A stretch of DNA of 32,000 bases, taken from Candidatus Saccharimonadota bacterium (GTDB lineage: Bacteria; Patescibacteriota; Gracilibacteria; BD1-5; UBA6164). The notes beneath the pieces are model-generated. The model did no database searches. It worked only from the letters and a program-made list of their open reading frames with translations, and was not told where the DNA came from. The stretch lies in the NCBI GenBank assembly GCA_965227835.1, contig OZ245768.1, positions 450,001 through 482,000 on the forward strand. Direction: 5' to 3'. Below are positions 1-32,000 of the stretch, piece by piece (within the stretch, counting starts at the first letter, position 1; the number at the start of each line of letters is the position of its first letter). A program made the translations under genes and the position numbers.

Positions 1-208
1 ACCATTCAAGTCAGGAATCATCTTCTATTCTTTCATCTAAAAGAGTTTTTATTTCTTTTAATTTTTCCTTTATTTCAGTATTTGCTTCCAGATTTCAAAT
101 TTCTATATTGTCTGATTCTCAAGAATTATTGAGTCACCCTGGATTTTCTAAGCTATTTTTTAATAGACTTTTAAAGACATTAATCTCTGTTTTTATTAAA
201 TTAAACAT
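1..208 (-). CDS. hypothetical protein, N-terminal part (gene continues beyond the left edge)
   Basis: Minus-strand ATG at complement of 206-208. Open to the window edge under table 25, with 4 in-frame TGA. Starts MFNLIKTEINVFKSLLKNSLENPGGLNNSGESDNIEIGNLEANTEIKEKLKEIKTLLDERIEDDSGLEW. No family recognised. Confidence 0.4.
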
Positions 209-361
209 AATTTTTATTTTAAAATATTATTATTTTTATAATTTTAACATAAATGTATGTAATAAGTCAAAAATTTACTTAGATTTTTTTGATGTTCTCC
301 AAATCTTGCTTTTTAGAAAAAATTAATATGATTTTATAAAATATAAAAAATTCATATTTTA

Positions 362-2695
362 ATGACTAATTTGGAAAAAATATTACAAGAAAACTTTTGA
401 CTGGAAAGTTTTAGAGAATGACAAAAAGAAATTTGTGAGAGTGTTATTTCTGGGAAAGACACTCTTGTTTTTATGCCTACTTGATGATGAAAATCTCTTA
501 CTTATCAGCTTCCATGACTTGTACTTGATTGACTGGTTGTAGTAATCTCTCCTCTTATATCACTTATGAAAGATCAAGTTGATAGCCTTACAGAAATATG
601 AATAAAAGCAAAACTTATAAACTCAACAATAGACTCAAATGACATATCCCTTATTTTATCTGAACTTGAAAACTCTACTTCAAATCCAATAAAATTTTTA
701 TACATAGCTCCCGAAAGACTTAACTCACCTAAATTTTTAAATGTAATAAACAGATTAAAAGTAGCTTTGGTTGCAATAGATGAAGCTCATTGTATAAGCC
801 AATGGGGTCATGATTTTAGACCAAGCTATATGAAAATACTTGGTTTTTTAAATAGCTTGAAAACTAAAGATAATTTCCCAACAATAGCTCTCACTGCTAC
901 TGCTACTAAAAAAGTGAGAAATGACATAATAGAAAGACTTGATATATCATGAGCAAATATCTTTACCAAATGATTTGATAGAAAAAATATAACCATAATT
1001 GTCAGAGAAATATCAGAAAAACAAAAGAAATTTTGAAAGGTTTTAGAAATATTGGATAAAACAAAATGATCAGGGATAATTTATTGTTCTAGTAGAAAAT
1101 CAGTGGATGAGGTATATGAACTTATGCAAGATTATCGTGTAAAAGCTGGAAAATATACATGAGCTATGACCCCAGAACTTAGAGAAGAAATGCAGAATAA
1201 ATTTATGAATTGAGAATACAAAGCGATAATAGCAACTAATGCTTTTTGAATGTGAATTGATAAAAAAGATATAAGGTTTGTAATCCATTTTAATCTTCCT
1301 GGGAGTATAGAAAATTATTATCAAGAAATAGGTAGGTCTTGAAGAGATTGAGAAAATAGTTTTGCTGTAGCTTTAGCTAGTTATTGAGACACAAAAATAC
1401 AAGAGTTTTTTATAGAAAATACTTACCCTTCCAAAGAAGAAGTACTTAAATTATATGATTATTTATATAGAGATTTCAAAATATGACAGTGAACAAATCA
1501 TAGTATATCTATGACTTTACACCAGCTAGCTAGTCATAGCTGAATACAAAATGATATGAGAGTTTGAAATATTATAAAGATACTTGATAAATACAATATA
1601 CTATCTAGATGAGTTAGTGATAGTGATAGGGAAGAGGGATTTAGATGAAAATGACTTGTTTTATTGCAAGAAAAAAGAAATCATAGCCATATACTTATTG
1701 ATTGGAAAAAACAAGATTTATTGAAGGATGAAGCTTATTTTAAACTTGAACAAATAAAAAGATTACTTTTTTATCCAAGTTGTAGAAAAAGATTTATTTT
1801 AGAATATTTTTGAGATGAAGAAGACCTTCAAAGTCTTCCAGAGAATTGTGGAGCATGTGATTTTTGTATTGATAGAAAGAAATTTGAAAAATCTCCTTCA
1901 AAAGAATTAATACCTGTCTCTACATTTGTTTTAATTTTGGAAACCGTAAAAAAATATGATGAAAGGTTTTGACAGGTACTTATTAGAAAAACTCTTGAAT
2001 GAAGTGAGGATAAAAAATTAATTCAAAATAAGCTAGATACATGGGATCATTATTGAGCTTTGTCTAATTATTCTAGAGATGCTATTTCAGCAATGATAGA
2101 TTCTCTTAGATTTGAATGATATTTATACAAAACAAATTGAACTTACCCTATGGTTTGAATAACAGAACTTTGATCTGCCGTTATAGTTAGAAATAAAGCA
2201 TTAAAAGAGGCACTTGAGGAATTAAATACTTATGTAGTTTGAAAAGTTTGACTTAATATTCATAAAAGTAAATCATCTAAATCTAAAAGTGTCAAGAAAA
2301 ATAATAAAAATATTTCAAATAATGACAGTGATACTTACAAGCAAACCTTAATTTTAGTAAAAGGTTATTTTTCTTATGCTTCTCAAAAAGGTTTAAATAT
2401 TTCCAGTAAAGAATTAATTGACTATGTATCAAAAAATAGATGATTTTGAACAAGTACTATAGAATGACATATAGCAAAACTTTATGATGATTGAGAATTG
2501 GGTTTAGTGGAAATTTTAAAAATAACTTCTTTATCTAATATAAAAAAAATTAAAGAAGTTATAAATGATAAGCTTTCTTGAGATGTTGAACTTTTGAAAC
2601 CTATTAAAGAAGAACTTGAAAATAGCTGAAATAAAGATATATGATACTTTGATATAAAAATAGCTTTAACTATGATGAAAAAATGAGATATATAA
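362..2695 (+). CDS. recQ: ATP-dependent DNA helicase RecQ (777 aa, long C-terminal extension)
   Basis: ATG at 362, TAA at 2693-2695, open only if TGA is a sense codon. N-terminus [77 protein letters not shown] box [20 protein letters not shown] (this is the 767-952 fragment in the ORF track). Zn-finger-like ENCGACDFC. Three consecutive TGA at 482-490 encode the Walker-A GGG. Confidence 0.9.
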
Positions 2696-2721
2696 GTTTA
2701 AGGGGCTCCTTAAGTATTAGA

Positions 2722-2741
2722 CAAGGGGTCTTGACCCCTTG
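2722..2741. terminator. GC-rich palindromic hairpin CAAGGGGTCTTGACCCCTTG between convergent recQ and ychF
   Basis: 7-bp G/C-rich stem with a 6-nt loop in AT-rich surroundings, 27 nt after the recQ stop. Followed by CCTTGCAAAA-type short repeats (2739-2785). The same core occurs at 16517-16536 and 18756-18775. The U-tract is weak. Confidence 0.45.
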
Positions 2742-2980
2742 CAAAACCTTGCTCTTTTGCAAAACCTTGACTCCTTGCAAAGTCCTTTTTTCTCACAAAT
2801 CTCTAATGCTTTCTTGTTAGGAATTATTTAAAAAGTTAATATTTTTATCATATATTTTTGATATTATTTCATTATCTAAAAAGATATTTCTACTATAGTA
2901 AACTAACTTGTGGGTTATCTTACTATATATGATGAATAAACTTGGTAACCTTTTTCAAAAAAATAAACTTCTTACAAGAT

Positions 2981-3192
2981 CAAAGGGCTAAAGTCCTCTG
3001 TTGACAAACAACAAAAAATTGTTTTCTAGATTAAAATTGTGTTTTAAGATATTCTAACCTGCAAGTTAATTTACTATAAATAATTTTTCAGGTGTTTTTA
3101 AAAAATAAAAATTCATTTTTCAACAGAAGGCTTTAGCCTTTTGGAATTCAAAACAATACTTCTTTTTTAAACAGAAGACTTTAGCCTTTTAA
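2981..3192. repeat. three copies of a REP-like hairpin element (consensus about TCAACAGAAGGCTTTAGCCTTTTGG)
   Basis: Copies at 2981-3005 (inverted orientation, caaagggctaaagtcctctgttgac), 3121-3144 (caacagaaggctttagccttttgg) and 3169-3192 (aaacagaagactttagccttttaa). The core AAGGC-NNNN-GCCTT stem extends to about 8 bp with G-U pairs. Confidence 0.6.
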
Positions 3193-3228
3193 AGTATAAA
3201 GACATAAAAATCCTCTGTACAAAAATTT

Positions 3229-4311
3229 TTAATTATTAAATTTAAAAAGAAGCACATCTCAATCTTTTACTACATATTGCTTTCATTCTAAACTTACCTT
3301 TCAAGCTTCACGAGCTCCTGACCATCAATTGTAAGATATTAAATCCTCCCAAGATACTCTATCTGCTTTTATAAATCATTTTTCAAAATCAGTGTGTATT
3401 ACTCAAGCTGCTTTTGGTGCCGTATCTCATTTTTTTATTGTCCAAGCTTTTACCTCCTTTTCTCATGCTGTAAAATAATACATCAATCCTAAAGCCTCAT
3501 AAGAAGCTTTTATTAAATCATCAAGTCCTGTAGAATTTAATCACATATCATTTAAAAAATCTATTCTTTCTTGTTCGCTCATTTCTATCATATCTGATTC
3601 AAGTTTCGCACAAATAGGTATCACTTTTTGATCTTTTGAAACTCAAATCAAATTTCTTAACTCTTCTTTTGATATATTCATCATTTCTTCTGATACATTA
3701 CAAGCATAAATAAAAGTCTTATTTGTAAGTAAATGTAAATCCTTTATCACTTCCAATTCTTCTGGAGATAAATCTATATTTATAGCTAAAACTCACTTGG
3801 ATAAATCTTCTAATATCTTTTTATATGTTTGAACTGCAAAATATATATCTTTATCACTCTTAGCTTTCCTTTCATCATTTAATATTCTTTTATTTACTGT
3901 CTCTATATCAGCCATTATAAGTTCTGTGTTTATTATATCTATATCTGATTTTGGATTTATATTTCAGTTAACATGTATTATATCTTTATCTTCAAATACT
4001 CTTACAACTTGAAGAATAGAATCAACTTCTCTTATGTGAGATAAAAATTTATTACCCAATCACTCTCAAACACTAGCTCATTTTACTATACCAGCTATAT
4101 CTGTAAACTCACAAGTAGCAGGAACGATTTTTTCTCAGTTTACAACTCATCTTATTTTTTCCAGTCTATCATCAGATACATTTACGATTCAAACATTGGG
4201 TTCTATAGTACAAAATGGAAAGTTTTGTGAATCTGCTGAGTAGTTTTTAGTCAAAGCATTAAAAAGTGTGGATTTTCAAACATTTGGTAATCATACTATT
4301 CCTATTTTCAT
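3229..4311 (-). CDS. ychF: ribosome-binding ATPase YchF (360 aa)
   Basis: Reverse-strand translation [109 protein letters not shown]-terminus [13 protein letters not shown] then stop. Length 1083 nt, divisible by 3. The P-loop glycines are TGA. Confidence 0.92.
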
Positions 4312-4550
4312 AATATCTTATTTTTAAAAAATTTTTAAAAAATTATATAAAAATAGATTTTTAAATCAAAAAAGAAAGAATTATTTTATAGTATTGGCTT
4401 ACAATAAGCTTTATTTCATATTTTTATGTTTGACCGTACAAAATATTTATACAAAATTTTGTAGAGCTATTCAAAAAAGTTTAGACAATAAAAAAATCCT
4501 ATCTTTTCTTTATATATAGGTATTATTTGTTGATTATTTTATTAATTAAT

Positions 4551-4645
4551 TCAAAGCATTATATTTGACAAATTTAATTAAATAATTATAATGGAATAAT
4601 ATCAAAGCATTATATTTGACAAATTTAATTAAATAATTATAATGG
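4551..4645 (+). promoter_or_regulatory. tandemly duplicated sigma70-like promoter (two 44-bp copies)
   Basis: tcaaagcattatatttgacaaatttaattaaataattataatgg occurs at 4551-4594 and identically at 4602-4645. Each copy has TTGACA (4565-4570, 4616-4621), a 16-nt spacer and TATAAT (4587-4592, 4638-4643). It lies about 50 nt upstream of the ATG at 4697. Confidence 0.5.
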
Positions 4646-4696
4646 TGTTATGCTATAATAATTTATAGTAAAATTTATTTTTTTAATTTTAATTTT

Positions 4697-5245
4697 ATGG
4701 AAGCAAGTATAAATAATGAAAATTGATTAAATATTCATAATAGTCAAAATCAAGCAAATTTATTAAAAGGGAGTAGGAGTGAAAAAGCTGTAAATAGCAC
4801 TAAAAGCAAAGTATCTGGAACTCTATCTTTAAATGATAAAGCCTGGATAAAACTATCAAAACTTAATGAGGATGAGATTTTTGAAACAATTGCAACTAAA
4901 TTTAATAAACTTTCTGAAAATGTTTCTAGAAAAACTTCACCATCTGGTAGCCCTATGTATTATTATAATGAAATTAAAGCTTTAATTAGAGTTGCAAATT
5001 CTAAAAATGCTGATGTAAGTGAGATTGAAATACAAATGCCTGAATTATATAAAATGGTTTTACCGAAAGAAGCAGAAAGGTTATTGAGTATCCTAGAAAG
5101 ACCTTCATTTAAACGTGGAGATTCTGATTCTTCTGTTTTACTTAGTAAACTTGAACATATAGTTGAAGAATCGAAAAATATAGTTAATTTATGAGAAACA
5201 AAAAGAATTTTAAAGTATTATCAAAAATATTGATTAGTTGCTTAA
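4697..5245 (+). CDS. hypothetical protein (182 aa)
   Basis: ATG 4697, TAA 5243-5245. In frame with the ORF-track fragment 4955-5194, which ends at a TGA. Starts MEASINNENGLNIHNSQNQANLLKGSRSEK and ends NLGETKRILKYYQKYGLVA. No family recognised. Confidence 0.6.
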
Positions 5246-5401
5246 TATTTTATAAAAATTTTTATATAGTAATTATGGAATTAATTTCTGTGATTACTAT
5301 TTTTTTATCTCAAAATTTTAAGTATATTAATAAAACTTGAAATAAAAGCCCCTATTTTTATCTTGAAAAATTAATTTCTAAAAAGAACAATGCTTTTATT
5401 T

Positions 5402-5512
5402 TTCTAAAGGGTCATCTGCAAAATTAACATCAATTAAAAAGTAATCTTTTTTGCTAATTTTCACTAAAGAATTTTTTTTGCTTAGAATAACTAAACAAAA
5501 AATTTTTGTTTG
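5402..5512 (+). repeat. intergenic repeat family X, copy 1 (carries promoter-like TTCACT-N17-TAGAAT)
   Basis: About 110 bp homologous to the reverse complement of 9749-9857. Shared core aatcttttttgctaatttt[c/g]act...gcttagaata[a/g]ctaaacaaaaaatttt. The -35-like element is at 5460-5465 and the -10-like at 5483-5488, upstream of the CDS at 5570. Confidence 0.5.
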
Positions 5513-5569
5513 ACTCTTTTGAAAATAATATTATAGTAGCTTTGCTTTATTATATAAAATATATATCAA

Positions 5570-6751
5570 ATGACAATAGAAACAAGCAGTGATGATTTTC
5601 ATCATATACAAATACCAAAAACTACTGGATTTGCTTTAGTGGACCAGGAGTTTTTTTTATGAAAATCTCCTAGATTGAAAAGAATTCTTGATAAATCTTG
5701 GAACCTAATGGATAAAAAAAGTGTTATGGAGATAGCACATGCTCATGTGGATAGGGGGTTGACTGATATTAGTGAATATCATAGCCAATGACAATTTGAT
5801 CCCTCTATAATGACTCTTCCAGAGAAACAGGATGTAACTGAAGAAGCATCTAAAATAGCTTATACTAAAGAATCTATTAATAGTAGAGTTTCAGAATTGA
5901 TGGATTATTATTTTAATGGGTGGTGAGTTAGTACTTTCACTACTTTTACAAACATATGAATCAATATGTGAAATGATTGATTATTTGTGTTGAAAACTAT
6001 GGACTCACTGAAAAAGAAATACCCTAATCTTATAAATATTTCATATCCTATGTTTTGATTTAGAGATGATAAACCAGAAAGACAGGAAATACTTAATAAT
6101 TCTTTAAAATATGCGAGTGGTATAGGTACTCTACCTGAAAGAGATGAAGCAGAAAATCATATATGATTTAAATCTAATATAGAGAGAACTGCTTTAAAAG
6201 CTTTGGAAGAAGAAAAACCTTTACATATTCATTTAGATCAAACAAATACTCCTAGTGAAAATTGATCAGAGATGGCTATGGAGGTAATATCTAGTATAGA
6301 GAAGATATATAAAAATCCTTTACTTCATGAATATATAAATCCTAACACAAACCAAAAAGAGCCTTTTATATGGTTTGTACATGTTATAAGTCCTTCTTGT
6401 TATGATAATGATAGATTTAACAAATTGGCTGAAAATATGAAAAAACATAATATATGATTAATTGTATGTCCTTCTGCTGCCGTATCTATGAAACAACATA
6501 GAAATATTGTTGCACCTATACATAATTCTATAGCTAGAGTAGTTGATTTTCTCATAGCAGGTGTATATGTGAAGATGTGAATAGATAATATAGGAGATAT
6601 TTATCTTCCTATGACTTGAGATCCTTTGTATGAAATTCGCTTATTGGCAGATTCTCTTAGGATTTATGATGAAAACGTTATAGCTAATATAGTTGCTTGA
6701 AATAGAATTCCAGAAGATTTAAGAGAGTTTATGATGGATAGATATGTTTAG
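5570..6751 (+). CDS. amidohydrolase-superfamily protein, cytosine-deaminase (CodA)-like (393 aa)
   Basis: ATG 5570, TAG 6749-6751, in frame with the ORF-track fragment 6272-6457. Metal-ligand pattern: AHAHVD (HxH), LHIHLDQTN (compare CodA HCDEIDD), VHVIS, CPSAAVSM, and MGIDNIGDIYLPMTGDP (compare CodA GHDDVFDPWYPLG). Confidence 0.7.
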
Positions 6752-6774
6752 TTATCTAAAGAATTATGTTTTTC

Positions 6775-7500
6775 TTTCCCAAAAGGCTAAAGCCTTCTGT
6801 TGATAAATATAGTCTTACCTTGTATTCCAAAAGGCTGAAGCTTTCTGTTGAAAATATCATATTAATGAGAACTTAAAAAATTAATATTCTTCATAAAAAA
6901 CAATCCTTTTATTCTCAATCAACAGAGAGCTTTAGCTCTCTGCTTTTATAATAATTTTTTTTTGAAGAAAGTTTCTCGATTTACATCGAGGATACTTTTA
7001 GTTTTGAATTCCAAAAGAATAAAAGCTTCTGTTGATAAAATGTGATCTTATTTTGTATTTCAAAAGGCTAAAGCCTTCTGTTGAAAATATCATATTAATG
7101 AGAACTTAAAAAATTAATATTCTTCATAAAAAACAATCCTTTTATTCTCAATCAACAGAGAGCTTTAGCTCTCTGCTTTTATAATAATTTTTTTTGAAGA
7201 AAGTTTCCCGATTTACATCGAGGATACTTTTAGTTTTGAATTCCAAAAGAATAAAAGCTTCTGTTGATAAAATGTGATCTTATTTTGTATTTCAAAAGGC
7301 TAAAGCCTTCTGTTGAAAATATCATATTAATGAGAACTTAAAAAATTAATATTCTTCATAAAAAACAATCCTTTTATTCTCAATCAACAGAGAGCTTTAG
7401 CTCTCTGCTTTTATAATAATTTTTTTTGAAGAAAGTTTCCCGATTTACATCGAGGATACTTTTAGTTTTGAATTCCAAAAGAATAAAAGCTTCTGTTGAT
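6775..7500. repeat. tandem array, about 3.1 copies of a 232-233-bp unit built from REP-like hairpins
   Basis: Unit starts at about 6827, 7060 and 7292 (measured offsets 233 and 232 bp), preceded by a diverged partial unit at 6775-6826. Copies 2 and 3 are near-identical. Each unit carries three REP-like hairpins (ccaaaaggctaaagccttctgttga, caacagagagctttagctctctgc, ccaaaagaataaaagcttctgttga) plus a tcgatttacatcga hairpin. No ORF in any frame. Confidence 0.85.
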
Positions 7501-7504
7501 AAAT

Positions 7505-8662
7505 TTATTTCATTTTTAATTTAAATATTTCTCTTCATACAAATTGTTTTTGTCTTTTGTAAAAGAGACTTCAATATTTACTTTCCTTTATATTAAAGCT
7601 TTCAGGAAAAAAAGATAATACATGGCAGTATTTATCTAGTATTTTATATATTTCTTCAAAAAATATATACTTTCAATCTAAATCCCAAAAGGGGAATGAG
7701 ATAACTATATGTCAGCCAAATCATCATTTTTTTAAACTTTCAAAAAATGATAAATATATCTTTTCCAGTGATTTTTTGTTTTTCTCAATTCTATCTATAC
7801 TTATATTTTTTTTCGTCATTATTTCTCATAAAAATCATTCTGTAACAATTACTCATTTTTTTATTTCTTCAAAATAACTAAACTCAGATACAAATTTAGC
7901 ATTTAGCTTTTCTATTATTGCATTTGAGTTTTTTTTGGAGGCAATAACCATTTTTTCGTTTGTATCACTTCAATATATATTTTTTATTCACATTCCTTTT
8001 GCTTCAATAAGTACTGTTCATAATCAAACAAAAGGATCATATAGCGAGTTTATTTCTTTATCTTTGTTAATGTTTCTTGAAAGATTTATCATAATTTGAG
8101 ATAGTTTTGGTGGAAGCATTCATATTTGCATATCTCTTGATTTAGAATAATCCCTTTTTGAATAAGAGTTTATATCCTGTATCCATATTGTTTTTCAAAA
8201 AAAGTATTTTCAATTTATGTTTGCTATATTTAAATCAAATCCTTTTTCTATAAGTTTGTTTGATATTATTGTTGCTGATGATAAGTTTTGATTATTTTTA
8301 TTTACAAACCTGCAAGATATATTTTCTTTTTTTAATTCTTTTTTCGTTGATGTAAGAAGTTTTGATATTTCTTTTCAGTCTTGAGGGAAAGTATTTATAG
8401 AATAGTTAAACTTGGATTTATGAGTTTTTCATATATTTATTAAATATTTTTCAATATCTTTCTGTTTTGATCCTTCTTTGACTTCAAATACTTTTATTAT
8501 TCATCACATATTTAAAGATTTTGATAATATTTCTTCTTTTTTTATTCACTTTGTGATTACAATATTTTTTGAATTATAAAAAATCTCTGCTTGGGGAAAT
8601 ACAGATAGTATTTCAGCTGTGCAGAGTTTGTATTCTCTTCATATAACAAATCAATAAAGCAT
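7505..8662 (-). CDS. SAM-dependent RNA methyltransferase (UPF0020/Trm11-RlmL-like), 385 aa
   Basis: Reverse-strand ATG at 8660-8662 directly abuts the adk stop (TAAATG). Stop at 7505-7507. Motifs YSKRDYSKSRDMQIGMLPPKLSQIMINL and SAM motif I LYDPFVGLGTVLIEAKG. 1158 nt, divisible by 3. Confidence 0.72.
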
Positions 8663-9280
8663 TTATTTTAAATTTAATTTTTTAGTTAATTCTAAAAATA
8701 CTTCTTCTATGCTTTTATCAGCATCTATGGATAATATTTTTCACTCACTTTTTTGTATTTCAACTATAGGTAGGGTTTTTTCTTCAAATTCAGATATTCT
8801 TTTTAGAATAGAGTTTTTATTTTTATCATCATCTCTTTTTACAAGTTTTTTTCAAGTTTTTGGGTTTATTTTAGTTCAAGCAGGGAATGTTTCTCAGGTT
8901 TCATCATCATACATTCTTCAAAATAATCTTTCCTTAGCTTTTTCCACAGATATTTCAAAAAATATAGTTTTGTAGTTTGGTATCATACTATCAAATATTT
9001 CTTTATTCCAAGAGTTTCTTATAAATGAATCAAATATAACTTTGTCTTTTTCTTTGTATTTAAGAATAATTTTCTCCATTATAGGTTTTCACAAATCTGA
9101 GTTTATTTGACAACCAGAATCCATTATTTTTTTTAATTTTTTTCATGTTTTATTTCAAGAGCTTATTATTTTTCTAAATTCTCATCACATTTCTACTAAA
9201 CTAAAATCGTATTTTTCTGCTAAAATTCTTGCTTGGGTTCATTTTCAACATCATTGTATTCATGTAAAAACTATATGCAT
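8663..9280 (-). CDS. adk: adenylate kinase (205 aa)
   Basis: MHIVFTGIQGCGKGTQARILAEKYDFSLVEMGGEFRKIISSGNKTGKKLKKIMDSG, ending SIEEVFLELTKKLNLK. Four P-loop glycines are TGA. 618 nt. Confidence 0.9.
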
Positions 9281-9342
9281 AATTTAAATTAATCAAAAAT
9301 TAAAAATCAAAGACAACGAGTCTTCAATTTATTTTTTATAAA

Positions 9343-9713
9343 AATGCAAGAGTAATAAGCCGGATTTTGTATCTAGGCATCAATCTATCTAGGTTTATTG
9401 TCACCAATAAACTCAAGCTTGGTATATTTTTTTGAAGCGATAGGGAATAATAACTTCAAAGAAATACCATTCCAATTGCACCACATAAGGTTTACCGAGT
9501 CATTGACTACATTTGTAGCAAGTGTATTACACCAAATGTCTTTTCATCTTTTGGAAGTATAGGATACTTCTTAGTATTGTTTCTGTGGCACTGGCTGTAT
9601 CTATATTTTATTTTTTATTTATATAGACCGTAGTGGTTATCTACTATGCTATTCCCATGGTGTCCAGACTTTCCTCTACTCCAAATTAAGGAAAGGCTGA
9701 AGAATTACTTCGT
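9343..9713 (-). ncRNA. rnpB: RNase P RNA, bacterial type A
   Basis: A local GC-rich island. The reverse strand contains GAGGAAAGTCTGGACACC (P4 5' strand/CR-I, complement of about 9658-9680), CGGTAAACC, AGCTTGAG...CCTAGATAGATTGATGCCTAGATACAAAATCCGGCTTATTACT (P15-P18 and the P4 3' strand, compare E. coli ACAGAACCCGGCUUAUC). AGTAAT/ATTACT can form P1. The ends are approximate. Confidence 0.85.
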
Positions 9714-9748
9714 TAGGATAAAAATAAAGATTTTTTAGGTAATTTTTA

Positions 9749-9857
9749 CGAACAAAATTTTTTGTTTAGCTATTCTAAGCCAAAAATTTTTGAGTCAAAA
9801 TTAGCAAAAAAGATTATTTTTTCATAGATATTAATTTTTCAGTCTTTCCTTAAAGGA
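9749..9857 (-). repeat. intergenic repeat family X, copy 2 (promoter-like TTGACT-N15-TAGAAT facing rnpB)
   Basis: Reverse complement aligns with 5402-5512. On the minus strand the -35 TTGACT is at complement 9793-9798 and the -10 TAGAAT at complement 9772-9777. That is about 55 nt upstream of the predicted rnpB 5' end. Confidence 0.5.
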
Positions 9858-9864
9858 GCAGTAG

Positions 9865-9900
9865 ATGCCTTCTCTTGCGAGAGGCATTATATTTATTTTT
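9865..9900 (+). terminator. orphan plus-strand intrinsic terminator
   Basis: atgcc(t)tctc-ttgc-gagaggcat stem-loop at 9865-9887, followed by tatatttattttttgtttttt. No plus-strand CDS lies upstream, so it either ends a small transcript from repeat X or acts upstream of pnuC. Confidence 0.45.
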
Positions 9901-10080
9901 TGTTTTTTGCAATTTTTATGCTTATAAACTTTCTCAGACGTTAGTGATAAAAAATATTAAAAAACAAAAAATTAGATTCTCTTTTTTTTAATTTAAATTA
10001 TTTATTTTTGATATTCATCAAAAATAAATTAATATTCAAAATAAGATTTTAGTATATTAAAATATAACTGAATAAATTTT

Positions 10081-10864
10081 ATGATAATACAAGAAATTAT
10101 GAGTACATCATTATTGGAGCTTACAGCTTGATTTTGATACCTTATAGGGCATTTTCTTCTTTCAAAAAAACATATTTTAGGTTGGGTTATAAAAATTATT
10201 TGATGAACAGCTTGGATTGTATTTCTATTTCAAAATGATAATTACTCAAAACTACCCAGTTTTTATAAAAAGTATACCTATATTTTAGTTTAAATAAAGG
10301 TAAATTAAGCTATTTTTAGTGTTTTATCTTTAGTATTTTATAAATGACTTATTTAAGCTAACTTTATCTTTATAAAATTCAATCAATATAAAATCTCTGT
10401 TTTTACTTATATAAAGGTAAAAAATAAAATATAAAATACAAAAAACTAGGTAGATTTGAGATAATTATATATTTGGAACAGTAACAGTTGTTGTGGTAAT
10501 GACAATGATTTATGGTTTTTATAAATGGAAAATATGAAAAACTGATAAAAGAACAAATATTGATAAGTTTTTTGAATTTCTTGCAATTGCTGTTGCAATT
10601 TTTATGATTACAAGATTTGTAATTTCTGGTGTTTATAGCTTAGCTCCAGTTTTTGAAACTATTATTGTTATAGCAGAGATATTTTGAACAATGATGCTGG
10701 CTCGTAAAAAAATAATTGGTTGGTATAGTTATTTTGTAATGAGTGTTTTGGCAAGTAGTCTTGTTATATTCATAAATCCAAATCCAGCTTTAATACTTTG
10801 AATTTTAGAATTATCTTCACTATATTTTTACTATAATTGAATTAAAAACTTTTCTAAAAAATAA
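10081..10864 (+). pseudogene. pnuC: pnuC-like nicotinamide riboside/NMN transporter, interrupted by a 214-bp MITE
   Basis: The N-terminal piece 10081-10293 (MIIQEIMSTSLLELTAGFGYLIGHFLLSKKHILGWVIKIIGGTAWIVFLFQNDNY...) runs into a TAA inside the insert. The C-terminal piece is in another frame (..DNYIFGTVTVVVVMTMIYGFYKWKIGKTDK...IAEIFGTMMLARKKIIGWYSYFVMS..., TAA 10862-10864). Deleting 10246-10468 restores one 186-aa ORF. Confidence 0.7.
10246..10459. mobile_element. non-autonomous MITE-like insertion (214 bp) with 22-bp imperfect TIRs and a 9-bp TSD
   Basis: Left end tcaaaactacccagtttttata versus the reverse complement of the right end tcaaatctacctagtttttgta, 19/22 identical. Flanking direct repeat gataattac (10237-10245) / gataattat (10460-10468). 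No ORF inside. Confidence 0.7.
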
Positions 10865-10875
10865 TAATTTTTCTT

Positions 10876-10908
10876 AAAAAAAGACCTACCTAGGTAAGTC
10901 TTTTTTTA
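10876..10908. terminator. bidirectional terminator between convergent pnuC and a membrane-protein gene
   Basis: aaaaaagacctacc/taggtaagtcttttttt: an A-run, an imperfect 8-10-bp stem around a cctagg loop, then a T-run. Confidence 0.5.
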
Positions 10909-10917
10909 AGATATTTC

Positions 10918-11376
10918 CTAAACTCTAATTTTAGTTATTTTCTCCTTATATTTCATACAATTTGAAGTGATAAATTTACCACTAACTCAAACTATAATAG
11001 GTATTAATCACATAAATCAAATAAGTACATCTACATCTAGTTTGTCAGGATCAAGTGGTATAATTTGGCTTGAAATATAGAAAAGAGATATACCAAAAAG
11101 TATTTGTAGTATTTTAAAATACTTTTTTTTAAGTAAACATATGTTTGAAATTCACATAAATATAGGAAGTATTCATATTGATACAAATATATATGTTATA
11201 TATGTTACTGTTTGTTGGCTTAGATCCATCCAAAAGAAATTGTTGTCTATTTTATCTCCCTGTATAATTAGATTATAATATAGGGATAAAACTAAAATTA
11301 AACCAAAAATAATTCTTGAGATTCTAATGGTTAGATCACTGGGTCTTTTTTGTAGTAGTTTTATAATTCAAAACAT
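10918..11376 (-). CDS. small integral membrane protein (152 aa), family not recognised
   Basis: MFGIIKLLQKRPSDLTIRISRIIFGLILVLSLYYNLIIQGDK...TYITYIFVSIGILPIFMGISNICLLKKKYFKILQILFGISLFYISS...VLIGFMGLIPIIVGVSGKF..KITKIRV. Four hydrophobic segments. 459 nt. Confidence 0.6.
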
Positions 11377-11449
11377 AGTATTTTTTATAATAATATAATA
11401 TTAAAAGAATTATAAAACTTTATATTTTTTAGCAAGAAAAAATGGGTTT

Positions 11450-12898
11450 TTAGGATTTTTCTATTATTTGTATTATTTTTAAGATTTTTTTCTTAATTTC
11501 AGTTGGTAACCTATCAATTTCATCATTGGAAATATCAAAAAATCTAGAATCTTTTCTTTTTAAACTATCATAAAAAATCTCTTCTCAAGATAATTTTTTA
11601 AAAATTATCCTTCATATCCAATAAGGTAAAATAATATTATCGTTAATCTCTTGAGTAGAAAAATCAGAAAAAGAGTTTTTTCAAGATAACATCTTTTTTA
11701 ATTTCAGTTGTATTTCATTTTTATTTTTTGCCCTTTTGAATATGTTGTAAACTTTTAAAAAACCTCTGTAATAAATTACATCTTTTCTATTTGCTCAAGG
11801 TCTATCATATGGATGATATCTCTTTAATCTTCTTACCTGCTTATAAATAGTTTTTTCATCAAAACTTTTTCAAGAAATTTTAAGAAGTAAATATAAATAT
11901 CTTTTTAGCTTTTCCTCTTCAAGATTTTCTGCTCATTGTATACATATAAAACGAAAAGTGGGAGATGTATCCAAATCTTCATAATCAAGTCAAGTGCTAA
12001 ATTCGTTTAATATAGCTAAACCTTCTTCTAAAATTAAATATCATTTTGATCTCAATCTATTATTATTATTTACACTTCTAAGGGTATGTGTTTCAATTTC
12101 ATGACTAATTAATTCAAGAGCTCTTTTTACCGTTCATTTCCAATTTTTGGGTATAAAATTACCATTTTCTCATATATCTATAAAGTCTTTCTCTGATGTT
12201 ATATAAATTTCCTCTTTTATTCAATATATAGAAAAAACTATTTCAAAAATCTCTTTTAAATTTTCAGCATTAATTTTCTTTGTTAAATTCTCATTAAATT
12301 TTTCTTCATTGTTTAAATCTTTATTATCGTTATTTTTTTTAGATAAATCTATATTCAAATTAAGAATTCTAAGTAAATCTTTTAATTCATTTAATTCGTC
12401 TTTATCTAATCTATTAATTCAATTCTTTATTAAAAACTCTAAATGTTCAGAAACAATATTAACTTCTTTTTTATTTTCAGATATTGATTCTCAATAAAGC
12501 TTTGTAGAATATTCTAAAACTTTAGAATGATAATATTTTTTTTCTTTGCTTCAAAGTTTATATCAACCTTTTTCAGCCTCTATATAAATAGCATATTTCA
12601 GCATATTTAATCAGTTTATTATTTCATCTATTCTTAGTAAAGAATGATCATTAACATTATTTCTGAAAGAAGATAATTTTTCAATATCTGACTTTATGTC
12701 TTTTAAAGCAACTAAAATATCATCTTCTTCAACACTTCATTTATAAACTGCATTTGGGAAAAAATTTGTTGCTATATAACCATCTTTAGTATTGTGTATA
12801 GTAGTTGTTCATTCTAAAGGATGTGGATATTTTTGAGCTATATCTTTGATACATTTGCAAATATTTTCTTCTCAATTTAAGTAATTTGTACTTTTCAT
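11450..12898 (-). CDS. DUF1704 / MATCAP-like tyrosine-phenylalanine carboxypeptidase domain protein (QEGLA-motif family), 482 aa
   Basis: Reverse-strand ATG at 12896-12898, TAA at 11450-11452, 1449 nt. Diagnostic stretch ALELISHEIETHTLRSVNNNNRLRSKGYLILEEGLAILNEFSTG, which is the atypical HExxxH plus EGLA motif. Later RYHPYDRPGANRKDVIYYRGF. Confidence 0.8.
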
Positions 12899-13055
12899 TT
12901 TATTTTTATTATTCAATATTTAATATACTATATCATATAATATTAGATAAAGTCAAATTAAAATTGCATAATTTAAATTGTAGTTTAAAAATAACTTCTT
13001 ATAATCACAATAATTCAATAATTATGTAAATTTAAAATATAAAAAATTTGAAATT

Positions 13056-13934
13056 ATGAAGAAAAAAATATTAAAGATATTTTCACATAGTAGAGACAAA
13101 TATAAAAATTTATATCAGAATTTATTTGATAAAAAAGACATTGAAATAACAGTAAAAAATTTTTCTGAATTTTATTTTCATAATTGAGAAATACTATCAT
13201 TAAATAATAATAAAAAATTTAATGAAAAAGATTTTGATCTATTATGGCAAACAATAAGTACTCCTTTTGCAAAAGCATTTTTTCTTATAAATAAAGACAA
13301 AGATATTTATATAATAGATAAAAAAAACTATGAAAAAACTTTTTATCAAAACAACAAATTAAACCAATCTATAATACAAAGAAAAAATAATATAAATAGT
13401 ATTGATGATTTATACTTTTTAATAAATTTAGATGAGTTTAATATTGTCAAATATGAAAAAATAATAGTTGAAAAATTATGATTACCTGTTGTAGCTAAAG
13501 AAGTAAATTGAAATAGAGGTGAAGCTGTATTTTTAATAAATACAAATGAAGAATTAAAAAATATTATATTAAAATATAATAAGAATAATGAATGAATAAT
13601 GTTTCAAAAATTTGAAAAAAATGATTGAGATTACAGAGTTATATTTTTCAAAAATAAATATGTATGATGTATGAAAAGGAAATCAGACAATTTTTTAAAT
13701 AATGTTTCTTCTTGATGAGAGACTGAAAAAGTAGAATTAAATGAAGAAATAATTGAAAAATTGAGTAAAATAACGGATTTTTTTTGATTAGATATAGTAT
13801 GAATAGATATATTTATTGATAATAAATGAGAATATAAAATAATAGAAGTAAACGACACCCCTCAATTATTTTGATTTTCAAAATTATTTCCTAAAGAAAT
13901 AGAAAAATATTTTAAATCTGTTTTTTTAAATTAA
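13056..13934 (+). CDS. RimK-type ATP-grasp ligase (292 aa)
   Basis: LGLPVVAKEVNGNRGEAVFLINTNEEL, IMFQKFEKNDGDYRVIFFKNKYVGCMKRKSDNFLNNVSSGGETEKVEL and FFGLDIVGIDIFIDNKGEYKIIEVNDTPQ match the RimK/glutathione-synthetase-like ATP-grasp motif order. Confidence 0.8.
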
Positions 13935-13940
13935 CATCAA

Positions 13941-14516
13941 ATGAAAAATTACATAATATGATATTGAAGTATAATAAATATAAAAAATGCTTGTTTGACT
14001 TCCAAAGTATGAGATTTTTTACCAATTAATGTTAATTGATTCGAGAGATGATGGAATACATTATGAGCTCAATGATATGTTGTATTATGAGTAAAAAAAG
14101 ATATAAATTCCGATATGAATTGAATATTAATTGAAGTATTAGAAAATATAAAAGATTTTGATAAAAGAGAGATAATGTATAACAGAGAAAAAGTTGAATA
14201 TCAAGATATAAAAGCTTTCAAATGAGATATACTACCAAAATGAAATTATTATATTTATTTACCTAAAAATAATAAACTAATCCCAAATAAGGCTCCAATA
14301 TTACAAAGTTATTTAGATGTAGTTATCAAATGATGTTTAGACATATCAGAAGAGTTTGCATATGATTTTATGAAAAAAACTGTAAATTGGAGGTCTATAT
14401 TAAATGATAGAGAAAATCCTAAATATGTTAGAAGCATGGATTTAAAAAAATACCATCATAAATTAGATGAAATATTAAAAATAAAACTCTCCCCCAAAAA
14501 CTTCCCAAAATGTTAA
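13941..14516 (+). CDS. gamma-glutamylcyclotransferase-fold protein (ChaC/GGCT-like), 191 aa
   Basis: Starts 6 nt after the ATP-grasp stop. N-terminal MKNYIIGYGSIINIKN (YGSL-type motif), VNGFERGWN, and FDKREIMYNREKVEY (candidate catalytic Glu region). Confidence 0.62.
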
Positions 14517-14567
14517 AAACTAATTTTTCCGACCTAAAATAAAACAAAAACATATAGTGTTCACATT

Positions 14568-14576
14568 TTATGCACA
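14568..14576 (+). promoter_or_regulatory. single near-consensus DnaA box TTATGCACA upstream of dnaA
   Basis: 8/9 match to TTATCCACA. A weaker GTGTTCACA (6/9) lies just upstream. No box cluster found. Confidence 0.3.
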
Positions 14577-14719
14577 ACAAAACAAGATAAGTATTTTTAT
14601 TCTTTTGACTTACAATTAAAAATAAATAAATTGTTTATTTAGATATCAATTGACTAAAAAAGGAAAAATATAGGAGTGGTAAAATCTATTTAATTTAAAG
14701 TAACCTTAATTATCAAAAA

Positions 14720-16141
14720 ATGGAAAAACACTACATTTTAAAGAATATCTTGTTAAATATAATTGAAGATGTAAAAAAACAGGATTTTTTAGTATATTTT
14801 AGAAAAATATCATTGATTGATTACAATGACAAAAAACTTACACTTGGAGTTGTTTCAAGTTTTATGAAAGGTAACCTAGAAGCAAAATTTTGAGAAAAAA
14901 TATTAGAATCTGTACAAAAAGAAATTCCAAGTATAGAAAATGTAGAAATAGTAATAGATGAAAATATAGATAATCCCTCAAACACAAATTGTATAGATTG
15001 TAAAATATTTTTGAAAGATTTATGAAAAGATACCACCAAAACAAAACCAAAAAATAACTTTCTTTGAACAATTTTGAAAGAAAAAGAATTTGCAAACAAT
15101 AAATATACCTTATCCAATTTTATAGTTTGACCAGATAGTCAACTAGCATATTCTGCTTGCGAAGCTGTTTCAAGAACTCCAGGTAAATCATATAATCCTC
15201 TGTATATATATTGAGATGTTTGATTATGAAAGACCCATTTGTTGCAAGCAACTTGAAATAGAATTTTTTCTAAATTCAAAGATAAAAAAGTAGTCTATAC
15301 TACAGCTGATAAATTTATAAATGAATATATACTTGCTGTAAAAAACAAAAAAATAGACAGATTAAGGGCTAGATTTAAAGACATAGATGTATTAATAGTA
15401 GACGATGTTCAATTCCTAGCAAAAAAAGAACAAACTCAAAACGAGCTTTATAATATTTTCAATATATTATATGACTGAAATAAACAAATAGTAATTTCTG
15501 GAGATAGAGCTCCAAAAGAATTAGAAAACTTAGAACCTAGACTTAGAAGTAGGTTTGAATGGGGAATAACTGTTGATATTTGAAAACCAGATTATGAAAC
15601 TAGACTTGCTATACTTCAAGAAAAAGCAAGAGAAAAAGAATTTATGATCCCTCAAGAAGTAGCTGAATTTATAGCTGTGAATGTAACACAAAATGTGAGA
15701 GAACTAGAATGAATTTTAAATCAACTTATAGCTGAATATGAACTAACAAATGTATTACCCGATTTGAAAAATATAGCTGAAAAATTAAAAAAACTTAGTT
15801 TTACTACTGATATATTATGAGCTAATAAAGTAGAACCGTCAAATAGGATACAAATAAAATCTTACGAAGATATAATAAAAGCAGTTTCGGATCATTTTTG
15901 AATAGAAAAAGAATGAATACTTGGACCAAATAGAAAAAAAGAGTTTATGATACCAAGACAAGTATCTATGTATCTACTAAAAACAAAGATGAATTATACA
16001 TTTGAAAGAATATGAAATATATTTTATTGAAGAAATCATGCAGCAGTATTGTATTCTTGCAAAAAATTAGAAAAACTTGTAAAAAAAGATGAAAAACTAT
16101 TAAACGAATTAAATATAATTAGAGACACAATAGGAATTTAG
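14720..16141 (+). CDS. dnaA: chromosomal replication initiator DnaA (473 aa)
   Basis: [77 protein letters not shown], and the C-terminal DNA-binding region [42 protein letters not shown] at 16139-16141. Confidence 0.93.
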
Positions 16142-16256
16142 ATATTATGTTTTTCTAATGAAATATCTTCTAAAAAAATGAAGGCTCTCTGTAAGCTTAA
16201 TTATCTAAATAAAAAATCTAAATCCTTCTTTTTATAGTAAAATAACTTATAAATAT

Positions 16257-16411
16257 TCAACAGATGGCTTTAGCCTTTTGCTATAATGAACTAAATTAGC
16301 TTAATACCTTAAAAAAATCTAATCTTATTTAATGAAACTATAAAAAATTAAGATTATTTAGAAAAAGTAACCTTTTTATTTTTCATCAACAGAAAATTTT
16401 AGCCATTTGCT
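16257..16411 (+). repeat. two REP-like hairpin copies downstream of dnaA
   Basis: 16257-16282 tcaacagatggctttagccttttgct and 16386-16411 tcaacagaaaattttagccatttgct. Same family as 3121-3144 and 20416-20441. Confidence 0.6.
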
Positions 16412-16460
16412 ATTTTAGTAAGATATTAATTTTATACTAGCAAAGAATCAATTATCAAAG

Positions 16461-16522
16461 GTTTAAATAACAAGGGGTTAAATAACAAGAGATTAAATTA
16501 ACAAAAGTTCAAATAACAAGGG
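16461..16522 (+). repeat. four tandem 15-16-bp repeats (TTAAATAACAAGG-type) running into a terminator hairpin
   Basis: gtttaaataacaagg / ggttaaataacaaga / gattaaattaacaaaa / gttcaaataacaagg. The last copy overlaps the hairpin stem. Confidence 0.6.
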
Positions 16523-16536
16523 GTCAAGACCCCTTG
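16517..16536 (+). terminator. CAAGGGGTCAAGACCCCTTG hairpin (family copy 2)
   Basis: Identical 20-mer also at 18756-18775, both followed by TCT. Lies in the dnaA-to-DUF4012 intergenic region. Confidence 0.5.
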
Positions 16537-16578
16537 TCTTTATATCAAGATATAAATAGTATTTCAGAATAAAAAACA

Positions 16579-18678
16579 ATGAAGCTAAATGATATATATA
16601 CTTGAATGAAAAAAACTCTTAATTTGAAAAAAATTAAGAGTTTTCAGTATGTAAAAGAATTATGAAAAACACATATTGATACTATAAAATGATGACTGGA
16701 AAATCTTAATATAAAACAAAAAAAATCATTAAAAGTCTCAAAAACTAGAGGATATATAGATGATATGAAAAGCAAAAAATATGAAAAAATAAACCTCAAA
16801 CATGTAATAAAATTAAAAAATAGCTTAAAACTCAAACTATATTATTTATTGAAATCAAAACTACCTAAAGACAAAAAAGCTAGAGTTTTAGCATATTTTC
16901 TACTTTTTTTTAGCTTAGTATATTGAAATAAAATCCTTGTAGAAAACCTTTTAATAAGCTGAATAAACAATCTTTATAAAATACAATACTCATCAAATAT
17001 AGATAGTTTGGAAATAGAACTAAGCAAAGCAAAGACGAAATTTGGACTTGCTAATTTTTTATTTTTACCCTTTAATTTAATTCCTTCACAAAAAATAGAG
17101 AATGTAGATAGTTTCACAAAAATATTAAATCAAACTACAAAAATATGACTGGATACAGTTGATATTTATAAAAAAGAAAAAAGCATTATAGAAGAAAAAA
17201 GCATATATGATATATATTTTTTAAAAACATTTTCCAAGCTAAAACCTTTCTTCTGGGAAAAAGAAAAAGAAATAATAAAAATAAATGAAACCTTAGATAA
17301 GATAAATTTGCAAGAAGAAAACAAATATTATGATTATTTAGAAGATATAAAGTTATTATCAAAAAATACAGTTAATAAATTGAATTATCTAAACAATAAT
17401 TATGAAACTTTTTTAAATATAATTTGAAAAAATGAAACAAAAAAATATTTTATATTATTTCAAAACAATGATGAAATAAGACCAACAGGTTGATTTATAT
17501 GAAGTGCTGGTATAGTTGAGATATTTGCCTGAAGAATAAGAGATTTTATACAAAAAGATATATATGCTTTTGAATGGGATGTAAATAAAAACTATAATGA
17601 AAAAGTAATCCCTCCAAGCTGAATATCGCTTCTATCACAAAGATTATGACTTAGAGACTCAAATGCTTTTACAAATTTTGAAGAATCATCAAAAGCGATA
17701 AATTATTTTATGCAAAAATGATTTTATGATATAGATTGAGTTATATTTATAAATCAAAAAATTATACTTGATATATTAAAACACACCTGAGGAATTTATT
17801 TTTGAAAATATGATACTTTAATAAATTATAATAATTTTTCTGAGGTGATATCTCTTTTAGTAGAAGCAAAAGTAAGTAGAAAAGCTACACTTGACACACC
17901 TAAACAAGTACTCTTTGATTTTTGAGAATTACTAAAAAATAAAATTTTTTATAAAAGTTCAAAAAAAACTCAAATAGCAATACTAAACTCTATTCTAGAA
18001 AATATAAAATCAAGAGATATAGTATTTGTAAGTCTAGATAAGCAAGAGAATGATTTTCTAAAGAATATGAGTCTCACATGAGATTTTAAATATAGCGATT
18101 TTACAAATTTTATACATCCAGTTTTTATTTCAGTATGATGAAACAAAACTGATAGATATATAAAAAGAAAGTACTACAAAGATATTAAAATAGCTGAAAA
18201 TAAAAATGACAACTTATGTTCTATGGAGGTAAATTTGGATATAGAGATTGAAAATATTTTTGATAGTGAAGAAGAAGAGAAAATAAAAGAACTTATGAAA
18301 AGGTTTAGAATACAAGAAAACAGAGATTTAATAAATATAAGTTGAGCATGAGATAATAAAAGTTATTTAAAAGTACTTATACCTAAATATTCCAATGTGT
18401 TATGAAGCTATAAAATAGTTGAAGAAGAAAATTTTAAAAGTATAGAAAGATTGATTACTACCAAATCTTGAGAGAAAAATAGTTTTAATTTAGTTTATAA
18501 AATAGAAAATATAGACTGCTTTAATCACAATACAAAGCTTTATAAACAAGCTTGAATATATGAATATGATATAGATTTTAATTACAAAAATTGATATAAA
18601 GATGAAAATTTAAAACTTAATTGATTAAAAACAGATTTTAGTTATAGTTTTTGAAATAATAATTTTGGTTGAAATTAG
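16579..18678 (+). CDS. DUF4012 domain membrane-anchored protein (699 aa)
   Basis: One N-terminal TM segment (ARVLAYFLLFFSLVYGNKILV). Signature FILFQNNDEIRPTGGFIGSAGIVEIFAGRI typical of DUF4012. TAG at 18676-18678. 2100 nt. Confidence 0.8.
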
Positions 18679-18755
18679 AATATTATTAATTTAACTACAG
18701 GGCATTAACTCTTTGCAGAAGAGAATTTTAGCTAAATTTAAGATAACTAATCTCG

Positions 18756-18775
18756 CAAGGGGTCAAGACCCCTTG
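18756..18775 (+). terminator. CAAGGGGTCAAGACCCCTTG hairpin (family copy 3)
   Basis: 78 nt after the DUF4012 stop. A T-run (attttttag) lies about 20 nt downstream. Confidence 0.5.
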
Positions 18776-18821
18776 TCTCTGAAGTAAGATTTTTTAGATT
18801 ATATAGCAGAGAAAATTCTGT

Positions 18822-18946
18822 TTTATCTATCTTTGTTTTATTCCCCCTCCTGTTCTATACTCTCTGTTCTGTTCCCTCTCCTTTAAGGAGAGGGTTAGGG
18901 TGAGGTATTTCCAAAGAAGAGGGCTAGGGTGAGGTCTTGCGAAGAG
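18822..18946 (-). repeat. GC-rich composite element Y, left copy (inverted relative to 20306-20370)
   Basis: ttccctctcctttaaggagagggttagggtgaggtat (18871-18908) contains a CCCTCTCC/GGAGAGGG hairpin plus TTAGGGTGAGG. A second half-site gagggctagggtgaggt is at about 18919-18935. The upstream arm ttttatctatctttgttttattccccctcctgttct also matches the partner. Confidence 0.6.
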
Positions 18947-18972
18947 AATTTAGTATAAATAAACAAAAAAAA

Positions 18973-20277
18973 ATGAATATAAAAAATTTAATAGCACTTG
19001 ATAACCCCTTTAGGTTACTATATCATAAAGTAAGAGCAATAATTGCAAATATATATTATGGTTTTCCTAGTAAAAATATGAAAATAATAGGAGTAACTTG
19101 AACAAATTGAAAAACCTCTACATGTAATATCATAGCCAAATGATTAATAGAAAACTGAGAAAAAGTTTTTATGTTTTCAACCGTAAACATAATAATGTGA
19201 GATCAAGATATTACCAATGAAACCAAACTTACAAGCCCTGATGCTTTCCTGTTACAAAAATTGTTAAAACAAGCAAAAAATAAATGAATAAAAACAGCAA
19301 TAATAGAAACAGCCAGTCATGGTATAAAAATGCATAGAATATGGTGATTAAACTATGATACAGTAATTTTGACAAATATAACACAAGATCATTTAGATTT
19401 ACACAGAACTATGGAAGATTATGTAGAAACGAAACTAGAAATATTTAAAAAATTAATAAGTTATAGGAGAAAAAAATGAATAAGAAAAACATCAATAATA
19501 AATATAGACAGTGATTACTATAAACTATTTGAAGAAGAAACTTATGACTCTCAATATAAATATTGAAAAAACTACAATGCAAATGTAAAAATATCGGATA
19601 TAAAAAATACCAACTCATGATTAGAATTTAGCTTAAAAGCAGCTTGAGATACTTTCAAACTTAAAAGTAAGTTAATATGAGAATTCAATGTATACAATAT
19701 AGCAGCAGCAGTTTCTGTATTTATATCTGAATGAATAAAAAAAGAAATAATAGTAAAAACTATAAGTAAACTTAAATGAATCCCTTGAAGATTAGAAGAA
19801 GTAGAAACAAATGATAATTTTAGAGTTTTTATAGATTATGCACATACACCAGATGCACTTGATAAAGTTATAAAGACATTTAATGATATAAAATGAGATT
19901 GAAACTTGACCGTAGTTTTTGGAGCTCCTTGAGATAGAGATAAATCAAAAAGACCTATAATGGGACAAATTGTGTCTTCTTTAGCTGATAAAGTAATATT
20001 AACCCAAGATGATGATTATACAGAAGATACAATCTCTATAATAAAAGATGTTTTACTGGGAATAGAAAGAAAAGAAGGAGATAATTTTTGGGTTATACCA
20101 GGTAGGGAAGAGGCTATAAGGACTTCTCTTGTAGGTGCTAAGAAAAATGATATTATACTTATAGCAGGTAAGGGAGACGAACATTCACTTATCACAAATA
20201 ATTGACCAATAGAATGGCACGATAGGACAATAGTAGAAGAAATTTTAAAATCTATAGATGATAATAAAGTAATATAG
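18973..20277 (+). CDS. murE: UDP-N-acetylmuramoyl-L-alanyl-D-glutamate-amino acid ligase MurE (434 aa, short N-terminus)
   Basis: IIGVTGTNGKTS (residues about 38-49), IIETASHG, LTNITQDHLDLH, GEFNVYNIAAA, IPGRLEEV, FIDYAHTPDAL, VVFGAPGDRDKSKRPIMG, ADKVILTQDDDYTED, ILIAGKGDEH. In frame with ORF-track fragment 19960-20205. Confidence 0.88.
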
Positions 20278-20305
20278 TAAACTTAACTTCAACCTTCCTC
20301 GAGCA

Positions 20306-20370
20306 ATACCTCACCCTAACCCTCTCCTCTAAGGAGAGGGAAGAAAACAGAAGGGAGAGATAAAGGTATA
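20306..20370 (+). repeat. GC-rich composite element Y, right copy
   Basis: atacctcaccctaaccctctcctctaaggagagggaa is the near-exact reverse complement of 18871-18908 (35/37 identical). Continues aaaacagaagggagagataaagg. Confidence 0.6.
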
Positions 20371-20415
20371 AATTAATTAATGAGAAGCTGAAGAATTAAG
20401 ATTCTACATAATTTT

Positions 20416-20441
20416 TCAACAGATGGCTTTAGCCTTTTGCT
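20416..20441 (+). repeat. REP-like hairpin copy
   Basis: tcaacagatggctttagccttttgct, identical to 16257-16282. Confidence 0.6.
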
Positions 20442-20520
20442 ATTTTAGGAAGTTTCTATTTGCTTTTTATCTACCATCTATACAGCAAAACAATTTGTAC
20501 CTTAATTTACTTATAATAAA

Positions 20521-20575
20521 CCTCACCTCAGTATTCTTCTTAGAGGAGAGGAAGTAGAACAAGGTAGATAAAATA
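20521..20575 (+). repeat. degenerate third copy of element Y
   Basis: cctcacctcagtattcttcttagaggagaggaagtagaacaaggtagataaaat. Same order of CCTCACC, a GGAGAGG hairpin half and a GATAAAA tail. Confidence 0.4.
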
Positions 20576-20641
20576 TAACTTATTTAATTAAAGAAACCCT
20601 GAAAAATTCTTTAATACCTGATAAAATAATATAAATAAAAA

Positions 20642-22072
20642 ATGACTCTTTATCTAAAATACAGACCAAAAGATTTTGAAAGCCTTATAGGACAAGATTT
20701 TATAAAAAATACATTAAAACAAGCAGTAAAAGATAATAAAACTGTTTGAGCTTATCTTTTTTGTTGACCAAAATGAACCTGAAAAACATCCACAGCAAGA
20801 ATTTTAGCGAAATCCGTAAATTGCAAAAATTTAGTAGAGTGAAATCCTTGCAACAAATGCGAAACCTGTATTTGAATAAATACTGAAAGCTTAATTGATG
20901 TAGTTGAAATAGATGCTGCAAGTAATACTTGAGTTGATAATATAAGAGAGATAATATCAAAAGCTAATTTCAAACCCACAAGTTCTAAATATAAAATTTA
21001 TATAATAGATGAAGTACATATGCTTAGTATTTGAGCTTTTAATGCTCTTTTAAAAATACTTGAAGAACCACCAGAATTTATAAAATTCATACTAGCAACC
21101 ACAGAAACACATAAAATCCCTGATACAATTATATCAAGATGTCAAAGGTATGATTTTAAAAATATATCAAGCCAAGATCTAAAAGAAAAACTTTTACAAA
21201 TATCAAAAGAAGAAAAAGTAGATATAGAAGAACAAGCATTGGAATATATAGTAAATTCTTCAGCTTGAGCTGCAAGAAATGCTATATCTCTTTTTGAGCA
21301 ATTAATAATAGACAATAAAGTAACATATAAAAACCTAGAAGAAAATCTATGACTATCCTCAAAAAATCTATTAAAAGAATTTTTGAATAAGCTTTTAGAA
21401 AAAGACTTTACTGTAATAGATGATTATGAGATTATTTTAAATTCATGAAAAAATATAAAACTCTTTTTTAAAGATTTAATATTTTATACAAAAAATTCTA
21501 CTGTAGAGAAAATAAAACTATGAGAAAAAAATATTTCCTCCAGTATAAAAATACTTGAAATACTTGATGAAACTTATTCAAAAACTAAAAACTCTCTTGA
21601 TGAAACAACTACATTTCTAATATGAATATTAAAAATATTAGAAGAAAATTGAGATTTTGAATTACTAACTTCAATAAAAAAAGAAATACCAAAAATTGTA
21701 AAAGAAGAACAAGATAATATAGAAGAAATTTCCAAAAAACAAGATACGATTAAACAAAGCTTAAATATAGAAGATATATGAGAAATATTTTCTGATTCAA
21801 AACAACCAGAAGATAAAAATCAAGAAATTTGAGATAAGAAACCAAGTTTTGATAAAGAAAATTTTCTAAAACAACTGAAAACTAATTGAGTGAAATGATT
21901 AATAGTTTCTAGTTTAAAACAATCAGAAATAAATTTAGATTGAAATGAGTTAAAAATAAAAATAAAAACTGAATTTGTTAAAAGACAACTTGAAACTGCT
22001 GAAAATATAAAAATAATTAAAAATATACTTGAAGAAATAGGATTAGGACACATAGAAGTAAAAATAAACTAA
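20642..22072 (+). CDS. dnaX: DNA polymerase III subunit gamma/tau (476 aa)
   Basis: [61 protein letters not shown], Zn module [49 protein letters not shown] at 22070-22072. Confidence 0.9.
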
Positions 22073-22076
22073 ATAT

Positions 22077-23048
22077 ATGTATTGTTTAGTTTCTACATTC
22101 AACAAAACATTTGATGAACTTGGTCTTTTATATTTTGTGCCAAGTTTTTTAGAAGGAAAATTAAAAACATGACAAATAGTTGAAATACCTTTTTGAAATA
22201 AAATAGAAATAGCTTTAGTTTTAGAATTGTGAGATTTGGAGAAACTAAATGCTTCAAATATTCCTGAAGAAAAAATAAAATCGGTAATATCAATAAAAAA
22301 TGAAAATATATTTTTGAATTCTAATCAAATAAAACTAGTAAAATTTTTATCAAGCTATTATATAACCCCCATACACCATTGTTTATCATTATTTTTCCCA
22401 AAAAATCTTGTAACTAATATAAACAAAGACAAATTAGAAATAAATGATAAAGATGATATAGTCTACGGTTTTTTATTTGATAAAATTTTATCAGAAAAAC
22501 AAAATATTGTATTTGAAGAAATAAATAAAGATTATAAAAAAACAGATAATAATAGATTTTTATTACATTGAACAACGGGTAGTTGAAAAACTGAGATTTA
22601 CATAAAGCTTATTAAAAATCAGCTTGATTTAGGTAAACAAAGTTTGCTTTTAATACCAGAAATAGTTTTAACAAATCAACTGGAATTTAGGATAAAAGAA
22701 GTTTTTTGAAAAGATGTTTTGACTATAAACTCATCAATAACTGATTTATCAAAAACCAAAGCTTGGATTTCTATATACAATTGAGACTCTAAGATAATAA
22801 TATGAACTAGGTCAGCTCTTTTTTATCCTTATAATAATTTGGGATTAGTAATAATTGATGAAGAGCATGATTCATCATACATTTCAGATGTTTCTCCTAG
22901 ATATAATAGCATTAAAGTTGCTAGGAAAATAACAGAGTTAAATTGAAATAAGATGCTTTTAGCAAGTGGTACACCTAGTGTTATTAGTATGTATAAAGCA
23001 TTAAAAGGGGAGTATAAGCTTTTAAAATTATTTGAAAAATGGAAGTAG
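22077..23048 (+). CDS. priA: primosomal helicase PriA, N-terminal 323 aa only (truncated or split)
   Basis: [19 protein letters not shown] (Walker A), [12 protein letters not shown] (DExH), [31 protein letters not shown] then TAG at 23046-23048. The Cys-rich zinc region and the second RecA lobe are absent from this window. Confidence 0.8.
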
Positions 23049-23049
23049 G

Positions 23050-23090
23050 CTATTTTTTCATAAATGTTAATTTTTCAGTCTCTCTTTAAG
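23050..23090 (-). repeat. partial copy of repeat X at the priA breakpoint
   Basis: ctattttttcataaatgttaatttttcagtctctctttaag resembles attattttttcatagatattaatttttcagtctttccttaaag at about 9814-9856. Confidence 0.4.
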
Positions 23091-23101
23091 TTTTATGGCT
23101 T

Positions 23102-23980
23102 CTAATATTGGTTTATTTCTTTCATCTTTTTTTTAAACTCATCTAAAAGTCTATTTCTTATTTCTTCTCAAAAATAATGTCATATTTCGTGAAATTTTTC
23201 TTCTAACTTTTTATCAATTTTATACCACTCAATTTCTATTTCTTTCTCAGAAACTCAAATATTTTTCATTAAATTTAATTCTTCCACTTCTTCTAGAAAA
23301 TTTTCCATGAATTTACAAAAAAATACATTTGCTAATCCATCTAATTCTTTTTTTACGCTAAAATCTCTTTTTGTTCTTCAAATTCAATACCTATTTATAA
23401 ACTCTTTTTTTTGATCATTTAATATTTTATCATCTATAATTTCATTTCCGAAATCTTGTAAATAATCTAGAAATTTATAGATATTTGTATAGTGTTTAAT
23501 ATCTTTTCAATTATATATTATTCCTCATACTATTTTTGTAGAATTTTTATCTATTTCTTTTAGTATATTTATTAAATTATTTATAGGAATTCAATTCAAA
23601 ACTAAATTTAATCATACATATTTTAGATTTGGTAATTCTTTAATAGGTGTTTTTGATATTATCATATCTCATTCAACATTTTCTAAATCTGGTAAATATT
23701 CTATTTCATTTCATCCTAAATCTAAATAGCCTCTAATTCTTTTAAAATATTTTAAATTCTTTATAAAAAGTGAGCTTGTTAAATCAAGTTGTTGTCCCCA
23801 ATAAATTCAATCTAAACTTCAATCATCATTAAATTTAGTGTATTCTTCTAATTTTTCCCAAAAAATAATACCCATTGATTCTTCAACCATTTTTTCATAA
23901 TCTTTAAACTCTTTAGGAGTTAAATTTTTTCTCAAATTTTCTTTAGGAGTATAACAATACTCTTTTTTTTCTAAACTCAT
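23102..23980 (-). CDS. LRR-family paralog A (292 aa, about 4 LRRs)
   Basis: Verified codon by codon. MSLEKKEYCYTPKENLRKNLTPKEFKDYEKMVEESMGIIFWEKLEEYTKFNDDGSLDGIYWGQQLDL...GYLDLGGNEIEYLPDLENVEGDMIISKTPIKELPNLKYVGLNLVLNGIP...KKEFINRYGIGRTKRD...GVSEKEIEIEWYKIDKKLEEKFHEIGHYFGEEIRNRLLDEFKKKMKEINQY. No TAA/TAG in frame. Confidence 0.85.
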
Positions 23981-24017
23981 TTTTTAATTATTAAAATTTA
24001 TAACTATATTTTTGGAT

Positions 24018-26405
24018 CTAATTTTGGTTTATTTCTTTCATCTCTTTTCTAAATTCATCTAGGAGTCTATTTTTTATTTCCTCTCAAAAATAATGTCATA
24101 TCTCGTGAAATTTATTATCTAGTTTCTCATCAATTTTATATCGTTCAACCTCTATTTCTTTCTCAGAAGCTCAATCATTTTTCATTAATTTAATTTTCTC
24201 TACTTCAGTAATAAAATTATCCATGAATTTATAAAAAAATATATTTGCCAATATATTTAATTCTTTTTTAGTTTTTTCATCTCTTTTTGCTCTTCAAATT
24301 CAGTACCTATTTATAAATTCTTTTTTATTATCATTTAGTATATTATCATATATGGTTTTATCTCTAAAATTTTCAAGATAGTTTAGAAAGTAATATATAT
24401 CAATATAATTTTTAAACCCCGTTCAGTCATATATAGTTTTTCATCATATTTTTATAGGTCTTTCTATTATTTCTTTCAATAAACTTTCTAAAATATTTTT
24501 TGGAATTCAGTTTAAAATTAAATCTTCTCAAACTTCTTCTAATTTTGGTAAAATTTCAATATAAGTTCAAGTTAAATCTAGATTTCCTCATACATATTTC
24601 AATTTTGGTAAATCTTTTATAAAAGATCAATTTAAATTTAAATCTCATTGTACATATTCCAACTCTGGTAGATTTCTTATTTTATGTTTTTTTGATAAAA
24701 TAGAACCTACAGTTTTTAATTTTGGTAAGCTTTCTATAAAGGTTAAAGTTAAATTTAGATTTCCTCATACATACTCCAATTTTGGTAAACTTTTTATAGA
24801 ACTTCATTCTAATCTTAAGCTAAATCAAACTTTTTCTAATTTAGGTAGACTCTTTATAGGATTCCCTACCAAATGTAGATTACTTCAAACACTTTTTAAT
24901 TCTGGTAAGCCTTTTATACATTTTCAATTTAATCATCATCAAACTTTCTTTAGTTTTGGTAAACTTTCTACTTTACTTAAATACAGACTTAAACTTCATT
25001 TAACATATTCTAGATTTGGTAAACTTGTGATAAATTCTGAATTTAGTTTTAACCTTCAAAAAATTTTTTTTAAATATTTTAAATTGCTTATAGGTTTTCA
25101 CATCAAATCTAAATCTCATTTCCAATAAATTCAATCTATAAATCATTTTTTATTAAATCTAGTAAAGTCTTCTAATTTTTCCCAAGAAATAATCCCATCA
25201 GATTCCTCAACCATTTTCTCATAATCATTAAATTCTTCAGGATTTAATTTTTGTTTTAAATTTTCTTTAGAAGAAAGTTTATTTTCATTTAAATTGTTTT
25301 TTTCAATAATTAAATTTAATTCCTTAATTTCTTTTTGAAACTCATCTAAAAATCTATTTTTTGTTTCTTCTCAAAAGTAATATTTTATTTCATGAAATTT
25401 AGTATCTAGTTTTTCATTGATTTTTTTATTTAATTCTTCTTGAGAAATTCAGTTTTCTATCATCAAACTTATACTCTCTCTGTATTTTAAAAAATTTCTT
25501 GTAAAATTAATATAAATTATAGTCACAATAGTATTTAATTCTTTTTTTATACTATCATCTCTTTTTGATTTTCAATCTCAATATCTATTTATAAATTTTT
25601 CTTTAAAAGATTCTAATAATTTATCATCTATATTTTCATCTTCAAAATTTTCTATATAACTTAAAAAATTATTTCAACTTATATAAGAGTTGAGCTCCAT
25701 TCAATCATATATTATTTTTCATCATATTTCAGGAGAATTTTTCTTTATTTCTTTTAATATATTTTTTAAACTAATTTTTGGAATTCAGCTTAAATCTAAA
25801 TCACTTCAAACATATTTTAATTTTGATAAATTTTTTATAAAGGTTCAATTTAAATTCAAAACAGCTCAAACATATTTTAAATTTGGTAAACTTTTTATAG
25901 AGCTTTTATTTAAATTTAAATGAAATCAAACATATCTTAAGTTTTGCAAGTTCTTTATATAATTTTCTCTCAAAAATAAACTTCATCAAACACTTTTTAA
26001 TTTTTGTAAATACTTTATATTTTTTCAACTTAAACCTCCTCAAACTTCTTCTAATTTTGGCAAACTTTCTACTTTGCTAAAATACAAGCTCAAGCTTCAT
26101 TTTGTATATTCTAGATTTGGTAAACTTTTAATAAACTTTGAATCTAGTTTTAATTCTCAAAAAACTTTTTTTAAATATTTTAAATTGCTTATAGGTTTTC
26201 ACATTAAATCCAAATCTCATTCCCAATAAATTCAATCTATGCTTCAATCATAATTAAATTTGCTATATTTTTCTAATTTTTCCCAAGAAATAATCCCATC
26301 AGATTCTTCAACTATTCTTTCATAATCTTCGAAATCTTCAATATTTAGCTTTTTTCTAAAATTTTCTTTAAAAGAATTATTATTTTCAATTTTATCTAAA
26401 CTCAT
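24018..26405 (-). CDS. LRR-family paralog B-C: in-frame fusion of two complete modules (795 aa, about 8 + 11 LRRs)
   Basis: Verified codon by codon over all 2388 nt. Module 1: MSLDKIENNNSFKENFRKKLNIEDFEDYERIVEESDGIISWEKLEKY...FHEIKYYFGEETKNRFLDEFQKEIKE. It joins without a stop via LNLIIEKNNLNENKLSSKENLKQKLNPEEFNDYEKMVEESDGIISWEKLEDF to module 2, which ends KFHEIGHYFGEEIKNRLLDEFRKEMKEINQN. Confidence 0.85.
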
Positions 26406-26442
26406 TTTTTAATTATTAAAACTTATAACTAGAACCTTTAAT

Positions 26443-27747
26443 CTAATTTTTATTTATTTCTTTTATTTCTTTTCTAAATTCATCTAGAAATCTATTTTTT
26501 ATCTCTTTTCAAAAATAATGTCATATTTCGTGAAATTTTTCTTCTAACTTTTTATCAATTTTATACCATTCAATTTCTATTTCTTTCTCAGAAACTCAAT
26601 TTTTTTTCATTAGAGCTATCTTTTCCCTATATTTTAAAAAGTTTTTTACAAATCGTGTATAAAATAAATTAAACATTATATTTAAAATTCTCTTTACTTT
26701 ATCATCCCTCCTTGTTCTTCAAGTTCAATATATGGTTATAAATTCTTTTTTATAACTAGATATTAATTCTTCACTCATAAGCTCATTTTCAAAATTTTCT
26801 AAATAACTTAGAATACTTTTTCAATTTAAGTAAGGTTTAAAATCTATTCAATCATACATTATTTTTCACCATACTTCTGTATTATTTTCTCTTATTTCGT
26901 TTAATATATTTACTAAATTACAACTTGGAATTAAACTCAAATATAAATTCCCTCAAATTTTTTCTAATTTTGGCAAACTTTCAATATGGTTTCAGCTTAA
27001 GTATAAGTCCTCTGAAATTTCTTCTAATTCGGGTAAACTTTTTATAGAGGTTCATCTTATATCTAAACCTCAATAAACATTTTTTAATCTAGGTATACTT
27101 TTTATAGGGGTTGAATTTAAATTTAAATCTCATAAAACTATTTCTAATTTTGGTAAATTTTTTATATATACAAAGGCTAAAAATAAATTTCATTTAACTT
27201 TTTTTAATCTAGGTATACTTTTCATAGTAGTTGAATTTAAATTTAAATAAAATCAAACTTCTTCTAATTTTGGTAAGCTTTTTATATTGGTATAACTTAA
27301 ATCTAATTCTCTTGATACATATTCTAATTTTGGTAAACTTTTTATAGCTGATCATTTAAAATATGCTTCTCATAAAACTTTTTCTAAGTTTGGTAAACGT
27401 TTTATAGGGGTTTTCTGTAAATCTAAAAAACCAAAAACATTTTTTAAATAAGATAACTTTTTTATAGATGTTTCATATAGATATAAACATCATTTAATTT
27501 CTTTTAGTTTTGATAAACTTGTTATAGGCTTATAATTTAAATTTAAATCTCATTCCCAATAAATTCAATCTAATTTTCAATTGTCACGAAATCTACTATA
27601 TTTTTTCAGTTTTTCCCACGAAATAATCCCTTCAGATTCCTGAACCATTCTTTCATAGTCTTTGAAATCTTTATGGGTTAGATTATTTTTTAGATATTCT
27701 TCATAAATTGATTTTTGCTCGTTTGTTTTTGGAACATTTTTTGTCAT
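26443..27747 (-). CDS. LRR-family paralog D (434 aa, about 11 LRRs)
   Basis: Verified codon by codon. MTKNVPKTNEQKSIYEEYLKNNLTHKDFKDYERMVQESEGIISWEKLKKY. The LRR block has an exact 60-bp DNA period across about 26941-27570 (for example LPKLEEVGFYLNLNSTTMKSIPRLKKVKGNLFLAFVYIKN). C-terminus KFHEIGHYFGKEIKNRFLDEFRKEIKEINKN. Confidence 0.85.
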
Positions 27748-27783
27748 ATCTTATATTTTATGTATTAGATATTTTTATCTTGA

Positions 27784-27811
27784 ATAATAAAATTTTTGTT
27801 TTGTTTGTCAA
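27784..27811 (-). promoter_or_regulatory. putative promoter of paralog D (TTGACA-N16-TATTAT)
   Basis: Minus strand: TTGACA is the complement of 27806-27811 and TATTAT the complement of 27784-27789. About 37 nt upstream of the ATG at 27747. The same architecture occurs upstream of paralog F. Confidence 0.4.
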
Positions 27812-27861
27812 ATATAATGTATATATTAAATTTAATTTATAGTCAAGATTTAGAGTAAAAT

Positions 27862-27887
27862 AAAAAAACAAGTTTTAACTTGTTTTT
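27862..27887 (-). terminator. intrinsic terminator after the TrmB-family gene
   Basis: aaaaacaagtt/aacttgttttt perfect inverted repeat. On the minus strand it is followed by a T7 run. Confidence 0.5.
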
Positions 27888-27948
27888 CATAATTAATTTT
27901 TTACTCGAAATTTAAATATTTTTTCTAACTTTTATTTGTAGTATTTAA

Positions 27949-28674
27949 TTAATTATTCTTCAAAAACCTAAATAATAGTTTAAACAACTTTTTCTCAAAA
28001 TTAGAAAAAATTTGGCTTTCAATTATAAAACACTCTTCGGTGTTATAGTCTATAATTGCTACCTTATTTGCATAAATTATTTTAACTATATTGTCTTCAA
28101 ATATATCAAAATCTTTTGGAACTATAACAACTTCTTTTTCTAGTTTTTCTTTTTTTATATTCCTTAAATAATCATTTGTAATAACCATTCTTTCTAATTG
28201 TTTATTATCTCTGATTTTTTTATATTTACTATATTGATTCTCTGACATATTGGTTTTTCTAGAACTATATCTATAAAATATATCTCATTTATTTAAACTA
28301 TTTGCTATATCTAAAAATACATTTTTTACTCCACTTCTTCAAGATAAATGTTTAAATATTGGTTTTTTAAAATTATTTTGATATATACTTTGCAACTCTG
28401 GAATAAATAGTTTAAAATCACTTTTTATATTTTCAAAGTATGAATTTAAAATTAAGGGGTCTTCAGCTATAAAACATTTTCTCTTTCAAATTATTACTTT
28501 TGATATGATTCAATTTTCTTCCATTGAAGGAAGTATTTTATATAGCTTTGGCCTATTAATTCATAATTTAATAGATATATCACTTATATTCTTACTAGGG
28601 TTCTTTATTAAAAATAAATATATTTTTGATTCATCTGGTGTCAATCATAGTTTTTCTAATATTTTTTCTTTCAT
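27949..28674 (-). CDS. TrmB-family winged-helix transcriptional regulator (241 aa)
   Basis: MKEKILEKLGLTPDESKIYLFLIKNPSKNISDISIKLGINRPKLYKILPSMEENGIISKVIIGKRKCFIAEDP. The ORF-track fragment 27949-28248 is its C-terminal 99 aa, and the reading frame extends upstream through TGA codons. Confidence 0.75.
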
Positions 28675-28767
28675 TTTTAAATATGTAAATAAATATTACA
28701 ACTTTATTATATTTAAGTTTTATTTTTATTAAAGTCTTTTTTAGGTTTATTTATATTTTTATATTAC

Positions 28768-28779
28768 ATATACGTATAT
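28768..28779. promoter_or_regulatory. 12-bp perfect palindrome ATATACGTATAT in the divergent TrmB/PHP promoter region
   Basis: Seen directly. It lies between the divergent starts at 28674 and 28842 and is a candidate operator only. Confidence 0.25.
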
Positions 28780-28841
28780 TTTTTTACATATTTTGTAATT
28801 AGAACTATTATCTAAATACATTATTTTTTAATTTTATTTTT

Positions 28842-29765
28842 ATGTTTGATATGCATTTCCATTCTACTATATCAGATTGACATAGTACTACTGAACAAAT
28901 TTTAGATAAAGCATCTAGCTCAGGTTTAAATTTTGCTACTTTAACAGACCATGATTTTATAAGCCCTAAAGATTTTATAAAAAAGATAAAGTCGCTTTGA
29001 ATTGATTCTAAGTATTCTGTAGAAATATCTGCTAGGAATATAGATGTAAATAAAAATCTTCATCTAACTTGTTACTCAAATGATTTTTCTAAAGACATTT
29101 ATGATATTTTAGAAAATACTCGTTCTTGAAAGCAAAATATGGTTTTTTCTCAAGTTAAAAAACTTCAAGAAAAATGATTTAAAATAGAATATAATGATTT
29201 TATAGCTTATTTTGAATCTAAATGAAAAAGAAAAGATTCACTCAATAAGATTAGAATTGCAGAATTTATATTTTTGAATGATGAAAATATAAAACTAGCC
29301 AAAACTATTTCTTGAAATAATGATATAGATGTAATTTCTTTTCTTACAGGTTTTTTAAAAATTGGATGAAGTTTTCATAGGCAATATTGAATTGAATTTC
29401 CTGAATATGAACCTAATGTAGAATTATGTTGAGAGTTGGCAAAGTTTAATAATGCTATACTATCTATAGCCCATCCTAACTTTACTTTTGCAAGAGATCA
29501 TATTTCTGGTTTCAAAGATTCTTTACCTTACTATATAGATAGATGAGTAAATGCTATAGAAATAAGCTCTAAAGCTTCAATTAAATGGATAGAAGCTATT
29601 TATGAAGCAAAAAAAAGATATTGACTTATACTAACTGCTTGAAGTGATAATCATTGAATATGAATTGACGATAATAAACATGCTGATTTTTGAAATTTAA
29701 ATCCAAATTTATCTTTTGAAGATAAGAAAAATATTTTAAAAGAATTTTTGGAGTTTAAATATTAA
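28842..29765 (+). CDS. PHP-domain metal-dependent phosphoesterase (TrpH/YciV-like), 307 aa
   Basis: MFDMHFHSTISDGHSTTEQILDKASSSGLNFATLTDHDF, SIAHPNF, and LTAGSDNHGIG are the canonical PHP His/Asp motifs. TAA at 29763-29765. Confidence 0.8.
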
Positions 29766-29831
29766 TAATTCAAAGATTTTGCTTATAATGGTTATATCTA
29801 AAAAAATATATAGAAAAATTTCTATCTATTT

Positions 29832-30569
29832 TTAATTTGTTTTTCGTATAGCTCTTTGAAGTTCATCACAAATCCTATTTTTTATTTCTTCTCAAAAATA
29901 ATACTCTATATAATCAAGTTTTTCTTCTAATTTTTTATAAACTTCTTTAGCATAATTTTTTCTTTCTTCCTCGCAGACTCAATTATTTTTCATTAGATTT
30001 ATTTTTTCTATTTCTTTTAAATAATTTTCTATGAATTTATAAAAAAATACATTTGCTAATACATCTAATTCTTTTTTTACACTAAAATCTCTTTTTGTTA
30101 TTCAAATTCAATACCTATTTATAAACTCTTTTTTATGATTATTTAATATTTTATCATCTATAATTTCATTTCCGAAATCTTGTAAGTAAATTAAAAAATT
30201 ATAGATTTTTATATAAGAATTAATATCAATTGAATTAAACAAATTCATATAAGGTTCCATATTAATTCAATTGTACATAATTTTTAATCGTATTTTTTTA
30301 TTTATTACATCTATTATATTTATTAAATATGTTCTATTTATTATATTATTTAAATTATCTATAGGTATTCAGCTTAAATCTAAATCTCAGTAAATTCAAA
30401 TTAGAAATCAATGATCATAAAAAAAAGTATGTTTTTCTAATTTCTCCCAGGAAATAATACCTTTAGATTCTTTAACTATTTTTTCATAATGGTTGAATTG
30501 TAGAGGAAGTAACTTTCTTCTTAATTTTTCTTTCGAAGAAAAATAATTTTTTATTTTATTTAAAAGCAT
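29832..30569 (-). CDS. LRR-family paralog E (245 aa, one residual LRR)
   Basis: Verified codon by codon. MLLNKIKNYFSSKEKLRRKLLPLQFNHYEKIVKESKGIISWEKLEKHTFFYDHGFLIGIYGDLDLSGIPIDNL...KKEFINRYGIGITKRD...LDYIEYYFGEEIKNRICDELQRAIRKTN. Confidence 0.8.
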
Positions 30570-30612
30570 TTATTTAACTATTAAAATTATAATTTTTAAA
30601 TTATTTCTATTT

Positions 30613-31518
30613 TTAATTTGTTTTTCATATAGCTCTTTGAAGTTCATTACAAATCCTATTTTTTATTTCTTCTCAAAAATAATACTCTATATAATCAAGT
30701 TTTTCTTCTAATTTTTTATAAACTTCTTTAGCATAATTTTTTCTTTCTTCCTCGCAGACTCAATTATTTTTCATTAGATTTATTTTTTCTATTTCTTTTA
30801 AATAATTTTCTATGAATTTAACATAAAATATATTTATAAATAAAGACAATTGTTTTTTTACTATATTTGATCTTGCCATTTTTCAAGTTCAATATATGCT
30901 TATAAGTTCTTCTTTATAAACATTTATTAATTCTTTATCTATATCTTTATCTTCAAAATCTTGTAAGTAAATTAAAAAATTATAGATTTTTATATAAGAA
31001 TTAATATTCATTGAATTATAAATACCCATATAAGGTTTCATATTGGTTCAATTGTATATAATTTTTCATCATATTTTTACTTCTTTTTTACCTATTTCAT
31101 ATAGTATATTACTTAAAGTATCTATAGTTATTCAACTTAGGTCTAAATCTTTTCAAACATATTCTAAACCTTTCAAATTTTCTATAAGAGATCAGTTTAA
31201 ATATAAACTTCATTTAATAATTTTTGATATTATTAAATCTTTTATTTTAGAATTAGTTAAATATAAATCTCATGAAATACCTTTTAAAAGAACTAAAAAT
31301 TCTATCGATACTCAGCTTAAATCTAAATTTCATTCCCAATAAATTGAAATTAAAATTCAATCTTCATGAAAAATACTATATTCTTCTAATTTTTCCCAAG
31401 TAATTACACCTTTAGATTTTTCAATTATTTCTTTATAATACTTGAATCTGCTAGTAAGTAATTTTTTTCTCAACCTCTCTTCGGAAGAAAAATAATTTTT
31501 TATTTTATTTAAAAGCAT
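30613..31518 (-). CDS. LRR-family paralog F (301 aa, about 4 LRRs)
   Basis: Verified codon by codon. MLLNKIKNYFSSEERLRKKLLTSRFKYYKEIIEKSKGVITWEKLEEYSIFHEDGILISIYWEGNLDLSGVSIEFL...GSLYLNGSLIENLKGLEYVGKDLDLSGITIDTL...LDYIEYYFGEEIKNRICNELQRAIGKTN. Confidence 0.8.
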
Positions 31519-31554
31519 TTATTTAACTATTAATTACAGAATTATCTATTTTAG

Positions 31555-31582
31555 ATAATATATTTATTTTCTTATTTGTCAA
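31555..31582 (-). promoter_or_regulatory. putative promoter of paralog F (TTGACA-N16-TATTAT)
   Basis: Minus strand: TTGACA is the complement of 31577-31582 and TATTAT the complement of 31555-31560. About 37 nt upstream of the ATG at 31518. Confidence 0.4.
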
Positions 31583-31628
31583 GATTGCTTTTACCTTAAT
31601 AATACTATTTTAAAGACTTATAGAAATT

Positions 31629-31655
31629 AAAAAAATCTTCTAAAATATTAGAAGA
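31629..31655 (-). terminator. intrinsic terminator after the ABC-F gene
   Basis: tcttcta-aaatat-tagaaga hairpin (31636-31655). On the minus strand it is followed by T7 (complement of 31629-31635). Confidence 0.5.
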
Positions 31656-31682
31656 GTTCTAAAAAAATAATATCAAAAGATT

Positions 31683-32000
31683 TTATCTTTTATTCTTTCA
31701 AAACTTATCTTTCATTCTTTTAATTTGCCTATCACTTAGCTTTTCTTCTAAAACTAAATTAAGTTCGGCTTCATTATCAAATAAATTAAAATCCATATCT
31801 ATACCATTTTCAAGTTTAAATTTATAATCTTCATAATTACCATAAGAGACTGATAGTTCTCAATCACTTATAAACCATATATTCGTAGCTAGTTTATTTA
31901 CAAAATATCTATCATGAGATATAAAAAGTATAGTTCAGCTATATTTGGATAAACTATTTTCAAGAGCTTCTCTAGTATCGTAATCCATATGATTTGTAGG
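31683..32000 (-). CDS. ABC-F family ATPase, C-terminal part (gene continues beyond the right edge)
   Basis: PTNHMDYDTREALENSLSKYSGTILFISHDRYFVNKLATNIWFISDGELSVSYGNYEDY. This covers the Walker B/D-loop/H-loop region of the second ABC domain and the charged tail. TAA at 31683-31685. Confidence 0.8.

Follow-up and report, generated by a model that had tools for sequence, protein, structure and literature searches.

Reading UGA as glycine instead of stop (NCBI translation table 25), as described for Absconditabacteria and Gracilibacteria (PMC8629427, PMC13695967), goes back to Campbell et al. 2013 and Rinke et al. 2013, both of which are cited there. Hanke et al. 2014 (PMC4032931) validated this code with proteomic data from a BD1-5 bacterium, in which 97 peptides were unique to translation with glycine versus 3 for tryptophan. 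The combination of a tRNA reading UGA as glycine with the lack of release factor RF2 defines GTDB class JAEDAM01, consisting of Absconditabacterales and BD1-5/'Gracilibacteria' (PMC13695967, PMC8629427). Shulgina and Eddy 2021 extended this code further: in Absconditabacteria, UGA is glycine and both CGA and CGG are tryptophan, and CGG as tryptophan was predicted for some Gracilibacteria (PMC8629427). For BD1-5/'Gracilibacteria'-type genomes, CGG as tryptophan has so far been only a tentative computational prediction.

The window analysed here, a stretch of 32,000 nt, belongs to a genome of 1.49 Mb with 25.5% GC, assembled as one contig and 97.6% complete. This genome almost certainly uses the published UGA-to-glycine code of table 25; UGA as glycine is biology already known since 2013. 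A preliminary description of the window had read UGA as a glycine codon throughout and assigned table 25, and ORFs, alignments, Pfam scores, tRNA and release factors all support that reading.

Under the standard code (table 11), no ORF that begins with a start codon exceeds the 111 aa of the one at positions 22236–22571, which confirms the earlier statement that genes are broken up under this code, and the longest stop-to-stop open frame has 187 codons. A greedy cover by non-overlapping ORFs reached 14.1% of the window with the stops of table 11 and 83.5% once TGA was translated; genome-wide, the respective values were 29% vs 87%. The 25 long ORFs obtained with TGA as sense occupied 82.7% of the window, close to the about 85% estimated beforehand, and the TGA-sense ORFs had a median length of 301 aa and a maximum of 795 aa. 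Only TGA lengthened the genes in this way, as the median ORF was 74 aa with TAG and 91 aa with TAA as the alternative sense codon. The longest frame free of TAA and TAG comprised 796 codons, compared to 125 ± 20 (maximum 206) in 200 simulated sequences that preserved dinucleotide composition. Within the window (positions 1–32000), the 25 ORFs contain 397 in-frame TGA, corresponding to 4.5% of codons and 77% of glycine codons. Genome-wide, the 1245 long frames contained 17,726 in-frame TGA but practically no internal TAA or TAG, and TAA or TAG served as terminator in 25 of 25 window ORFs and in all 1245 called ORFs of the genome. These numbers speak against the standard code with in-frame TGA as genuine stops in a decayed, pseudogene-rich genome, as sequencing errors or as selenocysteine sites, and so does the placement of TGA at invariant catalytic glycines.

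Gene models improved greatly under the TGA-sense codes when tables 11, 4 and 25 were compared. Tables 4 and 25, however, give the same ORF lengths and the same coding density; hence, gene-model quality alone cannot tell them apart. This equality, together with the low GC content and the small genome, which recall table-4 lineages, would be compatible with UGA as tryptophan, the reading known from Mycoplasmatales and from several endosymbionts of insects. Alignments refute this possibility, which we consider to have a very slight chance of being correct. Seven window proteins were aligned to homologues in the PDB that come from organisms with the standard code; of their 106 aligned TGA sites, 64 faced glycine and none faced tryptophan (glycine background frequency 6.6%; binomial p about 1e-47), as the preliminary description had anticipated. 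About 40% of the aligned TGA sites faced residues other than glycine; since glycines encoded by GGN faced glycine at the same rate (24 of 39 sites), these partners reflect ordinary divergence. This correspondence between codon and residue was observed directly. In YchF compared with 72 standard-code orthologues, 16 of the 20 TGA were located in columns with glycine in at least 57 of the 72 sequences, nine of these 16 columns being glycine in all 72. The invariant tryptophan column of YchF is encoded by TGG, and no TGA fell into a tryptophan column.

Of 21 Pfam domains, 20 scored higher with table 25 than with table 4 (e.g., ADK, 75.0 vs 45.1 bits; YchF_C, 124.7 vs 91.4 bits). Codon usage points in the same direction. 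TGA, GGN and TGG make up 4.22%, 2.14% and 0.64% of the codons in the genome; with TGA as glycine, the proteins would contain a normal 6.4% glycine, whereas with TGA as tryptophan they would contain 4.9% tryptophan and 2.1% glycine. Moreover, among paralogue pairs within the genome (n=375), GGN was the most frequent different partner of TGA. Altogether, TGA accounts for 66% of glycine codons genome-wide.

Comparison with solved structures and Pfam confirmed the identities of the window genes, and every P-loop motif with TGA-encoded glycines named in the preliminary description was found. The gene for RecQ helicase (362–2695, plus strand; 777 aa, 44 in-frame TGA; PDB 1oyw, E=2.6e-80; Pfam DEAD, Helicase_C, RQC and RecQ_Zn_bind) carries three consecutive TGA at 482–490, exactly where they had been noted, which encode the GGG of the Walker A motif MPTGGGKS; 12 of its 19 aligned TGA face glycine in 1oyw. 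On the minus strand follows ychF, encoding a GTPase/ATPase (3229–4311; 360 aa, 20 in-frame TGA; PDB 1jal, E=2.9e-102), with TGA at G7 (4291–4293) and G12 (4276–4278) of GLPNVGKS. A putative RNA methyltransferase of the UPF0020/RMKL-like type (7505–8662, minus strand; 385 aa, 23 in-frame TGA; PF01170) is followed on the same strand by adk, encoding adenylate kinase (8663–9280; 205 aa; PDB 2rgx, E=2.3e-20). This gene uses 14 TGA and only one GGN; four of the TGA (9239–9262) specify G7, G10, G12 and G14 of the P-loop GIQGCGKGTQ, and 11 of the 14 face glycine in 2rgx. Part of the largest non-coding gap is filled by the bacterial class A RNase P RNA (9348–9708, minus strand; Rfam RF00010, 116.4 bits vs a gathering score of 100, E=3.2e-35). 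Two further genes encode a MATCAP/DUF1704-like protein (11450–12916, minus strand; 488 aa, 19 TGA; PF08014) and a RimK-type ATP-grasp ligase (13056–13934, plus strand; 292 aa, 12 TGA, one GGN; PF08443, 83.9 bits with code 25 vs 57.7 with code 4).

Five further genes lie on the plus strand. In dnaA (14720–16141; 473 aa, 16 TGA; PDB 8btg, E=5e-76; Bac_DnaA, 214.4 bits with code 25 vs 191.7 with code 4), TGA at 15212–15214, 15221–15223 and 15227–15229 encodes G165, G168 and G170 of GDVGLGKTH. A DUF4012 protein (16579–18678; 699 aa, 30 TGA; PF13196, 61.6 bits with code 25 vs 33.8 with code 4) precedes the ligase gene murE (18937–20277; 446 aa, 19 TGA; PDB 8w9z and 4bub, E about 1e-56 to 1e-58; Pfam Mur_ligase_M and Mur_ligase_C). 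In the GVTGTNGKTS motif of MurE, G55 and G58 are encoded by TGA (19099–19101 and 19108–19110) and G52 by GGA. The clamp-loader gene dnaX (tau/gamma; 20642–22072; 476 aa, 19 TGA; PDB 1njf, E=3.2e-54; Pfam DNA_pol3_delta2) has TGA at 20765–20767, 20774–20776 and 20780–20782, corresponding to G42, G45 and G47 of GPKGTGKTS. Only the N-terminal half of priA, with the 3' DNA-binding domain and helicase lobe 1, is encoded in the window (22077–23048; 323 aa, 9 TGA; PDB 6dcr, E=2.8e-33); its GTTGSGKT motif uses TGA for G165 (22569–22571) and G170 (22584–22586) and GGT for G168. Positions 1–165 of TIGR00595 match this gene and positions 170–487 match genome coordinates 654918–655955; priA is a conserved split gene. 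The last part of the window holds an island of five LRR-like paralogues (23102–31518, minus strand; code 25 ORFs of 292, 795, 434, 245 and 301 aa) that together contain 110 in-frame TGA and for which Pfam gives only faint LRR and Recep_L matches. A TrmB-type regulator (27949–28674, minus strand) and a PHP-domain gene (28842–29765, plus strand) are located within the island, and a sixth LRR-like copy is cut by the window end (31683–32000).

Elsewhere in the genome, the tRNA expected from the preliminary description is present: a tRNA(UCA) at genome positions 1264268–1264346. It carries G1:C72, C2:G71, G3:C70 and U73, the criteria of Shulgina and Eddy for tRNA-Gly(UCA) (PMC8629427). This acceptor set matches that of the genome's own tRNA-Gly(UCC) and differs from that of the separate tRNA-Trp(CCA) (84767–84841; A1:U72, G73), a further argument against UGA as tryptophan. 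By default, ARAGORN labels the tRNA(UCA) 'tRNA-SeC', which could favor selenocysteine sites under the standard code; however, its 7-bp acceptor stem and short variable region of 4 nt are not of the Sec type, and no SelB scored above cut-off in the genome. We searched 41 genomes, consisting of the source genome and 40 relatives up to order level, and detected the tRNA(UCA) in 40 of them (39 of the 40 relatives). Thirty copies were read; all of them share the anticodon loop CUUCAAC, and their stems show compensatory changes.

Class-I release factors are represented by a single locus, which scored above cut-off for prfA (432.6 bits) and below cut-off for prfB (248 bits). Thus, in agreement with the prediction, prfB was not found, with prfA present, and none of the 41 genomes searched had a prfB match above cut-off, which leaves no RF2 for termination at UGA. 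The identical pattern in the 40 relatives also contradicts the standard code. With TGA constituting 4.2% of all codons and neither SelB nor a long variable arm found, the standard code and selenocysteine readings are refuted, and we regard their remaining probability as practically negligible, below even that of UGA as tryptophan. The proposed placement of the contig among the Absconditabacteria (SR1)/Gracilibacteria lineages is consistent with these data, as 40 relatives were without a prfB match above cut-off and 39 possessed the tRNA(UCA). The nearest named YchF genes come from genomes of Patescibacteria, Peribacteria and Peregrinibacteria.

In the resulting scheme, UGA is decoded by a dedicated tRNA with the anticodon UCA and the glycine acceptor identity set, which is presumably charged by the genome's sole, dimeric GlyRS. 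For the GlyRS of model bacteria, C35 and C36 are identity elements as well; therefore, A36 in the tRNA(UCA) would have to be tolerated. RF2, the sole factor reading UGA as stop, appears to be missing and RF1 is retained, so that genes terminate solely at UAA or UAG. UGG stays tryptophan via the separate tRNA-Trp(CCA), with U34 of the tRNA(UCA) presumably avoiding UGG. TGA is the only glycine codon having a single G or C, and strong AT mutation pressure may have made it the majority glycine codon.

Decoding might also be ambiguous, with UGA mainly glycine and some cross-reading of UGA and UGG between glycine and tryptophan if an unmodified or weakly modified U34 wobbled to G. In the genome, MnmG was not found and MnmE had no match above cut-off; MnmA, however, is present. 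Shulgina and Eddy remarked on potential ambiguity (PMC8629427), and the few peptides with tryptophan at UGA in the BD1-5 proteome (PMC4032931) would fit as well. In the paralogue alignments, TGA was the top non-identical partner of TGG, yet this pairing is expected from the mutational distance of one base, to which we attribute it. Conserved tryptophan columns were TGG and conserved glycine columns TGA or GGN, without mixing. Hence, some ambiguity may exist, but we consider this reading unlikely compared to UGA as glycine.

Beyond table 25, the genome probably reads CGG as tryptophan. A tRNA(CCG) has the Trp-like features G73 and A1:U72. Among the CGG partners in paralogues (n=215), TGG (78) and CGG (67) were prominent and AGA was outside the top eight. 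CGG also occurs at the tryptophans of the aldehyde dehydrogenase motif PWNFP and the MraY motif KGW, and translating CGG as tryptophan raised the Pfam scores of Aldedh (+9.2 bits), DDE_Tnp_1 (+6.8 bits) and WG_beta_rep (+31 bits). The codon is rare (3.5 per 10,000 codons); none occurs in-frame in the window, so that the gene calls presented here are unaffected. CGA as tryptophan, as in Absconditabacteria, was rejected: in paralogues, CGA pairs mostly with AGA, TGG is absent among the top partners, and ARAGORN, including relaxed thresholds, found neither tRNA(UCG) nor tRNA(ACG) in the genome. As CGG is apparently tryptophan, table 25 probably describes the code of this genome incompletely. We consider it likely that the code goes beyond table 25 as a whole, with UGA ahead of GGN as the predominant glycine codon, CGG read as tryptophan by the Trp-type tRNA(CCG), and CGA nearly unassigned, with no detectable cognate tRNA. 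If so, public annotation of this genome with table 25 would show arginine instead of tryptophan at about 146 sites.

Compared with the known table 25 lineages, there is no essential difference. In-frame TGA at conserved glycines, a tRNA(UCA) with the same four acceptor features, RF2 not found with RF1 kept, a small low-GC genome and UGG read as tryptophan via tRNA-Trp(CCA) are all shared. In the table 25 papers covered by the comparison, not including Campbell et al. 2013, we did not find a majority share of TGA among glycine codons stated; here, the share is 66% in the genome and 77% in the window. Table-4 organisms (Mycoplasmatales, Hodgkinia, Zinderia, Nasuia and others) likewise combine UGA as a sense codon and loss of RF2 with low GC and a reduced genome, but here the amino acid is glycine and the UCA tRNA is of the Gly type and not of the Trp type. 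With the extended code of Shulgina and Eddy, the genome shares the Trp-like tRNA(CCG), the pairing of CGG with TGG, CGG at tryptophan sites and the rarity of CGG, and it differs in that CGA is not Trp-like, which corresponds to a 'CGG only' pattern.

The window (23.2% GC) spans positions 450001-482000 of a genome assembled as one contig of 1,489,121 bp, with 25.5% GC and a completeness score of 97.6%. Under the standard code (table 11), the longest open reading frame with a start codon measures 111 aa (22236-22571), exactly as in the preliminary description; only five ORFs reach at least 90 aa, and the longest stop-to-stop frame extends over 187 codons. The same description held that reading TGA as sense yields long genes, and this is borne out: in greedy sets of non-overlapping ORFs, coverage of the window is 14.1% under table 11 vs 83.5% with TGA as sense, where the median ORF length is 301 aa and the longest ORF has 795 aa. 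Genome-wide, coverage rises from 29% to 87%. Codes in which TAG or TAA is sense were rejected, as they give short frames only (median 74 and 91 aa, respectively). The longest frame free of TAA and TAG comprises 796 codons, compared to an average of 125 ± 20 (maximum 206) in 200 simulated windows that preserve dinucleotide composition. The 25 listed window ORFs contain 397 in-frame TGAs and all terminate with TAA or TAG. Three consecutive TGA codons at 482-490 in recQ are present as previously noticed, and so are all the P-loop motifs quoted with them, their glycines encoded by TGA.

ORF structure cannot separate table 25 (UGA as glycine) from table 4 (UGA as tryptophan); therefore, three tests of residue identity were used. 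Seven window proteins (RecQ, YchF, Adk, DnaA, MurE, DnaX, and PriA) were translated with TGA as X and aligned to their best homologues of solved structure, all from standard-code organisms. The earlier assignment of TGA to glycine and not tryptophan positions held here, as 64 of the 106 TGA sites in the alignments are opposite Gly and none is opposite Trp, against a background of 6.6% Gly in the structure references. Glycines encoded by GGN in the same proteins face Gly at the same rate (24 of 39). YchF was also compared to 72 orthologues lacking in-frame TGA, taken from public genomes; the contig matches to the window's YchF were mostly from standard-code bacteria, which made them a good alignment panel. 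Sixteen of its 20 TGAs fall in columns with Gly in at least 57 of the 72 sequences, nine of these being Gly in all 72, and the codon at the sole invariant Trp column is TGG. Finally, identical ORFs were scored against Pfam under table 25 and then under table 4, and 20 of 21 domain scores were higher under table 25, such as ADK (75.0 vs 45.1), YchF-GTPase_C (124.7 vs 91.4), DUF4012 (61.6 vs 33.8), and Helicase_C (85.4 vs 57.2). Codon usage points the same way: genome-wide, TGA makes up 4.22% of codons, GGN 2.14% and TGG 0.64%, giving an ordinary glycine content of 6.4% if TGA is Gly vs a tryptophan content of 4.9% if it is Trp. GGN is also the commonest non-identical partner of TGA (375 within-genome paralogue pairs).

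TGA is the main glycine codon, accounting for 66% of glycine codons genome-wide and 77% in the window. It encodes 14 of the 15 glycines of Adk and all 12 in a 191-aa ORF at 13941-14516. AT mutation pressure may favour TGA in this role, since no other glycine codon contains so few G and C bases. The number of in-frame TGAs in prfA differs among relatives: genomes belonging to the window's own family mostly have 4 to 21 (one has zero), and those of the two sister families in the order have 0 to 7; thus, the extent to which TGA has replaced GGN varies widely by lineage within the recoded order.

Of the 37 tRNAs that ARAGORN identified in the genome, none lies within the window. Among them is a tRNA with anticodon UCA at genome positions 1264268-1264346, which carries G1:C72, C2:G71, G3:C70, and the discriminator U73, the features by which Shulgina and Eddy recognized tRNA-Gly(UCA) (PMC8629427); hence the tRNA-Gly(UCA) expected from the preliminary description is present. 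Its acceptor identity matches that of the genome's tRNA-Gly(UCC) and departs from the A1:U72 and G73 of tRNA-Trp(CCA). Table 4 is rejected on the basis of the alignments, the Pfam scores, and the identity of the tRNA. The tRNA(UCA) occurs, at 80-99% identity, in 40 of 41 genomes covered by a search that extended to the order level. All 30 copies inspected share the anticodon loop CUUCAAC, and where their acceptor, anticodon, or T stems differ, the changes are compensatory. The loss of prfB, likewise anticipated, is supported by a sole class-I release factor gene, which scores 432.6 bits against prfA, above the cut-off, and 248 bits against prfB, under it; none of the 41 genomes yielded a prfB match above cut-off. 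The glycyl-tRNA synthetase (genome positions 189536-190930) is of the single-chain dimeric type, and glyQ was not found in the genome. Selenocysteine as the meaning of UGA is excluded by the share of TGA among codons, by a tRNA(UCA) devoid of Sec-type architecture, and by a search for SelB that gave no match over the cut-off in the genome. On this sequence evidence, the predicted reading of UGA as glycine is correct and needed for annotation, and it is already known.

The xm5U34 modification pathway usually restricts U34 to codons ending in A or G, or in A. MnmA is present in the genome, but MnmG gave no match and MnmE none over the cut-off; therefore, the usual pathway seems to be missing. 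An organism without an apparent xm5U34 pathway must nevertheless separate UGA (Gly) from UGG (Trp).

Table 25 probably does not capture the full code of this genome. A tRNA(CCG), located at genome positions 713116-713192 (minus strand), has G73 and A1:U72, like tRNA-Trp, whereas A73 is found in the remaining three Arg tRNAs. CGG occurs at just 146 in-frame positions (3.5 per 10,000 codons), and its partners in paralogue alignments are TGG (78 of 215) and CGG itself (67 of 215), with AGA not within the top eight. The Trp of the PWNFP motif of aldehyde dehydrogenase is encoded by CGG. Translating CGG as Trp raised the Pfam scores of Aldedh by 9.2 bits, of DDE_Tnp_1 by 6.8 bits, and of WG_beta_rep, in a gene with six CGG codons, by 31 bits. 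Of two MraY structures compared, one has Trp and the other Leu opposite the CGG residue, and the Pfam score of MraY remained the same because this site falls outside the domain. CGG is probably mistranslated by table 25 as Arg instead of Trp. This behaviour agrees with Shulgina and Eddy, who predicted CGG as Trp in Absconditabacteria and in some Gracilibacteria (PMC8629427). CGA (218 codons genome-wide, 5.2 per 10,000) has AGA as its main partner in paralogue alignments and thus resembles an Arg codon without an obvious decoder: ARAGORN found neither tRNA(UCG) nor tRNA(ACG) in the genome, even at relaxed thresholds, which returned about 700 mostly spurious matches. The window contains five in-frame CGA codons (18940-18942, 24141-24143, 26653-26655, 29844-29846, and 30288-30290) and no in-frame CGG; its gene calls under table 25 therefore stand.

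The window's priA gene (22077-23048, plus strand) encodes only the 3'BD and helicase lobe 1, while lobe 2 and the Zn/C-terminal region are encoded 182 kb away (genome positions 654918-655955, minus strand). Next to the N-terminal half, six LRR-like paralogues form an island (23102-31518 and 31683-32000, minus strand), one of them truncated where the window stops; four of the six lack any Pfam family, and together they contain 113 in-frame TGAs. Truncation of priA by this adjoining island would be an alternative; yet 13 further genomes of the same family show the identical break at TIGR00595 positions of about 160-170, with the halves at separate loci, and priA is therefore a conserved split gene. 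A bacterial class A RNase P RNA (9348-9708, minus strand) occupies part of the largest ORF-free gap. A PnuC-like transporter is encoded on the plus strand in two pieces in different frames (10045-10293 and 10454-10864), the second covering Pfam positions 56-150 of 175. Elsewhere in the genome, three tandem tRNA-like genes (256908-257207, minus strand) were drawn with 8-bp acceptor stems, and CCA is not encoded. Two of them have 8-nt anticodon loops, for which ARAGORN gave the four-base anticodons 'tttg' and 'ggaa', and the remaining gene is the genome's second tRNA-Val(UAC).

The practical weight of these results lies in annotation, as all gene calls in the window and the genome depend on table 25; tables 11 and 4 leave proteins shattered or place Trp at hundreds of catalytic glycines, respectively. 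The useful addition is the caveat about CGG, whose few codons, all outside the window, are probably still mistranslated by table 25. The recoding itself is not new: it is NCBI table 25, predicted automatically by current tools, and UGA as glycine in SR1/Absconditabacteria and Gracilibacteria was reported in 2013, according to citations in PMC8629427 and PMC13695967. Proteomics confirmed it in a BD1-5 bacterium, with 97 peptides unique to the Gly translation vs 3 for Trp (PMC4032931). The hallmarks described for UGA-to-glycine recoding, i.e., a reduced genome, compositional bias, loss of RF2, and tRNA-Gly(UCA) (PMC13695967), are all four found in this genome.

Follow-up and report, generated by a model that had tools for sequence, protein, structure and literature searches.

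Three neighbouring genes, here called A, B and C, encode a predicted peptidase, a predicted ligase and a GGCT-fold protein and lie next to dnaA in a bacterium that reads TGA as a sense codon. Do the three act together, and if so, on what? A first-pass annotation of this DNA had proposed that they form a cycle in which a writer, an eraser and a recycling enzyme tail a C-terminus with amino acids. We examine this proposal in the window (the whole 32-kb stretch of DNA that was analysed) and in related loci of other genomes. DUF1704/QEGLA genes are widespread in Proteobacteria, and our literature search returned nothing on the function of bacterial DUF1704 or QEGLA proteins. We know of no function for any bacterial member of the MATCAP/DUF1704 family, and of no measured activity there or in the RimK-like subfamily to which B belongs.

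Genetic code and layout of the locus

With translation table 11 the region contains no ORF of at least 100 amino acids, while reading TGA as a sense codon gives long ORFs. The window is read with code 25, in which TGA encodes glycine: TGA occurs in the GYGS motif of protein C and in the DnaA Walker A motif (GDVGLGKT) at glycine positions that are invariant in standard-code homologues. TGA is the main glycine codon (241 TGA versus 63 GGN in the 12 genes counted). The database entries of the window proteins are on a 1.49-Mb contig.

The features of the locus are listed in Table 1. Genes A and B are divergent and C follows B after 6 nt, an arrangement that the first-pass annotation had described with exact coordinates and spacing; C is probably co-transcribed with B. 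The proximity to dnaA, to which the same annotation had drawn attention, is real (dnaA starts at 14720, 203 nt past the end of C) and is common to one related locus (L005), and nothing shows that it has a functional meaning. A promoter scan, whose strongest minus-strand candidate is at 12956-12927, finds fewer sites than in shuffles, and a scan of the region for terminators finds none; in DNA of 20% GC such scans are uninformative. A single perfect DnaA box is present upstream of dnaA, with no enrichment of such boxes over chance.

The membrane protein encoded downstream of A gives a weak YgaP-like TM match alone in the profile search. None of the fetched loci encodes a homologue, and the protein lacks an acidic C-terminus. 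We considered it as a counterpart of the 7TM_transglut proteins encoded after the peptidase gene of relatives and rejected it, as it bears no relation to them. The gene is probably outside the module.

Table 1. Features of the locus, with positions counted from the first nucleotide of the window
Feature	Position	Strand	Description
Gene A	11450-12898	-	482 aa, MATCAP/DUF1704-family HExxxH metallopeptidase, predicted carboxypeptidase ("eraser")
Gene B	13056-13934	+	292 aa, RimK-family ATP-grasp amino-acid ligase, predicted "writer"
Gene C	13941-14516	+	191 aa, GGCT-fold protein (ChaC/GGCT/AIG2-like superfamily)
A/B divergent intergenic region	12899-13055	none	157 nt, AT-rich, presumed promoters for both genes
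Membrane protein gene	10918-11376	-	152 aa, 73 nt downstream of A, same strand

Families, folds and catalytic residues

The three family assignments of the first-pass annotation hold in profile searches, and those of A and C are also borne out by predicted fold. The product of A matches the Pfam MATCAP family (PF08014) with 46 bits against a cut-off of 27, residues 194-415 aligning to profile positions 103-327. The motifs SHEIETH (residues 265-271) and EEGLA (residues 291-295) are both present; across alignments of 48 and of 71 sequences, the residues H266, E267, H271 and E292 either do not vary or are conserved to at least 90%. The metal-binding and catalytic role of the HExxxH motif, with the Glu of the downstream EEG(LA) as third ligand, has been described (PMC10499314). 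Against the QEGLA-motif hypothetical equivalog TIGR02421, A scores 39.7 bits, far under the cut-off of 338.65, and it is a member of a divergent and rare subfamily. Out of 1.84 billion representative clusters, an exhaustive search finds 97 at E<1e-3, and most of these come from TGA-recoded organisms. (A word-indexed search gave three proteins, its candidate list being saturated by low-complexity words, and the exhaustive search was used instead; the genome scan for relatives of A was seeded with an alignment of 11 sequences.)

The AlphaFold model of A has a pLDDT of 90.6. In structure prediction the first row of the alignment carried the database translation, with Trp in place of Gly, and the accuracy may be slightly lower for it. 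The only real match to this model in the PDB is human MATCAP (7z5g; three chains, probability 1.0, E 2e-3 to 4e-3), the next match having an E-value of about 1. The similarity is moderate, not close (TM 0.33 by query and 0.45 by target; 16-18% identity over about 280 columns), and a sequence search of the PDB with A, profile included, finds no match. We predict that A is a carboxypeptidase acting on C-terminal residues.

The product of B matches the Pfam RimK family (PF08443) with 83.9 bits against a cut-off of 21. It also exceeds the cut-off of GSH-S_ATP (39.9 versus 23 bits), and the profile search finds no GSH-S_N domain in it. Against the NCBIfam family rimK_fam (TIGR00768) it scores 107.6 bits, under the cut-off of 143.4, and only residues 136-277 align; its N-terminal 130 residues are matched by no model. 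Other NCBIfam models give 71.5 bits (MptN) and 69.2 bits (LysX), and the S6--L-glutamate ligase equivalog (NF007764) gives 44 bits against a cut-off of 331. On these scores B is not a RimK orthologue, and since it falls under the rimK_fam cut-off and far under every equivalog, the residue that it would add is a guess. Among solved structures it is closest to RimK of Pseudomonas and of E. coli and to LysX (E about 1e-9, residues 137-282 only). The GG, GxD and ExN motifs are kept in the alignment with Pseudomonas RimK (7qyr), and D251, E264 and N266 are invariant among relatives. B is predicted to ligate an amino acid with the use of ATP. The analogy with TTL that the first-pass annotation had drawn comes down to generic ATP-grasp similarity: the TTL Pfam match of B (19.8 bits) is under its cut-off and covers 45 residues, and we rejected it as evidence of homology.

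Protein C has no Pfam match of its own. Its best named profile is NF049903 (FTN_0599-type ChaC/GGCT; E 4e-25, 88.7 bits, under the curated cut-off of 480), and many of its 99 homologues carry PF06094. The residues G7, Y8, G9 and S10 and the residue E77 are invariant in 58 sequences; we take them to be the defining YGSL-type motif and the catalytic Glu of the GGCT family. A search with the predicted structure (pLDDT 88, pTM 0.84) using Foldseek gives 17 top PDB matches that are all GGCT, AIG2-like, ChaC2 or YkqA, the best being human GGCT (3cry and 2rbh, E about 6e-6, TM 0.56-0.63; 5.9e-6 and TM 0.56/0.62 for 3cry), followed by AIG2-like proteins and ChaC2. The alignment profile of C finds only GGCT-fold matches among PDB sequences, all of them sub-threshold. 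The fold proposed for the 191-aa protein is borne out by these results, and C is, by profile and model, a genuine GGCT-fold enzyme. Like the glutathione degrader FTN_0599 of Francisella (PMC7340319), it has the GGCT fold, the YGS motif and the catalytic Glu. Unlike FTN_0599, of which its profile score makes it no orthologue, C lacks a membrane anchor at the N-terminus and would therefore be cytoplasmic.

Recurrence of the ligase-peptidase pair

Are these genes neighbours in other genomes as well? The first-pass annotation had called for a test of whether the neighbourhood of all three is conserved; what recurs is the ligase-peptidase pair, including fusions, while the triad is confined to the window and two related loci (L004 and L005). 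About 12 non-redundant loci, from Gracilibacteria, Peribacteria, other Patescibacteria, Cloacimonadota and Sinorhizobium, have a RimK-like or other ATP-grasp gene next to a MATCAP-domain gene. When loci are seeded on the peptidase, an ATP-grasp gene is found no more than about 3.5 kb from the MATCAP-like gene, in varying orders and orientations, in the window and in L001, L004, L005, L011/12, L013, L014, L015, L023 and L025 (a degraded cluster). Seven peptidase loci have no ATP-grasp gene nearby, and L017, L018, L021 and L022 among them are one clade. When loci are seeded on the ligase, four of the five non-redundant contexts of B homologues (L001, L028, L029, L030) have a MATCAP-domain gene adjacent or one gene off. 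The fifth, L026, holds the closest B homologue outside L004 (54% identical) with neither a MATCAP nor a GGCT neighbour and, like the seven peptidase loci without an ATP-grasp gene, counts against the pairing.

Relatives also encode fusion proteins that join ATPgrasp_ST (TIGR02291) to MATCAP (TIGR02421). In Cloacimonadota (L023) and on Sinorhizobium pSymB, the partner of MATCAP is a GshB-like ATP-grasp protein (L023: NF009110, 448 bits versus a cut-off of 408), and the pairing involves three ATP-grasp subfamilies. In L005, A and B both come from a subclade other than that of the window pair, while the GGCT gene (50% identical) and DnaA (70%) stay in place. Because both genes were swapped together with GGCT and DnaA retained, the A/B pair behaves as a unit. 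A functional link between ligase and peptidase is well supported.

The link of the GGCT gene to this pair is weak and specific to one clade. A GGCT gene lies beside the pair only in the window, L004 and L005, all of which share SLT and/or dnaA synteny; none of the other ATP-grasp/MATCAP loci examined has one. None of eight contexts of more distant GGCT homologues has an ATP-grasp or MATCAP neighbour, and a metagenome scan seeded on the GGCT clade gave three more GGCT relatives and no further triad.

In four related clusters (L012, L013, L014, L016), the peptidase gene is followed by one for a 7TM_transglut membrane protein (PF14402) that ends in EEE to EEEEEEE. We rejected the idea that such an oligo-Glu tail is a general feature of these proteins, as the proteobacterial 7TM proteins of Legionella and Aeromonas are without it. 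The 32-kb window contains no 7TM_transglut (PF14402), ATPgrasp_ST (PF14397) or FGase gene and no acid-tailed ORF, and rpsF (S6) is found neither in the window nor in any fetched locus. In the ATPgrasp_ST/7TM trio of Legionella, the peptidase is a PF05618 protein where the CPR clusters carry a MATCAP domain. PF05618, which we take to be the RimB-type (retropepsin-like) peptidase family, is seen only in other matches (P0111, P0113, Legionella); A is MATCAP-like. Canonical QEGLA/DUF1704 genes adjoin GshB-like genes together with FGase in L023 and S. meliloti, and related CPR clusters contain GNAT, FGase and a third ATP-grasp gene. Companions of this kind (GGCT, FGase, GNAT, GshB-like) typically belong to the metabolism of small-molecule peptides and count against the reading of A and B as modifiers of a protein tail.

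How does the locus compare with known systems? RimK polyglutamylates RpsF and the adjacent RimB protease strips the glutamates off, and RimB-RimK hybrids exist (PMC11957791, PMC10092738). The two proteins also bind each other (PMC10092738). As in the RimABK genes of Pseudomonas, a RimK-family ATP-grasp ligase gene lies in the window beside a dedicated peptidase gene, natural fusions occur (RimBK there, ATPgrasp_ST-MATCAP in the relatives of the window), and the predicted logic is the addition and removal of C-terminal Glu. In contrast to RimB, a retropepsin-like aspartic protease, A is a non-homologous HExxxH metalloenzyme; the window is also without RimA, has the GGCT gene attached, and carries a ligase that by its equivalog score is no RimK orthologue. 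The logic is known from RimK/RimB, and the variation here is the MATCAP-type peptidase. The eukaryotic tubulin tail cycle offers another comparison, since A is of the MATCAP family and fold and the partner ligase has the ATP-grasp fold. The MATCAP-family enzymes TMCP1/2 are deglutamylases that take off C-terminal Glu as well as Tyr (PMC10499314). Unlike in the tubulin cycle (TTL/TTLL), B is RimK-type rather than TTL-type, there is no tubulin, and the identity of A to MATCAP is low, as given above.

Two further gene associations share families with the relatives of the window. One is the system of ATPgrasp_ST (TIGR02291), 7TM_transglut (PF14402/PF14400) and a peptidase, whose families are found in related CPR loci as a TIGR02291-TIGR02421 fusion protein followed by a PF14402 protein. 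The other is the FGase-QEGLA-GshB-like operon of Proteobacteria, in which QEGLA lies beside an ATP-grasp gene and FGase, as in S. meliloti. Unlike both, the window retains only a ligase of RimK-like type together with a MATCAP-like protein that is divergent and long, and it has GGCT in addition. Both associations are visible in public annotation and were reportedly predicted computationally by Iyer et al. in 2009; apart from that work, our literature search found no paper joining DUF1704, MATCAP or QEGLA to bacterial ATP-grasp ligases.

Proposed function and alternatives

We are about evenly divided for and against the reading that we prefer, namely that A and B make up a ligase/peptidase module of two genes acting on a C-terminal, probably Glu-rich, tail, with C linked to it in one clade. 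B would be an ATP-dependent ligase that attaches an amino acid, most probably L-glutamate, to its acceptor at a free carboxylate of the C-terminal end, and A, as a putative zinc HExxxH carboxypeptidase, would take such residues off again, so that the two would jointly set the length of the tail. The favoured acceptor is a protein C-terminus, by analogy with RimK/RimB acting on S6 and with the Glu-tailed 7TM proteins of related clusters. C may clear gamma-glutamyl by-products, or it may act independently of A and B, in which case it would convert gamma-glutamyl peptides such as glutathione to 5-oxoproline and a usable amino acid or peptide. The writer and eraser of the cycle first proposed are retained, on the strength of their neighbourhood, the fusions, the RimK/RimB precedent and the removal of glutamates by MATCAP-family enzymes. 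GGCT as its integral recycling member is not supported, given its adjacency in one clade only, the distant GGCT contexts and a linkage chemistry that does not fit: the substrates of GGCT enzymes are free gamma-glutamyl compounds, whereas the C-terminal Glu made by RimK is alpha-linked (PMC7340319). This was the weakest part of the triad claim and matters less.

The same genes might instead build and degrade a free peptide or metabolite that contains Glu, in a manner like the gamma-glutamyl cycle or like NAAG or oligo-Glu metabolism. B would be the synthetase, as a relative of GshB and of the RIMKL enzymes, A would be a small-peptide peptidase, and C would split gamma-glutamyl-X into 5-oxoproline and X. 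We consider this a genuine possibility, if a somewhat unlikely one. The GSH-S_ATP match of B is consistent with it, as are the bona fide GshB-like genes and FGase adjoining QEGLA/DUF1704 genes, the GNAT, FGase and third ATP-grasp genes of related CPR clusters, the need of GGCT enzymes for a free gamma-glutamyl compound, and the glutathione-degrading Francisella ChaC as the closest named family of C (PMC7340319); RimK itself makes free poly-alpha-glutamate (PMC11957791). However, protein C-termini are the substrates of all characterised MATCAP-family enzymes (PMC10499314), the best scores of B are to RimK, MptN and LysX, enzymes that modify either proteins or cofactors, and B has no GSH-S_N domain. 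The Glu-tailed 7TM protein in four related clusters and the lack of GGCT in nearly all ATP-grasp/MATCAP loci argue in the same direction.

A cycle that employs all three genes can be drawn if the linkage is gamma rather than alpha. In a scheme like that of LysX and LysW, B would put X on the gamma-carboxyl of a carrier's C-terminal Glu, A would free gamma-Glu-X, and C would split it into 5-oxoproline and X. In its favour, B resembles LysX about as closely as it does RimK, B and C are closely spaced, and the triad is retained in L004 and L005 even though A and B of L005 belong to another subclade; the chemistry would also be self-consistent with that of LysX, carboxypeptidases and GGCT. Yet the three related loci amount to one evolutionary event, neither the window nor any locus has a gene for a small LysW-like carrier, the window has no acid-tailed ORF, and direct evidence for a gamma-linkage is lacking; we think this scheme very unlikely. 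Still less probable is that the adjacency means nothing, three unrelated enzymes in a compact genome having been inherited along with the dnaA region. Shared ancestry may suffice for the window, L004 and L005, given their SLT/dnaA synteny, and there are several MATCAP-like genes, as well as one RimK-like gene, without such a partner. But the ATP-grasp/MATCAP pairing recurs across phyla, orders, orientations, three ATP-grasp subfamilies and fusions, and A and B were swapped together in L005, which leaves chance adjacency credible for the GGCT gene only.

Under the preferred reading of A and B as a ligase/peptidase module, the occurrence of MATCAP/DUF1704 peptidases beside or fused to three kinds of ATP-grasp protein, with an oligo-Glu 7TM neighbour in one clade, provides a concrete and cheaply testable hypothesis. 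If it is true, reversible glutamylation of the RimK/RimB type would gain a second, non-homologous family of erasers, a bacterial origin would be suggested for the MATCAP side of the tubulin code, and a small-genome, probably host-dependent bacterium would be seen to retain a regulatory module at the post-translational or peptide level. It is tempting to go further and imagine a prokaryotic "tail code", in which the ligase extends a genetically encoded oligo-Glu C-terminus (of the 7TM_transglut proteins of related clusters, or of S6 or another protein of this genome) and the MATCAP/DUF1704 peptidase trims it, with GGCT recruited in the clade of the window to dispose of a gamma-glutamyl product, and to see in it the evolutionary source of the eukaryotic tubulin MATCAP/TTLL logic; in this full form we regard the idea as unlikely. 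The oligo-Glu tails of the PF14402 7TM proteins are themselves kept across 46-48% identity and are encoded by mixed GAG and GAA codons.

Genetic code and assignment of the three proteins

With a GC content of about 23%, the window yields no ORF of at least 100 amino acids under the standard bacterial code, and 25 long ORFs once TGA is read as a sense codon. TGA is a glycine codon in this organism, since it occupies all three glycine positions of the DnaA Walker A motif (GDVGLGKTH) and the two of the GYGS motif in protein C, both invariant among standard-code homologues. In 12 sampled genes glycine is encoded predominantly by TGA (241 codons, versus 63 GGN), and the stops are TAA and TAG only. 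Public protein sets carry tryptophan at the TGA positions of this lineage (code 4), so that homology searches for it are weakened. With TGA read as sense, the gene boundaries proposed in the first-pass annotation are exact (see table).

Protein A, the MATCAP-like peptidase, contains the SHEIETH and EEGLA motifs. It matches the Pfam MATCAP profile (PF08014) at 46 bits (cut-off 27) and TIGR02421 ("QEGLA") weakly (39.7 bits; cut-off 338.65). Among 1.84 billion cluster representatives, searched exhaustively, just 97 relatives were identified (E < 1e-3). Alignments of 48 and 71 sequences show no or hardly any variation at H266, E267, H271 and E292. Tryptophan stands where glycine is expected among the relatives, so most of them belong to organisms that have recoded TGA and were translated with code 4. 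No PDB chain matches A by sequence. Its AlphaFold model is confident (pLDDT 90.6, pTM 0.90), and the sole real structural relative is human MATCAP (7z5g; probability 1.0, E ~2e-3, TM 0.33/0.45), all other matches having E ~1. Profile and fold together uphold the DUF1704/MATCAP assignment.

Protein B scores 83.9 bits against the RimK ATP-grasp domain (cut-off 21), in agreement with its annotation as a RimK-type ligase. It falls under the NCBIfam RimK-family cut-off (107.6 versus 143.4 bits) and far under every equivalog (MptN 71.5, LysX 69.2, CofF 51.1, S6 ligase 44). The nearest solved relatives, Pseudomonas RimK, E. coli RimK and LysX (E ~1e-9), align with residues 137-282 only, and in this alignment the ATP-grasp motifs are intact. 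Two weaker matches to B (P0111 and P0113) have the architecture PF05618 + RimK. The analogy with TTL drawn earlier is weak.

Protein C has no Pfam match and is similar to an NCBIfam model built on the Francisella FTN_0599 ChaC (E 4e-25). GYGS and E77 are invariant in 58 aligned sequences. Of its 99 homologues, many have PF06094 and are named gamma-glutamylcyclotransferase family protein. The structural model (pLDDT 88) best matches human GGCT (E 6e-6, TM 0.56-0.63), followed by AIG2-like proteins and ChaC2, which bears out the GGCT fold of this 191 amino acid protein. Both the profile matches and the GGCT fold, on which the proposed triad depended, are thus found.

Coordinates and gene content of features in the window and in compared loci (L numbers); fusion, a single protein joining ATPgrasp_ST/TIGR02291 to MATCAP/TIGR02421
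Locus	Feature	Position	Strand	Size or content
Window	RNase P RNA	9348-9708	-	class A
Window	ORF	10081-10293	+	
Window	PnuC-family ORF	10499-10864	+	
Window	Gene A	11450-12898	-	482 aa, TGA as sense
Window	A/B divergent intergenic region			157 nt
Window	Gene B	13056-13934	+	292 aa
Window	Pair A + B	11450-13934		
Window	B-C gap			6 nt
Window	Gene C	13941-14516	+	191 aa
Window	C-dnaA spacer			203 nt
Window	DnaA box	14568-14576		
Window	dnaA	14720-16141	+	
Window	PriA-like ORF	22077-23048	+	323 aa
Window	Five paralogues	23102-27747, 29832-31518	-	245-795 aa
L005	Ligase-peptidase pair	2-2485		
L011/L012	Cluster	2296-10691	all same	six genes: fusion, RimK-like, third ATP-grasp (481 aa), GNAT, MATCAP-like, 7TM
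L012	7TM_transglut gene	9384-10691	+	
L013	7TM_transglut gene	3004-4299	+	
L014	7TM_transglut gene	9553-11088	+	
L016	7TM_transglut gene	2293-3594	+	
L013, L016	Cluster			L011 type, interrupted by contig end
L014	Cluster			fusion, RimK-like, GNAT, MATCAP-like, 7TM
L015	Cluster			fusion, ATP-grasp (548 aa), FGase-family amidohydrolase, MATCAP-like
L023	Pair			canonical QEGLA protein adjoining GshB-like "glutathione synthetase" (above its cut-off)
L025	Degraded copy			fusion and MATCAP ORFs fragmented
L026	Stand-alone B homologue	7378-8124	-	
L029	FGase-like sequence	6874-7637	+	
L036	Sinorhizobium meliloti pSymB run	3421-7222		

Ligase-peptidase neighbourhoods in other genomes

When each GTDB species was scanned through a single genome, 16 loci were obtained, from Gracilibacteria, Peribacteria and other Patescibacteria and from one Cloacimonadota MAG; custom HMMs were mapped on these and all other loci. 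In L004 the triad has the window's layout, and identity to the window's proteins is 46-49% for all three. In L001 a RimK-like and then a MATCAP-like gene face an 815 amino acid fusion, with no GGCT gene. No ATP-grasp gene occurs within 3.5 kb of the peptidase in L010, L017, L018, L019, L020, L021 and L022 (L017, L018, L021 and L022 are a single clade). The contexts of B homologues include the fusion followed directly by a RimK-like gene (L028); the fusion, a 435 amino acid gene, a RimK-like gene and FGase-like fragments (L029); and a RimK-like gene facing a MATCAP-like gene and the fusion (L030). The homologue in L026, 54% identical to B, has neither MATCAP nor GGCT nearby.

The window, L004 and L005 are the only loci in which a GGCT gene adjoins the pair. 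On long contigs, the genes flanking five more distantly related GGCT homologues are unrelated ones, and the three further relatives from a metagenome scan seeded with the GGCT clade all lack ATP-grasp and MATCAP genes. The association of ligase with peptidase is robust, and the triad is a single lineage-specific event; of the writer-eraser-recycler triad first proposed, the writer and eraser stand in many loci, while membership of the GGCT, confined to three, is not borne out.

L005 contains a MATCAP-like gene (-), ATP-grasp, GGCT, SLT (-) and dnaA. Its DnaA and GGCT are 70% and 50% identical to the window's, the peptidase and ligase merely ~25-28%, and these two are nearer the L011/L014 pair than the window's. 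Ligase and peptidase genes have changed jointly with position unchanged, either by in-place replacement of the pair or by very fast co-evolution. By GGCT and dnaA the site is the same as in the window; the pair is from a different subclade.

Several smaller features of these loci may be recorded. With its three ligases and two peptidase domains, the L011/L012 cluster looks like a single operon. In L029 the FGase-like (N-formylglutamate amidohydrolase) sequence directly after the RimK-like gene is split over three frames, through either decay to a pseudogene or a frameshift in the assembly. The L026 ligase gene, the closest stand-alone B homologue, is convergent with the gene for a 248 amino acid protein whose N-terminus (MKIGIFSSGLENLSLL...) resembles glutamate racemase by eye.

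A proposed opposing pair and its possible acceptor

In L012, L013, L014 and L016 the MATCAP-like gene is directly followed by one whose product combines a signal peptide with a PF14402 7TM domain (38-47 bits, cut-off 25). The products end in ...SSGTEEEEEEE, ...SSESEEE, ...GDSEIEEE and ...SSGTEEEEE; the oligo-Glu tail (EEE to EEEEEEE) is kept at 46-48% identity, with mixed GAG/GAA codons. The tail is a candidate substrate for the adjoining ligases and peptidases. RimK-type ligases extend ends of this type, and RimB/TMCP-type enzymes trim them. An oligo-Glu tail is not a general 7TM feature: Legionella and Aeromonas 7TM proteins have no acidic ends, and in the L030 relative the last residues are KKYNKK. 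The window contains no 7TM_transglut gene, acid-tailed ORF or rpsF, and the 152 amino acid membrane protein encoded 73 nt downstream of A has homologues in none of the compared loci.

ATPgrasp_ST and 7TM_transglut are Pfam families that reportedly originate from Iyer et al. 2009. A Legionella plasmid has the order PF05618 (the family to which we take RimB to belong), inactive-transglutaminase/7TM protein (PF14400 + PF14402), ATPgrasp_ST. The CPR clusters share the ATP-grasp and 7TM families, but in them the ligase carries a fused MATCAP domain, so the peptidase component is interchangeable. RimK polyglutamylates RpsF, and RimB takes the glutamates off again while also stimulating RimK; naturally occurring RimB-RimK hybrids have activity (PMC11957791). 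Pseudomonas rimK always shares an operon with rimB (PMC10092738). The MATCAP-family TMCP1/2 are deglutamylases that remove C-terminal Tyr and Glu (PMC10499314). The window pair is predicted to follow the same kind of logic as RimK/RimB, but with a non-homologous MATCAP-family peptidase. Our literature search identified no paper connecting bacterial DUF1704/MATCAP/QEGLA proteins to ATP-grasp ligases; such neighbourhoods are visible already in annotation. The pairing makes the function of bacterial MATCAP homologues directly testable.

On S. meliloti pSymB, annotation places an N-formylglutamate amidohydrolase, a 628 amino acid QEGLA-motif protein and a "glutathione synthase" in a row, so that the ATP-grasp/DUF1704 pairing has an equivalent in Proteobacteria, in an organism amenable to genetics. 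A QEGLA relative occurs in 125 plasmid or chromid records.

In the best-supported reading, for which we see an even chance, B would act as an ATP-dependent ligase and A as an opposing metallocarboxypeptidase, and between them they would determine how long a C-terminal extension, probably rich in Glu, becomes on a common putative acceptor. The main rival, with a small free peptide as the acceptor, strikes us as rather unlikely; it draws on the GGCT, FGase, GNAT and GshB-like companions, typical of small-molecule Glu-peptide metabolism, on the requirement of GGCT enzymes for a free gamma-glutamyl compound (PMC7340319), and on free poly-alpha-glutamate being also a RimK product (PMC11957791). A cycle using all three genes, in which B would attach a residue X to a C-terminal Glu by a LysX-like gamma-linkage, A would free gamma-Glu-X and C would split it, is coherent as chemistry but unsupported, and we regard it as improbable. 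Adjacency by pure chance is credible for the GGCT only.

Other features of the window

The C-dnaA spacer holds a lone perfect DnaA-box consensus (TTATGCACA); over the whole window such sites are not enriched (three observed, 1.8 expected). No tRNA gene is present in the window. The RNase P RNA (Rfam RF00010, 116 bits) sits in a gene-poor stretch between adenylate kinase and two PnuC-like ORFs in different frames. The second of these matches the PnuC nicotinamide-riboside transporter family over profile positions 58-150 of 175, and the two may be parts of one pnuC gene that has been frameshifted or split. The PriA-like ORF, with the 3'-DNA-binding domain and first helicase lobe, is far shorter than the usual PriA and may be truncated or split. 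In the five paralogous proteins, conserved N- and C-terminal modules flank a variable number of LRR-like repeats, with only weak Recep_L/LRR matches in Pfam; the 795 amino acid paralogue looks like the whole unit duplicated in tandem.

What the first reader, a model, noticed from the sequence alone, without database searches (positions are those of the whole stretch)
23102..31518. Island of five paralogous genes (six modules) with conserved unknown N- and C-terminal domains around a variable 20-residue LRR array
**Shared architecture**
- A conserved N-terminal region of about 60 aa: ..L(T/N)PxEFxDYEKMVEESxGIIxWEKLExY..F...G.(L/I)DGIYW.
- A run of 20-residue LRRs with consensus LPKLExVGGxLxLxGTxIKS and an exact 60-bp DNA period.
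- A conserved C-terminal region of about 150 aa: I(G/W)GKIIYDG ... KKEFINRYGIGRTKRD ... MKNxGVSEKEIEIEWYKIDKKLEEKFHEIGHYFGEEIKNRLLDEF.

**Variation and properties**
- By my count the repeat numbers are about 4 (A), 8 + 11 (B-C), 11 (D), 1 (E) and 4 (F).
- None has an obvious signal peptide or TM helix.
- I do not recognise either terminal domain.
- The glycine that opens nearly every repeat is encoded by TGA. Under the standard code the genes therefore break about every 60 bp and disappear. The ORF track shows only antisense shadows, for example 25690-25923 and 31043-31342.

**Context and interpretation**
- The block runs against the local gene orientation and starts at the truncated priA.
- The layout (N-terminal region, short LRRs, C-terminal domain) parallels secreted LRR effectors of the IpaH/SspH type.
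- In an episymbiotic or predatory CPR bacterium, a copy-number-variable LRR family is a plausible host- or prey-recognition or effector system.
Basis: partly seen in the sequence, partly recalled or inferred. Interest (0 to 1): 0.85.

Follow-up and report, generated by a model that had tools for sequence, protein, structure and literature searches.

The report
Hidden orphan LRR gene family
A bacterium that reads the stop codon TGA as glycine carries a cluster of rapidly diversifying leucine-rich-repeat binding proteins with a previously undescribed helical tail, probably a toolkit for recognising other cells or viruses, though its function is untested.

Summary
Read with TGA = Gly (code 25), 23102-31518 holds five intact minus-strand genes with six modules. 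Each module has the same plan:
- a ~61-aa N-terminal region;
- 1, 4, 4, 8, 11 or 11 repeats of 20 residues (60 nt);
- a helix-containing end cap ending in IGGKIIYDG;
- a conserved, all-helical C-terminal domain of ~134-144 aa.

The repeats are true homologues of the bacterial 20-residue LRR class: Vibrio FlrP E 6e-15, YopM 4e-11, SspH/IpaH 1e-4 to 1e-6. The "N-terminal domain" is most likely the helical N-cap of the LRR. The C-terminal domain matches nothing in Pfam, NCBIfam, PADLOC, PDB sequences or PDB folds. It has no invariant cysteine, so it is not an IpaH-type ligase domain.

Exhaustive searches found the family in three TGA-recoded organisms. The source genome holds at least 11 genes in two subfamilies. 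Standard-code gene calling shreds the genes, so rarity is partly an artefact.

The paralogues are mosaics made by gene conversion. Variation is highest at the repeat positions I infer face the concave surface. There is no signal peptide or membrane helix.

My best reading is a lineage-specific, diversifying repertoire of LRR binding proteins acting at a host/prey or phage interface. The effector analogy remains unproven.

The parts
23102..23980 (-). Gene A (292 aa). N-cap region 23798-23980, 4 LRRs with cap 23507-23797, C-terminal helical domain 23105-23506.
   Evidence: Code-25 translation; coordinates. Identical to database protein P0004 except that TGA is read there as W.
25278..26405 (-). 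Module B of the fused B-C gene (376 aa). N region 26223-26405, 8 LRRs 25701-26222, C domain 25278-25700. It runs without a stop into module C through a 12-residue linker.
   Evidence: P0027 (795 aa) is the same protein with W for TGA.
24018..25277 (-). Module C of the fused B-C gene (419 aa). N region 25122-25277, 11 LRRs 24423-25121, C domain 24021-24422. Its first four repeats are nearly the same as those of B.
26443..27747 (-). Gene D (434 aa). N region 27556-27747, 11 LRRs 26848-27555 (the most regular 60-nt array), C domain 26446-26847.
   Evidence: AlphaFold2 model of this protein, mean pLDDT 79.5. The LRR part matches FlrP, YopM and SspH2.
29832..30569 (-). Gene E (245 aa). Minimal member: the N region joins almost directly to the cap repeat (1 LRR), followed by the C domain 29835-30266.
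   Evidence: Equals P0022 with W for TGA.
30613..31518 (-). Gene F (301 aa). N region 31336-31518, 4 LRRs 31048-31335, C domain 30616-31047. The last ~140 nt of the C domain are 100% identical to E.
27784..27811 (-). Promoter-like site TTGACA-16-TATTAT, 37 nt upstream of the start of D. Candidate promoter of a D, B-C, A unit (intergenic gaps about 35 nt).
   Evidence: It matches 11 of 12 consensus positions, but the total number of promoter-like sites in the region is not above the shuffled controls, so this is only suggestive.
31555..31582 (-). Promoter-like site TTGACA-16-TATTAT, 37 nt upstream of the start of F. Candidate promoter of an F, E unit.
   Evidence: with the same caveat.
27949..28674 (-). 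TrmB-type winged-helix regulator gene that splits the island. Not shown to belong to the family's function.
   Evidence: Pfam TrmB, E 1.5e-12. No such neighbour next to the homologue in L001.
28842..29765 (+). PHP-domain phosphoesterase gene, the only plus-strand gene inside the island. Not shown to belong.
   Evidence: Pfam PHP, E 2.8e-8.

Best explanation
**What it is.** These genes form a multigene family specific to TGA=Gly (code 25) bacteria. The products are soluble LRR binding proteins without a Sec signal.

**Anatomy of one module**
- A three-helix plus beta-hairpin N-cap. This is the 'N-terminal domain'.
- 1-12 repeats of the 20-residue YopM/IpaH/FlrP class, consensus L-x-L-x-G-T-x-I-x-S-L-P-x-L-x-x-V-G-G-x.
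- An end cap that contains a helix and finishes with IGGKIIYDG.
- A constant, undescribed all-alpha domain of ~135 aa.

**How I think it works**
- The most variable repeat positions, and the varying number of repeats, give each paralogue its own ligand surface. By analogy with solved LRRs I place those positions on the concave face.
- The constant helical tail couples every variant to the same partner. That partner could be another family member (self- or hetero-association) or a shared docking or export component.
- The repertoire is renewed by tandem duplication, gain and loss of 60-nt units, gene conversion between paralogues, occasional fusion of neighbouring modules, and decay of some copies.

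**Role I commit to.** The family is a repertoire of non-enzymatic binders aimed at proteins of the host or prey cell. They would be delivered or released by a route that does not use a Sec signal.

**Shown versus inferred**
- Shown: the code, the architecture, LRR homology, orphan status of the tail, family size, mosaicism, the pattern of variation, and the absence of signal peptide and membrane helix.
- Inferred: ligand binding by the concave face, the tail as a common handle, export, and the host/prey target.
For: **Code 25 and intact genes:**

**LRR homology**
- By sequence: FlrP 6.1e-15, YopM 4.2e-11, SspH2 1.7e-6, IpaH/SspH1 about 1e-5. All matches are confined to residues ~97-266 of D.
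- NCBIfam SspH2 model, LRR segment only, E 1e-7.
- Foldseek hits FlrP, SspH1, IpaH and YopM with probability up to 1.0, and phage LRR proteins at E 4e-5.

**Structure model of D**
- Mean pLDDT 79.5.
- Helices 9-22, 25-37 and 44-49 and a hairpin (pLDDT 84-95) lead into 11 one-strand repeats.
- A cap helix at 275-287 and a last strand at 296-299 follow, then helices 301-433.

**Variation.** Entropy is highest at repeat positions 4, 20, 2, 7 and 5, which flank the beta strand. It is lowest at the L/I/V core.

**Family size**
- 6 modules in the window.
- P0002 (two modules), P0005, P0023, P0024, P0025 and P0026 lie elsewhere on the same 1,489,121-bp contig.
- One copy lies on an ENA contig (P0003/L001).
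- One copy lies on a JGI contig (P0028/L022).

**Mosaicism**
- E/F are 100% identical over the last three 45-nt windows of the C domain but 60-78% in the middle.
- A/E are 93-96% in the middle; A/D reach 98% in one window.
- P0002b and P0023 share their last 136 residues exactly, against 72% identity at the N-terminus.

**Constraint.** dN/dS is 0.26-0.87 for the N and C regions. The one exception is the E-F C-domain pair at 1.43, with a very low dS of 0.11.

**Localisation signals.** No membrane helix or signal-like N-terminus. A neighbouring 977-aa protein in L001 does start with a hydrophobic, signal-like segment.

**Precedent.** Tongue-associated Saccharibacteria carry 12-24 LRR proteins per genome, proposed to mediate adherence (PMC7739484).
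Against: - Nothing here shows expression, export or a ligand.
- No secretion system is visible in the window, and I could not read the rest of the genome.
- With no signal peptide, the default reading is a cytoplasmic protein.
- The closest solved relative (FlrP) is a structural spacer, not an effector.
- The tail has no enzyme-like invariant residues. The invariant columns are mostly Y, F, K, L, I, G, N, R and E.
- No gene is a conserved neighbour across the three loci.
- Both structure models had to be made from versions of the proteins with Trp in place of the TGA glycines, and from only 10-11 sequences. Details of the tail fold are therefore uncertain.
Confidence: 0.35

Rival explanations
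1. Intracellular sensors or immune receptors. The variable LRR recognises phage or other invader proteins inside the cell. The constant helical tail oligomerises or signals, in the manner of the LRR sensor part of NLR-like proteins.
For: - No signal peptide or membrane helix.
- The pattern of variation fits a recognition surface.
- Birth-and-death evolution and gene conversion.
- Two independent fusions of neighbouring modules (B-C, P0002) hint that modules act together.
- The same LRR class is common in phage and mobile-element proteins.
Against: - No match to any PADLOC model.
- No NTPase, nuclease, TIR or other effector domain in the proteins or their neighbours.
- From general knowledge, bacterial defence sensors are usually present in one or a few copies, not a dozen.
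Confidence: 0.2
2. Housekeeping adaptors or spacers for one of the cell's own machines, such as pili, the division apparatus or the envelope, as FlrP is for the Vibrio flagellar rod.
For: FlrP is the best solved match (E 6.1e-15). It is a purely structural LRR (bioRxiv 10.64898/2025.12.04.692373).
Against: - FlrP has a Sec signal and is a single gene. This family lacks a signal.
- The family is expanded, mosaic and fast-evolving.
- Searches found it in only three organisms.
Confidence: 0.12
3. Surface adhesins, like internalins or the LRR proteins proposed for Saccharibacteria clade T1, displayed on the cell to bind the host.
For: The CPR precedent (PMC7739484) and the variable LRR number.
Against: No signal peptide, membrane anchor, or wall-binding or sorting motif. 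The tail is soluble and rich in charged residues.
Confidence: 0.08
4. IpaH/SspH-type effectors in the strict sense: an LRR that recruits a substrate to a C-terminal ubiquitin-ligase (NEL) or comparable catalytic domain.
For: The LRR resembles SspH2, SspH1 and IpaH, and the overall order is the same: cap, LRR, all-alpha C-terminus.
Against: - No NEL hit in Pfam at E <= 10 in any of 10 C domains.
- No invariant Cys.
- SspH2 model score 30 bits against a cut-off of 1243.
- Foldseek with the tail alone finds only generic helical bundles, E >= 0.2.
- From general knowledge, bacterial prey has no ubiquitin system.
Confidence: 0.03
5. Decaying or selfish repeat DNA without a cellular function.
For: Truncated copies exist: P0024 lacks the N region and P0026 is a tail only. 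E has lost its repeats. dN/dS is only moderately below 1.
Against: - Five long frames free of TAA/TAG in 77% A+T DNA.
- dN/dS is below 1 in 29 of 30 comparisons.
- Invariant core residues are kept across three organisms.
Confidence: 0.05

Closest known systems
FlrP, the LRR protein bound to the rod of the Vibrio polar flagellar motor (PDB 8z5u chain 0)
   Same: Best sequence match of the repeat region (E 6.1e-15, residues 97-266 of D) and top Foldseek hit. Same 20-residue unit with the V-G-G-x-L-x-L-x-x-T-x-I-K-x-L-P signature.
   Different: FlrP is 199 aa with a Sec signal, a short head and tail, is a single-copy structural spacer, and has no helical C-terminal domain.
YopM and the LRR domains of the IpaH/SspH/SlrP type III effectors
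   Same: 20-residue bacterial LRR class. Significant sequence matches: YopM 4.2e-11, SspH2 1.7e-6, IpaH/SspH1 about 1e-5. Helical N-cap followed by the LRR, then an all-alpha C-terminal part in IpaH/SspH.
   Different: No NEL domain, no catalytic Cys, and a tail of ~135 aa against about 300 (from memory). From general knowledge, type III secretion is not known in these bacteria. The repeat consensus carries V-G-G and T in place of the usual N.
LRR proteins of the same repeat signature fused to other domains (PcfJ-like proteins P0007, P0012, P0014; P0006-P0011; phage LRR proteins such as A0A6J7X691)
   Same: 39-49% identity over the repeat array. Same C-terminal cap motif V-G-G-x-I-Y-x-D.
   Different: Their partner domains are unrelated (PcfJ, others unknown). 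None has the N region or the helical tail found here.
Expanded LRR proteins (COG4886) of Saccharibacteria clade T1
   Same: Expansion of LRR proteins (12-24 per genome) in a reduced-genome CPR episymbiont, proposed to serve host adherence (PMC7739484).
   Different: Different phylum and standard genetic code. I made no sequence comparison, and those proteins were discussed as membrane-associated adhesins.
Internalins of Listeria
   Same: Helical N-cap, an LRR of variable length between paralogues, and a multigene family used for host recognition (established knowledge).
   Different: 22-residue repeats, a Sec signal, an Ig-like inter-repeat region and wall anchors. None of these is present here.

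Membership tests
Leucine-rich repeat superfamily, bacterial 20-residue class (YopM/IpaH/FlrP) | Tandem units of about 20 residues with a hydrophobic L-x-L-x-x-(N/T)-x-(I/L) core | tested here: met
   Period 60 nt. Layouts and per-position counts over 65 repeats.
Leucine-rich repeat superfamily, bacterial 20-residue class (YopM/IpaH/FlrP) | Significant sequence similarity to solved members | tested here: met
   FlrP 6.1e-15, YopM 4.2e-11, SspH2 1.7e-6. Pfam LRR_4 reaches only 22 bits, below its cut-off of 27. Recep_L_domain, an LRR-like solenoid, reaches 28 bits, above its cut-off.
Leucine-rich repeat superfamily, bacterial 20-residue class (YopM/IpaH/FlrP) | Solenoid fold with one short beta strand per repeat | tested here: met
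   AlphaFold2 model of D has strands every 20 residues from 87 to 271, with pLDDT mostly 64-96. The model was made from the version with Trp in place of the TGA glycines.
IpaH/SspH/SlrP NEL ubiquitin ligases | C-terminal NEL domain | tested here: not met
   No NEL hit in Pfam for the full proteins or for 10 C domains at E <= 10. PDB profile search finds nothing. Foldseek with the tail gives best E 0.2, generic bundles only.
IpaH/SspH/SlrP NEL ubiquitin ligases | Invariant catalytic cysteine | tested here: not met
   No invariant or near-invariant Cys among the conserved columns of the C domain.
IpaH/SspH/SlrP NEL ubiquitin ligases | Full-length match to the curated family model | tested here: not met
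   NF011917 (SspH2) scores 30.4 bits against a cut-off of 1243, over the LRR segment only.
IpaH/SspH/SlrP NEL ubiquitin ligases | Type III secretion system in the same genome | not testable with these tools
   Only 32 kb of the genome was available. The source contig was not in the genome collection that I scanned.
Internalins | Sec signal peptide and surface anchoring | tested here: not met
   Mean hydropathy of the first 30 residues is -0.9 to -1.7. No 19-residue window exceeds 1.35.
Internalins | 22-residue repeats followed by an Ig-like inter-repeat region | tested here: not met
   The period is 20 residues. The region after the repeats is all-helical.
Known anti-phage defence systems (PADLOC-DB 2.0) | Match to a defence-system protein model | tested here: not met
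   No family at E <= 1 for four representative members.
Code-25 bacteria (Gracilibacteria/Absconditabacteria) | TGA read as glycine | tested here: met
   Universally conserved P-loop glycines are TGA in seven housekeeping genes. The two outside homologues also need TGA = Gly. I could not determine which of the two phyla the source belongs to.

The most novel reading that the evidence does not exclude
The family is the cargo repertoire of an undescribed, Sec-independent delivery route used by predatory or episymbiotic code-25 bacteria. The constant all-alpha tail would be a new translocation or effector domain. The LRR would be a cassette-like, recombining specificity module, loosely comparable to variable lymphocyte receptors, that determines which host or prey proteins are seized.
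Probability: 0.12. Interest if true: 0.8.

Novelty: new variant of a known kind. Interest (0 to 1): 0.45.

Why it matters
- **Candidate host-interaction genes.** Cultured or observed members of the TGA = Gly lineages are predators or episymbionts (Vampirococcus lugosii, PMC8080830), and the molecules they use to recognise partners are unknown. A family taking roughly 1% of the genes of a 1.49-Mb genome gives a concrete candidate set to test. It has a variable recognition surface and a constant new domain.
- **A blind spot in the catalogues.** Standard-code gene calling cuts these genes about every 57 nt. The third homologue survives in the catalogue only as a 41-residue fragment. Families like this are therefore systematically missing or mistranslated in protein catalogues. 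The source genome's copies are stored with Trp in place of Gly.
- **A caution.** LRR proteins and their expansions are well known, and no function has been shown here.

Tried and rejected
**Restricted tools**
I had to use database versions with Trp at TGA positions, which weakens both models and remote-homology detection.

**Collection scans**
- A DNA motif for Y-F-(TGA)-E-E-I-K-N-R in 185,579 representative genomes returned 20 hits, none in a CPR genome carrying the family and not even the source genome.
- A longer motif in JGI metagenomes returned nothing.
- N-region patterns in metagenomes and in viral contigs returned no confirmed locus. These patterns were too strict to catch L022 (WEKLKKYT), so the negatives are weak.

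**Look-ups and other searches**
- Look-ups of P0001, P0002 and P0005 on contigs failed, and cluster look-up gave no names or accessions. The second subfamily's locus and the organism's name stay unknown.
- A literature search for the genome size was fruitless.
- phrog_6937 hit residues 21-119 of E at E 1e-4, but tblastn of that region against 50,697 phage records found nothing. I dropped it.

**Ideas considered and rejected**
- Syntaxin Habc-like and SNARE-like bundles top the Foldseek list for the tail. At E >= 0.2 and TM about 0.4 this is what any long helical bundle gives, so I reject it as evidence.
- The closed 1.34-Mb BD1-5 genome with a hypervariable PTD-repeat gene (bioRxiv 10.1101/595074) is a different genome and a different repeat.
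- I looked for tRNA genes and found none in the window. The protein-family scans turned up no integrase, and nothing found marks the block as a mobile island. Its G+C (17-23%) is only slightly below the rest of the window.

Full report
**1.

The window is 23% G+C. Under the standard bacterial code it has almost no long ORFs: 4.0 kb in ORFs of at least 100 aa. With TGA read as sense the figure is 33.9 kb. TGA means glycine, not tryptophan. The invariant P-loop glycines of RecQ, YchF, DnaA, DnaX, PriA, MurE and adenylate kinase are written TGA. From established knowledge, this is genetic code 25, known from Gracilibacteria and Absconditabacteria.

Translated this way, 23102-31518 carries five minus-strand genes with six modules:
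- A 23102-23980
- fused B-C 24018-26405
- D 26443-27747
- E 29832-30569
- F 30613-31518

From the base composition, I calculate that a 797-codon frame free of TAA/TAG has a chance probability of about 6e-27. Under table 11 the same 8.6 kb shows only four ORFs of 60 aa or more.

The shared N-terminal region, the 60-nt period, the repeat counts (4, 8, 11, 11, 1, 4) and the shared C-terminal region are all reproduced. Two small corrections apply:
- The period is not perfectly exact, because the fourth repeat of B and of C has 19 residues.
- TGA at the repeat glycine is not a peculiarity of this family. TGA supplies 80% of its Gly codons and 78% of those of the other genes.

**2. Anatomy**

I laid out 65 repeats from 13 of the 15 modules examined. 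The automated parser lost register in A and P0024 and stopped after three repeats in B and C. The consensus is L-x-L-x-G-T-x-I-x-S-L-(P/G)-x-L-x-x-V-G-G-x.
- Core positions 1, 3, 8, 11, 14 and 17 are nearly fixed.
- Entropy is highest at positions 4, 20, 2, 7 and 5. By analogy with solved LRRs, these are the residues that flank the beta strand and line the concave face.
- The array ends in a special repeat with an inserted helix (L-x-L-x-G-I-P-x-x-x-L-x-x-I-L-K-E-I) and a last strand I-G-G-K-I-I-Y-D-G.
- The motif V-G-G-x-I-Y-x-D also closes the arrays of unrelated proteins of the same LRR class (P0007, P0009, P0011). The LRR domain therefore ends there.

An AlphaFold2 model of D has mean pLDDT 79.5. 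It shows:
- three short helices (9-22, 25-37, 44-49) and a hairpin, pLDDT 84-95, running into the first repeat;
- one strand every 20 residues;
- the cap helix 275-287 and the last strand 296-299;
- helices from 301 to 433 (pLDDT 63-84).

I infer that the 'N-terminal domain' is the helical N-cap of the LRR, as in YopM, IpaH and internalins, rather than a separate functional domain.

The tail modelled alone is all-alpha with six helices (pLDDT 73, pTM 0.63). None of the proteins has a membrane helix or a signal-like N-terminus.

**3. What the parts resemble**

The repeat region is a real homologue of the bacterial 20-residue LRR class. A phmmer search of D against PDB sequences gives:
- FlrP of the Vibrio flagellar motor, E 6.1e-15
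- YopM, 4.2e-11
- SspH2, 1.7e-6
- about a dozen IpaH and SspH1 LRR domains, 1e-5 to 1e-4

Every match is confined to residues ~97-266. Other evidence agrees:
- The NCBIfam SspH2 model matches the same stretch, at 30 bits against a cut-off of 1243.
- Foldseek returns the same set.
- Among viral models it returns phage LRR proteins at E 4e-5.
- Database proteins with 39-49% identity over the array carry quite different partner domains, several of them PcfJ-like.

FlrP is a Sec-exported structural spacer on the flagellar rod (bioRxiv 10.64898/2025.12.04.692373). This LRR class is therefore a general protein-binding module, and resembling IpaH does not imply an effector.

The tail is an orphan:
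- No Pfam, NCBIfam or PADLOC family matches at E <= 1. A weak PHROG hit at E 1e-4 is treated in section 7.
- No Pfam family recurs across 10 tails at E <= 10.
- A profile search of PDB sequences finds nothing better than E 0.58.
- Foldseek finds only generic helical bundles, best E 0.2.
- Its invariant residues are aromatic, aliphatic, Lys/Arg, Gly, Asn and Glu. There is no invariant Cys, His, Ser or Asp.

It is not a NEL ligase domain.

**4. Distribution**

Four database proteins are identical to D, A, E and B-C except that TGA is rendered as Trp: P0001, P0004, P0022 and P0027. They sit on one 1,489,121-bp contig held by NCBI and ENA, without names or Pfam hits.

The same contig encodes a second subfamily with the repeat L-G-N-L-x-E-V-G-G-x-L-x-L-x-G-T-P-I-T-S:
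- P0002, again two fused modules
- P0005, P0023 and P0025
- P0024, which lacks the N region
- P0026, a tail only

That makes at least 11 genes.

An exhaustive HMMER search of 1.84 billion cluster representatives with the tail profile found six proteins. Five are from this contig. The sixth is P0003, from a 32.9-kb ENA contig that is also TGA-recoded (25% G+C), where it is single-copy beside clpB.

The N-region profile found one more hit, a 41-residue 'protein' on a 924-bp JGI contig (32% G+C). Read with TGA = Gly, that contig encodes the N region, repeats and a cap, followed directly by a second repeat array instead of the helical tail.

The family therefore exists in at least three code-25 organisms. 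Standard gene calling hides it, so its apparent rarity is partly an artefact. My DNA-pattern scans of genomes, metagenomes and viral contigs were negative but narrow.

**5. How the family evolves**

The paralogues are mosaics:
- In 45-nt windows of the tail, E and F are 100% identical over the last three windows but 60-78% in the middle.
- A and E are 93-96% identical in the middle.
- A and D reach 98% in one window.

Further points:
- In subfamily 2, P0002b and P0023 share their last 136 residues exactly, while their N-termini are 72% identical.
- B and C share almost identical first four repeats and then differ in number.
- Duplicated segments run into the intergenic DNA.
- Units within an array are only 61-76% alike, so arrays are not recent slippage products.
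- dN/dS for the N region and tail is 0.26-0.87. The exception is the E-F tail pair, where dS is only 0.11. This indicates constraint, but relaxed.

Together with the truncated copies and two independent module fusions, this is birth-and-death evolution with gene conversion.

The two best promoter-like sites on the minus strand match 11 of 12 consensus positions. They lie 37 nt upstream of F and of D, and the gaps within each group are about 35-45 nt. This suggests two transcription units, F-E and D-BC-A. The overall count of such sites is not above shuffled controls, however.

**6. Interpretation**

Shown:
- a lineage-restricted, expanded, recombining family of capped LRR proteins;
- a constant new helical tail;
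- no export signal.

Inferred:
- The concave face binds ligands that differ between paralogues.
- The tail gives all variants one common partner, possibly each other. The recurrent fusion of neighbours is a weak hint of this.

I commit to a host/prey-directed binding repertoire delivered without a Sec signal, at confidence 0.35. My reasons:
- Repeat-protein expansions in reduced-genome symbionts are typically host-directed. The Saccharibacteria clade T1 precedent is in PMC7739484.
- Known code-25 bacteria are predators or episymbionts (PMC8080830).

Rivals:
- Intracellular sensors: 0.2. No PADLOC hit, no effector domain.
- Housekeeping spacers like FlrP: 0.12. This does not fit the expansion and mosaicism.
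- Surface adhesins: 0.08. No signal or anchor.
- True IpaH-type ligases: 0.03. Defining features were tested and not met.
- Non-functional DNA: 0.05. The frames are intact and constrained.

**7. What led nowhere**

- The organism's name and the second subfamily's locus could not be obtained.
- The weak phrog_6937 hit was not backed by tblastn against phage genomes.
- The syntaxin-like hits for the tail are not significant.
- Nothing marks the block as a mobile element. I found no tRNA and no integrase among the protein-family hits, and G+C is only slightly lower than in the rest of the window.

**8. Verdict**

The finding is real and was correctly described. The LRR part is a new member of a known class. 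The architecture, with its orphan helical tail and its restriction to TGA = Gly bacteria, makes it a new variant of a known kind.

Interest is moderate at 0.45. It is a good candidate set for host-recognition studies in uncultivated predators, and a clear example of a family hidden by recoding.

Noticed in passing
window 22068-23048 (+): The priA ORF stops after 326 codons. It contains only the 3' DNA-binding domain and helicase lobe 1. There is no second helicase lobe, Cys-rich region or C-terminal domain, and gene A's stop codon follows 54 nt later on the other strand. It is either a truncated pseudogene or a split priA.
   Followed up: partly
window 9348-9708 (-): Bacterial RNase P RNA class A, full length, 116 bits (gathering score 100). 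It lies in one of the few long non-coding gaps.
   Followed up: no
window 11450-12919 (-) and 13014-13934 (+): A MATCAP-like metallopeptidase (PF08014, E 5e-12) lies divergently next to a RimK/TTL-like ATP-grasp ligase (PF08443, E 1e-23). This pairing looks like an enzyme that adds C-terminal amino acids and one that removes them.
   Followed up: no
window 13014-23048 versus 23102-31518: dnaA is at 14699-16141. All genes from 13014 to 23048 are on the plus strand, and the cumulative GC skew has its minimum near 12-13 kb, so a replication origin is probably close. The LRR block on the minus strand would then be transcribed head-on to replication.
   Followed up: no
window 27949-28674 (-) and 28842-29765 (+): A TrmB-type regulator and a PHP phosphoesterase split the LRR block into two groups. 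Neither is found next to the homologue in L001, so no functional link is shown.
   Followed up: partly
L022 (JGI 3300048635, 924 bp), frame +2: The third organism's homologue has the N region, repeats and a cap, then goes straight into a second repeat array without the helical tail. The N-cap/LRR unit and the tail can therefore occur separately. The public gene calls on this contig are five fragments of 27-58 aa.
   Followed up: partly
L001 467-3400 (-) and 3522-6434 (-): Two proteins of about 970 aa with no Pfam hit lie near the single-copy homologue P0003. One begins with a hydrophobic signal-like segment and is rich in Gly, Ser, Thr and Asn, which suggests a large surface protein.
   Followed up: no
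window 16573-18678 (+): A 699-aa protein with a DUF4012 domain (E 1.6e-16) and an N-terminal hydrophobic stretch sits between dnaA and murE. Function unknown.
   Followed up: no
database proteins P0001, P0004, P0022, P0027: The public protein collection stores this genome's proteins translated with TGA = Trp (code 4 style) instead of Gly. Every family member there carries up to about 25 wrong tryptophans per module, which will distort any homology or structure work based on those entries.
   Followed up: yes

Follow-up and report, generated by a model that had tools for sequence, protein, structure and literature searches.

Evidence for gene conversion between tandem LRR paralogs in a code-25 bacterium

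Results

An island of LRR genes

The window, by which we mean the whole 32-kb stretch of DNA analysed, belongs to a genome represented by a single contig of 1.489 Mb with a completeness of 97.6%. Under translation table 11 the entire 32-kb window yields two ORFs of at least 100 aa; coding becomes dense once TGA is read as a sense codon. The amino acid it specifies is glycine and not tryptophan: TGA codons occupy the positions of the invariant Walker-A glycines in DnaX, and the codon counts (372 TGA against 109 for all GGN codons and 40 TGG) make TGA the main glycine codon. The organism is a code-25 bacterium (TGA=Gly) of the Gracilibacteria/Absconditabacteria type.

When the LRR region was read with code 25, its minus strand was found to carry five ORFs, every one complete and with a start codon, that together comprise six LRR modules. 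Paralog A (23102-23980; 292 aa) contains an N-cap, ~3 LRR units and a C-terminal helical domain. The neighbouring ORF (24018-26405; 795 aa) is a fused two-module gene, B+C, in which module C (25284-26405) forms the N-terminal half and module B (24018-25283) the C-terminal half; the fusion junction near 25284 (25240-25320) no longer has a stop codon and retains only a small part of the usual 37-nt spacer. Paralog D (26443-27747; 434 aa) has ~10 LRR units and paralog F (30613-31518; 301 aa) has ~3. Paralog E (29832-30569; 245 aa) has no LRR unit at all, with the residues GIY running directly into the last LDLSGIP motif (30340-30400), apparently as if intragenic recombination had deleted the sequence between the first and last LDLSG motifs.

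On the gene strand, the best promoter-like matches, each reading TTGACA-16-TATTAT (11/12, a consensus match only), are located just upstream of D (27784-27811) and just upstream of F (31555-31582), which suggests two arrays, D-CB-A headed by D and F-E headed by F. Within each array the LRR copies are apparently co-transcribed. Between the arrays, separating D from E, lie a TrmB-family HTH regulator (27949-28674, minus strand; Pfam TrmB, 1.5e-12) and a PHP-domain phosphoesterase (28842-29765, plus strand; Pfam PHP, 2.8e-8, with NCBIfam matches under the cut-off). Both are island passengers, and no link of the TrmB-like regulator to the LRR family was shown.

The block formed by the six LRR modules, the TrmB-like regulator and the PHP phosphoesterase spans 8.6 kb (23049-31682). 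It is bordered on the left by a priA-like gene (22077-23048, plus strand) and on the right by an ABC-F gene (from 31683, minus strand), the two being convergent. In a genome of the same genus (G001) the priA-like and ABC-F genes are only 8 bp apart (L015 3221/3230), and the block in the window is therefore a lineage-specific island; the ABC-F end is 87% identical between the window and G001. We noticed neither an integrase nor a tRNA nor a flanking repeat at the island. The bordering priA-like gene is the sole one in the genome and encodes 323 aa, corresponding to the 3'-DNA-binding domain and the first helicase lobe, and the genome contains no PriA_C domain. Truncation of priA by the LRR array was considered and rejected, as relatives carry the same ~320-aa form; the occurrence of this form across a family of genomes identifies the short PriA-like protein as a lineage trait.

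Architecture and relatives of the LRR proteins

All members share one architecture, with a hydrophilic N-terminal region of ~65 aa, between 0 and ~10 LRR units, and a C-terminal domain of ~170 aa. The LRR unit is 20 residues long and its DNA period is exactly 60 bp, in frame, which bears out the 60-bp in-frame repeats described in the original prediction. A consensus derived from forty units, LxLxGTxIKxLPKLExVGGx, shows low entropy at positions 1, 3, 8, 11, 14 and 17, and the variable positions of the unit fall at non-scaffold sites.

Searched against the PDB, the LRR profile matched FlrP (8Z5U, E=1.1e-12), YopM (5e-5) and IpaH (~0.02-0.05). In Pfam, LRR_4 scored under the cut-off and Recep_L_domain reached 28.1 bits (cut-off 21.8). 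These matches assign the repeats, by profile, to the bacterial 20-residue LRR class, and the LRR domains of FlrP, YopM and IpaH/SspH have the same class and the same 20-residue period as the family in the window. Outside the repeats the proteins differ. FlrP is a polar flagellar motor protein of Vibrio (PDB 8Z5U; bioRxiv 10.64898/2025.12.04.692373) with a Sec signal peptide and without extra domains, whereas the window family lacks a signal peptide and carries private N- and C-terminal domains. IpaH/SspH proteins possess a NEL E3-ligase domain, which is absent from the window family; the IpaH/SspH matches are restricted to the LRR region, and an NCBIfam SspH2 match is likewise confined to the LRR part.

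A profile of the C-terminal domain was compared with 1.84 billion representative proteins and recovered nothing other than the copies of this genome and a single ENA contig; in Pfam, NCBIfam and the PDB it had no match outside its own family. Searches with the N- and C-terminal domains against Pfam, NCBIfam and PADLOC returned nothing past weak LRR matches, PADLOC giving no match. In the AF2 model of A (pLDDT 86.8), a helical cap is followed by a short region of strands and then by a long bundle of helices; short periodic strands cover residues 48-130, and this copy has only ~3 LRR units. When the whole model of A was searched with Foldseek against PDB and BFVD, no match with E<0.1 and no significant LRR match was obtained. 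Unlike FlrP, YopM and IpaH/SspH, the window family thus has N- and C-terminal domains for which no sequence or fold relatives were found. On these searches and the predicted model, the LRR family is essentially private to the lineage, with a fold that had no relatives in PDB or BFVD.

No signal peptide or TM segment was detected: the N-termini are hydrophilic, and the maximum KD over 19-residue segments is 1.35. The LRR proteins are therefore predicted to be soluble and signal-less, and non-classical export may occur.

Other copies of the family

The genome contains ~17 modules of the family, amounting to ~1.5% of its length: six lie in the window, one stands alone at 509 kb (S509), and the remainder form a second cluster at 922-935 kb. 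No member was found in the 30 related genomes searched, two of which belong to the same genus. A 28-nt DNA probe for the invariant YFGEEIKNR motif, run against metagenome and genome contigs, had one match (L010), which was rejected as a family member since it lies on an unrelated eukaryotic contig; the genome contigs returned no match.

The second cluster resembles that of the window in architecture and behaviour, including a two-module fusion gene analogous to B+C (X4, genome positions 926145-928415). It differs in being a distinct subfamily, with ~40% protein identity to the window cluster, in being far more homogenised, and in being interrupted by IS elements (IS200-like and IS5-like copies), some of which disrupt family copies. 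Its tracts of 100% identity extend over 763 nt (X8/X9), 413 nt (X3/X4) and 311 nt (X2/X6). Stringent blastn detected no tracts between the first and second clusters, which fits a homology-dependent mechanism given that the clusters are only ~40% identical as proteins.

The ENA contig recovered with the C-terminal domain (L009; ENA ERZ25074195, only 3.6x coverage) comes from a related species and carries the locus orthologous to S509, its flanks matching at 87-92% identity. Most of the C-terminal domain is conserved at 87-93% between the two orthologs; over ~45-60 nt their identity falls to 51-53%, and in this patch the L009 copy is D-like (82-87%) while S509 is B-like. The patch is supported by the triplet test described below (p=3e-4) and by an AU test (p=0.013). 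A paralog-derived patch in one of two orthologs implies that segment replacement went on after the S509 and L009 lineages split. Read from the alignments, segment replacement also reaches a locus ~30 kb from the array.

As a separate observation on the same contig, sequence resembling 440-450 kb of the genome (L009 1-6502) is joined straight to sequence resembling 513-508 kb (L009 6640-12075). On the alignment this junction is a rearrangement or a deletion of ~58 kb that would take in the island region of the window.

Near-identical tracts between diverged paralogs

Pairs of paralogs are 66-85% identical across the C-terminal domain in a 486-column codon alignment, and this is the background against which the tracts stand out. 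The original prediction had proposed four near-identical intervals among otherwise diverged genes. Compared ungapped, these gave 89/90 for A 23169-23258 against D 26510-26599, 148/154 for A 23307-23461 against E 30031-30184 (with one 1-nt length offset at the end), 206/208 for E 29832-30039 against F 30613-30820, and 55/57 for E 30176-30232 against F 30957-31013, all in agreement with what had been claimed.

The tracts, all on the minus strand, were then refined by blastn with stringent scoring. The A/D tract covers 91 nt with 1 mismatch (23168-23258 in A, 26509-26599 in D), and the A/E tract covers 163 nt with 7 mismatches (23299-23461 in A); its counterpart, the A-like patch in E, lies at 30023-30185. 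Three tracts join E and F: 208 nt with 2 mismatches at the 3' end (29832-30039 in E, 30613-30820 in F), an internal tract of 52 nt at 100% (30175-30226 and 30956-31007), and 50 nt at 100% over the start codon and leader (30535-30584 and 31484-31533). A B/C tract of 84 nt at 95% (25056-25139 in B, 26157-26240 in C) sits within a longer region of 82-98% B/C similarity that covers the N-cap and the first LRR units. The prediction had also held that the LRR blocks are much more diverged than the tracts; this does not apply to B/C, where the 82-98% similarity includes the first LRR units, whereas the embedding of tracts in paralogs that are 66-85% identical stands. The strongest tracts are located in the non-LRR C-terminal domain.

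Along this domain, individual genes do not keep a single nearest relative. That of A shifts from E (93-98%) to D (96-100%); that of E is first F, then A, then F again. The breakpoints in E fall inside blocks of 9-11 nt common to A, E and F in the three-way alignment, namely TAAATTCAT at ~30031-30039 and TTACAAGATTT at ~30176-30186. Breakpoints in shared blocks are what a short conversion tract, resolved within microhomology, would be expected to leave. Reading frames are intact across the ~150-nt internal patch of E.

Repeat families are classic trouble spots for assembly, and a mosaic could be produced by mis-joining or cross-polishing of paralogs, or by strain consensus, in a metagenome-derived genome. 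The databases searched hold one assembly of this genome, in which each family member lies on one contig. That assembly, however, is a single 1.49-Mb contig that separates hundreds of 1.2-1.4-kb IS copies at 99-100% identity; it resolves 383 pairs of at least 99%, up to 1.4 kb in length, and keeps apart the 763-nt exact repeat of the second cluster, so that tracts of 50-208 nt are well inside its resolving power. Flanks of ~70% identity are too diverged for reads to be mis-mapped in polishing, and a mis-join would delete or duplicate the intervening genes and not leave an internal 150-nt patch with intact frames. In addition, a comparable patch is present in L009, an independent assembly of a related species. 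We consider an artefact highly improbable.

The repeat content of the genome is itself an observation. The genome is IS-rich, and its 383 repeat pairs of at least 99% include several families of 1.2-1.4 kb (for example 218316-219666, 1194852-1196202 and 231283-232567).

Formal tests of recombination

A GENECONV-style test, the kind of check proposed along with the predicted conversion, was performed by permuting the 273 polymorphic sites of the C-terminal-domain alignment. It returned significant conversion tracts, with global p values of 0.0002 for E/F (194/196), 0.0002 for A/E (155/162) and 0.011 for A/D (76/76). The PHI test gave p=0.0002. In a 3SEQ-style triplet test with 400,000 permutations, E was scored as a child of (A,F), its A-like patch at 30023-30185, and A as a child of (D,E), each with p<=2.5e-6, and both survive Bonferroni correction for 168 triplets. 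The informative sites of E form a clean F...A...F string (q..P..q). The permutation tests assume exchangeable sites; the sole safeguard here is that identity in these columns is not raised for other pairs.

Maximum-likelihood trees of three segments reproduced the switch, placing E with F (support 100/98), then A with E (94/95, with B as sister and F remote), then E with F again (100/100). AU tests rejected the A+E grouping in both flanking segments (p=8e-7 and 0.004); in the middle segment the forced E+F grouping was not formally rejected (p=0.073). The description of E as a chimera with an A-like middle and an F-like 3' end is confirmed by the triplet test and the three-way alignment, which order it as F-like, A-like and F-like.

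Values of pS were 0-0.04 inside the tracts and 0.20-0.40 outside them, and other pairs reached 0.23-0.65 over the same columns as the tracts. These values bear on the proposal that no recombination took place and that very strong purifying selection, or recent duplications diverging unevenly, left some segments alike. Some tracts do span well-conserved protein motifs such as HYFGEEIKNR, as this proposal would have it. Protein-level constraint nevertheless cannot account for tract identity, because the synonymous sites are identical too, and uneven rates cannot yield a nearest relative that shifts along the length of a gene with strong support. Divergence without recombination is extremely improbable, and constraint as its cause is refuted, as far as sequence analysis goes, by the segment trees, pS and triplet tests.

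A targeted mutator, such as a diversity-generating retroelement (DGR), is another conceivable source of diversification. CPR genomes often carry DGRs, which gives the suggestion some general plausibility. However, there was no RVT_1 match anywhere in the 97.6%-complete, one-contig genome, the mismatches of the A/E tract show no adenine specificity on either strand, and the copies differ by whole-segment replacement and not by point hypermutation. The chance that such an element drives the diversification appears negligible.

Together, the GENECONV-like, PHI and 3SEQ-like tests, the segment trees and pS uphold the predicted footprint of gene conversion between paralogs. The footprint is real and statistically solid, and reflects a known process at work in an LRR family that is unusual and private to its lineage.

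Polarity of the tracts

Within E, the patch clusters with A and B and the flanks cluster with F; the A-like sequence was therefore probably copied into E, with A or an A-like gene as the likely donor. For the A/D tract, D is probably the recipient, as the segment appears native to the A/B lineage.

Mismatches are more frequent in the A/E tract (7/163) than in the flanking E/F tracts (2/260). This suggests an A-like donor that has since been altered or lost, or separate later events between E and F: a simple A-into-E transfer would fit the 7/163 divergence only with an A-like donor copy that changed after the event, or with separate homogenisation of the E/F flanks.

The differences between A and E within the tract are non-synonymous in 6 of 7 cases and synonymous in 1. 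Selection or relaxed constraint after transfer may underlie this excess, for which n=7 is too small to test.

Discussion

We have good confidence that the patchwork was produced by RecA-type ectopic gene conversion together with unequal crossing-over on an evolutionary time-scale. The genome encodes RecA. During repair or replication restart, a RecA filament of one copy would invade another at a short shared block, ~50-200 nt would be copied, and the event would be resolved in the next shared block. Unequal crossing-over, both on the 60-bp repeats and between tandem genes, could then generate the range of 0-10 units, the LRR-less E and the B+C fusion. The net effect would be a shuffled repertoire of binding proteins and not a programmed switch. 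We infer RecA dependence and non-reciprocity of transfer, neither of which a single sequence can demonstrate.

Gene conversion among tandem LRR genes is textbook knowledge in plants and vertebrates. To our knowledge, it has rarely been documented by formal tests in bacteria, and not in code-25 Patescibacteria. In plants, clustered NBS-LRR/R-genes evolve by gene conversion and unequal crossing-over (reviewed in PMC3645687), and in mammals gene conversion has affected the clustered LRR receptor genes TLR1 and TLR6 (PMC2077338). As in plant R-gene clusters and TLR1/TLR6, the tandem LRR paralogs described here swap short tracts, giving mosaics, variable repeat numbers and partial homogenisation, and the same means of detection, GENECONV-type tests combined with incongruent segment trees, were used in the plant R-gene and TLR studies. 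The window family differs from the plant and TLR genes in belonging to a bacterium with a 1.5-Mb genome in which TGA encodes glycine, in having no NB-ARC or TIR domain, and in having its strongest tracts in a non-LRR domain. Our literature search yielded no publication on LRR families in Gracilibacteria; the sole related remark concerns LRR expansions in Saccharibacteria (TM7) (PMC7739484).

The original prediction went further and read the mosaicism as the pattern of cassette exchange in contingency or antigenic-variation families. Programmed antigenic variation by segmental gene conversion operates in Neisseria pilE/pilS, Borrelia vlsE, Treponema tprK and Mycoplasma genitalium mgpB/MgPar. 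Applied here, the paralogs would be cassettes that are often recombined into an expressed copy within the population, varying a protein exposed to host or phage. The likeness to these systems lies in short non-reciprocal tracts copied between diverged paralogs by homologous recombination; tandem arrays of diverged paralogs with segmental mosaicism, variable LRR-unit positions at non-scaffold sites, and expansion to ~17 modules in a 1.49-Mb genome all speak for such an arrangement. The known systems, however, combine one expressed surface-protein gene with silent partial cassettes and high-frequency switching, whereas all copies in the window family, known here from one genome sequence, are complete and apparently co-transcribed, with signal-less products. 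There are no truncated or promoterless cassettes in the window, whose five complete ORFs form two promoter-led arrays, and the encoded proteins have neither signal peptide nor TM segment. None of the window members contains an A/T run of at least 9 or a G/C run of at least 6, and no recombinase gene was seen among the island ORFs. Invertible promoters were considered and rejected, as the inverted repeats around the promoters are only AT-rich and of low complementarity. Finally, tract divergences of 0-4% point to events spread over evolutionary time. With no silent cassettes, surface signal, hypermutable repeats, invertible promoter or reverse transcriptase found, this part of the prediction is not supported, and we regard programmed variation as very unlikely.

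Gene conversion on an evolutionary time-scale remains our preferred reading, and it leaves room for a function in recognition. Small genomes are the rule in code-25 Patescibacteria, which makes a family that occupies ~1.5% of the genome conspicuous. Since the island is missing from the congener, the family is a candidate for a recently evolved function in interaction with host or phage. A stronger version, which we think unlikely, is that the ~17 modules constitute a standing set of intracellular LRR binders, shuffled by recombination, that sense phage or host proteins, with conversion frequent enough to create new specificities within the population. If that were so, the family of this episymbiotic or predatory CPR-type bacterium would be the counterpart of R-gene clusters in plants or of lamprey VLR cassettes, and its orphan C-terminal domain would act as a novel module for signalling or as an effector.

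The locus also bears on annotation and phylogenetics. Standard-code gene calling overlooks the LRR family entirely, and the mosaicism means that single-gene trees or read mapping at LRR loci mislead unless recombination is considered. Opposite the LRR arrays, the plus strand contains ORFs of 90-99 aa (25690-25962 and 31043-31342), which most likely arise mechanically from the AT-rich, periodic repeat.
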